Assembly (NCBI RefSeq): GCF_000015025.1
Contig: NC_008578.1
Location: forward strand, 1,200,001-1,232,000
Reading direction: 5' to 3'
Source: Acidothermus cellulolyticus 11B
Lineage (GTDB): Bacteria; Actinomycetota; Actinomycetes; Acidothermales; Acidothermaceae
Length of the DNA: 32,000 bases
Positions 1 through 32,000 of this stretch are shown here, piece by piece (positions within the stretch are counted from its first letter, which is position 1; each line of letters opens with the position of its first letter). The notes beneath the pieces were generated by a model, which worked only from the letters and a program-made list of their open reading frames with translations, was not told the DNA's origin and did no database searches. Made by a program: the position numbers and the translations under genes.

Positions 1-318
1 AAGATTCAAACCATTACGCCGCTCAGCTTCTTGTTGCAGCAGTCCATTCTCATTCTGGTCCTGGTGATATTCGGCGGCATGGGTTCCATCCCGGGAGCCA
101 TCGTCGGGGCGGCCATCATCCAATGGTTCCCCAACGGCCTCAAAACGTACGTGCGCAAAGAGGACCTCTTCCTTTACCTTGGCGCACTGCTTGTCGTCAT
201 GATGATTTACCGCCCGCAAGGCCTCATCCCGTCGCGTCGCCGGGCGCGCGAACTGGCGCTGGCCGAGAGCGGACTGGTGGAAGCCGACGCACTCACGACT
301 GCGAGCAGGGACGTCTGA
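1..318 (+). CDS. Branched-chain amino acid ABC transporter permease, C-terminal fragment (LivM/LivH family; 5' end lies outside the window)
   Basis: Frame 1 is open from nt 1 (KIQTITPLSF...) to TGA 316-318. The sequence is hydrophobic with a FGGMGSIPGAIVGA segment typical of Liv permeases. The stop overlaps the next start (TGATG, 316-320), and LivG/LivF-type ATPases follow. Confidence 0.75.
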   Translation, partial: KIQTITPLSFLLQQSILILVLVIFGGMGSIPGAIVGAAIIQWFPNGLKTYVRKEDLFLYLGALLVVMMIYRPQGLIPSRRRARELALAESGLVEADALTTASRDV

Positions 319-1151
319 TGGCAAGCGGCACCGGTGACGACCCGATCCTCGAGGTGGATCGGGTGACCCTGCGGTTCGGCGGGGTGACGAGCCTCGCCGA
401 GGTGTCCATTCGCCAACAGCGAGGCGAGTTGCTTGCCGTCATTGGTCCGAACGGCGCGGGAAAGACGTCCTTGTTCAACGCCATCACCGGTGTCTATCGG
501 CCGCAGGACGGTGACATCCGATTCCGGGCGCGGGACCAGCGGCCGGTCTCGCTCATCGGGAAGAAGGTGCATGAGGTCACCAAGCTGGGTATTGCCCGCA
601 CGTTTCAGAACATTCGGCTGTTCGCGGCCCTGACCGTCTTCGAGAACGTCAAGATTGGTATTGAATCGCGGCAGCGGACCGGCCCAGTCAGCGCGATGCT
701 CCGGTTGCCGCGGACACTGCGGGAAGAACGCGACGGCGACCGGCTTGCCACTGAACTCCTTGACTTTGTGGGATTGCGGAACCGCGCGAACGACCTTGCG
801 GCGTCACTGCCGTACGGTGCCCAGCGCCGGTTGGAAATCGCCCGGGCGCTCGGCACCCGCCCGCAGCTGCTGTTGCTCGACGAACCTGCCGCCGGCACAA
901 ATCCCGTTGAGAAGGCCGAATTGGAAGACCTCATCCGGCACATCAATACCGAGATGGGCCTGTCCATTCTGCTCATCGAGCACGACATGCGGCTGGTGAT
1001 GTCCCTCGCCGAGCGGGTCGTCGTCCTGAATTTCGGCCGCGTCATCGCGGAAGGCCCACCGGCTCAGGTGCAGGCCGATCCGGCGGTCATTGAAGCCTAT
1101 TTGGGCACCCGCGCGTACCGAGCCGCGACCGGAGAGGAGGCGTCGGGGTGA
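318..1151 (+). CDS. livG: Branched-chain amino acid ABC transporter ATP-binding protein (LivG-like)
   Basis: An internal ATG at 318 gives MASGTGDDPILEVDRVTLRFGG. Walker A is GPNGAGKTS, the ABC signature region is LPYGAQRRLEIARAL, and Walker B is LLLLDEPAAG. The upstream part of ORF 123..1151 overlaps the permease and is Arg/Pro-rich junk. Confidence 0.9.
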   Translation: MASGTGDDPILEVDRVTLRFGGVTSLAEVSIRQQRGELLAVIGPNGAGKTSLFNAITGVYRPQDGDIRFRARDQRPVSLIGKKVHEVTKLGIARTFQNIRLFAALTVFENVKIGIESRQRTGPVSAMLRLPRTLREERDGDRLATELLDFVGLRNRANDLAASLPYGAQRRLEIARALGTRPQLLLLDEPAAGTNPVEKAELEDLIRHINTEMGLSILLIEHDMRLVMSLAERVVVLNFGRVIAEGPPAQVQADPAVIEAYLGTRAYRAATGEEASG

Positions 1152-1861
1152 GCCTGCTGGAATTGCGCGACGTGCACGTACGGTATGGCGCCATCGCCGC
1201 TCTGCGCGGGGTCGACGTGACAGTTGAGAGCGGGGAGATCGTCACCCTGCTGGGTGCCAACGGTGCCGGTAAGACGACGACGCTGCGCACGATTTCCGGG
1301 CTCCTTCACCCACACACCGGCCAGATTTTCTTCGACGGACGACGGATCGACACCCTGCCCCCGCACGACATCGTGGGACTCGGGATCAGCCATGTGCCCG
1401 AGGGACGGCGGGTCTTTCCGCGGATGACCGTCACCGAGAATCTCGCGATGGGCGCCTACCGCCTGGGCCGTCCCAGAAAGTCGGACTTCGACCGCGTTTT
1501 CGCCCTCTTCCCGCGCCTCGCCGAGCGGCGTCATCAGGATGCGGGGACGCTGAGCGGGGGAGAGCAGCAGATGCTTGCCATCGGCCGCGGCCTGATGTCC
1601 CACCCCCAGTTGCTCTTGCTGGACGAGCCGTCGATGGGACTGGCTCCGCTCCTCGTCGAACAGATCTTCGACATCATCAAGGAGATCAACGAGCAGGGTA
1701 CGACGATTCTCGTCGTGGAACAGAACGCCGCCCAGGCGCTTGCCCTGGCGGATCGCGGCTACGTCCTGGAGACCGGCACGATCGTGCTCTCCGGACCGGC
1801 ACCGGAGCTGCGGATCGATCCGCGCGTGAAGGCCGCCTACCTCGGCGAGGGTGTCGCCTGA
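1148..1861 (+). CDS. livF: Branched-chain amino acid ABC transporter ATP-binding protein (LivF-like)
   Basis: The GTG start at 1148 overlaps the livG stop (GTGA). Walker A is GANGAGKTT, the signature is LSGGEQQMLAIGRGL, and Walker B is LLLLDEPSMGLAP. Confidence 0.9.
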   Translation: MSLLELRDVHVRYGAIAALRGVDVTVESGEIVTLLGANGAGKTTTLRTISGLLHPHTGQIFFDGRRIDTLPPHDIVGLGISHVPEGRRVFPRMTVTENLAMGAYRLGRPRKSDFDRVFALFPRLAERRHQDAGTLSGGEQQMLAIGRGLMSHPQLLLLDEPSMGLAPLLVEQIFDIIKEINEQGTTILVVEQNAAQALALADRGYVLETGTIVLSGPAPELRIDPRVKAAYLGEGVA

Positions 1862-1972
1862 CCGGTCTAGGCGGGCCGCCAAGCCGGTCTGGCCGACGCA
1901 ACCGCTCACCGGCCGGATCACGGCGAGGAGGCCCGCGCGGGTGAGCCAACCGGGTGAGCCCGGGCACCTTTG

Positions 1973-1989
1973 GCGCCGCTTCAGCGGGA
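1973..1989. repeat. Copy 1 of the 17-nt intergenic element GCGCCGCTTCAGCGGGA
   Basis: This 17-mer is identical to the two tandem copies at 26743-26759 and 26767-26783. It lies in the 487-bp non-coding gap after livF. Confidence 0.6.
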
Positions 1990-2348
1990 AGCGTTCTCTA
2001 CTCGGTGTCCGGGCTCTTGTCCGGCCACGGTAGTCCCTCCGCCGTGCCGTCGTAAAGGGCAATTCGGCCCATTTCCGCGTCGACACGGTTTGTCGACGAA
2101 CGTCCAATTTTCCTTTCGCGAGAACGGGGCATTTGCCATCCATCGCTCGAAAATTTGCCGCCACCCCTTTTCCGCTCCAGGGAACCCGACTATCATCCGC
2201 GACAGGTCCACCACGGACCACACCGATCGATGGCGGTCGCTGCCGCGAATCCCCCAGCGGTTTGTCGCCCGTCATCGGCCACGCGCTGCGCGGCGGGCAG
2301 TGCGGCAGTCGGGGCGGTGCCTGGCTAGCGACGAGAAGGAGCGGGCCC

Positions 2349-2975
2349 GTGAGCCGGTTACCCGTTCAGGTACGGCCGGCCGACTACGACGACGTCGTCG
2401 CCCTCGCCGACCTGTGGAGCGATCTCGAGGCCTCCGGTCGATTGAAGACGGGTCTGCCTGCGCTGGCCGACTGCGGACCGAAGGAACTCGTCGAGCGGCT
2501 GCTCACCCGGGACGACGGCCGCGTGCTCGTCGCCGCCCTGGACGATCGGATTCTCGGCGTTGCAGTCGTGAGCGTCGTCCGGTTTGTTCCGTTTCAGGAG
2601 CGGGCGTCGGTGCAGATCGACTACGTCTATGTGATGGAGCCCTATCGCCGGCGGGGAATCGGCCACGCACTGGTCGCCGCAGCCGCGGCCTACGCCGAAG
2701 ACGTTGGAGCGGCTCAGCTCACGGTGAACGTCTCGCCGCTGTCGCGGGAGGCGAATCGGTTCTTCGCGCAGCTGGGTCTGACGCCGTTTGCCTTGCGACG
2801 GGTGGCTCCCGTCACCGCGGTACGCCGCAGGATCGCGATCCTTGAGCACGCCTGCCTGCCGCGGGTGCCCGGGAACCGCCGGCTGGCGCCGCGATACAGC
2901 TTTGATCGGTTGAGTTCGATCGGGGTGCAGGCATTCCGGCCGACGTGGCGCAAGGCGCCTCGGTCGGCGCACTGA
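2349..2975 (+). CDS. GNAT-family N-acetyltransferase
   Basis: The GTG at 2349 is preceded by AAGGAG (2335-2340). The acetyl-CoA binding motif A lies in IDYVYVMEPYRRRGIGHALVAAAAAY. The start is chosen by RBS, and the long ORF extension from 2133 has no coding-like composition. The Arg-rich C-terminal tail is uncertain. Confidence 0.65.
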   Translation: MSRLPVQVRPADYDDVVALADLWSDLEASGRLKTGLPALADCGPKELVERLLTRDDGRVLVAALDDRILGVAVVSVVRFVPFQERASVQIDYVYVMEPYRRRGIGHALVAAAAAYAEDVGAAQLTVNVSPLSREANRFFAQLGLTPFALRRVAPVTAVRRRIAILEHACLPRVPGNRRLAPRYSFDRLSSIGVQAFRPTWRKAPRSAH

Positions 2976-3092
2976 GCCGACCGCTCGCTCTCCGCCGCGA
3001 AGCAACGCCGAGTGTGGCGGCGACGCGTGTGCCGTTCCGCCGTCGGCCGCGTGATCAACGGCGGCTCGGGGACGCCCGACTAGGATTTCCGC

Positions 3093-5825
3093 GTGACACC
3101 GTCCCGGTTGCCGGCTGGGCGTGCCAATGCGCGCGCGGCGACTCCCGCACCCCGGCCGCGCCTGCTCCTGCTCGACGGGCACTCCCTGGCGTATCGGGCG
3201 TTTTACGCCCTCCCGGTGGAGAATTTCGCCACCACCACGGGTCAGCCCACCAACGCGGTGTACGGCTTCACCGCGATGCTCATCAACGTGCTCCGGGACG
3301 AACAGCCCACCCATGTCGGCGTCGCCTTCGACGTGTCGCGGGAGACGTTCCGCAGCGCCGCGTACACGGAGTACAAGGCGACCCGGCTGGCCACCCCGGA
3401 CGCGTTCAAGGGTCAGGTGGAGCTCATCCAGGACGTGCTGCGGGCGCTGCGGATTCCCGTCGTGACCGCCGAGGGATACGAAGCGGACGACGTCATCGCC
3501 ACCCTCGCCGACCAGGCGGCCGCGGCTGGTTTCGACGTGCTCATCTGTACCGGGGACCGCGACACGTTCCAGTTGGTGAGCGACCGGGTCACGGTGCTCT
3601 ATCCCCGAAAGGGGGTCTCTGATCTTGCGCGGATGACTCCGGCGGCGGTCGAGGAGCGGTACGGCCTGCGTCCGGAGCAGTATCCCGATTTCGCCGCGCT
3701 GCGGGGTGACCCGAGTGACAACCTCCCGGGCATTCCGGGCATCGGCGAGAAGACGGCGGCGAAATTGATCCGCGACTTCGGCTCACTGCAGGAGTTGGTC
3801 GCCCGGATCGACGAGGTGCCCGGCAAGACCGGTGCCGTTCTGCGGGACCATCTCGCGACCGTGCTGCGCAATCGCCAACTCACCGAGCTGGTGCGCAACG
3901 TGCCGCTCGCCGTCCGTCTCGACGATCTCCGCCTCCAGGCGTGGGACCGCGACGCCGTGCACCAGGTCTTCGATGCGTTGGAATTCCGCGTCCTGCGGGA
4001 GCGCCTGTACGCCACCCTGACGCCGCCCACGCCTGAAGCCGAGGCAGGTTTTGCCGTCACCACAAAGGTTCTTCACCCGGGCGGGGTGGCCGAATGGCTC
4101 GCCGCCCACGTGGCCGGCGACCGACGGGCAGGGGTCTGGGTGCAAGGGCAGTGGGGTCGCGGGACGGGCGTCGTCACCGGGCTCGCGATCGCAGCGTGGG
4201 ACGGCGCGGCGGCGTGGCTCGATCCGGTGCAGCTCACCGAGGATGACGATCGTGCCCTCGCAGCGTGGCTGGCGGACGCTGCGCGACCGAAGGTCCTCCA
4301 TGACGCGAAGGGGCCGATCCTCGCGCTCGCGGCACGCGGGTGGACGCTCCGCGGGCTGGCCAGTGACACCGCACTGGCGGCGTACCTTGTCCTCCCTGGT
4401 CAGCGGAGCTTCGACCTTGCCGATCTCGCGGTGCGCTATCTGCGGCGCGAGCTGCGCGCCGAGGCGGGCTCGGCCGGCGACGGTCAGCTCAGCTTCGAGA
4501 TGGCGGGAGACGAGGCGACGGCGGCCGCGGCCGGGGTGCACGCCCGGGCTGTTCTGGACCTCGCGGAGGTCCTTGACGCCGAGGTGGCCGCCCGCGGTGG
4601 GGCGCGGCTCCTCCGCGACGTCGAGTTGCCGCTCATTGATGTGCTCGCGGCGATGGAGCGCGCCGGCATCGCGGTCGACGTCGACACTCTCGTAGATCTG
4701 TCTGCGGAGCTTGCCGCGCACGTCAAGGCCACCGAGCAAGCGGCGTACCAGGTCGTCGGACGGGAATTCAACCTCGGTTCCCCAAAGCAGCTCCAGCAGA
4801 TTCTCTTTGAGGAACTGCGGCTGCCCAAGACGAAACGCATCAAGACGGGGTACACAACGGACGCCGAGGCGTTGCAGAACCTGCTGGCGCAGACGGGTCA
4901 CCCGCTCCTCGAGCACCTGCTGCGGCATCGGGACGTCTCCCGGTTGAAGGCGACCGTCGATTCCCTCATCCCGATGGTGGATGCGGAGGGCCGCATCCAC
5001 ACGACGTTCAACCAGATGGTGGCGGCGACCGGCCGGCTCTCCTCCCAGGACCCGAATTTGCAGAACATTCCAATCCGGACGGCGGAAGGACGCCGGATTC
5101 GGCAGGCGTTCGTGGTCGGCAAGGGGTATGAAGCCCTGCTCACCGCGGATTACAGTCAGATCGAGATGCGCATCATGGCGCATTTGTCGCAGGATCAGGC
5201 GCTCATCGAGGCGTTCCGGTCTGGCTTCGACTTTCACGCGGCTACTGCTGCCAGCGTGTTCGGCGTCCGGCCCGAGCAGGTGGACGCCGAGATGCGGCGC
5301 CGTGTCAAGGCGATGAATTACGGGCTGGCGTATGGGCTTTCGGCATACGGCCTCTCCCAGCAGTTGGGCATCACACCGGACGAAGCGCGGGTGCTCATGG
5401 AGGAGTACTTCCGGCGGTTCGGCGGGGTGCGGGATTATCTGCGCACTGTGGTCGAACGGGCACGCCGTGACGGGTACACCGAGACGCTCCTCGGCCGGCG
5501 TCGCTATTTGCCGGATTTGACGAGCGACAACCGGCAACGCCGCGAAATGGCCGAGCGGATGGCGTTGAATGCGCCGATCCAGGGCAGCGCCGCTGACATC
5601 ATCAAGGTGGCGATGCTGGGCGTCGACCGGGCGCTGCGCGCGGCCGGTGCGAAGTCGCGGTTGCTCCTCCAGGTGCACGACGAATTGGTTCTGGAAGTCG
5701 CCCCCGGCGAGCGGGCCGATGTCGAGGAGATCGTCCGCCGGGAGATGGGGCACGCCTACGAGCTGTCCGTCCCGTTGGAGGTGTCTGTCGGGGTGGGGAG
5801 AACCTGGGACGAGGCGGCCCACTAG
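3093..5825 (+). CDS. polA: DNA polymerase I
   Basis: The protein is 910 aa. The 5'-nuclease N-terminus reads LLLLDGHSLAYRAFYAL. The polymerase motifs are A (DYSQIEMRIMAH), B (RRVKAMNYGLAYG) and C (LQVHDELVLE). Confidence 0.97.
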   Translation: MTPSRLPAGRANARAATPAPRPRLLLLDGHSLAYRAFYALPVENFATTTGQPTNAVYGFTAMLINVLRDEQPTHVGVAFDVSRETFRSAAYTEYKATRLATPDAFKGQVELIQDVLRALRIPVVTAEGYEADDVIATLADQAAAAGFDVLICTGDRDTFQLVSDRVTVLYPRKGVSDLARMTPAAVEERYGLRPEQYPDFAALRGDPSDNLPGIPGIGEKTAAKLIRDFGSLQELVARIDEVPGKTGAVLRDHLATVLRNRQLTELVRNVPLAVRLDDLRLQAWDRDAVHQVFDALEFRVLRERLYATLTPPTPEAEAGFAVTTKVLHPGGVAEWLAAHVAGDRRAGVWVQGQWGRGTGVVTGLAIAAWDGAAAWLDPVQLTEDDDRALAAWLADAARPKVLHDAKGPILALAARGWTLRGLASDTALAAYLVLPGQRSFDLADLAVRYLRRELRAEAGSAGDGQLSFEMAGDEATAAAAGVHARAVLDLAEVLDAEVAARGGARLLRDVELPLIDVLAAMERAGIAVDVDTLVDLSAELAAHVKATEQAAYQVVGREFNLGSPKQLQQILFEELRLPKTKRIKTGYTTDAEALQNLLAQTGHPLLEHLLRHRDVSRLKATVDSLIPMVDAEGRIHTTFNQMVAATGRLSSQDPNLQNIPIRTAEGRRIRQAFVVGKGYEALLTADYSQIEMRIMAHLSQDQALIEAFRSGFDFHAATAASVFGVRPEQVDAEMRRRVKAMNYGLAYGLSAYGLSQQLGITPDEARVLMEEYFRRFGGVRDYLRTVVERARRDGYTETLLGRRRYLPDLTSDNRQRREMAERMALNAPIQGSAADIIKVAMLGVDRALRAAGAKSRLLLQVHDELVLEVAPGERADVEEIVRREMGHAYELSVPLEVSVGVGRTWDEAAH

Positions 5826-6003
5826 GCGGTATCGCGTCGTCCGCGGTCGTGGTCCTGCCACCGGGCCGCGCGATGCTTGGGATCATGCTCTTCACTGGGG
5901 CTGCGGTGATCGCGGGATCGACATGGGCGGCGGTCCGGGCTGCCCGGCTCGAGCCCGCGCAGGCGCTCCGGGACGTCGTGTGAGCCGCCGCCCGTGGCCG
6001 TTG

Positions 6004-6032
6004 TTGACCACGATCGCGACGTCACGTATTGT
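6004..6032 (+). promoter_or_regulatory. Putative sigma-A type promoter for rpsA (TTGACC-17 nt-TATTGT)
   Basis: The -35 TTGACC is at 6004-6009 and the -10 TATTGT at 6027-6032, with an exact 17-nt spacer. This implies a leader of about 90-150 nt upstream of the rpsA start candidates. Confidence 0.4.
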
Positions 6033-6181
6033 GGCGTCTGCGTTCGGAGTGCGGTCTGCCCGTGCTCCGGCTGTGCTGATTACCTGTGCAGCCCCACCGT
6101 CCGCCATCGAACGCACCCACCCCTATGACCGAAGAAGGCATCACGAACACCAGACCAGATTCCCCGGAGACCAACGACCAC

Positions 6182-7729
6182 ATGACGACCGCTACTGATG
6201 TACGCCCCGAAACCCCCGAGCCGCCCGCGTCCTCACGCATCGCCGTCAACGATGTCGGCTCGACCGACGATTTCATCGCTGCGATCGACAAGACGATCAA
6301 ATACTTCAACGACGGGGACATCGTGGAGGGGACCGTCGTCAAGGTTGATCGCGACGAGGTCCTCCTCGACATCGGCTACAAGACCGAGGGCGTGATCCCG
6401 TCGCGCGAGCTCTCGATCAAACATGACGTCGATCCGCACGAGGTAGTCAAGGTCGGGGACCGGATCGAGGCCCTTGTCCTGCAGAAGGAGGACAAGGACG
6501 GCCGTTTGATCCTCTCGAAGAAGCGGGCGCAGTACGAGCGGGCCTGGGGGACCATCGAACAGATCAAGGAAGCGGACGGCGTCGTCACCGGCACGGTTAT
6601 CGAGGTCGTCAAGGGTGGGCTCATCCTCGACATCGGGCTGCGCGGGTTCCTGCCGGCGTCACTCGTCGAGATGCGGCGAGTTCGCGATCTCGCTCCGTAC
6701 GTGGGTCGGAAGCTAGAAGCGAAGATCATCGAGCTGGACAAGAACCGAAACAACGTCGTCCTGTCTCGGCGGGCTTACCTCGAGCAGACCCAGTCGGAGG
6801 TACGCCAGACCTTCCTCACCACGCTGAAGAAGGGGCAGATCCGCAACGGCGTGGTCAGTTCGATCGTGAATTTCGGTGCGTTCGTCGACTTGGGCGGGGT
6901 GGACGGGCTGGTCCACGTCTCCGAGCTCTCCTGGAAGCACATCGACCACCCCAGTGAGGTCGTCGAGGTCGGAATGCCGGTCACCGTTGAGGTCTTGGAC
7001 GTCGACCTCGACCGGGAACGGGTTTCGCTCTCCCTCAAGTCGACGCAGGAAGATCCGTGGCAGCTGTTCGCCCGCACCCACAGTCTCGGCCAGGTGGTTC
7101 CGGGGAAGGTGACCAAGCTGGTACCGTTCGGCGCCTTTGTTCGGGTGGAAGACGGCATCGAGGGATTGGTGCACATTTCCGAACTCTCCGACCGGCATGT
7201 CGAAATTCCCGAGCAGGTCGTCCAGGTCGGTGACGAGATCTTCGTAAAGATCATCGATATTGACCTTGAGCGCCGCCGGATCAGTCTGTCACTGAAGCAG
7301 GCGCTGGAAGGCGTGGAATCGACCAGCCCCGAGCAATTCGACCCCACCGTTTACGGCATGCCAGCCAGTTACGACGAGCACGGCAATTACATCTATCCAG
7401 AGGGCTTTGACCCGGAGACCAACCAATGGCTTCCCGGCCACGAGGCGCAGCAGGCCGAGTGGGAACGCCAGTACGCCGAGGCGCGCGCCCGGTTCGAGGC
7501 GCACCGCGCCCAGGTTGCCAAGATGCGCCAGGCGCAGGCACAGGCGGAGGCGGAGCAGGCGACGACATCGTCTGACGGAGGTGCGGCCGAGACGCCGGCT
7601 GAGCCGAGCGGCAGTCTCGCCGGTGACGAGCAGCTCGCCGAGCTGCGACGCAAGCTTGCCGAGGATGCGGTCGAGCAGCCCGCCGCCGCGGATGCGAACC
7701 CGGACGAAGAGTCGAAGGATCCCGCCTGA
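6182..7729 (+). CDS. rpsA: 30S ribosomal protein S1
   Basis: The sequence is near-collinear with mycobacterial RpsA as I recall it (AVNDVGSTDDFIAAIDKTIKYFNDGDIVEGTVVKVDRDEVLLDIGYKTEG..., four S1 domains and an acidic/Ala-rich tail). I preferred the ATG at 6182 because of the GGAGA at 6166-6170. The ATG at 6125 is an alternative, and the ORF-track start at 6086 is unlikely. Confidence 0.93.
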   Translation: MTTATDVRPETPEPPASSRIAVNDVGSTDDFIAAIDKTIKYFNDGDIVEGTVVKVDRDEVLLDIGYKTEGVIPSRELSIKHDVDPHEVVKVGDRIEALVLQKEDKDGRLILSKKRAQYERAWGTIEQIKEADGVVTGTVIEVVKGGLILDIGLRGFLPASLVEMRRVRDLAPYVGRKLEAKIIELDKNRNNVVLSRRAYLEQTQSEVRQTFLTTLKKGQIRNGVVSSIVNFGAFVDLGGVDGLVHVSELSWKHIDHPSEVVEVGMPVTVEVLDVDLDRERVSLSLKSTQEDPWQLFARTHSLGQVVPGKVTKLVPFGAFVRVEDGIEGLVHISELSDRHVEIPEQVVQVGDEIFVKIIDIDLERRRISLSLKQALEGVESTSPEQFDPTVYGMPASYDEHGNYIYPEGFDPETNQWLPGHEAQQAEWERQYAEARARFEAHRAQVAKMRQAQAQAEAEQATTSSDGGAAETPAEPSGSLAGDEQLAELRRKLAEDAVEQPAAADANPDEESKDPA

Positions 7730-7730
7730 C

Positions 7731-8417
7731 GTGCACGCGGCCGCTCTCCGGTTCCTCGGGGCGCTGGCCGCCGTGACTGTGCTGACGGGTTGTACGCGTA
7801 GCTCCGGCAACCGCGTCGTTTCGATGTCACCAACGGTGCCGACGTCCGCGTCCGTCGTGTCGGCGACGGCGACGCCGAGCCCATCAGCCAGCGCGTCACC
7901 GCTGCTGCCAGGCAATTGCGCGGAGCTTGCGCCACTGCAGCGGGTCGAAGAAGCGCTCGGCGTCAACCTACTGGGCGACGTCACGTACCTGCGCGCCGCG
8001 CCGGTGCCACAGTCCGGACGGACCGGCCGAGTCACCTGCGGGTACGGCACTCCGGTGACCACGCCGTCCGGTGGGACGCCGACCCCGAGTGGGCGGCCGT
8101 TGGTCGAGCTTTCCTACATCACGTACGTCGACGCGAAAACCGCGGCGGATCGCGTGACTCTCACCGTGCATACCGATAGTCAGCACGCGACGACGACCCA
8201 GGTGCAGGTGGACGGCAAACCCGCGTGGGTCCTCGTCGGCTCCGACTGGGACGAGCTGGTGATGGCCGACGGTGCCCGCACGATTGTCGCGGAAGTCTCA
8301 CCCCGGATTCTTGCCCCGGAGAAGGCGCCGGCGGTGCTAACCCGGCTGGCCGCGCAGATGCTCGCCTTCGGTGCATCGATGTCGCCCGGCGCGTCGGGTG
8401 CTGCGTCCAGTGGTTAG
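7731..8417 (+). CDS. Putative lipoprotein of unknown function
   Basis: The GTG at 7731 lies 1 nt after the rpsA stop and is preceded by GAAGGA. The N-terminus VHAAALRFLGALAAVTVLTGC carries a lipobox (L-T-G-C). A Ser/Thr/Pro/Ala linker follows, then a globular part. Confidence 0.65.
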   Translation: MHAAALRFLGALAAVTVLTGCTRSSGNRVVSMSPTVPTSASVVSATATPSPSASASPLLPGNCAELAPLQRVEEALGVNLLGDVTYLRAAPVPQSGRTGRVTCGYGTPVTTPSGGTPTPSGRPLVELSYITYVDAKTAADRVTLTVHTDSQHATTTQVQVDGKPAWVLVGSDWDELVMADGARTIVAEVSPRILAPEKAPAVLTRLAAQMLAFGASMSPGASGAASSG

Positions 8418-8442
8418 TCAGACCGACCGTTCGCCCAATCCG

Positions 8443-9084
8443 ATGGTCGAGGGCCGGCCGCTGCTCGTCGGCCTGACCGGCGGCATCGGCGCCGGCAAGA
8501 GCGCGGCGCTCGCGATGTTCGCCGAACTTGGCGCTGTCACGATTGACTCCGATGAGGTCGCACGACAGGTGACGGCGCGCGGTACGGCGGGATTCGCTGC
8601 TGTGCTAAAGGAATTTGGGCCGGAGTACCTCGACCCGACCGGAGAGATTGATCGACGCCGATTGGCTGGGCTCGTCTTCTCCGACCCAGCGGCGCGTCGC
8701 CGGCTGGAAGCCATCGTGCACCCGCTGGTCCGTGCCGACATTCGCCGGCAGATAGCGGCCCTGCCGCCTTCGGCAATTGTCGTCAATGCCGTGCCGCTCC
8801 TCGTTGAGGCAGGCCTGGTCCATGACTATGACCGGATCGTCGTCGTCGAGAGCCCACCGCACCTTCGGCTGCAGCGTCTGGAAGCGCGCGGGCTCAGCCG
8901 GGCCGAGGCCCTCGCCCGGATGGCCGCGCAGGCTGACGACGCGGCCCGCCGGGCAGTCGCCTGGCGGGTCGTCGTCAACGACGGATCGCTGGATACACTG
9001 CGGCAACGGGTTCGCAGCGTCTGGCTCGAATTGCGCAATCAGGCTCAAGGCGGCGGTGCTGAGACACCGGATTTCTCGGCATAG
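8443..9084 (+). CDS. coaE: Dephospho-CoA kinase (single-domain form)
   Basis: An internal ATG at 8443 gives MVEGRPLLVGLTGGIGAGKS (P-loop), the typical CoaE N-terminus. The position after rpsA matches other actinobacteria. Confidence 0.88.
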   Translation: MVEGRPLLVGLTGGIGAGKSAALAMFAELGAVTIDSDEVARQVTARGTAGFAAVLKEFGPEYLDPTGEIDRRRLAGLVFSDPAARRRLEAIVHPLVRADIRRQIAALPPSAIVVNAVPLLVEAGLVHDYDRIVVVESPPHLRLQRLEARGLSRAEALARMAAQADDAARRAVAWRVVVNDGSLDTLRQRVRSVWLELRNQAQGGGAETPDFSA

Positions 9085-9168
9085 CCGGGTGGATTGTGCC
9101 GGGTGCGACGCGCGCGTACGGCACCTGTGAACGTCGGCCGTGTGCCGTGCTGATGGCGCGCGGGCTCA

Positions 9169-9211
9169 TTGACAAGCTCCAGACGCCTTCGTATCGTTCG
9201 TATACAAACGA
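9169..9211 (+). promoter_or_regulatory. Putative promoter (TTGACA-17-TATCGT) with overlapping operator-like palindrome S1 (TCGTTCGTATACAAACGA, 9194-9211)
   Basis: The -35 TTGACA is at 9169-9174 and the -10 TATCGT at 9192-9197, with a 17-nt spacer. The 18-nt palindrome (8 of 9 arm positions pair) starts inside the -10. It lies 21 nt upstream of the aldehyde dehydrogenase GTG at 9232 and is related to sites at 15514 and 17801. Confidence 0.55.
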
Positions 9212-9231
9212 CATTGAGGGAGGACCCGCGC

Positions 9232-10671
9232 GTGCGTCTGGAATTCCGCAACTTCATTGATGGCCGCGTCGTCGATCCCTCGGGGGATGAGGCTCTGCCC
9301 ATCACGGATCCGCACTCCGGTGAAATCATTGGATATTCCGCCCGCTCGAATGCGGAAGACATCGATCGAGCGTGTAGGGCCGCGGCGGAGGCCTACACCA
9401 CGTGGCGGGATACCACCCCCGCGGAACGATCTCGGGTCTTGCTGCGGATCGCTGATGACATCGAAGAGCGTGTCGAGGAGCTGGCCCGCTTGGAGAGCCG
9501 GAACACTGGTAAGCCGCTTCAGGTGCTTCGCAGCGTCGAGATACCCGCGATGGTCAACCAGATTCGGTTTGTCGCAGGAGCCGTACGAGCGCTCGTCGGA
9601 CCGACGGCCGGGGAGTATCGTCGTGGGTCGACCTCGTATCTGCGCCGTGAGCCGGTCGGTGTCGTGGCACAGATCACCCCGTGGAATTACCCCCTCATCA
9701 TGGCCGCGTGGAAGTTCGCACCCGCGATCGCGGCCGGAAATACCGTCGTGTTGAAGCCGTCCGAAACGACGCCGGTCACGACTCTGGCACTTGCCGAGCT
9801 TGCCTCGGCTCACTTGCCTCCCGGTGTCTTCAACGTCGTCTGCGGTGACGCCGCTACCGGCGCCGCACTCGCGGCACATCCCCTCCCACAGCTTGTTGCC
9901 ATCACCGGTTCCGTGGCCGCAGGCGTGGCCGTCGCCGAAACGGCGAGCCGGGATGTGAAGCGGCTGCACCTCGAACTTGGCGGCAAGGCCCCCGTCCTAG
10001 TGTTCGACGATGTCGACATTCCCAAGGCGGCGGCGGCGATCGCCGAGGCGGGGTTTTTCAACGCGGGTCAGGATTGCACCGCGGCGACGAGGGTTCTGGC
10101 CGCTCGCGACATTGCTGACGACCTGACTGCGGCATTGGCCAAAGAAGCGGCGGACATTCCGACGACCTTTGCGTACGGTGTCGAACATCCGCGCGCCTTG
10201 GTGCCCGCCCTCAACAACGTCCGGCAGTTGGAACGCGTAGCCCGGCATATCGAGACTCTGCCGCCGCATGCAGTCGTGGTTGCAGGCGGCCGCCGACAGG
10301 GCGAACGCGGTTTTCATTTCGCACCCACGGTTGTTGCACACCTTCACGAACATGACGACATCACCTGTACGGAGGTCTTCGGTCCGGTCATCACCGTCGA
10401 GACCTTCGCAACCGAAGAGGAAGCGGTCCGTCGTGCGAATGACGTGCCATACGGACTCGCATCAAGCGTGTGGACGACAGACCTGGCGCGGGCGATGAGA
10501 ATCGCGCGGAGGCTCGATTTCGGTTGCGTCTGGATCAACGAACACGGCTCACTTGTTGCCGAGATGCCTCACGGAGGCTTCAAACACTCCGGTTACGGTA
10601 AAGATCTCTCGATTTACTCGGTCGAGGAGTACACCAGGGTCAAACACATCATGGCTCGATTCGACGAATGA
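9232..10671 (+). CDS. NAD(P)-dependent aldehyde dehydrogenase, gamma-aminobutyraldehyde dehydrogenase (PatD/YdcW)-like
   Basis: The GTG at 9232 follows GAGGGAGGA (9216-9224). Motifs are ELGGKAP, FFNAGQDCTAATR (catalytic Cys), EVFGPV and a C-terminal MPHGGFKHSGYGKDLSIYSVEEYTRVKHIM. The last closely resembles E. coli PatD as I recall it. Confidence 0.85.
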   Translation: MRLEFRNFIDGRVVDPSGDEALPITDPHSGEIIGYSARSNAEDIDRACRAAAEAYTTWRDTTPAERSRVLLRIADDIEERVEELARLESRNTGKPLQVLRSVEIPAMVNQIRFVAGAVRALVGPTAGEYRRGSTSYLRREPVGVVAQITPWNYPLIMAAWKFAPAIAAGNTVVLKPSETTPVTTLALAELASAHLPPGVFNVVCGDAATGAALAAHPLPQLVAITGSVAAGVAVAETASRDVKRLHLELGGKAPVLVFDDVDIPKAAAAIAEAGFFNAGQDCTAATRVLAARDIADDLTAALAKEAADIPTTFAYGVEHPRALVPALNNVRQLERVARHIETLPPHAVVVAGGRRQGERGFHFAPTVVAHLHEHDDITCTEVFGPVITVETFATEEEAVRRANDVPYGLASSVWTTDLARAMRIARRLDFGCVWINEHGSLVAEMPHGGFKHSGYGKDLSIYSVEEYTRVKHIMARFDE

Positions 10672-12008
10672 CGGGAGATACGGTGACGTCTGACCAGACC
10701 ACGGAGTCGGCCGTTCCAGGGCCGCGCAGTGCCGAGCTGCATCGCCGGCGGGAGGCTGCGGTCGCCCGGGGCGTGAGTTCCGTTGCACCCTTCTATGTCG
10801 CCGGCGCACGCGACAGCCGGCTCGTCGATGTGGACGGGAGATCGTATATTGACCTCACGTCCGGGATTGCGGTCGCCAATGTCGGCCATGCGCCAAAGCA
10901 CGTTATCGAGGCGATTCACGCTCAGGCTGAGAGTTTTCTGCACACCTGTTTCATGGTCGCGCCATACGAGCAGTATGTGGCGGTGTGCGAACGACTGAAT
11001 GCCCTAACGCCCGGTGCATTTGCGAAGAAAAGTCTCCTGGTCAATTCAGGGGCTGAAGCGGTGGAGAACGCTGTCAAGATTGCCCGCTATGCCACAAATC
11101 GGCCGGCCGTCGTTGTCTTTGAGAATGCCTATCACGGGCGCACCAACTTGACGATGGCGATGACCGCGAAAGCGCATCCGTACAAAGACGGATTCGGCCC
11201 CTTCGCGGGTGAAATCTATCGAGCGCCGATGTCGTATCCTTTTCGCGATCCGGCAGCCATGACCGGCGAGGAGGCCGCTGCGCGCGCCATCGACGTTATC
11301 GAGCGCTACGTCGGAGCGGCACGTGTTGCATGCGTCGTCATAGAACCGATCCAGGGTGAAGGAGGATTTGTCGTTCCCGCACCCGGATTCCTACCCACAT
11401 TGCGGCAGTGGTGCAGTGAAAACGATGTCCTCTTCGTCGCTGACGAGATTCAAACCGGGTTCGGACGGACCGGGCACATGTTCGCGTGCGAGCACGAGTC
11501 CGTCGTCCCCGACATTATGATTCTCGGTAAGGCTCTGGCGGGAGGTCTGCCGCTTGCCGCGGTGACTGGCCGCGCGGATCTCGTTGATCGGGTGCATCCG
11601 GGCGGGTTGGGCGGTACGTACGGTGGAAATCCGGTCGCGTGTGCGGCGGCGCTCGCCACCCTGCACCTTCTCGAGGCAATGAATGCGCCCGCCCGCGCCC
11701 GCGGAATTGAGAAGATCATGCGGCCGCGGCTGGATGCTCTCGCAGCTCGCTATCCGTTCATTGGCGACGTTCGCGGTCGGGGTGCCATGCTTGCCCTCGA
11801 GGTGGTGCGGCCGGGCACAAAGGATCCCGATGCGGCGCGGACAGCCGATATCGTGCGTTCATCGTATGACGAAGGTCTCGCAGTCCTAAGCTGCGGTATG
11901 TACAGCAATGTACTGCGGTTTCTGCCGCCGCTGAGTATCGACGACGCGCTGCTCGTGGAAGCGATGAACCGGCTCGACCACGTCTTCGAGCGGGTAGCCG
12001 CCGCTTGA
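10668..12008 (+). CDS. Class-III PLP aminotransferase, 4-aminobutyrate aminotransferase (GabT/PuuE)-like
   Basis: The ATG overlaps the upstream stop (ATGA at 10668-10671). Motifs are SGAEAVENAVKIAR, DEIQTGFGRTG and ILGKALAGGLP (PLP lysine). Confidence 0.85.
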   Translation: MTGDTVTSDQTTESAVPGPRSAELHRRREAAVARGVSSVAPFYVAGARDSRLVDVDGRSYIDLTSGIAVANVGHAPKHVIEAIHAQAESFLHTCFMVAPYEQYVAVCERLNALTPGAFAKKSLLVNSGAEAVENAVKIARYATNRPAVVVFENAYHGRTNLTMAMTAKAHPYKDGFGPFAGEIYRAPMSYPFRDPAAMTGEEAAARAIDVIERYVGAARVACVVIEPIQGEGGFVVPAPGFLPTLRQWCSENDVLFVADEIQTGFGRTGHMFACEHESVVPDIMILGKALAGGLPLAAVTGRADLVDRVHPGGLGGTYGGNPVACAAALATLHLLEAMNAPARARGIEKIMRPRLDALAARYPFIGDVRGRGAMLALEVVRPGTKDPDAARTADIVRSSYDEGLAVLSCGMYSNVLRFLPPLSIDDALLVEAMNRLDHVFERVAAA

Positions 12009-12021
12009 GTATCGTGGTGGC

Positions 12022-12738
12022 ATGCCGACGGTCCTCTTCATCGAGCACGATCACGTTTCTCCGCCAGGCCTCCTGGGTGACGCGTTCGAGAAATGCGGCT
12101 GGGACGTCGCAGAGTTTCTCGTCGTACCGCCTGAATCATTTGACAGCCCGGCGATAGACGTCCGTTTACCGGATCCGCTGCACTATGACGCGGTCGTGCT
12201 GCTCGGTGCTCCCTGGTCGGTGTACGACGAAGCGCTGCAGGAACGGTGGGTCGGGGAGGAAATCGCGTTGGCCCGACAAGCCGACGCCGAGGGCATGCCC
12301 GTCATCGGTGTCTGTTTTGGTGGTCAGCTTCTCGCCGCCACCCATGGTGGACGGGTCGAACGCGCGGCATGCGCTGAAGTCGGCTGGACGAGGATCCATT
12401 CCCGCGTCCCGGAGTTCATTCCGGAGGGTCCGTGGCTGCAATGGCATCAGGACCGATGGCACACACCAGCGGGTGCGGCGGAGCTCGCCCATAGCCTTGT
12501 TGCGCCGCAGGCCTTCATGCTTCGGGCGAACCTCGCTGTTCAATTTCATCCCGAAGCGGATGAAACCGAGGTGGCTCTCTGGCTGGAGGCCGGAGGCGCC
12601 GATTACGTGCGCCAGCACAACCTCGACCCCGACGAACTTCTTCGGATCACTCGTCGTGAGCAGGCGCGCGCCGCTCAGTGCACCGAGAAATTGCTCAAAG
12701 GGTACTTGGAGCGTGTTCACGACCTGAACCGCCGGTGA
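12022..12738 (+). CDS. Stand-alone class-I glutamine amidotransferase-like protein (candidate gamma-glutamyl-amide hydrolase)
   Basis: The nucleophile elbow is GVCFGGQLL and the His/Glu region is AVQFHPEAD. It lies 13 nt after the aminotransferase on the same strand. Confidence 0.75.
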   Translation: MPTVLFIEHDHVSPPGLLGDAFEKCGWDVAEFLVVPPESFDSPAIDVRLPDPLHYDAVVLLGAPWSVYDEALQERWVGEEIALARQADAEGMPVIGVCFGGQLLAATHGGRVERAACAEVGWTRIHSRVPEFIPEGPWLQWHQDRWHTPAGAAELAHSLVAPQAFMLRANLAVQFHPEADETEVALWLEAGGADYVRQHNLDPDELLRITRREQARAAQCTEKLLKGYLERVHDLNRR

Positions 12739-12864
12739 ACAACGAACCGTCTGTGCACGACGGGATGACCGCGAGCCGGCTCAGGCTGGAGATAGCCCGG
12801 GACGCGACGGCAACCGGTGAGAGGAGGTGCGTGCCGTCGGCCCCGGGTTGCCTCCGGCCTTCTG

Positions 12865-14109
12865 TCACGCGAGGGTGACCCGCACCGGCATCTTCTTCAC
12901 GCCGTGGATGAAGTTGGAACGGACGTACGAGACATCACCGGCCAACTCCATGCGCTTGATTCTGGGCAGGAGCGTCTCGAACATGATCCGGATCTCCATA
13001 CGGGCAAGCTTGTTGCCGAGGCAGAAGTGTGGGCTGCCCTTCCCGAACGTCACGTGATCATTAGGATGGCGCGTCACGTCAAACCGATACGGATCCGTGA
13101 AGACCTCCTCGTCGCGGTTGCCGGACGCGAACCACATCACGACCTTATCGCCGGCGCGAATGTGCTTTCCGTGCAGCTCGACGTCACGGGTGGCGGTACG
13201 GCGGAAGTGGTACACCGGTGACGCCCAGCGAAGGAATTCCTCCACCGCTTGTGGAATGAGCTCCGGCCTGTCTTGGAGCAGGCGCATCTGGTCGGGGTTG
13301 TTGATCAGGGCGAGCATCGAGTGGCTGATCGCGTGTCGAGTCGTCTCATTGCCGGCGATGACCAAGAGTAGGAAGTAGTTGTCGAAATCACGCTGGGAAA
13401 GCGGCACGCCATCCTCGGGCATCTGGTTGACGAGCTTGCTCACCAGATCCTGTCCGCTGCGGCCGCGTCGCTGCCGGGCAAGCTCACGACCGTATTCGAA
13501 CACCTCGAGCGCCGCGGGGGAGCGGAATGGAAGATGGCGATACTTGTTGCTCTCCGGACTGTCCAGAAGAACATCCGCATAGTCCGGATCGGTGTTCCCA
13601 ATCATGCGATTGCCCCACGCGATCAGCCTTCCGGTGTGGTGTTCCGGAACATCGAGCATGCGGGCGAGAACCTGAATGGGAAAGTCCGCGCTCACCTCGG
13701 AGACGAAATCGAATTCCTTATGCCGCAGAGCCGCCTCCACGGTCGCTCTCGTCAACCCTCGAAGAAAGGACTCGTAGCCCTTGAGGGTGGTTGTTCCGAA
13801 ATCCCTGACGAGCAGACGCCGCAGTGCATGATGACGCGGTCCGTCGGTCTCGAGCATGGAGCGGCGTATCTCCATCGTCTCCTCGTCGAGTTCCTCAAGG
13901 TTGACGAACTTCTCCGAGGTGAAGGTTTCCGGGTCCCGGTCCACCGCGACGATGTCGGCGTGCCGGGTGACCGCCCAGAAGCCCTTGTTGGGCGGCGGCT
14001 CAGGATTCCAGTACACCGGTTCTTCGCGGCGGAGATAATCAAACGCAGGCCATGCGCGGTCCTGCTCGAACATGTCGAGATCGGTGAGATCGACGGTTGT
14101 TTGCTGCAC
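12865..14109 (-). CDS. Cytochrome P450 monooxygenase (resembles the actinobacterial CYP124/125/142-type group)
   Basis: The heme-thiolate loop is FGKGSPHFCLGNKLAR, the I-helix is AGNETT, and ExxR is EEFLRW. The GTG start at 14109 has GGAGGA just upstream. It lies 44 nt downstream of the GS-like gene on the same strand. Confidence 0.9.
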   Translation of the reverse strand: MQQTTVDLTDLDMFEQDRAWPAFDYLRREEPVYWNPEPPPNKGFWAVTRHADIVAVDRDPETFTSEKFVNLEELDEETMEIRRSMLETDGPRHHALRRLLVRDFGTTTLKGYESFLRGLTRATVEAALRHKEFDFVSEVSADFPIQVLARMLDVPEHHTGRLIAWGNRMIGNTDPDYADVLLDSPESNKYRHLPFRSPAALEVFEYGRELARQRRGRSGQDLVSKLVNQMPEDGVPLSQRDFDNYFLLLVIAGNETTRHAISHSMLALINNPDQMRLLQDRPELIPQAVEEFLRWASPVYHFRRTATRDVELHGKHIRAGDKVVMWFASGNRDEEVFTDPYRFDVTRHPNDHVTFGKGSPHFCLGNKLARMEIRIMFETLLPRIKRMELAGDVSYVRSNFIHGVKKMPVRVTLA

Positions 14110-14153
14110 GGGTCCTCCGGAAGTTGTGCGGTCAACGTAGGGGCAATGAGCGA

Positions 14154-15503
14154 TTAGAGGTGGTAGAGATATTCACCGACTTCCCAGTCGGTCACGTAAT
14201 GTGCGAAGCGTTCCAGTTCGTTCCGCTTATAGGTCACGAACGCCGAGATCAGGGGCTTCCCTAGGATCTCCGTGAGCTCGGTGTCCGCCTCCAGGGCGTC
14301 AAGGGCGGCTTCGAGATTCCGGGGCAGAAGTCGGGAGCGGGACGCATCGTAACCGTATCCCTCGGTCGGCGGCGGCGGCGTGAGTTTCTCTTCGATGCCG
14401 AGGTACGCGCCGGCCACGACACTTGCGATGGCGAGATAGGGGTTGGCCGTCGCGTCTCCGAGACGGACTTCGATGCGTGTGGCGTCTCCGCGTTCGGGGG
14501 GAATCCGTACCATCGTGCTCCGATTGTCCAGCCCCCAGTCAATCAACCAGGATGCGAGCGTGTCGGGACCGAACCGTTTGTAGGAATTGATCGTGGGGTT
14601 ATTGAACGCGGCGAGAGCCGGCGCATGCGCGAGGATGCCTGCAACGGCGTGTTCCGCCAGCGACGACAGGCCGGTGGGAGCCGCCTCATCAGCAAACAGT
14701 GACCGATCGCTCGGATCCACGATGGAGAAGTGGAGGTGGAATCCCGAGCCGCCCTCCTCGTTGAACGGCTTCGCCATGAAGGTGGCGTGTTTGCCGGCGC
14801 GGCGGGCTAACTCCTTGACGGCCGTGCGGAAGCGGAAAGCGCGGTCCGCGGCGTCCAATGCGTGCGAGTGGCCAATATTGATCTCAAATTGCCCGCTGAA
14901 GAACTCGTGATTGCCCGCGGTGGCGCGAATACCGTAGCGGGCGAGCTGCCTGAGAAATTCGAGGAGCAGGTTTTCTGGGTCGCCCTTGCGCCCGGCCACG
15001 TAGACGTTGCCCGGTGCCTCGCCGTACCGCCGCCAACCGGACGACGACGAGCCCTCCAGGAGGTAGAACTCCATTTCCGGACCGACGACCGGAACGAGAT
15101 TCTCGGCTTCGCATCGACCCACCACAGAGCGCAGCACTGAGCGCGGGCTCTCCGCGCATGGGCGGCCGTCGGGCTCGACGATGTCAGCCAGGACGTGGGC
15201 GACGCCGTCCTCCCAGGGAATCTTGCGAACCGTCGACAGATCCGGCTTGGCAAGGACGTCAGGCAATCCGGCGTCGAGACCGCCGGCGACCGGTACGACG
15301 TCCCCCCTCGGGCTGGTGTGGAAGACCCCGCGGCAGAACGCAATGCCGCCTTCACCCAGGTGGTGCGCAAGCGTTTCGACGACAAGATCCCGGCCGCGTT
15401 CCGTTCCGATGAGGTCCGCGTATCCGATCCGCAGAACGTCGATTCCCTCGCTGCGCAGCTGCTCCGTCAGGCGCTCGACGTTACGTTGATCGTCGGACTG
15501 CAT
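14154..15503 (-). CDS. Glutamine synthetase-like gamma-glutamyl-amine ligase (GlnA3/PuuA/IpuC/TdnQ-type family)
   Basis: The protein is 449 aa. The GS catalytic-domain signatures are KPFNEEGGSGFHLHFS, NSYKRF and RIEVRLGDATANPYLA. The ATG at 15503 has AGGAGG 6 nt upstream. The context is accessory, not the housekeeping glnA locus. Confidence 0.85.
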   Translation of the reverse strand: MQSDDQRNVERLTEQLRSEGIDVLRIGYADLIGTERGRDLVVETLAHHLGEGGIAFCRGVFHTSPRGDVVPVAGGLDAGLPDVLAKPDLSTVRKIPWEDGVAHVLADIVEPDGRPCAESPRSVLRSVVGRCEAENLVPVVGPEMEFYLLEGSSSSGWRRYGEAPGNVYVAGRKGDPENLLLEFLRQLARYGIRATAGNHEFFSGQFEINIGHSHALDAADRAFRFRTAVKELARRAGKHATFMAKPFNEEGGSGFHLHFSIVDPSDRSLFADEAAPTGLSSLAEHAVAGILAHAPALAAFNNPTINSYKRFGPDTLASWLIDWGLDNRSTMVRIPPERGDATRIEVRLGDATANPYLAIASVVAGAYLGIEEKLTPPPPTEGYGYDASRSRLLPRNLEAALDALEADTELTEILGKPLISAFVTYKRNELERFAHYVTDWEVGEYLYHL

Positions 15504-15513
15504 TCATGACCTC

Positions 15514-15537
15514 CTATCGTTTGGTACCAAACGATAG
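15514..15537. promoter_or_regulatory. Perfect 24-bp palindrome S2 (CTATCGTTTGGTACCAAACGATAG), operator-like, in the divergent GS-like / ADC-MarR intergenic region
   Basis: CTATCGTTTGGT and ACCAAACGATAG are exact reverse complements. The palindrome abuts the RBS of the GS-like gene. On the minus strand its TATCGT can serve as a -10 with TTGCTC 17 nt upstream. It shares the core GTTTGG-NN-CCAAAC with the site at 17808-17821. Confidence 0.65.
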
Positions 15538-15675
15538 AACAGACGCGGGCGGTGAGCAATAGACTGGGCGGGTCCGACACGCGGGGGAGGGCGACGGTCT
15601 CGTAACCAGATTCCGAATCGCCGTCGTACTCTTTCCGCTCGGATGACCGCTGACGACCATAGGGTAGGTGATGCG

Positions 15676-16503
15676 ATGCGGGGATTCTTTTACCCACGGA
15701 CGCCGACCGGGCAGGCGTCGATTATTCCTGCGCCGCCTTGGTATTACTCCGGGGACATGTTGACCGTTGAGTACCGGACCGATCCCGCTTTGGTGGCGGC
15801 CCTGCTGCCGCCTCCGCTGGAACCCGCTCCGGAGGATCCGGGCGCGGTCGCGATTATCTGGGCTGACTGGCAATCGTGCTCCGAAGGCGGCGCTGAGCTG
15901 CTTGATCCGGTCCGGGCACAGTACAAGGAAACGCTCGTCGTCGTCCGCTGCACGTATCGCGGTGAGATCTTTTCCCGCTGCGTCTTTATCTGGGTCGACA
16001 AGGACTTTGCCCTCGTCCGGGGGCTGCATCAGGGCTATCCGAAGAAGCTGGGCTCGATCTGGATGACACGGCCCCATCCCTACGGACGGGCCGCCCCCCG
16101 ACTCGAAGCGGGTGCCACGATAGCGGCCACGCTCGCTGCGGCGGACCGTCGGCTGGCACAAGCAGTCGTGACATTGCGCGATGTTGTCGAGGCACCCGGC
16201 TTCGTGAACAGCCATCCGATGGCACACCACCGCGTTGTCCCCGGGATAGCCAAAGGCGCGCCGGACGCCCTGAACGAGCTCATCCGATCCGCTGCCGCCG
16301 CGGTCACGGGCGGGCCCGTCTGGCGAGGTGACGCGTCCTTGGAGCTCTTTGAGTCGCCGACGGAGGAGCTTGCCGCACTCCGTGTCGATGAGATCATAGG
16401 TGGCTACTATCGGCAGGTGGGAGTCGTATGGGACGGCGGTGAGGTCCTCGCGCCGCACGGTTCGGGTGGCGGTGTACAGCCTCCCGAGGCGCGCGAATCA
16501 TAG
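15676..16503 (+). CDS. Acetoacetate decarboxylase (ADC)-family protein
   Basis: MRGFFYPRTPTG...YRTDPALVAALLPPPLEP aligns with the N-terminus of clostridial Adc as I recall it. The Schiff-base lysine context YPKKLG is conserved (HQGYPKKLGS). I preferred the ATG at 15676 (AGGGTAGG 7 nt upstream); the ATG at 15643 is an alternative. Confidence 0.8.
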   Translation: MRGFFYPRTPTGQASIIPAPPWYYSGDMLTVEYRTDPALVAALLPPPLEPAPEDPGAVAIIWADWQSCSEGGAELLDPVRAQYKETLVVVRCTYRGEIFSRCVFIWVDKDFALVRGLHQGYPKKLGSIWMTRPHPYGRAAPRLEAGATIAATLAAADRRLAQAVVTLRDVVEAPGFVNSHPMAHHRVVPGIAKGAPDALNELIRSAAAAVTGGPVWRGDASLELFESPTEELAALRVDEIIGGYYRQVGVVWDGGEVLAPHGSGGGVQPPEARES

Positions 16504-16551
16504 TCATTTCACCTCGGACCTGGTCGGCGACGGACAAGGAGGATGCGGCGC

Positions 16552-17067
16552 ATGACGGGTTATCACACCTTGGCGGAAACCGAGAAGGCCATGGCCACTC
16601 ACCTCAAAGGATTGCCGATCGACATGGCCGCCGCTGAAGCCGTCTCAAACCTTTACCGGGCGGCTAATATCGCCCGCAACCATCTCACGCAGACGGTCCT
16701 GAAAGATGTCGATCTCACCTGGACCGCATTTGTCGTCCTCTGGGTGACCTGGATGTGGGACGGCATTGAGAGCCGGCACGCTGCGGAGGAAGCCGCCATC
16801 TCCAAGGCGACCTTGACCGGCGTGGTCCAGACGTTGGAGCGTCGGGGTCTCCTTGCTCGATTCGGCGATTCCGATGATCGACGTCTGGTGCGTCTCCGGC
16901 TTACCAACGAAGGCCGGAGCCTGATGCAGAAGCTCTATCCGGTTTTCAACGCGGAGGAACAATTCATCGTATCGACATTGAGTCCGCGCGTGCGCTCCAC
17001 CATGACCCGAGGGCTGCGTGCTATCGTCGCCCATCTTGAGTCGCAAAGCGACACGCGGCGTCCATAA
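16552..17067 (+). CDS. MarR-family transcriptional regulator
   Basis: The winged-HTH region is AAEEAAISKATLTGVVQTLERRGLLARFGDSDDRRLVRLRLTNEG. The ATG at 16552 sits 9 nt after AAGGAGG (16536-16542); the ORF-track ATG at 16543 abuts the RBS. It lies 48 nt downstream of the ADC-family gene. Confidence 0.85.
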   Translation: MTGYHTLAETEKAMATHLKGLPIDMAAAEAVSNLYRAANIARNHLTQTVLKDVDLTWTAFVVLWVTWMWDGIESRHAAEEAAISKATLTGVVQTLERRGLLARFGDSDDRRLVRLRLTNEGRSLMQKLYPVFNAEEQFIVSTLSPRVRSTMTRGLRAIVAHLESQSDTRRP

Positions 17068-17752
17068 ACGCTTTGAAAATTGCCATCTGTGCTTGATCGC
17101 TCGGCGTCCCGTCTTCCGGATGCCATTGGATGCCGAGGCACCAACCCGCTTCACCGGACAGTTCGAACGCTTCCGGCGTGCCGTCCACGGCCCAGGCCAC
17201 TGGGCGAAGTCCGCGGCCCGGTCGAGCGACACACTGGTGATGAAAGCAGGACACCCACATGCTCGGCCGAGTGACGATCTGACCAAGGCGGCTGGCCGGC
17301 TCGACCGTCACGTCATGTTTACGATGACGGTGCGCCTCTTCCGCCATATCAACGACAAGGGAGCCTCCTAGGGCGACGGTCAAAACGTGAAGGCCGCGGC
17401 AGATTCCCAAGAGTGGAACCCCTCGGGCGACGCAGTGGCGTGCGCAGGCGAGATCCACCGCGTCTTGTTCGACGTCGACGTCGTACAGCGTCGGATGCTC
17501 CGCCTCGCCGTACCACTGGGGGTGCAGATCGCCGCCGCCGGGGAGCAGGACGGCGTCCGCCTCCCGGAGCCGATCCGCCAGCTCCGTTTCATCGATCGTG
17601 CCGTTGGGAGCCCAGGGCAAGAAGGACAACGGCTCGCCACCCGCCAGGTAGACGGCTTCGGCAAGGGCGCGCGCGGTGGCCAGTGCGGCAAAGCGAAGCG
17701 CAGAGGCGCGCGCCGAGAAGCGGGCCGGTATGAAGACCCGTGGACGTTGCAT
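17021..17752 (-). CDS. Gamma-glutamyl-gamma-aminobutyrate hydrolase (PuuD)-like peptidase C26 / class-I amidotransferase
   Basis: The nucleophile is GICRGLH, with CFHHQ and GIQWHPE. The C-terminal AIFKAFMDAAC resembles the E. coli PuuD tail. The 3' end overlaps the MarR 3' end by 47 nt. Confidence 0.85.
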   Translation of the reverse strand: MQRPRVFIPARFSARASALRFAALATARALAEAVYLAGGEPLSFLPWAPNGTIDETELADRLREADAVLLPGGGDLHPQWYGEAEHPTLYDVDVEQDAVDLACARHCVARGVPLLGICRGLHVLTVALGGSLVVDMAEEAHRHRKHDVTVEPASRLGQIVTRPSMWVSCFHHQCVARPGRGLRPVAWAVDGTPEAFELSGEAGWCLGIQWHPEDGTPSDQAQMAIFKAFMDAACRFATQDGRR

Positions 17753-17781
17753 GACAACGCTCCAATGCGTCTGTGCAGTTC

Positions 17782-17827
17782 TTGACCCGTCGACGACAGC
17801 CTATTATGTTTGGACCCAAACGAATAG
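17782..17827 (+). promoter_or_regulatory. Putative promoter (TTGACC-17-TATGTT) with overlapping operator-like quasi-palindrome S3 (CTATTATGTTTGGACCCAAACGAATAG, 17801-17827)
   Basis: The -35 is at 17782-17787 and the -10 at 17805-17810, with a 17-nt spacer. The core GTTTGG-AC-CCAAAC (17808-17821) matches S2 in 14 of 18 positions over 17806-17823. It sits between the divergent PuuD-like (start 17752) and HpaE-like (start 17860) genes. Confidence 0.55.
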
Positions 17828-17859
17828 ACGCACGAGTAGACGACGGCGGGAGGGTGCGG

Positions 17860-19341
17860 ATGCCGCGTACGACGTCCGTCAGCGGAATTGAGGTTTCCGT
17901 TGACCACTGGGTGGGCGGCGAACGCCTCGCGTCGGATGCGACGTTCCCTGACATTTCACCGCTTGATCAGCAGGTTCTCGCCAATGTCGCCCGCGGCGGA
18001 CCGCGGGAAGTGAGCGCCGCGGTCGACGCCGCTTCGGCGGCGTTTCCGCAATGGGCGGCGACACCGCGCACCGAGCGGGCCGCCCTCCTGCACGCCGTAG
18101 CGGAAGGCATCGAGAAGCGTGTCGACGATCTCGCACTCGTCGAAACGTTGGACAACGGGGGGTTGCTCCGGTCCCATCGTCGGAGTGTGATTCCCCGCGC
18201 CGCGTATAACTTTCATTTCTTTGCGGATTTTCTCTTGCAGCTCGGTCATGAGGATTTCGAGACACGAGGACATAGAAACCACATTTCGTGGCAACCGGCA
18301 GGAGTCACGGCGGTCATCACGCCGTGGAATGCACCGTTGATGCTCGCCACCTGGCGGGTCGCACCCGCCCTAGCCGCCGGCAATACCGTCGTGCTCAAGC
18401 CCCCGGAGTGGGCGCCGTTGACGGCATCACTCCTCGCCGACATTACCGCTGAAGCCGGGCTGCCGCCAGGCGTCTTTAACGTCGTGCAGGGTATTGGGGA
18501 GGAGGCCGGTGCCGCACTGGTGCGCGATCCCCGGGTACGCCGTATCGCCTTCACCGGCTCGGTTGCGACCGCGCGCGCCATCGGTCACGCGGCAGCGGAG
18601 AACGTCATCCCCGTCTCCTTCGAGCTGGGAGGCAAGAATCCGTTCATTGTCTTTCCCGACGCCGACCTGGACCTCGCTGTACGACACGCGGTGGATCAGT
18701 ACGACAACGCCGGCCAGGTCTGTCTCGCCGGCACGCGATTGTACGTCGCCGACGCCGTCTACGACGAATTCCTTGAGCGGTTTCTCCAGGCGGCTGCGGC
18801 GTGGCGGGTAGGGGACCCGCGCAGCGAAGACGTCGACATGGGCCCGCAGATTCATCCCGACCATCTTGCGCGCATTGACGGATACGTCCGCCGCGCGAAA
18901 GCCGCCGGGGCGACGGTCCTACTCGGCGGCGGCCCGCATCCGGAGCTGGGCGGTCTGTACTACCAACCCACCTTATTGACGAATGTTGCCGATGACAGTG
19001 AGATCAACCGCGAAGAAGTCTTCGGTCCTGTCATTGTCCTGCATCGATTTACGGACGAAGACGAAGTCATCCGGCGTGCGAACGACAATATCTATGGGCT
19101 CGCGGCGATGGTCTTTACCGGCGACCGGTCACGGGCGGAGCGCGTCGCGGACCGGCTGGTCGCCGGCACCGTCTGGGTGAACTGCTTCTACGTCCGCGAC
19201 TTGCGGGCGCCGTTCGGCGGCGCGCGGTTGTCCGGTATCGGCCGGGAAGGCGGCACCTGGTCGTTCGACTTCTACGCGGAGGTCAAGAACACGGTGACCG
19301 CCCCGAGCGGCTGGTTGATAAAGGAGGCGAATGGTGGGTGA
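17860..19341 (+). CDS. Ring-fission semialdehyde dehydrogenase (5-carboxymethyl-2-hydroxymuconate / 2-hydroxy- or 2-aminomuconate semialdehyde dehydrogenase, HpaE-like)
   Basis: The ATG at 17860 follows GGGAGGG. The sequence is collinear with E. coli HpaE as I recall it: HWVGGE, IPRAAYNFHFFADF, FELGGKNP, NAGQVCLAGTR and VRDLRAPFGGARLSGIGREGG. Confidence 0.85.
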   Translation: MPRTTSVSGIEVSVDHWVGGERLASDATFPDISPLDQQVLANVARGGPREVSAAVDAASAAFPQWAATPRTERAALLHAVAEGIEKRVDDLALVETLDNGGLLRSHRRSVIPRAAYNFHFFADFLLQLGHEDFETRGHRNHISWQPAGVTAVITPWNAPLMLATWRVAPALAAGNTVVLKPPEWAPLTASLLADITAEAGLPPGVFNVVQGIGEEAGAALVRDPRVRRIAFTGSVATARAIGHAAAENVIPVSFELGGKNPFIVFPDADLDLAVRHAVDQYDNAGQVCLAGTRLYVADAVYDEFLERFLQAAAAWRVGDPRSEDVDMGPQIHPDHLARIDGYVRRAKAAGATVLLGGGPHPELGGLYYQPTLLTNVADDSEINREEVFGPVIVLHRFTDEDEVIRRANDNIYGLAAMVFTGDRSRAERVADRLVAGTVWVNCFYVRDLRAPFGGARLSGIGREGGTWSFDFYAEVKNTVTAPSGWLIKEANGG

Positions 19342-20245
19342 AGTCGTCGGTGCGGGACTGCTGTCCCATGTGCCAACGATCATGTTGCCGGAGTCCACGC
19401 GGCGTGAGTTGTACGAAGGCAAAGACACCACGCTCGTCGACGGACTGCGTCGGCTTCGTACTGAAGTCTTTGAAACGCTCGACTATGACACGGTCGTCGT
19501 CCTTGACTCGCACTGGGCGACCACCGTCGAGTTCGTTGTGACGGCACACCCGCTCCGGGCCGGCCTCTTTACCTCAGAAGAGCTGCCGCGCGGCATGCGT
19601 CGCATCCCTTACGACTTCATGGGCGATCCTGATCTCGCACATGCCATCGCCGCAGCCGCGGAGAGACACGGCACCTGGATCACGGCAATCGACGATCCAT
19701 ATTTGCCAATCTTTTACGCCACGGTCAATCTCTGGAAGTATCTGGGGGAGGGACTCGATCGGAGGTGGATCTCCCTCAGTGTCTGCCAAACCGCAGATAT
19801 GGAAGACTTTCTGCGCGCCGGTCGAGCCCTTGGCGAGGCAATCATCAACTCTGATCGCCGTGTCATACTCATCGCATCCGGCGCGCTGAGCCATACCTTC
19901 TGGCCGCTCCGCGAATTGCGGAAGCATGAAGCCGCGGGTGTTGAACACATCTTCAGCAGGGAAGCCGCCGATGCCGACAACGAGCGGCTTGCCTGGTTCC
20001 AGAAGGGTGATCACGCTCAGGTGCTCCGGACGATGGGGGAGTTCTACCGTTTCAAGCCGGAGGCGAAATTTGGTCACTACCTTCTGATGATGGGCGCACT
20101 CGGCGAGGAGGCCTGCACGGCACCCGGGCGGTTATTCAGTGCATATGAAAATTCGATCGGCACGGGACAAGTCCACGTGTGGTTCGATCGTCCAGAAGGA
20201 GGCTTTCCCGCTCCGCGCGCGACAGACACTCGTGGCGATGACTGA
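19331..20245 (+). CDS. Class III (LigB-type) extradiol ring-cleavage dioxygenase, HpaD/HpcB-like
   Basis: Motifs are LSHVPTIM, VVLDSHW, IASGALSHTFW and IGTGQVHVWF, as in homoprotocatechuate 2,3-dioxygenase (HpcB) and the related AmnB/LigB enzymes. The start (ATG 19331 or GTG 19334) overlaps the upstream stop, and AAGGAGG is at 19321-19327. Confidence 0.85.
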   Translation: MVGEVVGAGLLSHVPTIMLPESTRRELYEGKDTTLVDGLRRLRTEVFETLDYDTVVVLDSHWATTVEFVVTAHPLRAGLFTSEELPRGMRRIPYDFMGDPDLAHAIAAAAERHGTWITAIDDPYLPIFYATVNLWKYLGEGLDRRWISLSVCQTADMEDFLRAGRALGEAIINSDRRVILIASGALSHTFWPLRELRKHEAAGVEHIFSREAADADNERLAWFQKGDHAQVLRTMGEFYRFKPEAKFGHYLLMMGALGEEACTAPGRLFSAYENSIGTGQVHVWFDRPEGGFPAPRATDTRGDD

Positions 20246-21110
20246 GGTCGAGCGCGTTACCGAGTACCGCCGGATACTCCTCGACGGCGCGGAAACCCGC
20301 GTCGAGCGGCACGGTGACCTATTGATCGCACCAGACGGCCGACGTGTTCCGGTCGAGAAAGCGGTTCATCTCCCTCCCGTTCAGCCAACAAAGATTATCG
20401 CGGTACACCTCAATTACCGCAGCCGCGTCGAGGAGTTTCACGCGCGGCTTCCGCCGGCTCCCACCTACTTTCACAAGCCGACGACGGCGCTCAACGCTCA
20501 CGGAGGCGCCGTCGTGCGGCCGCAACGATGCCGTTGGCTCAACTTCGAAGGTGAATTCGCTGTGGTGATCGGTAGGCCATGCCGCAACATCCGGCCGGAT
20601 GACGCGATGGACTACGTCGCCGGATTCACCATAGCGAACGATTTCGGGCTGCACGACTTCCGGGACACGGATGCAGGGTCCATGCTTCGCGTCAAGGGCT
20701 CCGATACGCTCTGCCCTCTGGGCCCGGGACTCGTCGTCGGCTGGCAACCGCAGGGCAAGCGCCTGCGTACCTATGTCAACGATCGCGTCGCTCAGGATGC
20801 GTCAACAGACGAGATGGAGTGGAGCCCCGCGTATCTCATCGCCGACATCGCCCGCACCATCACCCTGCTGCCCGGTGACGTGATTCTCACCGGTACACCC
20901 GCGGGCTCGCGTCCGGTCGAACCAGGTGACGTTGTCACGGTGGAGGTCGAAGGCCTCGGCCGCCTGGTCAACTACGTTGTCGAAGGACCAATACCGGTGC
21001 GTGATGACGTCGGCGCGCAGCCGTCGTCATCAGAAGAAGTGGTCTCCACCGCCCTCGGCGGCGATTGGGAGTTCCGAGGCATTCGGCCTCCCCGCCGTGC
21101 GGTGGAGTGA
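20238..21110 (+). CDS. Fumarylacetoacetate hydrolase (FAH)-family enzyme (HpaG/HpcE-type decarboxylase/isomerase or hydratase, single domain)
   Basis: The ATG at 20238 (or GTG at 20232) overlaps the dioxygenase stop (ATGACTGA). FAH-fold motifs are KIIAVHLNYRSR, NFEGEFAVVIG and GDVILTGTPAG. Confidence 0.8.
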   Translation: MTEVERVTEYRRILLDGAETRVERHGDLLIAPDGRRVPVEKAVHLPPVQPTKIIAVHLNYRSRVEEFHARLPPAPTYFHKPTTALNAHGGAVVRPQRCRWLNFEGEFAVVIGRPCRNIRPDDAMDYVAGFTIANDFGLHDFRDTDAGSMLRVKGSDTLCPLGPGLVVGWQPQGKRLRTYVNDRVAQDASTDEMEWSPAYLIADIARTITLLPGDVILTGTPAGSRPVEPGDVVTVEVEGLGRLVNYVVEGPIPVRDDVGAQPSSSEEVVSTALGGDWEFRGIRPPRRAVE

Positions 21111-21149
21111 CCCGGTGTATCAACCACTGCCACAGGAAAACGGGAGTCA

Positions 21150-21371
21150 ATGATCATGCGGATTGTCGTTGATCTGACGAAATGCCAGGATCACGGACAG
21201 TGTGTCTTCTCATGCCCGGAAGTGTTCTCGCTGGACGAGAACGGGAAGCTGTCTTTTCGAAAGTACGCGCAAGAGCTCTACCGATCGGAGCTCATTTCAG
21301 AGGAGCTGCGCGACAAGGTCGAAGAGGCGGCCGACGTCTGCCCCACCCAGGCAATTCTTATTGAGGAGTAA
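21150..21371 (+). CDS. Small ferredoxin, [3Fe-4S]-type P450 redox partner
   Basis: The protein is 73 aa. The cluster motif is C-QDH-GQ-C ... C-P (CxxHxxC...CP), as in actinobacterial P450-associated ferredoxins. The start is ATG 21150 or 21156. Confidence 0.85.
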   Translation: MIMRIVVDLTKCQDHGQCVFSCPEVFSLDENGKLSFRKYAQELYRSELISEELRDKVEEAADVCPTQAILIEE

Positions 21372-21374
21372 AAG

Positions 21375-22619
21375 GTGCAACGCGTCGTCGTGGTCGGCGC
21401 GTCGGTAGCGGGACTTCGAGCGGTTGAATCGCTGCGCAGGAACGGATTCGCCGGCGAAATCCTCGTTATCGGCGGTGAGCGCTGGCCGCCGTACAACCGC
21501 CCGCCGCTCTCCAAGACCGTTCTCACGGCTACCGAATTGCCGGGCTTCGATGAGATCGCGCTTCCTCTTTCGCCACGGATCGGTGACGTCCAATGGCGGT
21601 TGGGTGTCCGTGCGGCGGCGTTGGACGTGGACGCACGCGTCGTCGTCCTCGAGGACGGCCAAACGGTCGAGTGGGACGGTCTCGTTATCGCGACCGGACT
21701 GCGACCGGTGCGGTTGGCTGTCCCCGGGCCGACGGTGAGGCGGTACGTGCTTCGCAATTTTGATGACGCGCGGGCACTCCGAGACGTGCTGCAGCCCGGT
21801 GCCCGGCTTGTCGTGATCGGTGCGGGGTTCATTGGTTGCGAGGTCGCCTCCGCCGCGAGGGAACGCGGGGTCCACGTGGTCGTTGTCGGACGCTCGGAAT
21901 ACCCTCTTCCCGGGCTGGGCGACATTCTGGGAAGCGAACTGCGGAGACTTCACGAGACACATGGCGTCCGCTTCCTCGGAGCACGAGCGGTCGTTGCTTT
22001 CGAGGGAACCGACCATGTACGCGGTGTAGTCCTCGACGACGGCACCGAACTGGCCGCCGACATCGTCGTTGAAGCAATCGGCGGCGCCCCGGAGACGGAT
22101 TGGCTCGTAACCACCAAGCTCGACATCCACAACGGCGTGCGGTGTGACGGAATGTTACGAGCACTCGACATTTCGGGACAGCCCATACCCAACGTCGTGG
22201 CATGCGGTGATGTCGCACGAGTGCCCCTGCTGCGCGGGGCGGGAATTGAAGGCCGAGTGGAGCACTGGTCAATGGCCATTGAGACGGGACGGTACGCCGG
22301 CCGCACCCTCGCTGCATCCTTGTCCGGTGCGGCGGCAGGTGCGCCGTCTGTGCCGATGGTGCCGACGTTCTGGTCAGACCAATATGGCGTTCGGCTCTCC
22401 GGCGTGGGTCTGCCTGAGATGCATGACGGCGAGATCCGGGTACGGCATGACAGCGCGGCCGGCGAAGTCGCGATCTCGTACTTCCGGGCCGGACGGTTGA
22501 TCGGCATCGCTGCACTCGGCTGTGCCGCACGACTCCCGGAGTTTTACGACGCGGTCCGGCGCTCCTGGCAGGATGAGGGCCACCCGGTCTCGACCGTGAC
22601 TCGGTCGTCGCCGCGCTAA
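21375..22619 (+). CDS. FAD-dependent ferredoxin-NAD(P)+ reductase (pyridine nucleotide-disulfide oxidoreductase family)
   Basis: The GTG at 21375 lies 3 nt after the ferredoxin stop, with GAGGAG upstream. The FAD fold is VVVVGASVAGLRA, the NAD fold is LVVIGAGFIGCEVA, and ACGDVA is also present. Confidence 0.88.
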   Translation: MQRVVVVGASVAGLRAVESLRRNGFAGEILVIGGERWPPYNRPPLSKTVLTATELPGFDEIALPLSPRIGDVQWRLGVRAAALDVDARVVVLEDGQTVEWDGLVIATGLRPVRLAVPGPTVRRYVLRNFDDARALRDVLQPGARLVVIGAGFIGCEVASAARERGVHVVVVGRSEYPLPGLGDILGSELRRLHETHGVRFLGARAVVAFEGTDHVRGVVLDDGTELAADIVVEAIGGAPETDWLVTTKLDIHNGVRCDGMLRALDISGQPIPNVVACGDVARVPLLRGAGIEGRVEHWSMAIETGRYAGRTLAASLSGAAAGAPSVPMVPTFWSDQYGVRLSGVGLPEMHDGEIRVRHDSAAGEVAISYFRAGRLIGIAALGCAARLPEFYDAVRRSWQDEGHPVSTVTRSSPR

Positions 22620-22829
22620 GCCGGCGGCCTTCGCGCGGTGTGTTTCTGTTGGTCAACAACAATGTGACGATCTGTTCAGGGGTCTTGTCAGAAGATAGTT
22701 CGGGCCCTAATATCTCACCAGACGCGTGGCTCATCATTACGAGACCGAGTAGTTGACGGTGCCCGTCGGTACCGCCGCGGCTGCCGTCGTTCGAACGCGT
22801 CTTCCTATCGTGTCGATCGAGGAGGCCCT

Positions 22830-24380
22830 ATGGTAAGCGCTTCCGGAGAGCGCGGCGCAATGCTGGCGGCGGTTGAGGCAAGAGCCCCGTCGCGACACCT
22901 GTGGCGAGATCGGATTGCGGTCATCGGCATTGTTTTTTATGTGGTTGCGGCATCCGCGCCGCTGGTTGGCATGTCCGGTGCGGTTCCCGTGGCCATCGGC
23001 CTGGGGAATGGTTCCGGGACGCCCGGCGCTTACCTCGCGGTCGGTATCGCGCTCCTCATCTTCAGCGTGGGTTACGCCGCCATGAGCAGCAAAGTCACCA
23101 ATGCCGGGGCATTCTTCGCCTATGTAGGCCGTGGACTCGGCGTACGGGCCGGAATTTCTTCCGCCTTTGTGTCTATCTTCGCGTACGTCACGATCCAACT
23201 CGCGATTTATGGCTTCATGGGCGGGCTGGTCGCGCAGGAAGCCAAGCAATATCTCGGCATCTCCCTTCCCTGGTGGGGATGGGTCTTTATCGCCTGGGGC
23301 CTTGTGCTTCTCCTTTCCCTCTTCAGCGTGGATGTCGGCGCTAAAGTTCTTGGCGGCTTTATGATTCTTGAGCTGAGCTCGCTCCTCATCATGGCTTTCG
23401 CTGTCATCTTCCGCGGCGGCGGCCCGCAAGGACTCAGTGTGTCGGCGTCGTTCGCGCCAAGCCATGTCTTCGTCGGCGGCCTCGCCGGATCGGCTGGAAT
23501 CGCGTTGGCGTTCGCGTTCGCCTCCTATATTGGCTTTGAGGCGACGGCGATTTACGGCGAGGAGTCACGGGATCCGAAGCGTACGGTTCCGGTGGCTACC
23601 TACGCGGCTGTGGGAACGATTGCCCTGCTCTTCGCCGTTACGTCGTGGGGAATTGTGAGCGGCTTAGGGCAAGGCCGCGTCGTCGACGAGACGCTGAAGA
23701 TTTCTACGGTTGGTGATACACCGCTGGCGGATCCCGCACAAGTCATCTTCCACGTCGCCACGCAGTACGTTGGATCGTGGCTCGCGGATCTCATGCGCAT
23801 TCTCGTGATCTCCAGCCTTTTCGCCGGCCTGCTCGCGTTCCAGAACGCCAATGCGCGGTATTTCTACGCGCTGGGGCGTGCCGGCGTCCTGCCGAAGGCT
23901 CTGAGTCACGTCTCACGGCGCGGATCCCCGATGTACGGAACGCTGACGATGTCCGGGCTCACTGCCCTCGTGGTGCTCATCTTCATGGCGAAGGGCTGGG
24001 ACCCGGTGCTCAACCTCTTCTATTGGTCCAGTGCCATTGCCGTCATGGCGATCGTCATAGTGGAAATTCTGGTCTCCGTTGCGGTGATTGCCTTCTTCCG
24101 GCGTGATCATTCCGATACCCGGCTCTGGAACACCGTGGTCGCGCCGATCCTGGCCATTGCCGCCCTCGGTATCGGTCTCTACCTCCTCATGGCCCGGTTC
24201 GGGCTTCTCGCCGGTACCGCAGCAGCCGGGGTCGATCCCACGAAGACGGCGTGGGCGCTGTCACCAACGGGATGGGTGCTCATTGCGCTGCCGTTCGTCA
24301 TGCTCATCGTGGGTCTTGTCGTAGCGCTTGCCCGACGGCGGAGCATCGACAGCCAGGTCGTTGCCGATCTGGTGAGCTGA
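22830..24380 (+). CDS. APC-superfamily amino acid/amine permease
   Basis: The protein is 516 aa with about 12 hydrophobic segments and Gly/Ala-rich TM helices typical of APC transporters. The ATG follows GAGGAGG (22819-22825). Confidence 0.8.
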
Positions 24381-24431
24381 CGGTACGCGTGGTGCGCGCA
24401 GGTTAGCCTCGCGCTGTCCGAGTACTGACCG

Positions 24432-24487
24432 GGGACGTTCGCGCGTTTCCCCGGACCGGAGTCCTCCCCGAACCGCGCGAACGTCCC
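24432..24487 (+). terminator. GC-rich hairpin (14-bp perfect stem, 28-nt structured loop) downstream of the permease; possible factor-independent terminator without a U-tract
   Basis: GGGACGTTCGCGCG (24432-24445) pairs exactly with CGCGCGAACGTCCC (24474-24487). It begins about 50 nt after the permease stop. No T-run follows, so the assignment is tentative. Confidence 0.35.
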
Positions 24488-24624
24488 GGGTTCTCGCCTG
24501 CGCCGGACGCCGGCCCGACAGAGCGCCTGCGGTCCGTAGGCGGCTCAAGACACGGGGCGATCCTGATCCGCGGCGCACCCCAGTCATCCCCAGGAGTGCG
24601 CCGCGGCGTGCGTACGGTGGAACC

Positions 24625-26742
24625 ATGCGACCGGTGACAGATGTTCAGCGCCGGGTGGCGCCCTTCCGGGTGATCAGCGAGTACCGGCCATCCGGGGACC
24701 AACCGCAGGCGATCGACGAGCTCGAACGGCGGATCCGCCGAGGCGACCGCGATGTCGTGCTCCTTGGCGCGACCGGCACCGGGAAGACGGCGACGATCGC
24801 CTGGCTGATTGAGCGCCTGCAACGGCCGACCCTCGTGATCGAACCCAACAAGACCTTGGCCGCGCAATTCGCGAACGAATTGCGGCAGCTCATGCCGGAG
24901 AATGCGATCGAGTATTTCGTTAGCTACTACGACTATTACCAGCCGGAAGCCTACATTCCGCAGACCGATACGTACATCGAAAAAGACGCCTCCATCAACG
25001 ATGAGGTGGAGCGGTTGCGGCACTCCGCAACCAACAGCCTGCTCACGCGCCGGGACGTCGTCGTCGTCGCCAGCGTCTCCTGCATCTACGGCCTGGGCAC
25101 TCCGCAGGAGTACGTGGATCGAATGCTGCGGTTGCGGGTCGGTGAGGAAATAGAGCGGGACATCCTGCTCCGCCGGCTTGTTGACATTCAGTACACCCGG
25201 AACGACGTCGCATTCACCCGGGGCACGTTCCGGGTGCGCGGCGACACGATCGATGTGATCCCACAATACGAGGAACTCGCCGTCCGGATCGAGATGTTCG
25301 GCGATGTGATCGAGCGGCTCGCGACGCTGCACCCGCTGACCGGTGAGGTCCTCAGCGAGGACGAGGAAATTTACATCTTTCCGGCGTCGCACTACATTGC
25401 CGGTCCGGAGCGGATGGCTCGGGCGATCCGCGACATCGAGGAGGAACTCGCACAGCGGCTCGCCGAACTGGAGAAGCAGAACAAGCTCCTTGAAGCGCAG
25501 CGGTTGCGGATGCGGACGACCTACGACCTGGAAATGCTCCGCCACATCGGCACATGTTCGGGCATTGAGAACTACAGCCGGCACATCGACGGCCGCCCGC
25601 CCGGCAGCCCGCCGAACACCCTGCTGGATTATTTCCCGGAGGATTTCCTCCTGGTCATTGACGAGTCACACATCACCGTTCCGCAGATCGGCGGCATGTA
25701 CGAGGGCGACATGTCGCGCAAGCGGGTCCTCGTCGAGCACGGCTTCCGCCTGCCGAGCGCACTGGACAACCGTCCCTTACGGTTCGACGAATTCCTTGAC
25801 CGGATCGGCCAGACGGTCTACTTGTCGGCGACACCCGGCCCCTACGAACTCGCGAAGGTCGGCGGGGATGTCGTCGAGCAGGTGATCCGCCCCACCGGCC
25901 TGGTCGACCCGGAGATCGTCGTCAAACCGACCAAGGGACAAATCGACGACTTGGTGCACGAAATCCGGGTGCGCGCCGAGCGCGGCGAGCGGGTCCTGGT
26001 CACCACGCTCACCAAGAAAATGGCCGAGGATCTGACCGATTATCTCCTGGAGCTCGGCATCCGGGTGCGCTACCTGCACAGCGAAGTGGACACGCTGCGG
26101 CGCGTCGAATTGCTCCGGGAACTGCGTCAGGGCGAGTTCGACGTCCTCGTCGGCATCAACCTGCTCCGCGAAGGACTGGACTTGCCGGAAGTCTCCCTCG
26201 TCTCCATTCTCGACGCCGACAAGGAGGGTTTCCTCCGGTCGGCGACGTCCCTCATTCAGACCATCGGGCGCGCCGCACGTCACGTCTCCGGACAGGTGCA
26301 CATGTACGCCGATACCGTGACCGCGGCCATGAAGGAAGCGATCGACGAAACGAACCGACGGCGGGCCAAGCAGCTGGCGTACAACGCCGAGCACGGCATC
26401 GACCCGCAGCCGATCCGAAAGAAAATCGCCGACATTCTCGACACGCTCATTCGGGAGGACGCCGATACCCAGGCTCTCCTCGGCGGGACCGGGCGGCAGG
26501 TCAGCCGAGGGAAGGCACCCGCTCCCGGGCTCGCGTCCAAGGCGGCGCCGCCGGTCGGCCGGCATGCCAAGGACCTCGCAGCCATGCCGCGACAGGAACT
26601 CACCCGCCTCATCGAGGAACTCACCGAACAGATGCACGCCGCCGCCGCGGAATTGCAGTTTGAGCTCGCCGCCCGGCTGCGGGACGAGATCCGGGAGCTG
26701 AAGAAGGAATTACGCGCGATGGAGGCCGCCGGCGTCGGCTGA
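24625..26742 (+). CDS. uvrB: Excinuclease ABC subunit B
   Basis: The N-terminus reads [20 protein letters not shown]. Walker A is GATGTGKT, the DEAD-like box is DESH, and the C-terminal UVR domain is [21 protein letters not shown]. Confidence 0.97.
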
Positions 26743-26783
26743 GCGCCGCTTCAGCGGGAGCTGCCAGCGCCGCTTCAGCGGGA
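26743..26783. repeat. Two tandem copies (24-nt period) of the 17-nt element GCGCCGCTTCAGCGGGA between convergent uvrB and the Eis-like gene
   Basis: The copies at 26743-26759 and 26767-26783 are identical to each other and to 1973-1989. Each contains the mini-palindrome CCGC-TTCA-GCGG. The first copy starts immediately after the uvrB stop. Confidence 0.6.
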
Positions 26784-26808
26784 TTCGCTCAGCAGAGAGC
26801 CGGCACCG

Positions 26809-28059
26809 TCAGAAAACCAACGAACAGTGCGCGGCGGCGGGCCAACGGAAGGCCGACGCAGCCTGAGCGAGCGCCGCGGAGCTTGACGCGGAAACCCAAC
26901 CGCCTCGGGCAAGCTGATACAGCGATGTCGTGCCGAGATAAGCGGCGCCGAGCGCCCACGCCGGTACGGCGAGGTGCGCAGATTGCCGTGTCGGCTCGCA
27001 CGACGCTCCGTCCGGCCCGCCGATCAGACGCCATCGGCCGTTGTTCCACGGGCAGAACTCGTCGGCAACCTCGAGTACCAGGTCAATGTCGACCGAGTAG
27101 CGGCGAGCGGCGAGCGCACGGTCGACATCGACGATACGCACCCAGAGATTATCGGCAAGGCGGGCGTGGAGGCGGCGGGAATCCGCTGCCGCCAGCAGAA
27201 TCGGGTCGTCGATCGCAAGCCATGCCCGCCACGTTGCCATGAGGTCACGGCGCAACAGGTAATCCCACAACACGAGCTGGGCAGTCGGCTCGGCTGCGAC
27301 GATTTCGAGAATCTCGACTTCGCCGGCGGCAACGCCGTCTGACCATTCACTCTTGGTGCGGTAGAGCGCGTACCCGGTGTCTGGAATGACCACTGCCGAC
27401 AGTGGTGTCCAACCGCTCCGGCGTTCCACCGTCGCCTCGGACAATCGGTATTGCCACCACCGGTTGTCGCGCGCGAATTCACCGGGAGCGTCCGGCAGGT
27501 GCGCGGCATGAATCGCCGCTATCTCCGGAAGCACCGTCTCAGCAGGCTCATCGCGCAATGACAGGCGGAAATCGGCCCGCTGCGCCACCCGGTCATCGTC
27601 GATGGCTCGGGCGTCACGGCGTATCTCGACAGAGACCGTCTGGCTTGCCGGCCCATAGCCAAAGCGCCGGTAAATCGACGATTCCGACGCCCACAACGCC
27701 GCGATCGGCTCACGACCGTCGGCGTGCAACCCATGCAGCTGGTGGCGCATCAGCCGGGTGAGCAGCCCGCGACGCCGGTGCGAGGCGGCTACGGAGACGA
27801 ACGTCACTCCCGCCACGGGGACGACCCGGCCAGGCACCGACATCTGCAAGGAGAAAATCCCGCCGGTGCCAACGAGCCGGTCACCGTCGAACATCCCGGT
27901 GGTGCGGTCAAGTTCGAATACCAGCCGCTCCCGGGTGACGTGCTCGTCTCGGCAGGCGGTGCCGAAGGCGCGCATGCCGGTCGCCAGGAAGCGGGGGAAC
28001 TCCTCGTCCGTGACCGGACGGAACACGATGTCGCCGGGACGGGATACGTCACCAGCCAC
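26809..28059 (-). CDS. Eis-like (enhanced intracellular survival family) GNAT N-acetyltransferase
   Basis: The sequence is collinear with M. tuberculosis Eis as I recall it. GNAT motif A is VSVAASHRRRGLLTRLM, followed by IYRRFGYGPAS, and the C-terminal residue is Phe (..SLVF). The start is ambiguous: GTG at 28059 (chosen), 28074 or 28026. The ORF-track ATG at 28176 would overlap the MBL gene by 128 nt. Confidence 0.8.
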   Translation of the reverse strand: MAGDVSRPGDIVFRPVTDEEFPRFLATGMRAFGTACRDEHVTRERLVFELDRTTGMFDGDRLVGTGGIFSLQMSVPGRVVPVAGVTFVSVAASHRRRGLLTRLMRHQLHGLHADGREPIAALWASESSIYRRFGYGPASQTVSVEIRRDARAIDDDRVAQRADFRLSLRDEPAETVLPEIAAIHAAHLPDAPGEFARDNRWWQYRLSEATVERRSGWTPLSAVVIPDTGYALYRTKSEWSDGVAAGEVEILEIVAAEPTAQLVLWDYLLRRDLMATWRAWLAIDDPILLAAADSRRLHARLADNLWVRIVDVDRALAARRYSVDIDLVLEVADEFCPWNNGRWRLIGGPDGASCEPTRQSAHLAVPAWALGAAYLGTTSLYQLARGGWVSASSSAALAQAASAFRWPAAAHCSLVF

Positions 28060-28705
28060 GAGCCCGCCATTCACCGAGGTGGGGTCGTTCGGCTCCCAGC
28101 GTGGTGTCACGGCCGTGCCCCGGGTAAATCCAGGCCGCGTCCGGAAATCGGCCGAAGACCTTCTCTTCCAGGTCATTCATCAGGGTCGTGAAATCCTGCT
28201 TGTTGCCTCGCGTATTGCCGGGACCGCCCGGGAAGAGTGAGTCGCCGGTAAAAATATGCGGCTGATCCGGATCGGCGTCGTACACCAGCGCAATACTTCC
28301 CGGAGTATGACCACGGAGATGGATGACGCCGATCTCGCTGTTTCCCACCGTGATCCGGTCACCGTCGCTGACCGGCCACCCCACCGGGAGCGGGAGCGCA
28401 TCGGCGTCCAGGGGATGCGCGATAACCTCTGCCCCGGTCGCGTCGACGACGGCCCGGAGCGCCTGCCAGTGGTCGTGGTGACGGTGGGTCGTGACCACGG
28501 CGACCAGCCGTCCGTCGCCGATCGCGTCCAGCAACCGTCCCGGCTCGGCCGCAGCATCAATGAGCACGGTGTCGCAGGTCGCCCGGCACCGGAGCAGGTA
28601 GGCGTTGTTGTCGTACGGCCCGACCGCCAGCTTGGTGATCTGCAATCCCGGGAGCACGCGGACATCCGGCGGGCCGCCGACCCGCACGTCCCCGGTGTAC
28701 GTCAC
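28049..28705 (-). CDS. MBL-fold metallo-hydrolase (glyoxalase II-like)
   Basis: The metal-binding motif is THRHHDHW (HxHxDH), and the start is GTG at 28705. It is divergent from uvrA, the same arrangement as Rv1637c-uvrA in M. tuberculosis as I recall it. Confidence 0.85.
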
Positions 28706-28828
28706 GACGCCGATGCTATCGGGCCGTCTCGGCTCACCGGCCGGGCAGCCGCGTCACGGCAGGCCCGGCGTCCGCGCCCACATAGGATGAAGCGCAGCTC
28801 GCCAGCTGAGGAGGACGGATCTGCGGGT

Positions 28829-31672
28829 ATGGCTGATCGGCTTGTCATCCGGGGCGCTCGCGAGCACAACCTCAAGGACGTCTCTCTCGATCTCCCGCGG
28901 AACGCATTGATCGTCTTCACCGGCCTCTCCGGATCGGGAAAATCAAGCCTCGCATTTGACACGATCTTCGCGGAGGGCCAGCGGCGGTACGTGGAGTCCC
29001 TCTCGGCGTACGCCCGGCAATTTCTCGGTCAGATGGACAAGCCGGACGTTGATTTCATCGAGGGGCTCTCGCCGGCGGTGTCCATCGACCAAAAATCGAC
29101 GTCGCGAAATCCGCGCTCCACGGTGGGTACGATCACCGAGGTTTACGACTACCTGCGTCTGCTGTACGCGCGGATCGGGCATCCGCACTGCCCGGTCTGC
29201 GGACGGGCGATTTCCCGCCAGACGCCGCAGCAGATCGTCGACCGCATCCTGGAATTTCCCGCCGGTACGCGATTCCAGGTGCTTGCGCCGGTCGTCCGCG
29301 GCCGCAAAGGCGAGTACGCCGAGATGTTCGCCGAGCTGCAGAGCAAAGGTTTCGTGCGGGTACGGGTCGACGGCGTCGTCCACCCGCTGGACAATCCGCC
29401 TCGGTTGAAAAAGCAGGAGAAGCACACCATCGACGTCGTGGTCGACCGGCTTGCCGTCAAGGAGAACGTCGCCCATCGGCTCGTTGACTCGATTGAGACG
29501 GCGCTGCGGCTCTCCGGAGGTCTGGTCACGCTCGAATTCGTCGATCTGCCGGAGAGCGACCCGCACCGGGAGCGAATGTTCTCCGAACATCTCGCCTGTC
29601 CCGACGACGACCTGGATTTTGAAGAATTGGAGCCGCGTTCTTTCTCCTTCAATTCGCCGTACGGCGCCTGTCCGGAATGCACCGGCCTCGGCACCCGGCT
29701 CGTCGCCGATCCCGATCTCATCGTTCCGGATCCGAGCAAATCCATCGCGGACGGCGCCATCGCGCCGTGGGCGACCGGGCACGTGTCGGACTACTTTGTC
29801 CGCCTCCTCGAGGCATTGGCCGACGCGGCGGGATTCTCCACCCAGACCCGCTGGGACCGGCTGCCCGCCAAAGCCCGCAAGTACATCCTGTACGGGTACC
29901 CCGAACCGTTGTACGTCCAATACCGCAATCGGTACGGCCGGCACCGGTCATACCACACGACCTACGAAGGTGTCGTGCCGTACATCGAACGCCGGCACGG
30001 CGAAGTCGACAGCGACTACAGCCGGGAGCGGTTCGAGAGCTACATGCGGGAAGTGCCGTGCCCGAAGTGCCAGGGCAAACGGCTCAAGCCGCTCGCGCTC
30101 GCCGTGACGGTCGGCGGGAAGTCCATCGCCGACGTGTCCGCCATGCCCATCAGCGAATGTGCGCGATTCCTGCGCGCCCTTGACCTAACCGCACGGGAAC
30201 GGCAGATCGCCGAGCGCGTGCTCAAAGAAGTGAACACCCGCCTGGGTTTCCTGCTGGACGTCGGTCTCGACTACCTCACGCTTGACCGTCCCGCCGCTAC
30301 GTTGGCGGGTGGCGAGGCGCAACGCATTCGGCTGGCCACCCAGATCGGCTCCGGTCTTGTCGGCGTTCTCTATGTGCTGGACGAGCCGAGTATCGGCCTG
30401 CACCAGCGCGACAACCACCGTCTCATCGAGACCCTGCTCCGCCTCCGCGATCTCGGCAATACGCTGATCGTGGTCGAGCACGATGAGGACACCATCCGCG
30501 CGGCGGATTGGGTGGTCGACATCGGTCCCGGCGCCGGTGAGCACGGTGGACAGATCGTCGTCTCCGGGCCGGTGCCTGAACTGCTGGCGTGCAAAGAGTC
30601 GCTCACCGGCGCGTACCTTTCCGGACGGCGAACCATCGAGGTACCGGCGATCCGGCGGCCCGCCGATCCCAAGCGCCGGCTGATCGTCAAGGGTGCCCGA
30701 GAGCACAACCTCCGCAACATCGACGTCGCGTTTCCGCTGGGCTGCTTCGTCGTCGTGACCGGCGTCTCGGGCTCGGGAAAATCAACGCTGGTCAACGACA
30801 TTCTCTATGCCGCGTTGGCCAAGGAACTGAACGGGGCGAAAACCGTGCCCGGCCGGCACGACCGCATCCTCGGTCTCGACCTCGTCGACAAGGCGATTCA
30901 CGTCGACCAGAGCCCGATCGGCCGGACGCCGCGGTCGAACCCCGCGACCTACACCGGTGTGTTTGATGACATCCGCCGGCTCTTCGCGGAGACCACGGAA
31001 GCCAAGGTGCGCGGATACACTCCCGGGCGTTTCTCCTTCAACGTGAAGGGCGGCCGCTGCGAAGCGTGCGCCGGCGACGGCACCATCAAAATCGAAATGA
31101 ATTTCCTGCCCGACGTTTACGTGCCGTGCGAAGTGTGCCATGGCGCGCGGTACAACCGGGAGACCCTCGAGGTGCATTACAAGGGCAAGACAATTGCCGA
31201 CGTCCTGGACATGCCGATCGAAGAAGCAGCCGACTTCTTCGGCCCGCTGCCGGGCATCGCCCGCCGGCTCACCACTCTCGTCGAGGTCGGTCTGGGTTAT
31301 GTCCGACTCGGCCAACCGGCCCCGACCCTCTCCGGCGGGGAAGCGCAGCGGGTGAAACTCGCGTCCGAGCTGCAGAAGCGGGCGACCGGTCGCACCGTGT
31401 ACATCCTCGACGAGCCGACGACCGGCCTGCATTTCGAAGACGTCCGCAAGCTGCTTGCCGTTCTGCAATCCCTTGTCGAGCGCGGCAATACCGTGATCGT
31501 CATTGAGCATAATCTTGACGTCATCAAGACGGCCGACTGGGTGATCGACCTCGGTCCCGAGGGCGGCGCCGCCGGCGGACAGGTGGTCGCCGAGGGTCCA
31601 CCCGAACAGGTGGCGGCGACGGAAGGCAGCTACACCGGCGCCTTTCTGCGCAAGGTGCTCCGCCTCTCCTAA
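28829..31672 (+). CDS. uvrA: Excinuclease ABC subunit A
   Basis: An internal ATG at 28829 gives [23 protein letters not shown]. The two ABC modules are [14 protein letters not shown] and [11 protein letters not shown], and the zinc modules are CPVCG and CEACAGDG. The ORF-track extension from 28256 is antisense to the MBL gene. Confidence 0.97.
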
Positions 31673-31716
31673 CGGCGTTCCGCGGTACCGACGGCGGGGC
31701 GGCTACGCTGACAGGC

Positions 31717-32000
31717 GTGCACGCACCGCAGCTGCGCAAGCCGGCTGCCGGGGAGATTCCGGAGTCACCCGGCGTCTACCGGTTCTGGGACGCGCATGAT
31801 CGGGTCATCTACGTCGGAAAGGCGAAGAACCTGCGCGCCCGACTGACCAGTTACTTCGCGGATCCGGCGCTCCTTCATCCGCGGACCCGGGCCATGGTGA
31901 CAGCGGCCGCCCGCCTCGACTGGGTCATCGTCCGCACCGAGGTTGAGGCGCTGCAACTGGAATACAACTGGATCAAGCAGTACGAGCCTCGCTTCAACAT
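31717..32000 (+). CDS. uvrC: Excinuclease ABC subunit C, N-terminal fragment (continues past the window end)
   Basis: This ORF is not in the track because the window ends before its stop. From GTG 31717, frame 1 reads [65 protein letters not shown], which is the GIY-YIG nuclease domain. Confidence 0.88.

Follow-up and report, generated by a model that had tools for sequence, protein, structure and literature searches.

A 14-gene insertion between coaE and uvrB of Acidothermus cellulolyticus probably encodes breakdown of tyramine- or dopamine-like amines

In the Ipu and Pip/Mor pathways, the P450 substrate is a gamma-glutamyl amide; the P450 has a dedicated ferredoxin and reductase, and a hydrolase and an ALDH act after it. 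Aromatic monoamines can be glutamylated by glutamine-synthetase-like (GS-like) enzymes such as PauA7 (PMC6529630). When DOPA undergoes extradiol cleavage, products in which the amine is free cyclise spontaneously; from dopamine, the analogous 6-decarboxy-betalamic acid is formed (PMC11376341). MppR has pyruvate aldolase activity, and in Saccharolobus a meta-cleavage pathway and ADC-like proteins are induced together (PMC7820114).

The window analyzed was a 32,000-nucleotide stretch of the genome of Acidothermus cellulolyticus 11B, a bacterium from hot springs (NC_008578.1, positions 1,200,001 to 1,232,000), and all coordinates refer to it. We found that the housekeeping gene coaE stopped at 9084 and the housekeeping gene uvrB started at 24625, leaving an interval of 15,540 bp (9085-24624) with exactly 14 genes, every one with Pfam support. 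The borders and the 14 genes, in order, were as follows:

8443..9084, + strand: coaE, dephospho-CoA kinase, left backbone border (Pfam CoaE, 8.8e-51)
9232..10671, + strand: ALDH1, aminobutyraldehyde-dehydrogenase-subfamily ALDH (Pfam Aldedh, 6.7e-149)
10668..12008, + strand: GabT, class-III aminotransferase, 4-aminobutyrate:2-oxoglutarate transaminase (NCBIfam TIGR00700, 561.6; cut-off 506.65)
12022..12738, + strand: class-I glutamine-amidotransferase-like amidohydrolase (Pfam GATase, 9.8e-13)
12865..14109, - strand: cytochrome P450 related to CYP125 (Pfam p450)
14154..15503, - strand: GS-like ligase, a predicted gamma-glutamyl-amine ligase (Pfam Gln-synt_C, 1.4e-97)
15676..16503, + strand: ADC-like protein, MppR/Sbi00515 subgroup, predicted hydratase-aldolase (Pfam ADC PF06314, 4.6e-63)
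16552..17067, + strand: MarR-family regulator (Pfam MarR, 1e-9)
17021..17752, - strand: Peptidase_C26 (C26) gamma-glutamyl amidohydrolase, PuuD-like (Pfam Peptidase_C26, 6.9e-44)
17860..19341, + strand: ALDH2, HpaE-like ring-fission semialdehyde dehydrogenase (best NCBIfam HpaE, 529 bits; cut-off 638)
19331..20245, + strand: LigB-family extradiol dioxygenase, HpaD-like (Pfam LigB, 2.2e-22)
20238..21110, + strand: FAA-hydrolase-family enzyme, HpaG-like isomerase/decarboxylase (Pfam FAA_hydrolase, 3.6e-56)
21156..21371, + strand: small single-cluster ferredoxin, 3Fe-4S/4Fe-4S type (Pfam Fer4_15, 2e-15; Fer4_13, 1.2e-12)
21375..22619, + strand: ferredoxin-NAD(P)+ reductase, co-transcribed with ALDH2, LigB, the FAA hydrolase and ferredoxin (Pfam Pyr_redox_2, 2.1e-54; Reductase_C)
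22830..24380, + strand: APC-superfamily permease (Pfam AA_permease, 2e-23)
24428..24491, no strand: hairpin, an inverted repeat with 22-nt arms, 91% complementary, between permease and uvrB
24625..26742, + strand: uvrB, right backbone border (UvrB Pfam domains; product 100% identical to UvrB of A. cellulolyticus 11B)

The ALDH1 start was taken from the gene call in a same-species contig. A - strand ORF at 15514-16458, considered as the sixth gene, had no family match and gave way to the overlapping + strand ADC ORF at 15676-16503. The hairpin may be a terminator that insulates uvrB.

The polA-rpsA-coaE-uvrB backbone was conserved across the actinobacterial loci compared. In the three closest available relatives, which are related at the family level only (uvrB 84-86% identical), coaE ended 35-465 bp before uvrB; none of the island genes lay in this gap, and the remaining gene order matched. 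The Acidothermus coaE was 56-62% identical to the coaE of relatives L169-L171, in which uvrB is the next gene. When about 25 other actinobacterial loci were included, the spacing ranged from 35 bp to 3.5 kb, and no island gene lay between the two genes in any of these further loci. The island arrangement was identical in four independent sequencing runs of A. cellulolyticus. Thus, as the initial annotation had claimed, 14 genes with their own regulator (MarR), permease (APC) and redox partners (ferredoxin and reductase) separate two genes that are near neighbours in many actinobacteria. What lies in the otherwise conserved coaE-uvrB junction is a single coordinated catabolic regulon, inserted there in a lineage-specific manner. 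Acidothermus has a small genome that is rearranged with respect to those of its relatives and lacks the methyltransferase that they carry between polA and rpsA.

The island had a GC content of 0.631, compared with 0.668 and 0.654 in the flanks, and an intergenic GC of 0.53-0.70. GC3 was 0.72 in the island and 0.81 in the flanks; taken per gene, it was 0.718 +/- 0.029 and 0.798 +/- 0.037, respectively (Mann-Whitney p = 5e-4), with overlapping ranges (backbone coaE, 0.75; ABC1, 0.73); the composition shift is real but modest, in agreement with the excess of A/T-ending codons first noticed by eye. Since the relatives lack these genes at the site and GC3 lies below that of the backbone, two of the points named beforehand for telling accessory from ancestral content, the block is accessory at coaE-uvrB. 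The view that it is not a classic mobile island also held, as we found no tRNA in a search of the window, no transposase or integrase domain among the gene products (Pfam) and no direct repeats flanking the island. The block may instead have been ancestral at this site and deleted in relatives, or moved within the same genome; the missing mobility marks, the overlapping GC3 and the small, rearranged genome are consistent with this, as is the lack of a near-identical donor, since the best 120 of more than 4,800 LigB homologues were 73-80% identical and none of these 120 exceeded 80%. However, ancestry would mean that each of the other lineages examined had lost the block through a precise deletion of its own, and the cluster is demonstrably mobile elsewhere, with one copy next to an IS5 element on a plasmid and another in an alphaproteobacterium; we consider this explanation quite improbable. 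Horizontal acquisition of the block is likely, given that elsewhere the cluster is carried on plasmids, lies next to an IS element and is found in more than one phylum.

To place the enzymes, we compared them with curated families and solved structures. On the GABA side, ALDH1 passed NCBIfam NF010000 (648.8 bits; cut-off 615) and GabT also passed NF004714 (678.3; cut-off 639), whereas the specific families of the upper pathway (GS-like, P450, HpaD/E/G-like, PuuD-like) were all below curated cut-offs. The GS-like ligase scored 286 against 429 for GlnA, 285 against 470 for type III GS and 274 against 650 for gamma-glutamylputrescine synthetase. The GATase translation contained GVCFGG and HPE motifs. 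The second-best family for ALDH2 was 2-hydroxymuconic semialdehyde dehydrogenase (484 bits), LigB reached 135 bits against a cut-off of 316 for HpaD_Fe, with HpaD 8iq8 as its best solved relative, and the FAA enzyme reached 207 bits against 276 for the HpaG C-terminal model. The best solved relatives of the ADC-like protein were MppR 4jm3 and 4zbo/6eej, and its Lys123 aligned with the PK-motif lysine (MppR K156, Sbi00515 K122), so that the Schiff-base lysine was kept. MarR matched the HpaR model weakly (41.7 bits; cut-off 121), the permease matched no specific NCBIfam family, and no HpaF-like tautomerase was found in the cluster.

A conserved palindrome, about ATACGTTTGG-NN-CCAAACGATA, marked the cluster promoters, and the window contained three sites:

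9192..9213, no strand: operator-like palindrome TATCGTTCGTATACAAACGACA, one mismatch to TATCGTT-N8-AACGATA, 19 bp upstream of the ALDH1 start
15515..15536, no strand: perfect palindrome TATCGTTTGGTACCAAACGATA, divergent GS-like/ADC promoter region
17804..17825, no strand: operator-like palindrome with core TGTTTGGACCCAAACG, divergent C26/ALDH2 promoter region, one mismatch to the 16-nt core

The first site ties the ALDH1-GabT-GATase operon to the regulon. The second was also present in the GS-ADC spacer of seven other loci, and the position of the third was likewise occupied in many others. With up to two mismatches allowed, the core CGTTTGGNNCCAAACG had 68 matches in 743 kb of cluster loci, nearly all in cluster promoter regions, and 2 matches in 1.53 Mb of control loci. 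Presumably, the MarR protein of the cluster binds this predicted operator.

We found that a core set of GS-like ligase, P450, two amidohydrolases, ADC-like protein, HpaE/HpaD/HpaG-like enzymes and MarR recurred together, in shuffled order, in about 30 other actinobacterial loci, one Streptomyces plasmid and one Novosphingobium megaplasmid. Among 35 loci from other organisms, each centred on LigB and 9 kb or longer, the FAA hydrolase and HpaE-like ALDH were each present in 30, ADC in 28, C26 in 25, MarR in 23, P450 in 22, GS-like in 21, GATase in 17, permease in 13 and GabT in 2; coaE or uvrB was found in none (0/35). The P450 and GS-like genes are neighbours in the island, as they are in most of the other loci. 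This gene cluster, of which the island is one copy, is widespread in Actinomycetota and recurs in many soil actinobacteria. The initial annotation had not recognized this combination of modules; our literature search likewise found no published description of the pathway, but other genomes carry the combination too. The block is a recurring gene set rather than an odd mix of modules, and the pathway is probably undescribed.

A chance juxtaposition would place a Puu-like polyamine/GABA module (GS-like, P450 replacing the PuuB oxidase, ALDH, C26, GabT) beside a homoprotocatechuate meta-cleavage module (ALDH2, LigB, FAA hydrolase, ADC-like), the two converging only at succinic semialdehyde. Each half does resemble a known pathway, both of which finish at this compound, gamma-Glu-putrescine has a free end that the P450 could oxidise, and two loci carried only ADC-ALDH-LigB-FAA hydrolase within the DNA examined. 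However, ferredoxin and reductase sit in the ALDH2-LigB-FAA hydrolase transcription unit, here and in six other loci, and in an Actinomadura cluster the GS-like and P450 genes accompany the ring-cleavage genes without C26, PuuC or GabT. In dozens of genomes, a single operator motif also accompanies promoters of the two halves alike, and the cluster has no homoprotocatechuate-making enzyme (HpaBC), HpaH or HpaI, which makes chance juxtaposition unlikely.

The best explanation as a whole, to which we give somewhat better than even chances, is that a regulon for masked-amine degradation of a p-hydroxyphenyl-alkylamine was inserted here. With the insertion and regulon as observed, we infer substrate and chemistry from the enzymes encoded: the amine kept masked is most likely that of tyramine or dopamine. 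After import by the APC permease, the GS-like ligase would use ATP to form the N-gamma-glutamyl amide, and the P450, with ferredoxin and reductase, would hydroxylate the ring to a catechol (gamma-Glu-dopamine). The ring would then be opened by the LigB extradiol enzyme, the semialdehyde oxidised by the HpaE-like ALDH, and the product isomerised and decarboxylated by the HpaG-like enzyme. Hydration and retro-aldol cleavage by the ADC-like protein would give pyruvate and gamma-Glu-4-aminobutanal, which ALDH1 would convert to gamma-Glu-GABA, C26 to GABA and glutamate, and GabT to succinic semialdehyde. As long as the glutamyl cap is in place, the amine would be unable to cyclise with the ring-fission aldehyde. 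Any excess of gamma-glutamyl-amine may be hydrolysed by the GATase, the second amidohydrolase.

The ring-cleavage trio was nearest to HpaE, HpaD and HpaG rather than to catechol-pathway enzymes, which suggests that the catechol bears a side chain. If CH2CH2NH-R took the place of the CH2COOH group in homoprotocatechuate, the product would, by carbon count, be 4-aminobutanal instead of succinic semialdehyde. Enzymes for 4-aminobutanal are present, as ALDH1 passes its subfamily cut-off and GabT its equivalog cut-off. In other clusters, C26 usually follows an ALDH whose best match is PuuC, of a different subfamily from ALDH1, and an extra ALDH adjoining GabT best matches SSADH. This mismatch and the rarity of GabT make the 2-carbon side chain less secure than the general scheme.

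The same glutamylate-hydroxylate-cleave logic could serve an arylamine with its nitrogen on the ring or one carbon away, such as 4-aminophenol (via gamma-glutaminyl-4-hydroxybenzene), aniline or a hydroxybenzylamine, with gamma-Glu-glycine or gamma-Glu-beta-alanine rather than gamma-Glu-GABA as end product. Pairs of GS-like and GATase genes are characteristic of the pathways for aniline and 1-naphthylamine (PMC11335346), 2-aminophenol dioxygenases are among the LigB relatives, and most clusters lack GabT and SSADH. Nevertheless, the downstream enzymes, where present, belong to GABA-specific families passing curated cut-offs or are SSADH-like, and HpaD (84.6 bits) is a nearer relative of LigB than AmnB is (53.7 bits), with no AmnA-like second subunit. 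In addition, a tyrosine-decarboxylase-like gene occurs in two cluster variants, as a PLP enzyme after the FAA hydrolase in the P450-less cluster of plasmid pSLUN1 and as a remnant at the same position in Lentzea; an arylamine substrate accordingly has a small probability. A VanA-like Rieske oxygenase, added in some clusters, suggests other or additional substrates, e.g., phenethylamine or methoxylated amines.

The closest characterised relatives of the P450 are the sterol/lipid omega-hydroxylases CYP125/124, which hydroxylate terminal methyl groups, and not aromatic hydroxylases (PMC12100521); its best solved relative was CYP125MRCA 8vxi (413 bits, approximately 55% identical). This would fit an aliphatic-amine pathway like that for isopropylamine (Ipu) or the cyclic-amine routes, in which the P450 hydroxylates the alkyl chain of a gamma-glutamyl amide and the LigB, FAA hydrolase and ADC-like enzymes act on non-aromatic intermediates, and a GS-like enzyme, P450, ferredoxin and reductase, hydrolase and ALDH are indeed the gene logic of Ipu/Pip. 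Such a pathway is highly improbable, as it leaves the conserved, co-regulated trio of extradiol dioxygenase, ring-fission ALDH and HpaG-like enzyme unexplained, and P450-less variants keep the ring-cleavage genes.

Compared with these systems, the masked-arylethylamine scheme shares with Ipu and Pip/Mor the GS-like ligase and the P450 with ferredoxin and reductase, a likeness of gene logic, whereas those pathways serve aliphatic substrates without ring-cleavage enzymes. As in the E. coli Puu pathway (PuuA-PuuE), there would be an ATP-dependent GS-like glutamate cap, an ALDH acting on a gamma-glutamyl-aminoaldehyde, and a C26 hydrolase that releases GABA for GabT; in contrast, the island lacks a PuuB-type FAD oxidase, its GS-like and C26 proteins fall far short of the equivalog cut-offs for PuuA and PuuD, and its aminoaldehyde would come from aromatic ring cleavage instead of diamine oxidation. 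In the Hpa/Hpc homoprotocatechuate pathway, likewise, the genes are ordered hpaE-hpaD-hpaG and encode a semialdehyde dehydrogenase, a LigB-type extradiol dioxygenase and an isomerase/decarboxylase of the FAA family; a MarR-type regulator is also shared, as are pyruvate and a C4 aldehyde as end products. The three island enzymes are below the equivalog cut-offs, the island lacks HpaF, HpaH, HpaI and HpaBC and has an ADC-like enzyme in place of hydratase and aldolase, and the predicted substrate has an N-acylated aminoethyl group rather than carboxymethyl. In the aniline (Atd/Tdn) and 1-naphthylamine (Npa) pathways (PMC11335346), GS-like and GATase-like proteins also act before ring oxygenation, although there a Rieske dioxygenase removes the nitrogen to give a catechol, whereas the island has a P450 monooxygenase and ring cleavage is predicted to leave its glutamyl amide intact. 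The MppR/Sbi00515 aldolase-dehydratases (PMC7820114) share with the ADC-like protein the fold family, the Schiff-base lysine and pyruvate aldol/hydration chemistry, but MppR is biosynthetic (enduracididine) while the island protein (205 bits against a cut-off of 380 for MppR) is predicted to be catabolic, hydrating before retro-aldol cleavage. Finally, in the betalain route, LigB-family DOPA/dopamine 4,5-extradiol dioxygenases also open a catecholamine ring, and the free amine then cyclises to betalamic-type pigments (PMC11376341), whereas a blocked amine, as predicted for the island, would allow catabolism to continue.

The initial annotation had placed 14 genes between coaE and uvrB, at 9085-24624, and this number and these coordinates proved correct. 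The block and the housekeeping genes on either side of it, referred to here as the backbone, are organized as follows.

Features of the coaE-uvrB interval and its flanks, in order
Left backbone: two ABC ATPases
3093-5825: polA
Left backbone: rpsA
7644-8417, + strand: small conserved ORF
Ends at 9084: coaE
9232-10671, + strand: first ALDH (ALDH1)
+ strand: GabT
+ strand: class-I GATase
12865-14109, - strand: P450
14154-15503, - strand: glutamine-synthetase-like (GS-like) ligase
+ strand: acetoacetate-decarboxylase-like (ADC-like) protein
+ strand: MarR
17021-17752, - strand: Peptidase_C26 (C26)
17860-19341, + strand: second ALDH (ALDH2)
+ strand: LigB
+ strand: FAA hydrolase (FAAH)
+ strand: ferredoxin
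+ strand: ferredoxin reductase
+ strand: APC permease
24625-26742: uvrB
Right backbone: GNAT/SCP2 gene
Right backbone: Lactamase_B gene
Right backbone: uvrA

The gene list differed from that of the initial annotation at gene 6, which is actually the + strand ORF of the ADC family. The longest - strand ORF in this region (15514-16458) was rejected as gene 6, as it had no family match and the gene call in a same-species contig was the + strand ADC ORF. The MarR, permease and ferredoxin proteins matched no specific NCBIfam family. The block was present in contigs of four independent sequencing runs with protein identities of 97-100%, and the genes on its right side were again uvrB, GNAT and uvrA; an exact-match search with the GS-like protein gave a single contig of 3.6 kb. 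We also observed a hairpin (24428-24491; 22-nt arms, 91% complementary, 20-nt loop) between the permease stop codon and uvrB, in a spacer of 244 bp with 73% GC; a possible role is that of a terminator shielding uvrB from island transcription. The ORF between rpsA and coaE is rich in Ser, Thr and Pro and had no Pfam match; its position was kept in three relatives, where it was 48-64% identical, and the copy of one relative matched DUF3558 weakly.

A. cellulolyticus 11B is a thermophile with a genome of 2.44 Mb, and its UvrB is 100% identical to the protein encoded here; the G+C content of the window is approximately 65%. The block is an insertion relative to every comparator, since their coaE-uvrB junctions were without island genes. 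Among the matches listed, coaE lay 0.2-3.5 kb upstream of uvrB, with no island genes between them, in approximately 25 actinobacterial uvrB loci. The best match listed in the contig scan with uvrB was only 81% identical, and a protein search was therefore used to obtain closer relatives. Three genomes in which uvrB was 84-86% identical (one labelled Acidothermaceae) showed the order ABC-ABC-GNAT-polA-methyltransferase-rpsA-ORF-coaE-uvrB with a coaE-uvrB gap of 35-465 bp, and tblastn revealed no island genes in their loci. The proposal that the block is accessory content at this junction was thus borne out. In the same three relatives, polA and rpsA are separated by a methyltransferase gene, and the Lactamase_B gene is adjoined by an MDMPI_N/DinB gene; neither has a counterpart in Acidothermus (5826-6200 and 26743-28830), and this absence fits the small genome.

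The deviant composition noted initially was also found, though modestly: GC3 was 0.718 in the island and 0.798 in ten backbone genes (p = 5e-4; 0.72 compared with 0.81 for island and flanks), with overlapping ranges, and raw GC was 0.631 compared with 0.668 and 0.654 in the flanks. ARAGORN identified 0 tRNA or tmRNA genes in the window, and no integrase, recombinase or transposase was found in the interval, where all 14 products had other Pfam assignments and no such ORF was present; direct repeats were absent from the island boundaries. The block therefore shows two features of a classic mobile island, namely its absence from the same site in relatives and its composition, and has no mobility gene, tRNA site or direct repeats, in agreement with the initial view that it is not of the classic type. 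Similarity between the island borders and the coaE-uvrB spacers of the relatives was undetectable in a search for a scar. No near-identical donor was present in the databases searched, in which the best LigB match outside the species was 80%; the closest LigB homologues with taxon names were Kineosporiaceae MAGs only (approximately 77%), and no donor could be named. The insertion per se is an ordinary case of accessory metabolic genes entering a conserved junction between housekeeping genes, here in a thermophile with a small genome.

The same gene set was found in many other organisms. At E <= 1e-20, LigB had over 4,800 homologues, the best 120 of which were 73-80% identical. Gene contexts were inspected on 80 metagenome contigs and two long MAG contigs as well as in Actinomadura viridis and a Lentzea. 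In the 35 LigB-centred loci from other organisms with a length of 9 kb or more (cluster loci), we found FAAH (30), HpaE-like ALDH (30), ADC-like protein (28), C26 (25), MarR (23), P450 (22), GS-like ligase (21), GATase (17), permease (13), a second ALDH (12), ferredoxin (10), ferredoxin reductase (7) and GabT (2), and none with coaE/uvrB; these counts are lower bounds because many contigs are incomplete. The set was kept while gene order varied between lineages, and it is a recurrent system rather than an odd mix. Four other loci (L125, L126, L137 and L138) contained LigB homologues of 72-73% identity beside ABC-transporter genes, without FAAH, ADC-like, GS-like or P450 genes.

The cluster was also located on pSLUN1, a linear plasmid of Streptomyces lunaelactis, where it adjoins an IS5 transposase, and, across phyla, on the megaplasmid pABRDHK22 of the alphaproteobacterium Novosphingobium sp. 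EMRT-2 (201530-211992). The latter copy contains genes for a 2Fe-2S ferredoxin, ALDH, FAAH, ADC-like protein, a further ALDH, GS-like ligase, P450, LigB and MarR, with identities to the island of 56% for LigB, 69% for FAAH and 43% for P450. These two plasmid locations and the IS5 neighbour indicate that the cluster is mobile over evolutionary time.

A perfect palindrome, TATCGTTTGGTACCAAACGATA, was found at 15515-15536 in the divergent spacer between the GS-like and ADC-like genes, with near copies at 17804-17825 in the divergent C26/ALDH2 spacer and at 9192-9213, 19 bp 5' of ALDH1. A candidate fourth operator at 22798-22820 was rejected as too weak a match, being only a half-site (CTATCGTGTCGATCGA) that overlaps the permease ribosome-binding site. 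With up to 2 mismatches allowed, the 16-nt operator core gave 68 matches in the cluster loci of other organisms (743 kb) and 2 matches in the uvrB control loci (1.53 Mb), and nearly all of the 68 matches lay in cluster-gene promoters (between GS and ADC, C26 and ALDH2, permease and ALDH2, P450 and MarR, MarR and permease, and GS and GATase). No other evidence argues as strongly as the shared operator for joint action of the amine genes and the ring-cleavage genes, and the copy at ALDH1 shows that the ALDH1-GabT-GATase operon is part of the same regulon in Acidothermus. The predicted binder of the operator is the MarR of the cluster. The block in Acidothermus represents a single copy of a regulon that is widespread, is defined by its operator and has a coherent predicted chemistry.

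The family assignments of the amine and ring-cleavage enzymes were compared with the cut-offs of the respective models.

Family scores and cut-offs
GabT: 4-aminobutyrate transaminase (TIGR00700), 562 vs 507, above
ALDH1: aminobutyraldehyde-DH subfamily, 649 vs 615, above
GS-like ligase: bona fide GS (GlnA, TIGR00653), 286 vs 429, below; type III GS, 285 vs 470, below
GS-like ligase: PuuA gamma-glutamylputrescine synthetase (NF045547), 274 bits vs 650, below
ALDH2: HpaE, 529 vs 638, below
LigB: HpaD, 135 vs 316, below
FAAH: HpaG C-terminal domain, 207 vs 276, below
C26: Pfam Peptidase_C26, 6.9e-44; PuuD equivalog, 70.7 vs 266

By sequence, the families that best match the putative ring-cleavage trio are HpaE, HpaD and HpaG, all under the cut-off, and the best PDB match of LigB was a solved HpaD structure. 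In other clusters, the ALDH preceding C26 was best matched by PuuC, and the extra ALDH adjoining GabT by SSADH. The ADC-like protein scored 174 and 160 bits against MppR and Sbi00515 and 29 bits against the true acetoacetate decarboxylase 3bgt, and the Schiff-base lysine of its PK motif was aligned and conserved with MppR/Sbi00515. MppR is active as a pyruvate aldolase, and in Saccharolobus the induction of a meta-cleavage pathway is accompanied by that of ADC-like proteins (PMC7820114). A biosynthetic reading, in which MppR-like and DOPA-dioxygenase-like proteins would act as in the enduracididine and lincomycin routes, was rejected: a permease, two or three ALDHs, GabT and SSADH are present, and there are no NRPS, PKS or tailoring genes.

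The P450 shared approximately 55% identity with a reconstructed CYP125 ancestor (PDB 8vxi), which was far nearer than any extant CYP125 or CYP124 structure; extant CYP125s scored only approximately 240-250 bits. It carries a 12-residue insertion, LDSPESNKYRHL. The reconstructed ancestor hydroxylates sterol side chains (PMC12100521), and aromatic hydroxylation by the island P450 is an assumption. In every locus seen, the P450 was accompanied by GS-like and ring-cleavage genes, and a steroid-catabolic context was absent. Association with GS-like genes, and not with steroid catabolism, appears to characterize a CYP125-related clade.

The homoprotocatechuate pathway converts an aromatic ring bearing a CH2COOH side chain to CO2, pyruvate and succinic semialdehyde. 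If the side chain were CH2CH2NH-R, these reactions would yield CO2, pyruvate and 4-aminobutanal bearing R; if R were gamma-glutamyl, this product would be exactly the substrate of PuuC, and PuuD- and GabT-type enzymes could complete the route. We tentatively propose, with somewhat less than even confidence, a widespread pathway in which an arylethylamine (tyramine or dopamine) would be N-gamma-glutamylated rather than deaminated at the outset, the CYP125-related P450 would hydroxylate the gamma-glutamyl amide, and the ring would be cleaved with the amide retained, giving pyruvate and gamma-glutamyl-GABA. The ADC-like enzyme would act as the meta-pathway hydratase-aldolase, and the conserved MarR operator would govern the whole set. 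This scheme covers all 14 genes; no HpaF-like tautomerase was found among them. The conserved operator and the small regulator make it directly testable.

An arylethylamine substrate is supported by the P450-less variants, in which a group II PLP decarboxylase follows FAAH where P450 clusters have ferredoxin and its reductase. The best matches of this decarboxylase were tyrosine decarboxylases; the gene is intact on pSLUN1 (12855-14255 of the locus) and a frameshifted remnant in Lentzea (11823-12415). Further support comes from the existence of GS-like enzymes such as PauA7, which glutamylates aromatic monoamines (PMC6529630). The free amine causes spontaneous cyclisation of the extradiol products of DOPA, and the analogous product from dopamine is 6-decarboxy-betalamic acid (PMC11376341); this would give the glutamyl cap a chemical rationale. 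The length of the side chain is the weakest part of the proposal because GabT is rare in the other clusters, and the substrate may instead be of the aminophenol or benzylamine type. Additionally, ten cluster loci (L092, L094, L096, L099, L102, L116, L135, L152, L164 and L167) encode an extra VanA-like Rieske oxygenase of approximately 368 aa, which hints at phenethylamine or methoxylated substrates, and four (L094, L096, L099 and L148) encode a PDR-type reductase of approximately 332 aa; both are absent from the Acidothermus island.

If the arylethylamine chemistry is true, bacteria would have a third way of degrading tyramine and catecholamines, besides amine oxidases and transaminases, with gamma-glutamylation as a protecting group retained through ring cleavage. 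This chemistry would explain thousands of actinobacterial genes annotated as '3,4-dihydroxyphenylacetate 2,3-dioxygenase', 'glutamine synthetase family protein' and 'acetoacetate decarboxylase family protein', and it would give MppR-like ADC enzymes a physiological role outside antibiotic biosynthesis and the CYP125-related clade a non-steroid function. The initial annotation did not recognize the combination as a described pathway, and we likewise found nothing relevant on gamma-glutamyl-tyramine or -dopamine catabolism, on this gene combination or on an Acidothermus genome island in full-text searches of incomplete coverage.

We compared the block with three known systems. With respect to the Puu pathway, its GabT scores above the cut-offs, but its C26 protein, despite a strong Pfam match, lies under that of the PuuD equivalog; its ligase is GS-like and not the PuuA equivalog, and no DAO/FAD oxidase corresponding to PuuB, the FAD-dependent gamma-glutamylputrescine oxidase, was found among the 14 genes. 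The HpaF isomerase, HpaH hydratase, HpaI aldolase and HpaBC hydroxylase of the Hpa pathway are likewise absent from the 14 genes, and the island has the ADC-like gene in place of the missing hydratase and aldolase genes. With the Atd, Tdn and Npa systems it has in common, at the domain level only, a GS-like ligase and a GATase-like hydrolase, whereas the window encodes no counterpart of the two-subunit Rieske dioxygenase with which they attack the glutamyl-anilide. Although these missing components and the scores under equivalog cut-offs set the block apart from the defining features of each system, it joins the logics of all three: Puu, Hpa meta-cleavage and arylamine gamma-glutamylation.

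Follow-up and report, generated by a model that had tools for sequence, protein, structure and literature searches.

Operator-like palindromes at the promoters of a catabolic island in Acidothermus cellulolyticus 11B: a probable local MarR regulon

Four related palindromes, S1 to S4, lie at the promoters of a catabolic gene island in the Acidothermus cellulolyticus 11B window (the whole 32,000-nt stretch of DNA that was analysed), and such promoter-overlapping operator sites travel with one MarR-type gene and one catabolic cluster in more than 80 actinobacterial genomes. From what can be observed directly, namely the sites, their overlap with promoters, their conservation and their co-occurrence with the MarR subfamily and the gene set, we infer that S1 to S4 are probably the operators of a local regulon, with the MarR protein of the island as their binder and repressor and a compound of the pathway as the inducer. 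Table 1 lists the features concerned.

Table 1. Palindromes, promoters and genes of the island (positions are those of the window)
Feature	Position	Strand	Details
S1 operator	9194-9211; 9192-9213 with flanks		TCGTTCGTATACAAACGA; core 9195-9210, CGTTCGTATACAAACG; flanks TAT / ACA; PWM score 25.7
S2 operator	15514-15537		CTATCGTTTGGTACCAAACGATAG; core 15518-15533; perfect 24-nt palindrome; PWM score 31.4
S3 operator	17801-17827		CTATTATGTTTGGACCCAAACGAATAG; core 17807-17822, TGTTTGGACCCAAACG; PWM score 28.9
S4 operator, degenerate	core 22697-22712; 22694-22715 with flanks		core AGTTCGGGCCCTAATA; upstream of permease gene; PWM score 15.0
Promoter, ALDH / GABA-aminotransferase-like / GATase operon	9169-9197	+	-35 TTGACA (9169-9174), 17 nt, -10 TATCGT (9192-9197); 10/12 matches, neutral sigma-70 scan
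Promoter, GS-like / P450 operon	15559-15531	-	-35 TTGCTC (15559-15554), 17 nt, -10 TATCGT (15536-15531); 8/12 matches, read directly
Promoter, HpaE operon	17782-17810	+	-35 TTGACC (17782-17787), 17 nt, -10 TATGTT (17805-17810); neutral sigma-70 scan
Promoter, permease gene	22685-22713	+	-35 TTGTCA, 17 nt, -10 TAATAT; 9/12 matches, neutral scan
Unit 1	9232-12738	+	ALDH 9232-10671; class-III aminotransferase 10668-12008; class-I GATase-like 12022-12738 (Pfam)
Unit 2	12865-15503	-	glutamine-synthetase-like (GS-like) ligase 14154-15503; cytochrome P450 12865-14109 (Pfam)
Unit 3	15676-17067	+	ADC/MppR-like protein 15676-16503; MarR regulator 16543-17067
PuuD-like peptidase C26 (gamma-glutamyl amide hydrolase)	17021-17752	-	divergent from HpaE; PF07722, 150.7 bits
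Unit 4	17860-22619	+	HpaE-like ALDH 17860-19341; LigB-type extradiol dioxygenase 19331-20245; FAH-family 20238-21110; ferredoxin 21150-21371; ferredoxin reductase 21375-22619
Unit 5	22830-24380	+	amino-acid/amine permease (Pfam PF00324 / PF13520)

Sites and promoters in the window

S1, S2 and S3 had been predicted earlier, and on direct reading their coordinates and sequences proved exact, as did, on direct comparison, the identities claimed over 18 nt (S2 matches S3 at 14 of 18 positions and S1 at 13 of 18). The three share a 16-nt core, CGTTyGG-NN-CCrAACG, with flanks TA-T and A-TA, and among the 100%-complementary palindromes of the whole window S2 is the longest. The degenerate pattern by itself is weak, giving 7 matches at up to 2 mismatches in the window against 2.66 expected; the scores in Table 1 come from a 26-nt PWM trained on orthologous loci of other genomes, with the window excluded. 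In 2000 windows simulated with a first-order Markov model the maximum score was 22.4 and none reached 25. A 1-mismatch match to the pattern at 2087-2102, with a PWM score of only 0.2, was set aside as chance. The original prediction held that the window contains no further copy, which was wrong, as S4 had been overlooked: its score compares with 5.8 for the next best in the window and with an expectation of 0.046 such sites per window. Outside the island, the PWM scan of the window found no site scoring 6 or more.

A neutral sigma-70 scan returned three promoter-like matches in total, at S1, S3 and S4, and the promoter of the GS-like gene, which falls below the threshold of that scan, can be read directly at S2; thus the -35/-10 pairs proposed at S1, S2 and S3 all hold. 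The left half of S1 overlaps its -10, as does the left half of S3 at the HpaE promoter, while the GS-side -10 lies inside the right half of S2 and the permease -10 in the right half of S4. The centre of S1 is 30 nt upstream of the ALDH GTG at 9232, S2 adjoins the Shine-Dalgarno of the GS-like gene (15510-15515), and the centre of S3 is 62 nt upstream of the PuuD-like ATG.

Four units had been proposed to be under common control, and the promoter sites at ALDH, GS-like and HpaE agree with that proposal, which missed the permease as a fifth unit, at S4. The suggestion that S2 controls ADC-MarR is uncertain here, since most orthologous loci have a separate ADC-proximal site and this genome has none by PWM (best score -10.9). 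ADC and MarR are probably co-transcribed, with a gap of 39 nt between them. At the proposed PuuD-like/HpaE divergon the sequence shows no convincing PuuD-side promoter over S3.

Conservation across actinobacterial loci

We compared 80 actinobacterial loci, each with an ortholog of the island MarR; because the loci were retrieved with MarR, its presence in all 80 is circular. At a PWM score of at least 12 they hold 350 sites, while a control on the reversed sequence gave 1. At up to 2 mismatches there are 181 matches, whereas the reversed pattern has 5 and 30 shuffled-half-site palindromes have 4.6 on average, so that the motif is enriched about 35-fold or more over controls. None of the 350 sites is inside a mapped CDS. 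The genes with a site upstream are operon-first genes only (ADC, the gene ahead of MarR, 66/69; GS-like 54/72; HpaE 30/54; GATase 21/30; permease 31/49), and MarR itself has one in 37 of 81 orthologs; LigB (0/54) and FAH (0/42), which are internal genes, have none. In other genomes the number of sites in a cluster reaches about 7. When gene order is rearranged the motif keeps company with the promoters, and this tracking through many rearrangements supports the earlier claim that the heterogeneous modules form a single system.

The motif ranges over Acidothermus, Nocardioides, Propionibacteriaceae, Mycobacterium-group species, Microlunatus, Nakamurella, Pseudonocardia and Actinospica. Among relatives, L204 and L202 both have a counterpart of S2 in the same position, beside CCTCC; L204 has a near-identical counterpart of S3 at the same promoter, and the close relative L202 has an ortholog of S4, GTCGTTTGGGCCCTAATATC, in the same FdR-permease spacer. 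Promoter geometry is retained as well. At HpaE-proximal sites 31/31 orthologs keep the -35 box while the spacer varies, GS-proximal sites read TTGnCA-17-TATtGT in 38/55, and generally a TTGAC-type -35 stands at a fixed 17-19 nt from a TAnnnT hexamer made of flank plus half-site. At the GATase promoters of other genomes, as at S4, the operator occupies the spacer instead, with the -10 in its right half. The conserved TA...T flanks could mirror the promoter rather than protein contacts.

The regulator and its likely mode of action

The island MarR (174 aa) belongs to the MarR family, with 38.6 bits to PF01047 over residues 58-116 against a cut-off of 24.6, and 53 MarR-family PDB chains match it at E <= 1e-3, the best at E = 2.6e-10. 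Judged by sequence architecture and co-occurrence alone, the 16-nt palindromic core over the -10 at S1 to S4 also fits this family. Domain searches of the island genes bear out the claim that MarR is the sole regulator there. The protein contains no cysteine, so that thiol-based peroxide sensing is impossible for it, and the label 'OhrR' that one source (JGI) gives to some members of this cysteine-free subfamily is hereby corrected.

A MarR dimer would bind the palindrome (T)ATCGTTyGG-NN-CCrAACGAT(A), each 7-8-nt half-site receiving one winged helix-turn-helix and the half-site centres being about 9-10 bp apart. As flank plus half-site (TA-T-CGT) doubles as the TAnnnT -10, 17-19 nt downstream of the TTGAC-type -35, and as the operator overlaps the -10 or carries it in its right half, the bound repressor would cover the -10/start-site region and exclude RNA polymerase. 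The units predicted to be repressed are ALDH-aminotransferase-GATase through S1, GS-like-P450 through S2, HpaE-LigB-FAH-Fdx-FdR through S3 and the permease through S4; repression of ADC-MarR through S2 and of the PuuD-like gene through S3 is less certain. Autoregulation of MarR is no more than a possibility in this genome, as no site lies near the ADC-MarR start. A substrate or intermediate of the pathway may then bind MarR and release it from the DNA.

It is possible, though we think it unlikely, that these are genuine operators bound by some other regulator, encoded elsewhere or of another family, in which case MarR would have another target or govern just some of the set. Not only is MarR present in the 80 loci by construction, but four cluster-bearing metagenome contigs (L089, L100, L120 and L171) have sites yet encode no MarR over 8.7-12.7 kb, a sigma-70-family gene adjoins a site in L089, and in L202 a PucR-type regulator adjoins the aminotransferase operon. 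The spacer of this PucR-type neighbour, however, holds no site, and besides MarR the 80 loci conserve no transcription-factor family, LuxR occurring in only 5 of them. Moreover, 322 of the 350 sites fall within the cluster span, and most of the other 28 are no more than about 2 kb beyond the last mapped gene. MarR orthologs as distant as 33-41% identity, to which only the DNA motif had led, lie between two sites and beside Hpa-type genes, and they retain the recognition-helix GTLTG, the wing DRR and the same operator, which argues for MarR as the binder, as does the presence of the motif at the MarR gene or its ADC-MarR operon in orthologs. Of the cluster-bearing metagenome contigs long enough to judge, 8/12 encode MarR; the reverse search, from motif to neighbourhood, was overwhelmed by chance matches and by a repeated palindrome that is unrelated.

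Less probable still is that MarR binds but activates, or acts dually, at some promoters such as those of ADC-MarR or the PuuD-like gene, where any plausible -35 box would be downstream of the site. The centre of S2 is 150 nt upstream of the ADC start and no good plus-strand -35/-10 pair was seen over S2 in the sequence, and S3 likewise is overlapped by no PuuD-side promoter, as this reading would have it; at S1, S2 (GS side), S3 (HpaE side), S4 and in the orthologs, however, the operator covers the -10/start region, an arrangement incompatible with activation. We give hardly any credence to hairpins (5'-UTR structures, terminators, REP-like repeats) or chance in place of protein operators, for although S2 is a perfect hairpin-forming palindrome and a similar one, GATCGTTCGGATCCGAACGATC, is scattered like a repeat over unrelated metagenome contigs, it is the bases and not the pairing that are conserved (half-site positions 83-100% in the PWM, the 2-nt centre free), the position relative to -35 boxes is fixed, no Rfam family matches, simulation excludes chance, and S1 to S3 have no T-run downstream. 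A REP-like element was itself rejected: the window sites differ at 4-5/18 positions, share no extended flanks and occur at cluster promoters only, and what behaves in a REP-like way is a different sequence, in unrelated contigs.

A possible pathway and its known relatives

A switch in which a MarR-type repressor sits on -10-overlapping palindromes is textbook. The shared motif joins genes for GS-like ligase, P450, PuuD-like, GATase-like, ALDH, LigB/HpaE/FAH, MppR-like and permease proteins, and one operator motif across such modules is regulatory evidence for a single pathway. Tentatively, and with less assurance than for the regulon, we suggest that the operator unites Puu-like and Hpa-like enzymes in one undescribed, widespread actinobacterial arylethylamine pathway, and that a single MarR dimer could shut down a pair of crossed divergent promoters together, since both halves of the palindrome contain a TATCGT -10-like hexamer. 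An arylethylamine of the tyramine or dopamine type would be gamma-glutamylated and keep this protection through the ring steps, with P450 ring hydroxylation followed by LigB-type extradiol cleavage and Hpa-style processing by HpaE, FAH and the ADC-like protein. By carbon count the products would be pyruvate and gamma-glutamyl-4-aminobutanal, and the latter would enter Puu-like steps of ALDH oxidation, PuuD-like deglutamylation and GABA aminotransfer. The ALDH and the aminotransferase of Unit 1 belong to the aminobutyraldehyde-DH (NCBIfam PRK13473, 649 bits against a cut-off of 615) and GABA-AT (PRK06058, 678 against 639) subfamilies respectively. The GS-like ligase scores below the cut-off of the NCBIfam gamma-glutamylputrescine-synthetase model. 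Full-text literature searches found no description of the regulon or of the probable pathway, a gamma-glutamyl-protected arylethylamine meta-cleavage. Tyramine, dopamine, their gamma-glutamyl amides, homoprotocatechuate and GABA are candidate inducers or substrates, and the PWM is ready for regulon annotation in genomes and metagenomes.

MarR-family local repressors are dimeric winged-HTH proteins that bind 16-20-bp (pseudo)palindromes over the -35/-10 of their own or a divergent promoter and are released by ligands. The 16-nt core with its 2-nt centre fits the operator type of PcaV (Streptomyces, PDB 4fht), CouR and MarR at marO, to which the island MarR is related in sequence at the family level only; here, in contrast, one motif stands at 4-5 promoters and not at a single divergent one. 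OhrR, an organic-hydroperoxide-sensing MarR, is the closest solved relative (2pex, 43.7 bits) and supplies the best NCBIfam model, yet the island MarR falls far short of the OhrR equivalog (NF052638, 47.2 bits against a cut-off of 200), has no cysteine and sits in a catabolic context. HpaR, the MarR-family repressor of the homoprotocatechuate meta-cleavage operon, which is released by aromatic pathway compounds, offers a parallel in Escherichia coli W/C, being likewise a small cluster-encoded protein with an HpaE/HpaD-type extradiol operon and palindromic promoter operators. It is a remote relative (PDB 7el2, E = 2.4e-6), and identity with the HpaR equivalog was rejected at 41.6 bits against a TIGR02337 cut-off of 121.2; the regulon described here also adds GS-like, P450, PuuD-like, GATase, GABA-AT-like and permease genes. 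The Puu pathway of E. coli shares its enzyme logic under one local repressor, from a GS-like ligase and oxidation of a gamma-glutamyl-protected amine to ALDH, PuuD hydrolase and GABA aminotransferase. PuuR, however, is an XRE-HTH/cupin protein and not a MarR, and the protected amine in our case appears to be aromatic, with a ring that would be hydroxylated and cleaved by P450, LigB, HpaE, FAH and ADC-like proteins.

The island and its candidate operators

The island of amine-catabolism genes lies between coaE and uvrB, interrupting an otherwise conserved polA-rpsA-coaE-uvrB backbone; in other genomes the cluster is found elsewhere. The order here is polA, rpsA, coaE, the island, uvrB, a GNAT gene and uvrA, and the G+C content of the island (~9.1-24.4 kb) is 62.9%, against 66.8% and 65.4% in its flanks. 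The MarR and PuuD-like genes are convergent and their 3' ends overlap, the shared stretch being 47 nt in the window (17021-17067) and 62 nt in L202 (10464-10525), a locus from a close relative.

Genes, palindromic sites and promoters of the island (window positions; sites in a common register)
Feature	Position	Strand	Details
ALDH	9232-10671	+	aminobutyraldehyde-DH subfamily
Aminotransferase	10668-12008	+	GABA-aminotransferase subfamily
GATase-like	12022-12738	+
P450	12865-14109	-
GS-like ligase	14154-15503	-
ADC/MppR-like	15676-16503	+
MarR	16543-17067	+
PuuD-like hydrolase	17021-17752	-	C26
HpaE-like ALDH	17860-19341	+
LigB-type dioxygenase	19331-20245	+
FAH family	20238-21110	+
Ferredoxin	21150-21371	+
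Ferredoxin reductase (FdR)	21375-22619	+
Amino-acid permease	22830-24380	+
S1			TAT-CGTTCGT-AT-ACAAACG-ACA
S2	15514-15537		TAT-CGTTTGG-TA-CCAAACG-ATA
S3			TTA-TGTTTGG-AC-CCAAACG-AAT
S4	22697-22712		upstream of permease gene
Promoter over S1	9169-9197		TTGACA-17-TATCGT; neutral sigma-70 scan
Promoter at S2		-	TTGCTC-17-TATCGT; by eye
Promoter over S3	17782-17810		TTGACC-17-TATGTT; neutral sigma-70 scan
Promoter over S4	22685-22713		TTGTCA-17-TAATAT; neutral sigma-70 scan

On direct reading, the palindromes S1, S2 and S3 have exactly the sequences originally reported for them; S2 is indeed a perfect 24-nt palindrome, every other perfect palindrome of the window being shorter, and the identities claimed between sites (14/18 and 13/18) hold on direct comparison in a common register. 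Because pattern statistics from the window alone are too weak (the degenerate pattern gives 7 matches there, with 2.66 expected), we adopted a 26-nt weight matrix (PWM) derived from 121 unique sites in orthologous loci, with the window left out. S2, S3 and S1 score 31.4, 28.9 and 25.7, respectively; the maximum in 2000 simulated windows was 22.4, with none at 25. The original prediction, which held that the window contains no further copy, overlooked S4 (score 15.0, with 0.046 sites of 15 or more expected per window by simulation); the next best score in the window is 5.8. A sequence 5' of a GNAT gene (2087-2102, GGTTTGTCGACGAACG) with one mismatch to the loose pattern scores 0.2 and is attributed to chance. 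No Rfam family matched anywhere in the window.

A neutral sigma-70 scan of 9000-24700 returned just three promoter-like matches, each overlapping a motif site. Those over S1 and S3 are the promoters proposed earlier, and the one proposed at S2 can be read in the sequence, although at 8/12 positions it falls under the scan threshold. In the closest relatives, L204 (MarR 87% identical) and L202 (75%), the -35, -10 and operator are retained despite changes in the spacer sequence, and S2 still abuts the RBS of the GS-like gene. S4 lies in the FdR-permease spacer, and its unusual right half, CCTAATAT, which doubles as the -10, is conserved, as L202 has GTCGTTTGGGCCCTAATATC in the corresponding spacer.

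The motif in orthologous loci and metagenomes

The 80 orthologous loci were fetched from species-representative genomes via alignment of MarR homologs (57-69% identity), so the presence of MarR in them is by construction. The taxa represented include Nocardioides, Propionibacteriaceae, Mycobacterium / Mycolicibacterium, Microlunatus, Nakamurella, Pseudonocardia and Actinospica, and nearly all loci have a common gene set, arranged in several orders. Almost every locus contains the motif: allowing up to 2 mismatches, CGTTTGGNNCCAAACG has 181 matches in 1.25 Mb, against 5 for the reversed pattern and a mean of 4.6 (maximum 26) for 30 palindromes of shuffled half-sites. The consensus of the matrix is a-T-A-T-CGTTyGG-rY-CCrAACG-A-T-A-t, in which the flank positions, though outside the search pattern, are nevertheless conserved, and the flanks of S2 match exactly. 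At a score of 12 or more the matrix finds 350 sites, and just 1 when the sequences are reversed. No site among the 350 is within a mapped gene; 322 are inside the cluster span, and most of the other 28 lie no more than ~2 kb from the last mapped gene.

Counting copies with a site no more than 350 nt upstream, the motif precedes ADC (66/69), GS-like (54/72), HpaE (30/54), second-ALDH (23/31), GATase (21/30), permease (31/49) and P450 (26/71) genes, while the internal genes LigB (0/54) and FAH (0/42) have no such site. Orthologous promoters were anchored on the site and oriented toward the gene. HpaE-proximal sites have GGG.TTGACCAA, a 17-nt spacer and TA/CGTT, the -35 box being present in 31/31, and GS-proximal sites have TTGnCA-17-TAT/tGT in 38/55; analogous boxes occur at ADC-, P450- and second-ALDH-proximal sites. 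At GATase sites the operator is inside the spacer, followed by TAGACT, at a median of 23.5 nt from the start codon, suggesting that GATase mRNAs are leaderless or have a very short leader.

In L202 (634-5619), the aminotransferase belongs to an operon of DAO, 151-aa and aminotransferase genes, from which a PucR-type (HTH_30) regulator gene diverges, and the MarR-type site precedes the GATase gene alone. In Acidothermus, by contrast, S1 is common to the ALDH, aminotransferase and GATase genes, a difference that looks like a rewiring of the regulon.

Metagenome contigs were also scanned for ATCGTTYGGNNCCRAACGAT, and the neighbourhoods of the matches listed were examined. At least 22 loci have cluster genes by tblastn, or at least 23 counting L189, which has only an accessory VanA-like oxygenase and reductase. 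The scan supports the link to MarR but does not settle it, because the loci listed are dominated by chance matches and an unrelated palindrome: about 67 of 120 carry one repeated palindrome (the GATCGTTCGGATCCGAACGAT C/T variant, whose flanks are conserved), and chance accounts for several more, which fall within ORFs of low-GC contigs.

A dispersed palindrome unrelated to the operator motif, GATCGTTCGGATCCGAACGATC, with conserved flanks (...AAAAGCGACAGATCGTTCGG...CGTACGATTT), was seen among the matches listed in L085, L090-L094, L101, L114, L124, L136, L155, L165, L180 and others, often in two copies 85-86 nt apart. These contigs are high in GC and encode CarD-like proteins, Ser/Thr kinases and ECF sigma factors, and in at least 6-7 of them the palindrome adjoins a different MarR-like family. 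The repeat may represent a REP-like element or another regulon.

MarR as the candidate regulator

As originally stated, annotation of the island genes gives MarR as its sole regulator. No other conserved transcription-factor family was found in the 80 loci; a LuxR-type regulator occurs in 5, and 13 have a flavin-reductase/FCD fusion that lacks an HTH. Orthologous MarR transcription units carry the motif, with a site in the gene's own upstream region in 37/81 copies. Four distant clusters (L083, L103, L132 and L197) were found by the DNA motif independently of MarR, and each has a MarR, 33-41% identical, that keeps GTLTG in the recognition helix and DRR in the wing and is encoded between two sites, beside LigB / HpaE / FAH / ADC genes. 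Among the matches listed, 4 of 12 informative cluster-bearing metagenome contigs show no MarR within 8.7-12.7 kb. In one of these contigs, L089 (5935-6633), which holds a distant version of the cluster, the gene adjoining a strong site (5946, score 33) encodes a sigma-70-family (region 2) protein and not a MarR.

From the geometry of sites and promoters, together with established MarR-family behaviour, a MarR dimer would sterically repress at the -10 / start region, and a pathway metabolite would lift the repression. In A. cellulolyticus 11B the window has no second, ADC-proximal site (best score -10.9), so here we only infer that S2 controls ADC-MarR.

A probable pathway and relation to known systems

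The homoprotocatechuate pathway ends in pyruvate and succinic semialdehyde, and the ALDH of the Puu pathway acts on gamma-glutamyl-4-aminobutanal. If the -CH2-COOH side chain of homoprotocatechuate were swapped for -CH2-CH2-NH-gamma-Glu, the products would be pyruvate and gamma-glutamyl-4-aminobutanal. The regulon may therefore encode a route for a gamma-glutamyl-protected arylethylamine, with Hpa-type and then Puu-type steps. Such a route would explain why one operator stands over the GS-like ligase, P450 with ferredoxin and FdR, LigB, HpaE and FAH, together with an MppR-like enzyme (plausibly the hydratase-aldolase), an aminobutyraldehyde-DH-like ALDH, a PuuD-like hydrolase and a GABA aminotransferase.

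Accessory genes in other versions of the cluster are consistent with an arylethylamine as substrate: a PLP-dependent decarboxylase is found in 10 loci, and a VanA-like Rieske oxygenase (O-demethylase) with a phthalate-dioxygenase-reductase-like protein in ~45 (e.g. L006, L009, L012, L016, L045 and L062). The latter pair, absent from the Acidothermus cluster, lies between the P450 and GS-like genes, is conserved in the Nocardioides / Mycobacterium versions, and has a motif site upstream in L189. Some Nocardioides loci have an amidase gene.

Full-text literature searches found nothing relevant on the cluster, the regulator, gamma-glutamyl aromatic amines with P450, MppR-like enzymes in meta-cleavage or the Acidothermus MarR, and no description of this regulon. 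The protein belongs to the MarR family (PF01047) and is 100% identical to the MarR of A. cellulolyticus 11B. Assignment as HpaR is rejected (41.6 bits, equivalog cut-off 121.2), as is OhrR (47.2 bits, cut-off 200; the protein has zero cysteines), and no solved structure of a close relative was found, the best match being OhrR (E = 2.6e-10). One source calls P0027, P0060, P0064, P0066 and other homologs 'organic hydroperoxide resistance regulator'; since the Acidothermus protein is cysteine-free and the gene context is catabolic, that name is probably wrong for this subfamily. The regulatory system is, on good evidence, of a known type, and what is new is the regulon and its probable pathway.

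Follow-up and report, generated by a model that had tools for sequence, protein, structure and literature searches.

Puu-like genes as the possible lower end of an arylethylamine pathway in an Acidothermus cellulolyticus 11B gene island

In the Puu route of Escherichia coli, an amine is carried as its gamma-glutamyl amide, and PuuB, by oxidation of the second amino group, produces gamma-glutamyl-4-aminobutanal. An aldehyde dehydrogenase (ALDH), a C26 hydrolase and a GabT-type transaminase then lead through gamma-glutamyl-GABA and GABA to succinate semialdehyde, the lower half that is also proposed below for A. cellulolyticus. The Hpa/Hpc pathway proceeds by extradiol cleavage, semialdehyde oxidation, decarboxylation/isomerization, hydration and aldol cleavage to pyruvate and a C4 aldehyde.

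The isopropylamine (Ipu) systems, known from Pseudomonas sp. KIE171 and from actinobacterial clusters on pTC1 and pTC2 of Paenarthrobacter aurescens TC1, act on a small aliphatic amine. Their components are a GS-like ligase, amidotransferase-fold hydrolases, an ALDH, a permease and a three-component P450 whose substrate is the gamma-glutamyl amide. Release of the gamma-glutamyl group follows P450 hydroxylation in this pathway (PMC6776027). In the aniline dioxygenase systems (AtdA1-A5, TdnQTA1A2B, NpaA1-A5 and the Rhodococcus skt-type cluster), an aromatic amine is gamma-glutamylated ahead of ring oxidation, and a Rieske two-component dioxygenase strips the nitrogen to give catechol. The ligation can be undone by a GAT-like hydrolase, which is not essential (PMC11335346). 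MsGATase of Mycolicibacterium smegmatis (PDB 7D54), a stand-alone protein of the class I GATase fold, has glutaminase activity (PMC12958103).

The locus described here lies in a 32,000-nucleotide stretch of the A. cellulolyticus 11B genome (NC_008578.1:1200001-1232000; the window). A 15.5-kb island in it (Table 1) occupies the coaE-uvrB site, which genome comparison found vacant in the sister species, and was probably acquired horizontally. The 10-kb flanks of the window hold housekeeping genes only, with gltBD, pyk and liv upstream and uvrC, rapZ, gap and pgk-tpi downstream. It is plausible, though short of probable, that the acquired island serves the catabolism of an arylethylamine of the tyramine or dopamine type, with the Puu-like genes as the lower part of the route.

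Table 1. Features of the locus (positions counted from the first letter of the window)
Feature	Position	Strand	Match or remark
Promoter-like site TTGACA-17-TATCGT, before the ALDH-GabT-GAT2 operon	9169..9197	+	consensus match only
ALDH1, aminobutyraldehyde-dehydrogenase-type (PuuC/PatD-like)	9232..10671	+	Pfam Aldedh, E 6.7e-149
GabT, 4-aminobutyrate transaminase	10668..12008	+	class III aminotransferase; start overlaps ALDH1 stop by 4 nt
GAT2, stand-alone class I glutamine-amidotransferase-fold hydrolase, MsGATase type	12022..12738	+	PF00117, E 9.8e-13
Cytochrome P450, proposed ring hydroxylase on gamma-glutamyl amide	12865..14109	-	PF00067
GS-like glutamate-amine ligase	14154..15503	-	Gln-synt_C, E 1.4e-97
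ADC-superfamily enzyme, MppR/Sbi00515 type, proposed hydratase-aldolase	15676..16503	+	PF06314, E 4.6e-63; 21/24 related loci
MarR-family regulator	16552..17067	+	PF01047; 17/24 related loci
C26/PuuD-type gamma-glutamyl hydrolase	17021..17752	-	PF07722, E 6.9e-44
HpaE-like semialdehyde dehydrogenase	17860..19341	+	TIGR02299, 529 bits, below cut-off 638; 18/24 related loci
LigB-type extradiol dioxygenase, HpaD-like	19331..20245	+	PF02900
FAH-family enzyme, HpaG-like decarboxylase/isomerase	20238..21110	+	PF01557, E 3.6e-56
Single-cluster ferredoxin for P450	21156..21371	+	PF13459, E 2e-15
Ferredoxin reductase	21375..22619	+	PF07992 and Reductase_C
APC-family permease, probable amine importer	22830..24380	+	PF00324 and PF13520

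A preliminary description of the window had named five genes in it, homologues of four Puu enzymes and a second amidotransferase. All five are present and intact, with strong family matches, and the identities to the E. coli K-12 proteins are 30.7% for the ligase (PuuA), 37.6% for ALDH1 (PuuC), 29.8% for the C26 hydrolase (PuuD) and 43.1% for GabT (PuuE). The homologues are thus there as described, but a Puu pathway lacking a single step could not be upheld, since the ligase falls outside the PuuA clade. In the ligase tree it joins 22 of 23 cluster-linked ligases (support 99), and PuuA groups with the host's other GS-like gene, at 2.09 Mb (support 97), and not with the island ligase. Its score against NF045547 (274 bits, cut-off 650) is below that of a PuuA-type orthologue, and its closest named relative is IpuC of pTC1 (37% identity).

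Of 400 genomes sampled from the host's class, 24 contain orthologues of the P450 (62-72% identity), and the gene set around the P450 recurs in these genomes. None of 17 genomes of the host's own family has a P450 orthologue, and the family lacks such a set. The 24 P450 orthologue loci, with neighbours counted within 10 kb, are referred to here as the related loci. Genes for GS-like ligases occur in 23 of them, ADC-like enzymes in 21, HpaE in 18, LigB, GAT2 and MarR in 17 each, FAH in 16 and C26 in 13. Clustering of the remaining open reading frames revealed, in about 10 loci, a VanA-type Rieske oxygenase accompanied by a reductase and, in three, a group II PLP decarboxylase; neither a recurrent aminotransferase nor a recurrent amine oxidase was among them. 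Thus, the conserved core has ring-cleaving ability and no enzyme for prior removal of the amine. The P450 had been suggested earlier as a replacement for PuuB. Its association with the extradiol ring-cleavage set makes it more likely to be the catechol maker. The closest solved relatives of the P450, steroid and lipid hydroxylases, are uninformative on an aromatic substrate.

The best PDB match of the LigB-type protein is 3,4-dihydroxyphenylacetate 2,3-dioxygenase (8iq8, E 6.6e-23); its second-best solved relatives are the beta subunits of aminophenol dioxygenases, with an E-value about ten orders of magnitude worse. The FAH enzyme matches HpaG (TIGR02303, 206.9 bits, cut-off 276) rather than the 4-oxalocrotonate decarboxylase models. 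HpaD, HpaE and HpaG are the best-matching families, although all three island proteins score under the equivalog cut-offs (135 bits against 316 for HpaD). In family searches of the 2.44-Mb host genome, which is 99.4% complete, the HpaF isomerase, HpaH hydratase and HpaI aldolase were absent, with no match to HpcH/HpaI aldolase (PF03328) or CHMI isomerase (PF02962), and only one FAH-family gene was present besides the island copy. In this the island differs from Hpa, and the ADC-fold enzyme is proposed to serve as both hydratase and aldolase. By its PDB matches (MppR 6e-50, Sbi00515 8e-46, Swit_4259 4e-31, true ADC only 6e-6), this protein belongs with the pyruvate aldolase-dehydratase branch (MppR, Sbi00515) and not with the true decarboxylases, with a score of 204.7 bits against the MppR equivalog, below its cut-off of 380.

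The ALDH1, GabT and GAT2 genes form a single tight operon, in which GAT2 lies 13 nt downstream of GabT. The GTG start of ALDH1 is backed by an upstream ribosome-binding site, GAGGGAGG, and by the promoter-like site ahead of it, and the same gene call is carried by a metagenome contig that is 96-100% identical; a near-palindrome overlaps the -10 element of the promoter-like site. Against NF010000, the subfamily model for aminobutyraldehyde dehydrogenases, ALDH1 scores 648.8 bits and clears the cut-off of 615; it stays far below the PuuC equivalog NF007352 (338.6 bits, cut-off 850) and fails the SSADH models. GabT passes both TIGR00700 (561.6 bits, cut-off 506.65) and NF004714 (678 bits, cut-off 639), as expected of a GABA transaminase (PuuE/GabT), and is the sole gene in the genome above the TIGR00700 cut-off. 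Neither ALDH1 nor GabT occurs in any of the 24 related loci, a count that speaks against a Puu variant and makes the two genes an add-on of the A. cellulolyticus island. The Puu-like tail would then stand apart from the conserved pathway, possibly as a GABA module with no relation to it.

As the preliminary description had noted, PuuB is missing: neither the window nor the adjoining 10 kb on either side encodes a PuuB-type oxidase. A tblastn search with E. coli PuuB gave one match in the whole genome (1,427,311-1,428,462; 31% identity), which belongs to a cluster of ABC-transporter, ALDH and aminotransferase genes at a distance of 195 kb from the window. The four full-length DAO-family matches each lie more than 100 kb from the window, and the genome contains no copper amine oxidase.

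The nearest solved relative of GAT2 is MsGATase, matched over nearly its full length (E 9.8e-59). The C26 protein, a clear Pfam C26 member, matches SpuA (3e-22) and PuuD (4e-17) in the PDB and scores far below the PuuD equivalog NF008471 (70.7 bits, cut-off 266). The Cys-His-Glu triad is intact in GAT2 (GVCFGGQ, FHPE) and in C26 (GICRGLH, WHPE), and is kept in nearly all homologues of both. Among the 17 related loci with GAT2, the gene is divergent from the ligase gene in 11 and co-directional with MarR in 11. Of the 13 loci with C26, 6 have it divergent from HpaE. These differing conserved neighbours fit the earlier proposal of a separate intermediate for each hydrolase. Cluster copies of C26 form one clade, and those of GAT2 likewise group together. 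The presence of two hydrolase types is a conserved feature of the gene set: both are found together in 12 of the 24 related loci, and the pair also occurs in the pTC1 isopropylamine cluster. Neither is encoded within 10 kb at several related clusters, among them loci L070, L072, L073 and L076 and one on a Streptomyces canus plasmid, which weighs against the pathway proposed below.

GAT2 had been likened to the partners of GS-like enzymes in the aniline and Ipu systems, and homologues in clusters of both kinds agree with this. One, in a Rhodococcus gordoniae aniline-dioxygenase-type cluster (35% identity), adjoins a GS-like gene, and the other is in the Ipu cluster of pTC1. Of six close homologues sampled independently, five have a GS-like gene within 8 kb, which places GAT2 with the ligase and not as a subunit of an unrelated synthase. 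The island resembles the Ipu systems in uniting a GS-like ligase and an amidotransferase-fold hydrolase with a P450 and its ferredoxin and reductase at a single locus, with identities to the pTC1 cluster of 37% for the ligase, 37% for C26, 30% for GAT2, 33% for the reductase and 29% for the P450. It differs in its ring-cleavage genes and ADC-fold enzyme, which Ipu lacks. A Pfam search found no Rieske oxygenase in the island, which has a P450 where the aniline systems have the two-component dioxygenase; the nitrogen is here proposed to stay on the side chain through ring fission.

We infer the enzyme steps of the proposed pathway from homology and gene order throughout. The amine would be imported by the APC permease and coupled by the GS-like ligase to the gamma-carboxyl of glutamate at the expense of ATP. 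Together with its ferredoxin and reductase, the P450 would hydroxylate the ring to a catechol, which the LigB-type dioxygenase would open with the amine still glutamylated. The fission product may then be oxidized and decarboxylated by the HpaE-like dehydrogenase and the HpaG-like FAH enzyme, followed by hydration and aldol cleavage by the ADC-fold enzyme to pyruvate and gamma-glutamyl-4-aminobutanal. By our own derivation, Hpa chemistry with -CH2CH2NH-Glu in place of the -CH2COOH of homoprotocatechuate gives this aldehyde instead of succinate semialdehyde. As it is the product of PuuB in E. coli, no amine oxidase would be needed; the aldehyde would come from aldol cleavage. ALDH1 would oxidize it, the C26/PuuD-type hydrolase would free GABA and glutamate, and GabT would take GABA to succinate semialdehyde. 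Hydrolysis could also precede oxidation, because ALDH1 is nearer to the enzyme for free aminobutanal (PatD type) than to PuuC.

GAT2 most likely acts early in such a pathway, returning the gamma-glutamyl-arylalkylamide to the amine, as do AtdA2 and NpaA2 in aniline oxidation, and this hydrolysis would govern how much of the tagged intermediate is present. Its place in the ALDH1-GabT operon would equally fit a gamma-glutamyl-GABA hydrolase, and the division of substrates between GAT2 and C26 is the least certain part of the proposal. The complete scheme is possible but doubtful. In it, a glutamate-capped catecholamine is ring-opened to pyruvate and gamma-glutamyl-4-aminobutanal, which enters a Puu-type tail without an amine oxidase; the ADC-fold enzyme replaces the Hpa hydratase and aldolase; the MsGATase-type hydrolase, usually co-transcribed with MarR, opposes the ligase and sets the level of a tagged inducer; and the PuuD-type enzyme frees the final amino acid.

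Other readings of the island differ in when the glutamyl group leaves and in whether the operon belongs to the pathway at all. The group may escort the amine through the P450 step only, after which a hydrolase would free dopamine, the aminotransferase and ALDH1 would yield homoprotocatechuate, and Hpa-type cleavage would give pyruvate and succinate semialdehyde. The ring-cleavage enzymes are indeed nearest to homoprotocatechuate enzymes, an aminotransferase and an ALDH are both at hand in the island, and the Ipu pathway likewise releases after hydroxylation (PMC6776027). However, this route is rather unlikely: the 24 related loci lack a recurrent aminotransferase or amine oxidase, the island aminotransferase is an orthodox GabT, ALDH1 is of the aminobutyraldehyde type with scores far below the cut-offs of phenylacetaldehyde dehydrogenase models, and GABA is left without a place. 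It is also unlikely that ALDH1 and GabT, with or without GAT2, are a generic aminobutanal/GABA module, metabolically unlinked to the ligase, P450 and ring-cleavage genes. Such independence would agree with the absence of both genes from all related loci and with a same-family genome in which a GabT and an adjacent ALDH1-type gene (59-62% identity) stand on their own, yet the entire 15.5 kb, operon included, fills the coaE-uvrB site, GAT2 as the operon's third gene is a regular member of the conserved set, and the only orthodox GabT of the genome lies in the island.

A different substrate is less easily accommodated. A route built on the P450 step of the preliminary description would start from an aliphatic or cyclic amine (Ipu-like or pyrrolidine/piperidine-like), with the P450 hydroxylating the gamma-glutamyl alkylamide beside the nitrogen or at the terminal carbon to yield PuuB's aldehyde, and the ring-cleavage genes serving another compound. 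The published Ipu architecture of GS-like ligase, P450, ferredoxin, reductase and hydrolase is matched here, down to one C26-type and one GAT2-type gene on pTC1, and a gamma-glutamyl-pyrrolidide would lead exactly into the Puu-like tail. This is nevertheless improbable: at most loci, LigB, HpaE, FAH and the ADC-like gene accompany the orthologues of the P450 and the ligase, the island's ring-cleavage operon ends with the ferredoxin and reductase that serve the P450, and the P450 is only 29% identical to that of pTC1. Aniline- or aminophenol-type arylamines are very improbable substrates: the P450 would make gamma-glutamyl-2-aminophenol, with LigB as an aminophenol 1,6-dioxygenase. The second-ranking solved relatives of LigB and the Rhodococcus GAT-like member of the GAT2 family point that way; the far better homoprotocatechuate dioxygenase match and the HpaG-like character of the FAH enzyme do not, nor was an alpha dioxygenase subunit or an aminomuconate deaminase seen, and GabT and ALDH1 would be left without a role.

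Our literature search found no paper on a cluster of this type, and the arylethylamine pathway proposed here is best read as widespread and not described in the publications found.

In the genome of Acidothermus cellulolyticus 11B, a member of an actinobacterial class (2.44 Mb in a single contig, 99.4% complete, 62-69% G+C), the conserved backbone of the window runs through livGF, polA, rpsA and coaE and then uvrB, a GNAT gene and uvrA. The coaE-uvrB interval is broken by an island of approximately 15.5 kb and 14 genes (table). A sister species and another genus of the family have coaE followed directly by uvrB, with a gap of about 80 bp (L095:6098-8859 and L096:9320-12111), and this junction is a clean empty site for the island. 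Of 400 genomes sampled from the class, 24 have an orthologue of the island P450 (62-72% identity), as against none of the 17 genomes of the window's own family; the family tally takes in one unpublished genome (G006) for this negative result only. The island is foreign, and the operon resembling the putrescine (Puu) pathway arrived together with it. The GTG start of ALDH1, an aldehyde dehydrogenase of aminobutyraldehyde-dehydrogenase type, is preceded by a ribosome-binding site and a promoter-like site, and the same gene call was made in a near-identical contig. The -10 element of this promoter-like site is overlapped by a near-palindrome at 9190-9215, TCGTTCGTATACAAACGA, which is a candidate MarR operator.

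Genes of the island (window coordinates), with the number of related loci, out of 24 surrounding P450 orthologues, that hold a homologue
Feature	Position	Strand	Related loci
ALDH1	9232-10671	+	0/24
GabT	10668-12008	+	0/24
GAT2, class I GATase	12022-12738	+	17/24
P450	12865-14109	-	
GS-like ligase	14154-15503	-	23/24
ADC-fold gene	15676-16503		21/24
MarR	16552-17067		17/24
C26/PuuD-type hydrolase	17021-17752	-	13/24
HpaE-like ALDH, LigB dioxygenase, FAH enzyme, ferredoxin, ferredoxin reductase (one run)	17860-22619		HpaE-like 18/24; LigB 17/24; FAH 16/24
APC permease	22830-24380		

Up to 10 kb on each side of the 24 P450 orthologues was fetched and searched with the island proteins, and the remaining ORFs were clustered after masking of the known island genes. 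Based on the locus counts and this clustering, the conserved core consists of the ligase, the P450, the ring-cleavage set, the ADC-fold enzyme, the regulator and one or two hydrolases; the PuuC-like (ALDH1) and PuuE-like (GabT) genes are an island-specific extra. Among the clustered ORFs, about 10 of 25 loci gave a VanA-type Rieske oxygenase with its reductase, nine an F420-type LLM oxidoreductase and three a group II PLP decarboxylase; no aminotransferase or amine oxidase recurred. An assignment of the decarboxylase to tyrosine decarboxylase was not possible, its best model being diaminobutyrate decarboxylase, far under the cut-off. In five loci (L069, L074, L080, L083 and L089), a second P450 paralogue (50-53% identity) lies a few kb from the orthologue and may point to two hydroxylations in succession, with phenylethylamine as one conceivable starting compound. 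An orthologous cluster from Streptomyces canus (L100, 48666-62234 of the record) is carried on a mobilizable linear plasmid beside a transposase and integrases; it is without either hydrolase type, and its LigB gene is named 3,4-dihydroxyphenylacetate 2,3-dioxygenase by NCBI's pipeline.

The preliminary description had read part of the gene set as a Puu-like pathway without its oxidase. The genes that it named are all present with strong family matches (30.7% identity to PuuA, 37.6% to PuuC, 29.8% to PuuD and 43.1% to PuuE of E. coli K-12), and PuuB is indeed absent; as an account of the pathway the reading holds only in part, the PuuC-like and PuuE-like genes lying outside the conserved core. 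No PuuB-like oxidase was found just outside the window: the 10 kb on either side hold housekeeping genes only, the one relative of E. coli PuuB in the genome (31% identity) is 195 kb away, and the four full-length DAO-family genes are all more than 100 kb off. One weak FAD-fold match, at 7 kb upstream, corresponds to the glutamate synthase small subunit. Elsewhere in the genome there are two full-length matches to the flavin amine-oxidase family, at 1.54 and 1.90 Mb, and no copper amine oxidase.

The PuuB-like gene is part of a cluster outside the window, at G000:C1:1427141-1436217 of the genome contig (L003:5141-14217), together with ABC transporter genes of polyamine type, a further ALDH and a further class III aminotransferase. 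It encodes the only PuuB-like DAO-family oxidase of the genome, and its open frame carries about 270 additional N-terminal residues without a Pfam match. A second, more Puu-like cluster, also outside the window (G000:C1:2090164-2096819; L002:4164-10819), contains an APC permease, a GntR regulator, a GS-like ligase that groups with E. coli PuuA, an ALDH, a short-chain dehydrogenase and a C26 hydrolase, and adjoins genes for glycine-cleavage T protein and serine dehydratase. This cluster resembles a gamma-glutamyl pathway acting on an amino alcohol, ethanolamine for example, in which the short-chain dehydrogenase replaces the oxidase.

The island is classed as a form of gamma-glutamyl-dependent amine catabolism. 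It follows a logic common to the Puu, isopropylamine (Ipu) and aniline dioxygenase systems, yet is a member of none. With strong support (99*), its ligase groups among the cluster-linked ligases, 22 of 23 of which share its clade, apart from the Rhodococcus aniline-type ligase and from E. coli PuuA, which groups with the second GS-like gene of the genome (2.09 Mb); the closest named relative is IpuC (37% identity) of pTC1, the Paenarthrobacter aurescens TC1 plasmid with the Ipu cluster. The nearest solved relatives of the P450 are CYP125/CYP124-type enzymes, a match that does not fix its substrate. Its best solved match is the reconstructed ancestral CYP125MRCA, at 413 bits versus about 250-268 bits for natural CYP125/CYP124 enzymes. 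A pyrrolidine/piperidine route of the PipA/MorA type was considered and set aside, since most loci have ring-cleavage genes linked to the orthologues of both P450 and ligase.

Among these ring-cleavage genes, LigB has 3,4-dihydroxyphenylacetate 2,3-dioxygenase as its best solved relative (E 6.6e-23), followed by aminophenol dioxygenases (E 1.7e-13). The best models for the second ALDH and the FAH enzyme are HpaE and HpaG, respectively, both under cut-off. The ADC-fold protein matches MppR, Sbi00515 and Swit_4259 at E 6e-50 to 4e-31, versus 6e-6 for true decarboxylases, and belongs with the former and not the latter. Enzymes of the MppR/Sbi00515/Swit_4259 group bind 2-oxo acids of the pyruvate type as a Schiff base and perform aldol and dehydration chemistry. 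An HpaI-type aldolase and a CHMI isomerase are missing from the genome, which has a single FAH besides that of the island; the ADC-fold enzyme is thus the sole candidate for the final hydration and cleavage steps. A variant cluster in Angustibacter luteus (L105:3701-11039) has an ALDH-C26-GAT2-ligase-FAH operon, in which the hydrolase genes overlap by 4 nt, and a glyoxalase-fold protein and an HpcH/HpaI aldolase in place of the island's LigB and ADC-fold enzyme.

The homoprotocatechuate (Hpa) pathway converts the ring, with its -CH2COOH side chain, to pyruvate and succinate semialdehyde. If chemistry of this type acted on a catechol with a -CH2CH2-NH-gamma-Glu side chain, the four-carbon product would be gamma-glutamyl-4-aminobutanal, the compound made by PuuB in E. 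coli. An oxidase would then be unneeded, as ring fission itself would supply this compound. ALDH1 scores over the cut-off of the aminobutyraldehyde dehydrogenase model but under those for SSADH and phenylacetaldehyde dehydrogenase, C26 is of the SpuA/PuuD type, and GabT is orthodox and the only such gene in the reduced 2.4-Mb genome. Judged by family, these three enzymes would suit gamma-glutamyl-4-aminobutanal as substrate of the lower half. Ring fission of a tagged amine, with an arylethylamine as substrate, is favoured because the core cannot remove the amine before cleavage, because O-demethylase-type oxygenases are frequent in related clusters and because an amino-acid decarboxylase is occasionally present. 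In the formation of betalamic acid, the amine of cleaved DOPA condenses and cyclises with the ring-fission aldehyde. The glutamate tag would thus have a chemical reason, since a free amine would cyclise onto such an aldehyde. A literature search found no publication on a gamma-glutamyl/P450/meta-cleavage route for arylethylamines, and nothing relevant on catabolism of gamma-glutamyl-tyramine or -dopamine or on GS-like enzymes with tyramine.

GAT2, a stand-alone hydrolase of class I GATase fold, and the PuuD-type C26 both keep the Cys-His-Glu triad. Both types occur in 12 of the 24 loci, which makes the presence of two hydrolases a conserved feature rather than something that arose by chance here. 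The GAT2 copies linked to clusters fall together in the tree (SH-aLRT 86), with a single unlinked copy from Blastococcus nested among them; those of C26 make up a single clade (91), to which neither PuuD nor the other C26 gene of the genome belongs. The suggestion that GAT2 might be a subunit of an unrelated synthase found no backing in a sample anchored on GAT2 homologues, where a GS-like gene lies within 8 kb in five of six long contigs, among them that of Angustibacter luteus. Of the 17 related loci with GAT2, 11 have it divergent from the ligase and 11 have it in the same direction as MarR; of the 13 with C26, six show this gene divergent from the HpaE-like one and convergent with MarR, which is also the arrangement of the island. 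The nearest solved relative of GAT2 is the stand-alone MsGATase of Mycolicibacterium smegmatis (PMC12958103). A GAT2 homologue (35%) also adjoins a GS-like gene in a Rhodococcus aniline-dioxygenase-type cluster, and the isopropylamine cluster of pTC1 has one gene of each hydrolase type. For aniline and naphthylamine oxidation, published work shows that the GAT-like partner regenerates the amine from its glutamylated form by hydrolysis and is not required for the conversion (PMC11335346). On the basis of these neighbour patterns, relatives and the aniline precedent, GAT2 is read as a probable early, ligase-opposing hydrolase and C26 as a late, product-releasing one. A caveat is that GAT2 stands third in the ALDH1-GabT operon of the window, a position that would suit the two roles being reversed.

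Several further copies of the hydrolase genes were encountered. A 'PuuD-family' fragment in the Rhodococcus aniline-dioxygenase-type cluster proved nearer to GAT2 than to C26, and that cluster thus does not count as an instance of the two types together. Genome contigs searched with GAT2 as the sole query gave distant relatives only (at most 41% identity), three of them paired with C26 and without a ligase. In L004, L006 and L007 (about 9200-10700 in each), three Actinomycetes MAGs, GAT2 (37-41%) and C26 (36-41%) homologues lie next to each other in divergent orientation, and neither a GS-like ligase nor a P450 is close by; in L004, the one of the three that was annotated, the pair lies among genes for an ABC transporter and a Cys/Met PLP enzyme. 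The GAT2-C26 pairing may have a use beyond this pathway. GAT2 homologues (46-50%) in one genus of the window's own family have no island genes within 10 kb, so that the GAT2 family is not always linked to the pathway. In tblastn alignment, the GAT2 copy of L092 and the C26 copies of L085 and L089 are interrupted by stops or have a garbled active-site region, and may be pseudogenes or assembly errors.

Gamma-glutamylation is known for the handling of putrescine, isopropylamine and anilines. If the proposed route is true, a further use of the tag would be to shield a side-chain amine through aromatic ring fission. Actinobacteria would then be able to convert arylethylamines of plant and microbial origin (tyramine, dopamine, methoxytyramines) into pyruvate, GABA and glutamate without an oxidase. 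The island brought with it the only orthodox GABA transaminase of this genome. The route would also give a physiological role to a large family of stand-alone 'GMP-synthase-like' amidotransferases, to one branch of the acetoacetate-decarboxylase superfamily and to a P450 family that about 6% of the sampled class genomes carry; all three groups are now without one.

Follow-up and report, generated by a model that had tools for sequence, protein, structure and literature searches.

A conserved actinobacterial gene pair of a glutamine synthetase-like ligase and a CYP125-related cytochrome P450 as the candidate entry module of a proposed aromatic amine catabolic cluster

Several described systems for the catabolism of amines resemble the locus considered here. 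First, Paenarthrobacter aurescens TC1 (pTC1 and pTC2) and the Microbacterium plasmid pYJNG carry Ipu clusters in which a glutamine synthetase (GS)-like ligase is accompanied by a PuuD/GATase-like amidase, a P450/ferredoxin/reductase set, an APC permease and aldehyde dehydrogenases (ALDHs), and the underlying logic is that the amine is glutamylated, the amide oxygenated and the product deglutamylated. On pTC1 the genes for the amidotransferase, P450, ferredoxin, ferredoxin reductase and IpuC are consecutive, and pYJNG has the same design; the substrate of the Ipu systems is a small alkylamine and their P450 step is a predicted one. Second, the Puu pathway of Escherichia coli (PuuA–PuuE), which uses putrescine, relies on a ligase of the GS-like type together with an amidase of the Peptidase_C26 family, and gamma-glutamyl-4-aminobutanal is the product of its PuuB enzyme. 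Third, gamma-glutamylation is established for aniline and 1-naphthylamine, and in these GoaS routes the aromatic amine is glutamylated before oxygenation by a Rieske dioxygenase, with a GATase-like hydrolase in the cluster (PMC11335346). Finally, the MorA and PipA enzymes (CYP151) that serve mycobacterial morpholine, piperidine and pyrrolidine catabolism are class-I P450s that operate with a small ferredoxin and an FAD reductase. A GS-like ORF lies upstream of morABC, and gamma-glutamylpiperidide is used by a Pseudomonas pip cluster. In Gulosibacter molinativorax, 'glutamine synthetase' genes lie two gene numbers from the partners of PipA/BioI-type P450s and are co-induced with them (PMC9477822).

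We analysed a window of 32,000 nucleotides from Acidothermus cellulolyticus 11B (contig NC_008578.1, positions 1,200,001 to 1,232,000), the whole stretch to which the positions in table 1 refer, and compared it with 80 related genomes that carry a P450 of 68–78% identity. As had been described, the ligase and P450 genes are co-directional and lie 44 nt apart. The spacer (14110–14153) holds no hairpin, and its GGAGGA Shine-Dalgarno sequence, 5 nt 5' of the GTG start of the P450, is the P450's own. A survey of GS-like/P450 co-occurrence across genomes, which the preliminary description had proposed, places a GS-like gene of 57–70% identity directly upstream of the P450 and in the same direction in three quarters of the genomes (60 of 80; gaps of 16–127 nt) and elsewhere within 10 kb in another 14; it is absent in six. 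This adjacency is far beyond chance.

Table 1. Features of the ligase–P450 island and its flanks (counts are out of the 80 related loci)
Feature	Position	Strand	Remarks
Operator-like site S1	9196–9209		5' of the aminobutyraldehyde-dehydrogenase-type ALDH
Aminobutyraldehyde-dehydrogenase-type ALDH (ALDH1)	9232–10671	plus	NF010000 649 bits, above cut-off 615
4-Aminobutyrate (GABA) transaminase	10668–12008	plus	NF004714 678 bits, above cut-off 639
Class-I glutamine-amidotransferase (GATase)-like protein	12022–12738	plus	intact Cys-His-Glu triad
Cytochrome P450	12865–14109	minus	414 aa; second gene of the ligase–P450 operon
GS-like ligase	14154–15503	minus	449 aa; first gene of the two-gene operon
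Perfect 24-bp palindrome S2, CTATCGTTTGGT/ACCAAACGATAG	15514–15537		abuts the Shine-Dalgarno sequence of the ligase
ADC-fold enzyme, MppR/Sbi00515 type	about 15676–16503	plus	PF06314 213 bits; 64 loci
MarR-family regulator	16552–17067	plus	PF01047; weak HpaR similarity; 47 loci
Peptidase_C26/PuuD-like gamma-glutamyl amidohydrolase	17021–17752	minus	PF07722 151 bits; 40 loci
Operator-like site S3	17808–17821		between the PuuD-like gene and the ALDH-LigB-FAH-Fdx-FdR operon
HpaE-like ring-fission semialdehyde dehydrogenase	17860–19341	plus	62 loci
LigB-type extradiol dioxygenase	19331–20245	plus	PF02900; 53 loci
FAH-family enzyme, HpaG/HpcE-like decarboxylase/isomerase	20238–21110	plus	PF01557; 55 loci
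Small ferredoxin (Fdx)	21150–21371	plus	CxxHxxC...CP motif, Fer4_15; candidate P450 redox partner
FAD-dependent ferredoxin reductase (FdR)	21375–22619	plus	Pyr_redox_2 and Reductase_C; ferredoxin-NAD+ reductase models
APC-family amino-acid/amine permease	22830–24380	plus	45 loci

The ligase matches Gln-synt_C at 327 bits and falls under every NCBIfam equivalog cut-off. We rejected a true type I glutamine synthetase (GlnA), given scores of 286 bits against a cut-off of 429 (TIGR00653) and 130 against 845 (NF007006) and the replacement of ammonium-site and flap residues; the type III GS model gives 285 bits against 470. A PuuA equivalog was likewise rejected (gamma-glutamylputrescine synthetase model NF045547, 274 bits against 650). 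The motifs for metal, ATP and glutamate are kept (PEMEF, NHEF..QFE, GSGFHLH, NSYKR, NRSxxxRIP and RIEVR), whereas the flap Glu, the FDGSS serines, the ammonium-site Tyr and the equivalent of N264 are replaced. In the alignment with GS 8ool, FDGSS becomes RGDVV(P), GGYF becomes GNVY, N becomes G and PGYEAP becomes PDTLAS; the amine ligases 5dm3 and GmaS 9qur likewise lack the flap Glu and further residues of the ammonium site. The protein is 37% identical to IpuC of pTC1 and has the GS domain with retained ligands by which GoaS sequences (PuuA, IpuC, AtdA1, NpaA1, GlnA3/4) are recognised. Based on these features it is a candidate gamma-glutamyl-amine synthetase.

Its neighbor has the hallmarks of the P450 superfamily, namely the heme-thiolate Cys loop (FGKGSPHFCLG), the I-helix acid-alcohol pair (AGNETT) and the EXXR motif (EEFLRW), and matches PF00067 at 93 bits. 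The resemblance to the CYP124/125/142 group that had been noted is borne out: the best solved relative is the reconstructed ancestor CYP125MRCA (413 bits; about 55% identity, estimated by eye from the alignment), with which the P450 shares its heme-binding and I-helix motifs. Similarity to the natural sterol and lipid omega-hydroxylases is much lower for CYP124 (268 bits) and CYP125A1 (238 bits), and CYP142 scores 202 bits. The P450 may belong to the CYP125 family, for which we looked for more than 40% identity to named members together with a sterol-catabolic context: its match to the ancestor is close and that to natural CYP125A1 distant. It could be argued from these relatives, which hydroxylate sterols and methyl-branched lipids, that the P450 is an ordinary CYP125-type side-chain hydroxylase, or acts on some other substrate that is not glutamylated, and that it adjoins the ligase merely because the two are regulated together; CYP125MRCA itself oxidises sterols (PMC12100521). 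We regard this as the least probable of the explanations considered. The adjacency recurs across many actinobacterial orders, and profile matches of the window's ORFs reveal no sterol-catabolic genes in the island, where the context is one of amine and aromatic catabolism. Furthermore, the P450 carries a 12-residue insertion, SxKYxHLPFRSP (residues 187–198; D183 and A199 bound this part of the alignment), which 75 orthologues conserve but CYP125MRCA lacks. At ten further positions the clade has a conserved polar, charged or aromatic residue where the CYP125 ancestor has another.

The ferredoxin and FAD reductase were correctly placed in the same island by the preliminary description (21150–22619, behind the LigB, ALDH and FAH genes). 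Judged from the genes, their presence in the regulon of the P450 would make this a class-I three-component system. The two occur together in 30 of the 80 loci, and in about a quarter of the loci a VanA-like/PDR-like pair takes their place. That such a P450 beside a GS-like ligase had not been described was an overstatement, because GS-like ligases are already annotated beside class-I P450 systems in the isopropylamine clusters of TC1, and pYJNG shares this design. The kinship is nevertheless distant (37% identity for the ligase, 29% for the P450 and 37% for the amidase), and genes for ring cleavage are missing from the Ipu clusters. MorA and PipA belong to another P450 family, their systems likewise have no genes for aromatic ring cleavage, and neither enzyme has an established gamma-glutamyl substrate. 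Our literature search found no papers on the present cluster.

The larger cluster is widely conserved in actinobacteria. The preliminary description had overlooked this conservation, the divergent transcription of the ligase and the ADC-family/MarR operon, and the hint at the end product in ALDH1 and the GABA transaminase. The recurring partners of the pair are the LigB dioxygenase, the HpaE-like ALDH, the HpaG-like FAH enzyme, the ADC-fold enzyme, the PuuD-like amidase, the permease and the MarR regulator, and the first four accompany the P450 in 53–64 of the 80 loci at 60–76% identity. Some genomes (L003 and L005) have MarR, ligase and P450 alone; therefore, the ring-cleavage genes are not obligatory neighbors. 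In the window, three consecutive genes best match HpaD, HpaE and HpaG of the homoprotocatechuate (Hpa/Hpc) pathway, and the regulator, like HpaR, belongs to the MarR type. All three proteins fall below the equivalog cut-offs, however, with 135 bits against 316 for the LigB protein (HpaD_Fe), 529 against 638 for the ALDH (HpaE, its best NCBIfam match) and 207 against 276 for the FAH enzyme (HpaG C-terminal model; 219 bits to PDB 1gtt). The HpaBC hydroxylase is absent, the window contains neither HpaH nor HpaI, and an ADC-fold enzyme stands in their place; we thus rejected the island as a member of the homoprotocatechuate pathway itself, although the proposed route would operate in a similar manner. 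The ADC-fold enzyme scores 205 bits with the MppR model, below its equivalog cut-off of 380, and its best PDB matches are 4jm3 (174 bits) and 4zbo (160 bits), compared with 29 bits for a true ADC (3bgt). The Schiff-base Lys is conserved, with the Lys of YPKKLG aligned to K122 of Sbi00515 (FPKKLG), which places the enzyme in the Sbi00515/MppR group of ADC-fold aldolase-dehydratases and makes it a candidate for the hydratase-aldolase that would act on the 2-oxo-3-enoate at the close of ring cleavage.

One alternative is that the nitrogen is attached to the ring, as in aniline or an aminophenol. The P450 would then ortho-hydroxylate a gamma-glutamylanilide, the amidase would free 2-aminophenol, and LigB would cleave it in the manner of aminophenol 1,6-dioxygenase, to whose beta subunits it does have a weaker match. 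There is a precedent in the established glutamylation of arylamines, yet in PDB the LigB protein is nearer to homoprotocatechuate 2,3-dioxygenase (8iq8, 84.6 bits) than to the aminophenol dioxygenase beta subunit (53.7 bits), neither an alpha-subunit gene nor a 2-aminomuconate deaminase is present, and the PuuC-like, SSADH-like and GABA transaminase genes are left without explanation. An arylamine substrate is thus very unlikely.

Instead, we tentatively favor, at somewhat short of an even chance, the hypothesis that the ligase and P450 open a catabolic route, encoded by a cluster under repressor control, for an aromatic ethylamine, of which tyramine is the simplest choice. The preliminary description had left a choice between omega- and ring-hydroxylation; since over 50 of the 80 genomes have meta-cleavage genes of the homoprotocatechuate type along with the pair, the better fit is hydroxylation of the ring of an N-glutamylated arylalkylamine. 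The amine would be imported by the APC permease or, in some genomes, possibly made in the cell by an enzyme resembling aromatic-amino-acid decarboxylases, and the ligase would couple it, at the expense of ATP, to the gamma-carboxyl of glutamate. With electrons from the ferredoxin and FAD reductase, the P450 would hydroxylate gamma-glutamyl-tyramine at C3 of the ring to give gamma-glutamyl-dopamine, a 4-substituted catechol. Ring opening by the HpaD-like LigB dioxygenase, oxidation of the semialdehyde by the HpaE-like dehydrogenase and isomerisation and decarboxylation by the HpaG-like FAH enzyme would follow, and the MppR/Sbi00515-like ADC-fold enzyme would hydrate and cleave the 2-oxo-3-enoate to pyruvate and gamma-glutamyl-4-aminobutanal. 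These products follow from the carbon count of the homoprotocatechuate pathway when -CH2-NH-gammaGlu replaces -COOH, that is, when the side chain is N-glutamyl-aminoethyl rather than carboxymethyl. An ALDH and the PuuD-like or GATase-like amidase would convert the aldehyde into GABA and glutamate, and the GABA transaminase would yield succinate semialdehyde. The scheme differs from the aniline route in that a P450 replaces the Rieske dioxygenase and the nitrogen, lost there at the dioxygenase step, would stay through ring cleavage. It differs from Puu in that the window has no PuuB-type oxidase and the aldehyde would come from cleavage of an aromatic amide instead of from putrescine.

Genes at both ends of the proposed route are suggestive, although this context bears on the identity of the amine only indirectly. 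An aromatic-amino-acid-decarboxylase-like gene, with best PDB matches to 4obu and DOPA decarboxylase, is found in only 15 of the 80 loci. At the other end, the proposed intermediate gamma-glutamyl-4-aminobutanal is shared with Puu, and 15 loci have a gene for a PuuC-like ALDH immediately 5' of the PuuD-like one, while an SSADH-like ALDH follows ligase, P450 and GATase in three; these accessory genes appear to point to both ends of the route. That the glutamyl group is kept through ring cleavage we infer from the PuuC/PuuD-like genes. The window has all four Puu gene kinds (ligase, aldehyde dehydrogenase, amidase and GABA transaminase), with every protein below the Puu equivalog cut-offs. The PuuD-like protein has the Cys and His-x-Glu motifs and is 37% identical to the amidotransferase that adjoins the P450 on pTC1. 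A second candidate gamma-glutamyl amidase is the GATase-like protein, encoded by the last gene of the ALDH1/GABA transaminase/GATase operon; 31 loci have homologues of this protein (39–49% identity) in the neighborhood of the P450. The GABA transaminase gene is translationally coupled to ALDH1 and has no counterpart in the 80 related loci, so it is specific to the window; both share an operon with the conserved GATase, downstream of operator-like site S1, and these flanking genes suggest the end product.

The same GABA-end genes would also suit pyrrolidine, which would yield gamma-glutamyl-4-aminobutanal directly, and thus an aliphatic or cyclic amine (such as pyrrolidine, piperidine or isopropylamine) whose gamma-glutamyl amide is hydroxylated on carbon by the P450, as proposed for ipu. 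The shared ligase, amidase and P450/Fdx/FdR design of the TC1 and pYJNG clusters and the loci reduced to MarR, ligase and P450 agree with such a substrate. So does the known chemistry of CYP125/124 relatives, which is terminal hydroxylation of aliphatic chains, not conversion of a phenol to a catechol, and which speaks against the tyramine route. We nonetheless consider it unlikely: it gives no role to the LigB, HpaE-like, HpaG-like and ADC-fold genes, the window's ferredoxin and reductase share an operon with the first three of these, and the P450 is just 29% identical to that of pTC1. Another conceivable substrate is an aromatic amino acid, tyrosine, gamma-glutamylated on its alpha-amino group and degraded along the same ring-cleavage route. 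The P450 would form gamma-glutamyl-DOPA, and ring cleavage would give pyruvate and gamma-glutamyl-glutamate semialdehyde and finally two glutamates; the carbon arithmetic is equally good, the transporter is an APC-family amino-acid permease, and N-protection would stop a betalamic-acid-type cyclisation of the cleaved DOPA. We give this possibility little credence, since an amine as substrate and GABA as end product are what the decarboxylase-like gene of 15 loci, the PuuC-/SSADH-like dehydrogenases and the GABA transaminase of the window suggest, and characterised GS-like ligases use amines rather than alpha-amino acids (PMC11335346).

More tentatively still than for the entry module, we propose a widespread actinobacterial pathway in which tyramine-type arylethylamines are degraded entirely as N-gamma-glutamyl conjugates, through catechol formation by a CYP125-related P450, ring fission and ADC-fold release of pyruvate and gamma-glutamyl-4-aminobutanal. 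Acylation of the nitrogen would bypass reactive arylacetaldehyde and aminochrome routes and block cyclisation of the free amine onto the ring-fission product. If correct, this would join aromatic meta-cleavage to the Puu/GABA route, and both the retention of gamma-glutamyl as a protecting group through ring fission and such a role for a CYP125-like P450 would be new.

The pair was also said to share a promoter controlled by S2, and it does form a conserved unit behind a common palindromic operator. The core GTTYGN4CAAAC occurs at four places in the window (six strand matches, with 0.04 expected). Of 72 related loci, 42 have it no more than 300 nt 5' of the GS-like gene, where about 1.6 are expected. 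The palindrome is probably the operator bound by the MarR repressor. An ORF 5' of the ligase (15514–16458, minus strand) was rejected as an antisense artefact of the real plus-strand ADC-family gene. The ligase–P450 operon and the ADC-family/MarR operon are transcribed divergently, with the palindrome between them.

The GS-like ligase and the P450 form a two-gene operon, with the ligase first, that is divergent from the ADC-MarR genes (Table). Both open reading frames named in the preliminary description exist at the positions it assigned, separated as it had said by 44 nt, a spacer in which no hairpin was found. The P450 begins with GTG, with GGAGGA 5 nt ahead of the start. The ferredoxin and FAD reductase had also been placed correctly and lie downstream of the ALDH, LigB, and FAH genes. 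An ORF upstream of the ligase (15514–16458 on the minus strand, 314 amino acids) was initially taken as a possible operon member and was rejected as an antisense artefact: it has no family match, it is Arg/Pro-rich as is typical of a wrong frame, and its opposite strand carries a clear ADC-family gene, then MarR. The true gene is on the plus strand, and therefore the ligase heads the operon; at face value, this ORF would have misplaced the operon start and the promoter.

Table. Features of the catabolic island in window coordinates, with the number of the best 80 related loci in which each partner recurs
Feature	Position	Strand	Identifying evidence	Best 80 loci
Operator-like site S1	9196–9209
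ALDH1	9232–10671	+
GABA transaminase	10668–12008	+
GATase	12022–12738	+		31/80 (GATase-like)
P450	12865–14109	-	PF00067; Cys loop FGKGSPHFCLG; I-helix AGNETT; EEFLRW
GS-like ligase	14154–15503	-	full glutamine-synthetase catalytic domain, 327 bits
Operator-like site S2	15514–15537
ADC-family	15676–16503	+		64/80
MarR	16552–17067	+		47/80
PuuD-like amidase	17021–17752	-		40/80
Operator-like site S3	17808–17821
Ferredoxin	21150–21371	+	CxxHxxC...CP	30/80 (Fdx/FdR)
FAD reductase	21375–22619	+	family search	30/80 (Fdx/FdR)
HpaE-like ALDH				62/80
FAH				55/80
LigB				53/80
APC permease				45/80

Two features of the proteins bear on what this operon does. First, the ligase scores under every curated equivalog cut-off (286 vs. 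429 for GlnA, 285 vs. 470 for type III GS, and 274 vs. 650 for gamma-glutamylputrescine synthetase). In an alignment to the true GS 8ool it retains the metal, ATP, and glutamate motifs and has lost the flap glutamate (PGYEAP to PDTLAS), as well as the FDGSS serines, the ammonium-site tyrosine, and the N264 equivalent. The flap glutamate is likewise absent from the amine ligases 5dm3 and GmaS 9qur. On its sequence, the protein is best classed as a GS-like amine ligase and not as a glutamine synthetase. Second, the best solved relative of the P450 is a reconstructed CYP125 ancestor (413 bits, approximately 55% identity by eye), followed by CYP124 (268 bits), CYP125A1 (238 bits), and CYP142 (202 bits), and the earlier assignment to the CYP124/125/142 group is therefore right. 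At ten conserved positions the P450 clade has polar, charged, or aromatic residues that the CYP125 ancestor does not share, and it also has a conserved 12-residue insertion, SxKYxHLPFRSP (residues 187–198, window 13516–13551), that the ancestor lacks; among 75 orthologues, LPF and the final P never vary, and the R and S are 93–95% conserved. This insertion is a candidate determinant for binding a polar gamma-glutamyl head group. That the P450 is a plain sterol hydroxylase is disfavored, as the genomic context speaks against it. We regard it as probable that the ligase and the P450 constitute a module in which an amine is glutamylated and then oxygenated.

Gamma-glutamylation is a recurring bacterial means of handling reactive amines, and in the known routes the amide is oxygenated by Rieske or multicomponent oxygenases; to our knowledge, P450-dependent routes are known as annotations only. 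Nevertheless, the supposition that a class-I P450 had not been described in such a role fails, given that clusters with this predicted role on pTC1 and pYJNG precede the present one. On pTC1 of Paenarthrobacter aurescens TC1, genes for an amidotransferase, a P450, a ferredoxin, and a ferredoxin reductase are consecutive with ipuC, and the cluster on the Microbacterium plasmid pYJNG is similar. The window proteins share only 29–37% identity with their TC1 counterparts, and orthology of the window P450 with the TC1 ipu P450 was rejected at 29% identity. A GS-like ORF reportedly lies upstream of morABC, and there is said to be a pip cluster in Pseudomonas. In Gulosibacter, "glutamine synthetase" genes near PipA-type P450 systems are co-induced (PMC9477822), and P450s go unmentioned in a recent survey of GS-like amine ligases (PMC11335346). 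In our literature search, no described cluster was found to combine a ligase-P450 module with aromatic meta-cleavage and Puu-type steps.

P450s with 68–80% identity to the window P450 are common in Actinomycetota. A scan limited to one genome per species confirmed at least 512 relatives, such that the cluster is present in several hundred actinobacterial species. The best 80 of these loci, which were compared here, come from Streptomyces, Mycolicibacterium, Aeromicrobium, Microbispora, Actinomadura, Nakamurella, Kutzneria, Microlunatus, the wastewater organism Phosphoribacter, and many MAGs. Co-occurrence of the GS-like gene and the P450 is borne out among them: in 60 loci the former immediately precedes the P450 in the same direction, in 14 it has another position in the locus, and in 6 it is absent, and the GS-like genes near the P450 are 57–70% identical to the window ligase. 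Clustering of all ORFs in these loci yielded the recurrent partners listed in the Table, and a few genomes have MarR, ligase, and P450 alone. A VanA_C/Rieske-fold protein is found near the P450 in 24 of the best 80 loci (e.g., L045:11317–12768(-), L025:11294–12418(-), and L044:14380–15465(+), each in a related locus), and in 20 of these 24 a PDR-type (FNR plus 2Fe-2S) reductase lies alongside. This pair (22–24 of the 80) and Fdx/FdR never occur together, and Fdx/FdR is missing from all 24 loci with the VanA-like protein. The Rieske CxH...CxxH ligands were found in 0 of the 24 VanA-like proteins, and where the region was matchable (17/24) the second motif is SGYS/TGF. The VanA-like/PDR-type pair would be either an alternative oxygenase or, through its PDR-type member, a source of electrons for the P450.

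The nature of the substrate is suggested by the other partners. LigB best matches HpaD (8iq8; 84.6 bits vs. 53.7 for aminophenol dioxygenase), the ALDH best matches HpaE (529 bits), and FAH best matches HpaG (1gtt; 219 bits), with all three under the equivalog thresholds. A route from aniline or an aminophenol is disfavored, since these dioxygenase affinities point elsewhere and a deaminase is missing. The ADC-fold protein is of the MppR/Sbi00515 aldolase-dehydratase type and keeps the Schiff-base lysine, and the island encodes two amidase-type proteins, a Peptidase_C26 and a class-I GATase, each with a catalytic triad. From this context we propose that arylethylamine breakdown proceeds on the gamma-glutamyl amide. 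The ligase would produce gamma-glutamyl-tyramine, which the P450 with Fdx and FdR would convert to gamma-glutamyl-dopamine; the HpaD-, HpaE-, and HpaG-like enzymes would open and trim the ring, and the ADC-fold enzyme would hydrate and cleave the 2-oxo-3-enoate. The homoprotocatechuate pathway ends in pyruvate and succinate semialdehyde, and by the same carbon count an N-glutamyl-aminoethyl side chain would lead to pyruvate and gamma-glutamyl-4-aminobutanal, which in Escherichia coli PuuC and PuuD convert to GABA. A free amine forms a ring with the product of extradiol cleavage, a reaction known from betalamic-acid chemistry; an acylated nitrogen would block this cyclisation and would also sidestep arylacetaldehyde and aminochrome chemistry.

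Three independent observations fit a GABA end point. In the window, ALDH1, of the aminobutyraldehyde-dehydrogenase type (649 bits, cut-off 615), the GABA transaminase (678, cut-off 639), and the conserved GATase are encoded in one tightly coupled operon. In 15 of the best 80 loci an ALDH with PuuC as its best family match is directly upstream of the PuuD-like gene, and in 3 an SSADH-like ALDH follows ligase-P450-GATase. ALDH1 and the GABA transaminase (9232–12008) were rejected as members of the conserved cluster, with 0 counterparts in the best 80 loci, where the 35–41% ALDH1 matches are paralogue cross-matches; they are window-specific additions, though co-operonic with the conserved GATase. 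A PLP decarboxylase, whose best solved relatives are DOPA decarboxylases and 4obu, which we take to be the Ruminococcus gnavus tryptophan decarboxylase, is found in 15 of the best 80 loci and fits an amine formed from an aromatic amino acid. Gamma-glutamyl-tyrosine is a rival intermediate whose route is chemically just as neat, but it is opposed by this decarboxylase and by the GABA-end genes. A second rival substrate, an alkylamine or a cyclic amine (e.g., pyrrolidine), has the closest precedent, and a pyrrolidine-type amine would account for the GABA genes, yet the co-conserved ring-cleavage genes would be left without explanation. The specific route from tyramine to GABA is offered as tentative, a possibility that we place somewhat short of probable.

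A 24-bp perfect palindrome, CTATCGTTTGGT/ACCAAACGATAG (S2), adjoins the ligase Shine-Dalgarno sequence, and related sites lie just 5' of the ALDH1/GABA transaminase/GATase operon (S1) and where the PuuD-like gene and the ALDH-LigB-FAH-Fdx-FdR operon diverge (S3). A window search with the full 18-bp operator at up to 3 mismatches matched S2 alone; the other sites came from a search with the shorter core GTTYGN4CAAAC, which has 4 sites in the window, giving 6 strand matches where 0.04 would be expected. Of 72 related loci, 42 have the core in the 300 nt preceding the ligase gene, vs. approximately 1.6 expected from its overall density. We infer that the MarR protein binds these sites. The fourth exact match, GTTCGTCGACAAAC at 2088–2101 on the minus strand, is far from the island amid overlapping unannotated ORFs, and may be due to chance or mark an additional regulon member. 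The MarR and PuuD-like genes are convergent and their 3' ends overlap by 47 nt (17021–17067), which may couple their expression via transcriptional interference. A terminator scan of the window was uninformative (6 found, 3.1 expected).

The cluster is widespread and directly testable. If the proposal is true, a large orphan P450 clade neighboring the CYP125/124 enzymes, which are of medical importance, would gain a function and an ADC-fold aldolase-dehydratase a catabolic one, and the route would represent a new way to degrade catecholamine-like compounds without toxic aldehydes or cyclised products and an extra sink for biogenic amines that is relevant to soil and gut. The P450 possibly converts N-acyl tyramines to catechols and could serve biocatalysis.

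The window is high-GC actinobacterial DNA (61–70% G+C), and encodes the housekeeping series polA, rpsA, coaE ... uvrB ... uvrA. The 15-kb catabolic island (9100–24400) lies between coaE and uvrB and interrupts this otherwise conserved block. One copy of the cluster is carried, beside transposase and integrase genes, on the mobilisable Streptomyces canus plasmid NZ_CP107732, and the cluster appears to be horizontally mobile. Between rpsA and coaE, a gene of approximately 228 amino acids (7733–8419, plus strand) is called in the near-identical contig L001; its product has no Pfam match. An F420-dependent LLM-class oxidoreductase is encoded in 17 of the best 80 loci (e.g., L014:13663–14598(+), in a related locus, and L087:1307–2230(-), in the S. 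canus plasmid copy), and on the plasmid it adjoins a second P450 and a ferredoxin.

Follow-up and report, generated by a model that had tools for sequence, protein, structure and literature searches.

The stretch of DNA analysed (the window, 32,000 nucleotides of the Acidothermus cellulolyticus 11B genome) contains three consecutive forward-strand genes encoding an HpaE-like NAD(P)-dependent aldehyde dehydrogenase (ALDH; 17860–19341), a LigB-type (class III) extradiol dioxygenase (19331 or 19334–20245) and a single-domain FAH-family enzyme resembling HpcE/HpaG (20238–21110). Start-to-stop overlaps of 11 and 8 nt had been proposed for this trio in an earlier sequence-only reading, and both were confirmed by reading the sequence directly: the ALDH gene stops with TGA at 19339–19341 and LigB has an ATG at 19331, while LigB stops with TGA at 20243–20245 and the FAH gene begins with ATG at 20238 and stops at 21110. 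For LigB, a GTG at 19334, lying 6 nt 3′ of a GGAGG and lining up with the start methionine in at least 90% of 12 aligned sequences, is the more likely start; if it is used, the true ALDH/LigB overlap may be 8 nt, the most frequent value among relatives (17 loci). Short stop/start overlaps are commonplace in high-GC operons. The ALDH start (ATG 17860) is backed by an RBS (GGGAGGG) and by an upstream operator and promoter-like site.

The FAH gene is followed after 39 nt by a forward-strand gene for a small single-cluster ferredoxin with a CxxHxxC...CP motif (21150–21371; Pfam Fer4_15 57.7 bits, Fer4_13 48.7 bits), whose ATG comes after a GGGAG. A GTG 3 nt beyond the ferredoxin stop begins the gene, on the same strand, for an FAD-dependent ferredoxin-NAD(P)+ reductase (21375–22619; Pyr_redox_2 185 bits, Reductase_C 37 bits) with HcaD/AndAa-type ferredoxin reductases as its top NCBIfam matches. 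The trio had been described as fused to the redox partners of a P450, which holds for co-transcription and not for protein fusion; just 16 of the 70 related loci counted show this arrangement of trio and redox partner genes. The ferredoxin is presumed to be the electron carrier to the cytochrome P450 encoded on the reverse strand at 12865–14109 (Pfam p450), in which the haem cysteine motif (FGKGSPHFCLG) and the I-helix motif (AGNETT) are both present and whose nearest PDB entries are a CYP125 ancestor (8vxi, 413 bits) and CYP124/125 proteins (238–268 bits). This P450 is the only oxygenase of the island apart from LigB and, as had been claimed, its only hydroxylase candidate.

The three proteins match the HpaE, HpaD and HpaG families of a meta-cleavage core by Pfam and NCBIfam profiles, as first assigned. 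The ALDH scored 534 bits against Pfam Aldedh, with HpaE as its top NCBIfam match (529 bits; equivalog cut-off 638) ahead of 2-hydroxymuconic semialdehyde dehydrogenase (484 bits), and is predicted to oxidise the ring-fission semialdehyde. LigB matched PF02900 (79.9 bits; cut-off 26.3) and, as top NCBIfam match, TIGR02298 HpaD_Fe (135 bits; cut-off 316). Its nearest solved relative is the DHPA 2,3-dioxygenase 8iq8 (E 6.6e-23, 84.6 bits), with AmnB (7txy) at E 1.7e-13 and 53.7 bits, while fold comparison gave TM values of 0.64–0.73 to DHPA and aminophenol dioxygenases alike and did not separate the two groups. The predicted metal ligands and catalytic histidine are invariant, H13, H61, H188 and E244 being conserved across 12 sequences and pairing with H/H/H/E of 8iq8. 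The FAH protein matched PF01557 (190.6 bits), the HpaG C-terminal domain model (207 bits; cut-off 276) and E. coli HpcE (PDB 1gtt, E 4.4e-64), with no match in the profile scan to XylI/XylJ-type models (4-oxalocrotonate decarboxylase, 2-oxopentenoate hydratase); it is predicted to decarboxylate the oxidised ring-fission product and possibly isomerises it as well.

Upstream of the trio lie a reverse-strand gene for a glutamine-synthetase-like (GS-like) ligase (14154–15503; Gln-synt_C 327 bits) and a forward-strand gene for an acetoacetate decarboxylase (ADC) superfamily member resembling MppR and Sbi00515 (15676–16503; PF06314 213 bits). These are followed by a forward-strand MarR-family regulator gene (16543–17067; Pfam MarR 38.6 bits) and, divergent from the ALDH-LigB-FAH operon on the reverse strand, by the gene for a Peptidase C26/PuuD-like gamma-glutamyl-amide hydrolase (17021–17752; PF07722 150.7 bits), with gamma-glutamyl-GABA hydrolase as top NCBIfam match (70.7 bits; cut-off 266). 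The ligase, predicted to be a gamma-glutamyl-amine synthetase, falls below all specific NCBIfam cut-offs (GlnA 286/429, type III 285/470, gamma-glutamylputrescine synthetase 274/650). None of the LigB, ALDH, FAH, GS-like and C26 proteins reaches the equivalog cut-off of a named enzyme, so homology does not reveal their substrates. The forward strand further encodes an aminobutyraldehyde dehydrogenase-family ALDH (9232–10671; NF010000 648.8 bits, above the cut-off of 615), the 4-aminobutyrate-2-oxoglutarate transaminase GabT (10668–12008; NF004714 678 bits, cut-off 639; TIGR00700 562 bits, cut-off 507), a class-I glutamine amidotransferase-like protein (12022–12738; Pfam GATase 48.6 bits, Peptidase_C26 28.1 bits) that is a possible second gamma-glutamyl-amide hydrolase, and an APC-family amino acid/amine permease (22830–24380; AA_permease 83 bits, AA_permease_2 78.5 bits).

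An operator-like palindrome with the core GTTTGG-ACC-CAAAC was read directly from the sequence at 17803–17827, upstream of the ALDH-LigB-FAH operon, where it overlaps a promoter-like site (TTGACC-17-TATGTT, 17782–17810). Related operator-like sites were found at 15515–15536 (a perfect TATCGTTTGGTACCAAACGATA) and at 9192–9213; the aminobutyraldehyde dehydrogenase gene has an RBS and operator 5′ of its start, and it and gabT sit behind an operator motif shared with the ring-fission operon.

Absence of HpaBC, HpaF, HpaH and HpaI from the window had been noted, and the search for homologues was extended to the whole genome (2.44 Mb, one contig, complete, 99.4% completeness). No HpaB (HpaB_N; HpaBC), HpaF (CHMI), HpaH, HpaI (HpcH/HpaI) or tautomerase gene was detected in it, LigB is single copy with no AmnA-like partner, and the only other FAH gene is a housekeeping one adjoining gltX. 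A complete hpa cluster elsewhere, the circumstance in which the module might have been irrelevant to aromatic substrates, is thereby ruled out for this genome, and since no other LigB, CHMI, HpaI, HpaB, HpaH-type FAH or tautomerase is encoded, the genes of the island must complete the pathway. No isomerase was found for the enol-keto step. The suggestion that the module is truncated was not borne out, for the ADC-like gene can provide both hydration and aldol cleavage: its product is predicted to be a hydratase-aldolase replacing HpaH and HpaI. The protein is far closer to MppR (4jm3, E 6.3e-50) and Sbi00515 (4zbo, 8.1e-46) than to a true ADC (3bgt, only 6.2e-06), its matches to three solved members of the MppR/Sbi00515/Swit_4259 family range from E 6e-50 to 4e-31, and its Schiff-base lysine, K134 in the 286-aa frame, lines up with K156 of MppR and K122 of Sbi00515. 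This family consists of pyruvate aldolase-dehydratases, whose chemistry runs opposite to the step required here. MppR joins pyruvate to an aldehyde by condensation, and in S. solfataricus MppR-like proteins encoded beside a catechol 2,3-dioxygenase are phenol-induced and were proposed to act as aldolase (PMC7820114). Unlike MppR, the single-copy ADC-like gene lies outside any enduracididine cluster and its product scores 204.7 bits against an MppR cut-off of 380.

To place the island among its relatives, 80 related loci were compared, 55 of them with full flanks, gene order being counted over 69 or 70 loci. At the 55 full-flank loci LigB is accompanied by ALDH orthologues (55–74% identity) in 54, FAH in 54, the ADC-like gene in 50, MarR in 49, the GS-like ligase in 43, and the P450 and the C26 hydrolase in 42 each. 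The amidotransferase-like protein was found in 28/55 and permease orthologues (56–63% identity) in 13/55. GabT occurs in just 6 of these loci, and a single one has an aminobutyraldehyde dehydrogenase of the window type. The ADC-like gene is immediately 5′ of the ALDH gene in 28 of 69 relatives and within the locus in 60. The C26 hydrolase gene directly follows the FAH gene in 18/70 loci, and in another 8–9/70 the order is FAH, a second ALDH (top match PuuC in both cases scanned) and C26 hydrolase, which indicates that genes for ring fission and for de-glutamylation share transcripts.

Taken from the sequence comparisons, the reading to which we give somewhat better than even odds is that the trio forms the ring-fission core of a self-contained, MarR-controlled catabolic island for a gamma-glutamyl-tagged aromatic amine, with tyramine or another 4-hydroxyphenyl-alkylamine as the likeliest substrate. 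The amine would be taken up by the permease and converted to its N-gamma-glutamyl amide by the GS-like ligase, after which the P450, predicted to be the ring hydroxylase and supplied with electrons by the ferredoxin and reductase whose genes follow FAH, would yield the catechol (gamma-glutamyl-dopamine). LigB would then cleave the ring in extradiol fashion, as homoprotocatechuate 2,3-dioxygenase does, the HpaE-like ALDH would oxidise the semialdehyde, and the HpcE-like FAH enzyme would decarboxylate and probably isomerise the product. Hydration and retro-aldol cleavage of the resulting 2-oxo-enoate by the MppR-like enzyme would give pyruvate and gamma-glutamyl-4-aminobutanal, from which the aminobutyraldehyde/PuuC-type ALDH and the PuuD-like hydrolase would release GABA and glutamate, with GabT converting GABA to succinate semialdehyde. 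Carbon bookkeeping of the homoprotocatechuate route, applied to a 2-aminoethyl side chain, yields exactly a 4-aminobutanal derivative. When the glutamyl group comes off we infer only from gene order. Two gene families among the relatives hint at the same reading: a VanA-like Rieske oxygenase, of a kind whose targets are substituents on aromatic compounds, occurs in 18 related loci, and a group-II PLP decarboxylase in 5. The nearest solved relative of the latter, 4obu, deposited only as 'pyridoxal-dependent decarboxylase domain protein', we take to be a gut-bacterial tryptophan decarboxylase. Counting against it, the closest characterised relatives of the P450 (CYP124/125/142/153) are terminal methyl hydroxylases and not aromatic-ring hydroxylases. 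Given the rarity of GabT and the aminobutyraldehyde dehydrogenase among relatives, the side-chain length (0, 1 or 2 carbons) is weakly supported.

That length, not fixed by the conserved core, leaves an unlikely second reading in which an amine of the aniline or 4-aminophenol type undergoes gamma-glutamylation and then hydroxylation by the P450, and the aminophenol or N-glutamyl-aminocatechol is cut by LigB, as by AmnB, to pyruvate and acetaldehyde or a glycine derivative. A GS-like ligase, an amidotransferase-like hydrolase and an oxygenase with its own redox partners acting on the glutamylated amide make up the architecture of aniline and 1-naphthylamine oxidation (AtdA1-A5, TdnQTA1A2B, NpaA1), and are shared with the Ipu isopropylamine pathway. 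In the former, however, a Rieske dioxygenase strips the tagged nitrogen prior to ring cleavage, and the Ipu substrate has no ring, whereas here cleavage appears to occur on the tagged molecule. AmnAB 2-aminophenol 1,6-dioxygenase belongs to the same LigB subgroup (fold TM 0.64–0.69), is no more distant in fold than DHPA dioxygenase, and likewise has a semialdehyde dehydrogenase following the dioxygenase. The aminophenol substrate put forward earlier is nonetheless disfavoured: an AmnA-like subunit is missing from the genome, the island showed no deaminase, the FAH enzyme resembles HpcE and not the XylI/XylJ type of decarboxylase or hydratase, and LigB sequence similarity favours DHPA dioxygenase. 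Such a route also leaves GabT, the aminobutyraldehyde dehydrogenase, the PuuC-like ALDH and the PLP decarboxylases unexplained.

Less probable again is that one regulator controls two unrelated modules. One of them would be an alkylamine route of the Ipu/Pip/Puu kind that uses the ligase, P450, hydrolase, ALDH and GabT and leads, for instance, from pyrrolidine or putrescine to GABA; the other would be an independent meta-cleavage of some catechol. The Ipu pathway offers a precedent for oxidation of gamma-glutamyl alkylamides by a P450, the relatives of the P450 here are alkyl hydroxylases, and the alkylamine genes by themselves would already yield GABA. In the E. coli Puu pathway (PuuA, PuuB, PuuC, PuuD, PuuE), too, a GS-like ligase puts glutamate on the amine, a gamma-glutamyl-aminoaldehyde is oxidised, and GABA is freed by a C26 hydrolase and passed to a GabT-type transaminase, but the island has no PuuB oxidase, its predicted aldehyde would come from an opened aromatic ring, and its Puu-like proteins are all below the Puu equivalog cut-offs. 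Against two modules, the gene sets remain together from one order of Actinomycetota to another, with members of both mixed within one operon (for example ADC-ALDH-LigB-FAH-(ALDH)-C26), and apart from the P450 the genome has no catechol-making enzyme for the second.

The tyramine- or dopamine-type substrate and the link to GABA chemistry in the sequence-only reading remain the best fit; its entry as free dihydroxyphenylacetate does not. In that version, which we regard as less probable still, the class-III aminotransferase would remove the amino group of tyramine or dopamine and an ALDH would complete the conversion to (di)hydroxyphenylacetate. Homoprotocatechuate formed by the P450 would then enter the ordinary free-acid HPC pathway, run by the trio as far as succinate semialdehyde, and the GS-like ligase and hydrolases would serve another amine. 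It draws on the top profile matches of the trio, on DHPA 2,3-dioxygenase as nearest solved LigB relative, and on MarR, aminotransferase and an ALDH sharing one regulon in this genome. The E. coli hpa/hpc pathway (HpaD/HpcB, HpaE/HpcC, HpaG/HpcE, HpaF, HpaH, HpaI) likewise has the three families in the same chemical order and a MarR-type regulator. All three trio proteins nevertheless score below the HPC equivalog cut-offs, FAH here has one domain and not two, an MppR-like enzyme stands in for hydratase and aldolase, and genes that would add and remove glutamate, as well as P450 redox partners, are linked to the module. Moreover, the aminotransferase and the ALDH exceed the GabT and aminobutyraldehyde dehydrogenase cut-offs, and this entry is not conserved among relatives, in contrast to the ligase and the C26 hydrolase, often co-transcribed with the trio. 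Free homoprotocatechuate and aminophenol routes thus fit less well than the glutamate-tagged one. A biosynthetic role, with extradiol cleavage of a DOPA/dopamine-type unit leading to a natural-product heterocycle as in lincomycin/pyrrolobenzodiazepine pathways, is very improbable: LigB-type and other extradiol enzymes do build heterocycles from DOPA, as in betalains, and MppR is itself biosynthetic, but NRPS, PKS and tailoring genes are absent, the cluster holds permease, repressor and GABA-utilisation genes, and it is conserved in at least 586 species (those in which the LigB clade was found), this 2.4-Mb genome included.

No paper describing the breakdown of an aromatic amine while glutamate-masked was found in the literature. 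Free DOPA-type cleavage products cyclise through attack by the side-chain amine, and in the breakdown of a glutamate-tagged aromatic amine proposed here the glutamyl tag would shield the reactive ring-fission product from such attack. The cluster that would carry out this chemistry is common to hundreds of actinobacterial species.

The ring-fission part of the cluster consists of three plus-strand genes. The first encodes an aldehyde dehydrogenase (start ATG 17860, stop TGA 19339–19341; Pfam Aldedh, 534 bits) for which HpaE (TIGR02299) was the highest scoring of 43 NCBIfam aldehyde dehydrogenase models, at 529.4 bits against an equivalog cut-off of 638.35, which leaves it below the threshold for a CHMS dehydrogenase of the HpaE type. 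Its start codon has a ribosome binding site and, at 17782–17810, an upstream promoter-like site overlapped by a palindrome. The second gene encodes a LigB-family dioxygenase (stop TGA 20243–20245; PF02900, 79.9 bits against a cut-off of 26.3) and the third a single-domain FAH enzyme of 290 aa (start ATG 20238; PF01557, 190.6 bits). The sequence-only reading had these genes overlapping start to stop, and direct inspection agrees: the first junction overlaps by 11 nt if the dioxygenase starts at ATG 19331, or by 8 nt if it starts at GTG 19334, and the second by 8 nt. The GTG appears the more likely start, as it aligns with the start methionine of at least 90% of 12 aligned sequences and is preceded by GGAGG at 6 nt. 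An overlap at the first junction was also found in 35 of 49 related loci, 8 nt being the commonest length. Short stop/start overlaps are common in high-GC operons.

The only NCBIfam match of the dioxygenase was TIGR02298 (HpaD_Fe), at 135.3 bits against an equivalog cut-off of 316; the protein therefore lies below the threshold for the Fe-type homoprotocatechuate 2,3-dioxygenase and shares about 25% identity with the 3,4-dihydroxyphenylacetate (DHPA) dioxygenase 8iq8. The 2-His-1-carboxylate iron site and the catalytic histidine are present, with H13, H61, E244 and H188 invariant among 12 clade members and pairing with the H/H/E/H residues of 8iq8. For an AlphaFold model built from a 12-sequence alignment (pLDDT 73, pTM 0.79), every structural match at E < 1e-3 was to a LigB-family protein, with TM scores of up to 0.73. 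As pLDDT fell below 50 in loops 62–92, 120–129 and 189–196, a comparison of the active site and substrate pocket was rejected as too poor. Aminophenol dioxygenases and the DHPA dioxygenase ranked level in a Foldseek search of the PDB, so that the fold comparison does not discriminate between substrates, while sequence similarity leans to the DHPA dioxygenase (84.6 bits, against 53.7 for the aminophenol type). The closest PDB match of the FAH enzyme was E. coli HpcE (E 4.4e-64). It is, however, not of the bifunctional HpaG/HpcE type, which requires two tandem domains where this protein has one, and it scored 207.4 against 276.4 with the C-terminal model and 112.3 against 228.65 with the N-terminal model. 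Judged from these family models, the trio appears to act as HpaD, HpaE and HpaG do in the homoprotocatechuate pathway, yet each protein lies below the equivalog threshold of its namesake, and homology therefore does not reveal a substrate for any of them.

The FAH gene is followed, as had been noted previously, by genes for redox partners: a single-cluster ferredoxin of 73 aa (21150–21371) begins after 39 nt and a ferredoxin reductase (21375–22619) after a further 3 nt. The ferredoxin has a CxxHxxC...CP cluster motif, which is typical of the small ferredoxins that partner actinobacterial P450s. The P450 of the cluster (12865–14109, minus strand) has intact haem-binding and I-helix motifs and is the sole candidate among the island enzymes for making a catechol. 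Among solved structures, a reconstructed CYP125 ancestor (8vxi/8vxg, 410–413 bits) comes closest, far ahead of extant CYP124/125 proteins (238–268 bits); CYP142 and CYP153 enzymes are also among the nearest. CYP124/125/142/153 enzymes hydroxylate terminal methyl groups, which weakens the reading given below. In its amine cluster, this P450 may represent a slow-evolving sister lineage of the sterol-oxidising CYP125 clade, or belong to that clade without having been recognised as such.

Family searches of the complete genome (one 2.44-Mb contig, 99.4% complete) detected a single LigB (PF02900) gene, that of the island, and no CHM isomerase, HpcH/HpaI aldolase, HpaB or 4-OT-type tautomerase. The absence of HpaBC, HpaF, HpaH and HpaI, first remarked on for the window, thus extends to the genome as a whole, where no hpaBC, hpaF, hpaH or hpaI genes accompany the dioxygenase; a scenario in which a complete hpa cluster elsewhere is the one induced by aromatic substrates does not apply, as the genome has no such cluster. 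Two FAH-family genes are present in total. The second (781058–781648 of the genome contig; 1318–2121 of the fetched locus L082) is flanked by a citramalate-synthase-like gene and gltX, the conserved setting of the actinobacterial housekeeping copy, and is unrelated to aromatic catabolism. With the hpa genes missing genome-wide, the pathway of the trio must be completed by genes of the island.

A candidate for the missing end of the module is the ADC-family protein encoded at 15676–16503, the only such gene in the genome. In comparison with the PDB it matched MppR (4jm3, E 6.3e-50), Sbi00515 (4zbo, 8.1e-46) and Swit_4259 (5upb, 3.6e-31), whereas a true acetoacetate decarboxylase (3bgt) was matched at E 6.2e-06 only. 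Its K134 aligns with the Schiff-base lysines K156 of MppR and K122 of Sbi00515, and the protein is thus nearer to MppR and Sbi00515 than to true acetoacetate decarboxylases and retains the Schiff-base lysine. MppR condenses pyruvate with an aldehyde, and Sbi00515 is a pyruvate aldolase-dehydratase; the Sbi00515-type reaction run in reverse would be hydration and retro-aldol cleavage of a 2-oxo-3-enoate, combining the tasks of HpaH and HpaI. The description of the module as truncated was therefore not upheld, since an MppR-like gene and putative stand-in for HpaH and HpaI accompanies the dioxygenase in 50 of 55 related loci with full flanks. In S. solfataricus, MppR-like proteins beside a catechol 2,3-dioxygenase were induced 77–82-fold by phenol and proposed as a meta-pathway aldolase (PMC7820114).

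To our own protein search, 4,824 homologues of the dioxygenase answered at E ≤ 0.001, the 120 best at 73–99% identity, and the dioxygenase falls within a tight clade of 70–80% identity. A genome scan placed relatives in at least 586 species, with genera including Nocardioides, Actinomadura, Amycolatopsis, Streptomyces, Mycobacterium and Dermacoccus, and also in Rhodococcus rhodnii. The island proteins were mapped onto 80 fetched loci and neighbours counted in the 55 with full 10-kb flanks. Beside the dioxygenase were found the HpaE-like dehydrogenase and the FAH gene (54/55 each), MarR (49/55), the GS-like ligase (43/55; here 14154–15503, minus strand), the P450 and the Peptidase-C26 (PuuD-like) hydrolase (42/55 each; the latter here 17021–17752, minus strand), a second amidotransferase-like gene (28/55) and the ferredoxin (16/55). 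GabT was a neighbour in six loci and an aminobutyraldehyde dehydrogenase of the type in the window in one. The conserved partners of ring fission in the 55 loci are a putative gamma-glutamyl-amide ligase and hydrolases, not a transaminase or amine oxidase. In 28 of 69 loci the dehydrogenase gene has the ADC-family gene immediately 5′ of it and reading in the same direction; directly 3′ of the FAH gene, 18 of 70 loci have the C26 hydrolase, eight or nine of 70 a second aldehyde dehydrogenase and then this hydrolase, and 16 of 70 the ferredoxin/reductase pair, as here.

The glutamyl enzymes score below the equivalog cut-offs of the Puu pathway. The ligase scored 274 against 650 with the gamma-glutamylputrescine synthetase model and the hydrolase 70.7 against 266 with PuuD; PuuC was the top model for the second dehydrogenase of the relatives in both cases scanned, at about 519 bits against 850, and no PuuB-type oxidase was seen among the annotated island genes. 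The dehydrogenase at 9232–10671 exceeds the aminobutyraldehyde dehydrogenase subfamily cut-off (648.8 against 615), GabT (10668–12008) exceeds both of its cut-offs (678 against 639 and 562 against 507), and the two form an operon in this genome. Related palindromes with the core TCGTTTGG..CCAAACGA were found before this operon (9192–9213), between the ligase and ADC-like genes (15515–15536, perfect) and, at 17803–17827, in the gap that separates the hydrolase gene from the ring-fission operon, and are likely to be MarR operators; a clear fourth copy before the permease (22830–24380) was not confirmed. The MarR (16543–17067, plus strand) and C26 hydrolase genes converge, and their 3′ ends overlap by 47 nt (17021–17067), which leaves no room for a terminator.

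It is tentatively suggested, at somewhat less than even probability, that the island encodes a protected-amine meta-cleavage pathway, in which tyramine or dopamine keeps an N-gamma-glutamyl tag up to and including the aldolase step, the end products being pyruvate, CO2 and GABA. The P450 would hydroxylate the amide, and ring fission by the LigB enzyme, oxidation and decarboxylation would follow with the tag still in place. The enol-keto step has no isomerase of its own among the genes found, and would have to fall to the FAH enzyme or proceed spontaneously. The MppR-type hydratase-aldolase step would come next. In the homoprotocatechuate pathway oxidation of the aldehyde carbon is followed by its release as CO2, pyruvate takes three carbons, and the rest is the side chain with two ring carbons; the same bookkeeping on a 2-aminoethyl side chain predicts N-gamma-glutamyl-4-aminobutanal. 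Gamma-glutamyl-4-aminobutanal is precisely the compound on which PuuC-type dehydrogenases act; they turn it into gamma-glutamyl-GABA, on which PuuD-type hydrolases act in turn. Free extradiol products of DOPA and dopamine cyclise via the amine, as in betalamic acid and the precursors of lincomycin and pyrrolobenzodiazepines; an amine held as an amide cannot, which provides a chemical rationale for the tag. The side-chain inference is weakened by the rarity of GabT and the window-type aminobutyraldehyde dehydrogenase in relatives, and substrates with no side-chain carbon (4-aminophenol) or a single one (hydroxybenzylamine) would fit the conserved core equally well.

Among the alternatives, an aniline or aminophenol route is architecturally plausible and best regarded as unlikely. 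The AmnAB heteromer has a second, non-catalytic LigB-family subunit, and no AmnA-like protein accompanies the one PF02900 gene of the genome; no deaminase was seen in the island and no XylI/XylJ-type enzyme was found, and the sequence lean of the dioxygenase is to the DHPA type. Two independent modules under one regulator are a little less probable again and hard to square with gene sets that are interleaved in single operons across orders. The reading of the island as a Mor/Pip/Ipu-like alkylamine cluster alone was dropped, as relatives have the genes for ring fission intermixed with those of such a cluster. The ordinary homoprotocatechuate pathway acting on the free acid, proposed from the sequence alone, is improbable: it leaves the conserved ligase and hydrolases (43/55 and 42/55) unexplained and depends on GabT (6/55) and the aminobutyraldehyde dehydrogenase (1/55), two genes that most relatives are without. 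A biosynthetic role is very improbable, the cluster having no assembly genes.

Accessory genes of the relatives point the same way as the tagged-arylalkylamine reading. VanA-like Rieske oxygenases were found in 18 related loci, VanB-like reductases in nine and F420-type luciferase-like oxidoreductases in 10. A group-II PLP-dependent decarboxylase lies inside the cluster in five loci (L044:10249–11691 and four others), including Nanopelagicales and Bifidobacteriaceae MAGs. All NCBIfam models score far below cut-off for it, and its nearest PDB entry is 4obu, a gut-bacterial tryptophan decarboxylase, although not named as such in the PDB title. Acting on an aromatic amino acid, this enzyme could supply the amine for the pathway, and so hints at an arylethylamine link without proving it.

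In one lineage of uncultured Actinomycetota (loci L006, L012, L014, L016, L017 and L033; for example L017:3194–7640), four genes surround the P450 between the permease and the ADC-dehydrogenase-LigB-FAH genes, their types being an F420-type luciferase-like oxidoreductase, a VanB-like reductase (FNR and 2Fe-2S) and a VanA-like Rieske oxygenase. These six loci have no small ferredoxin or ferredoxin reductase, and the arrangement points to another redox partner and to a broader range of substrates, perhaps with methoxylated or N-methylated compounds among them. Three recurrent ORF groups lacked a Pfam match (representatives L064:5355–6518, L016:6326–7420 and L049:11767–12834) and may have arisen as antisense artefacts, given the high GC content of the DNA; in the sister locus L017, the place of the L016 group is taken by a plus-strand VanA-like gene.

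Not one of the 40 relatives sampled, of which 17 belong to the same family as this genome, has the dioxygenase, and the 15-kb island therefore looks to have been acquired horizontally, inserted between the rpsA side and uvrB. Its G+C content (9085–24624) is 0.61–0.65, slightly lower than in the flanks (up to 0.70).

In its workings the module resembles the HpaD-HpaE-HpaG core, with HpaH and HpaI apparently replaced by an MppR-type enzyme; with the Puu, Atd and Ipu systems it would share the glutamyl tagging of the amine, here joined to a ring-fission core. To our knowledge, these two textbook strategies, glutamyl tagging of amines and extradiol ring cleavage, have never been seen together. A literature search found nothing on gamma-glutamyl-tyramine or -dopamine catabolism, or on glutamylation with extradiol cleavage, and no report of a gamma-glutamylated aromatic amine whose ring is cleaved; its coverage of subscription journals was thin, so this absence is weak evidence of novelty. 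If the proposed pathway is correct, orphan aldolase-dehydratases of the Sbi00515 type would receive their first physiological role and MppR-like ADC-family enzymes a catabolic function. It would show how cells dodge the spontaneous cyclisation of free catecholamine cleavage products, and would correct the automatically assigned annotation "3,4-dihydroxyphenylacetate 2,3-dioxygenase" on many of the thousands of homologues. At least 586 actinobacterial species, from soil, from water and from hosts, would then remove biogenic aromatic amines by glutamyl tagging and extradiol cleavage, and it would become possible to test whether microbes convert tyramine or dopamine directly to GABA.
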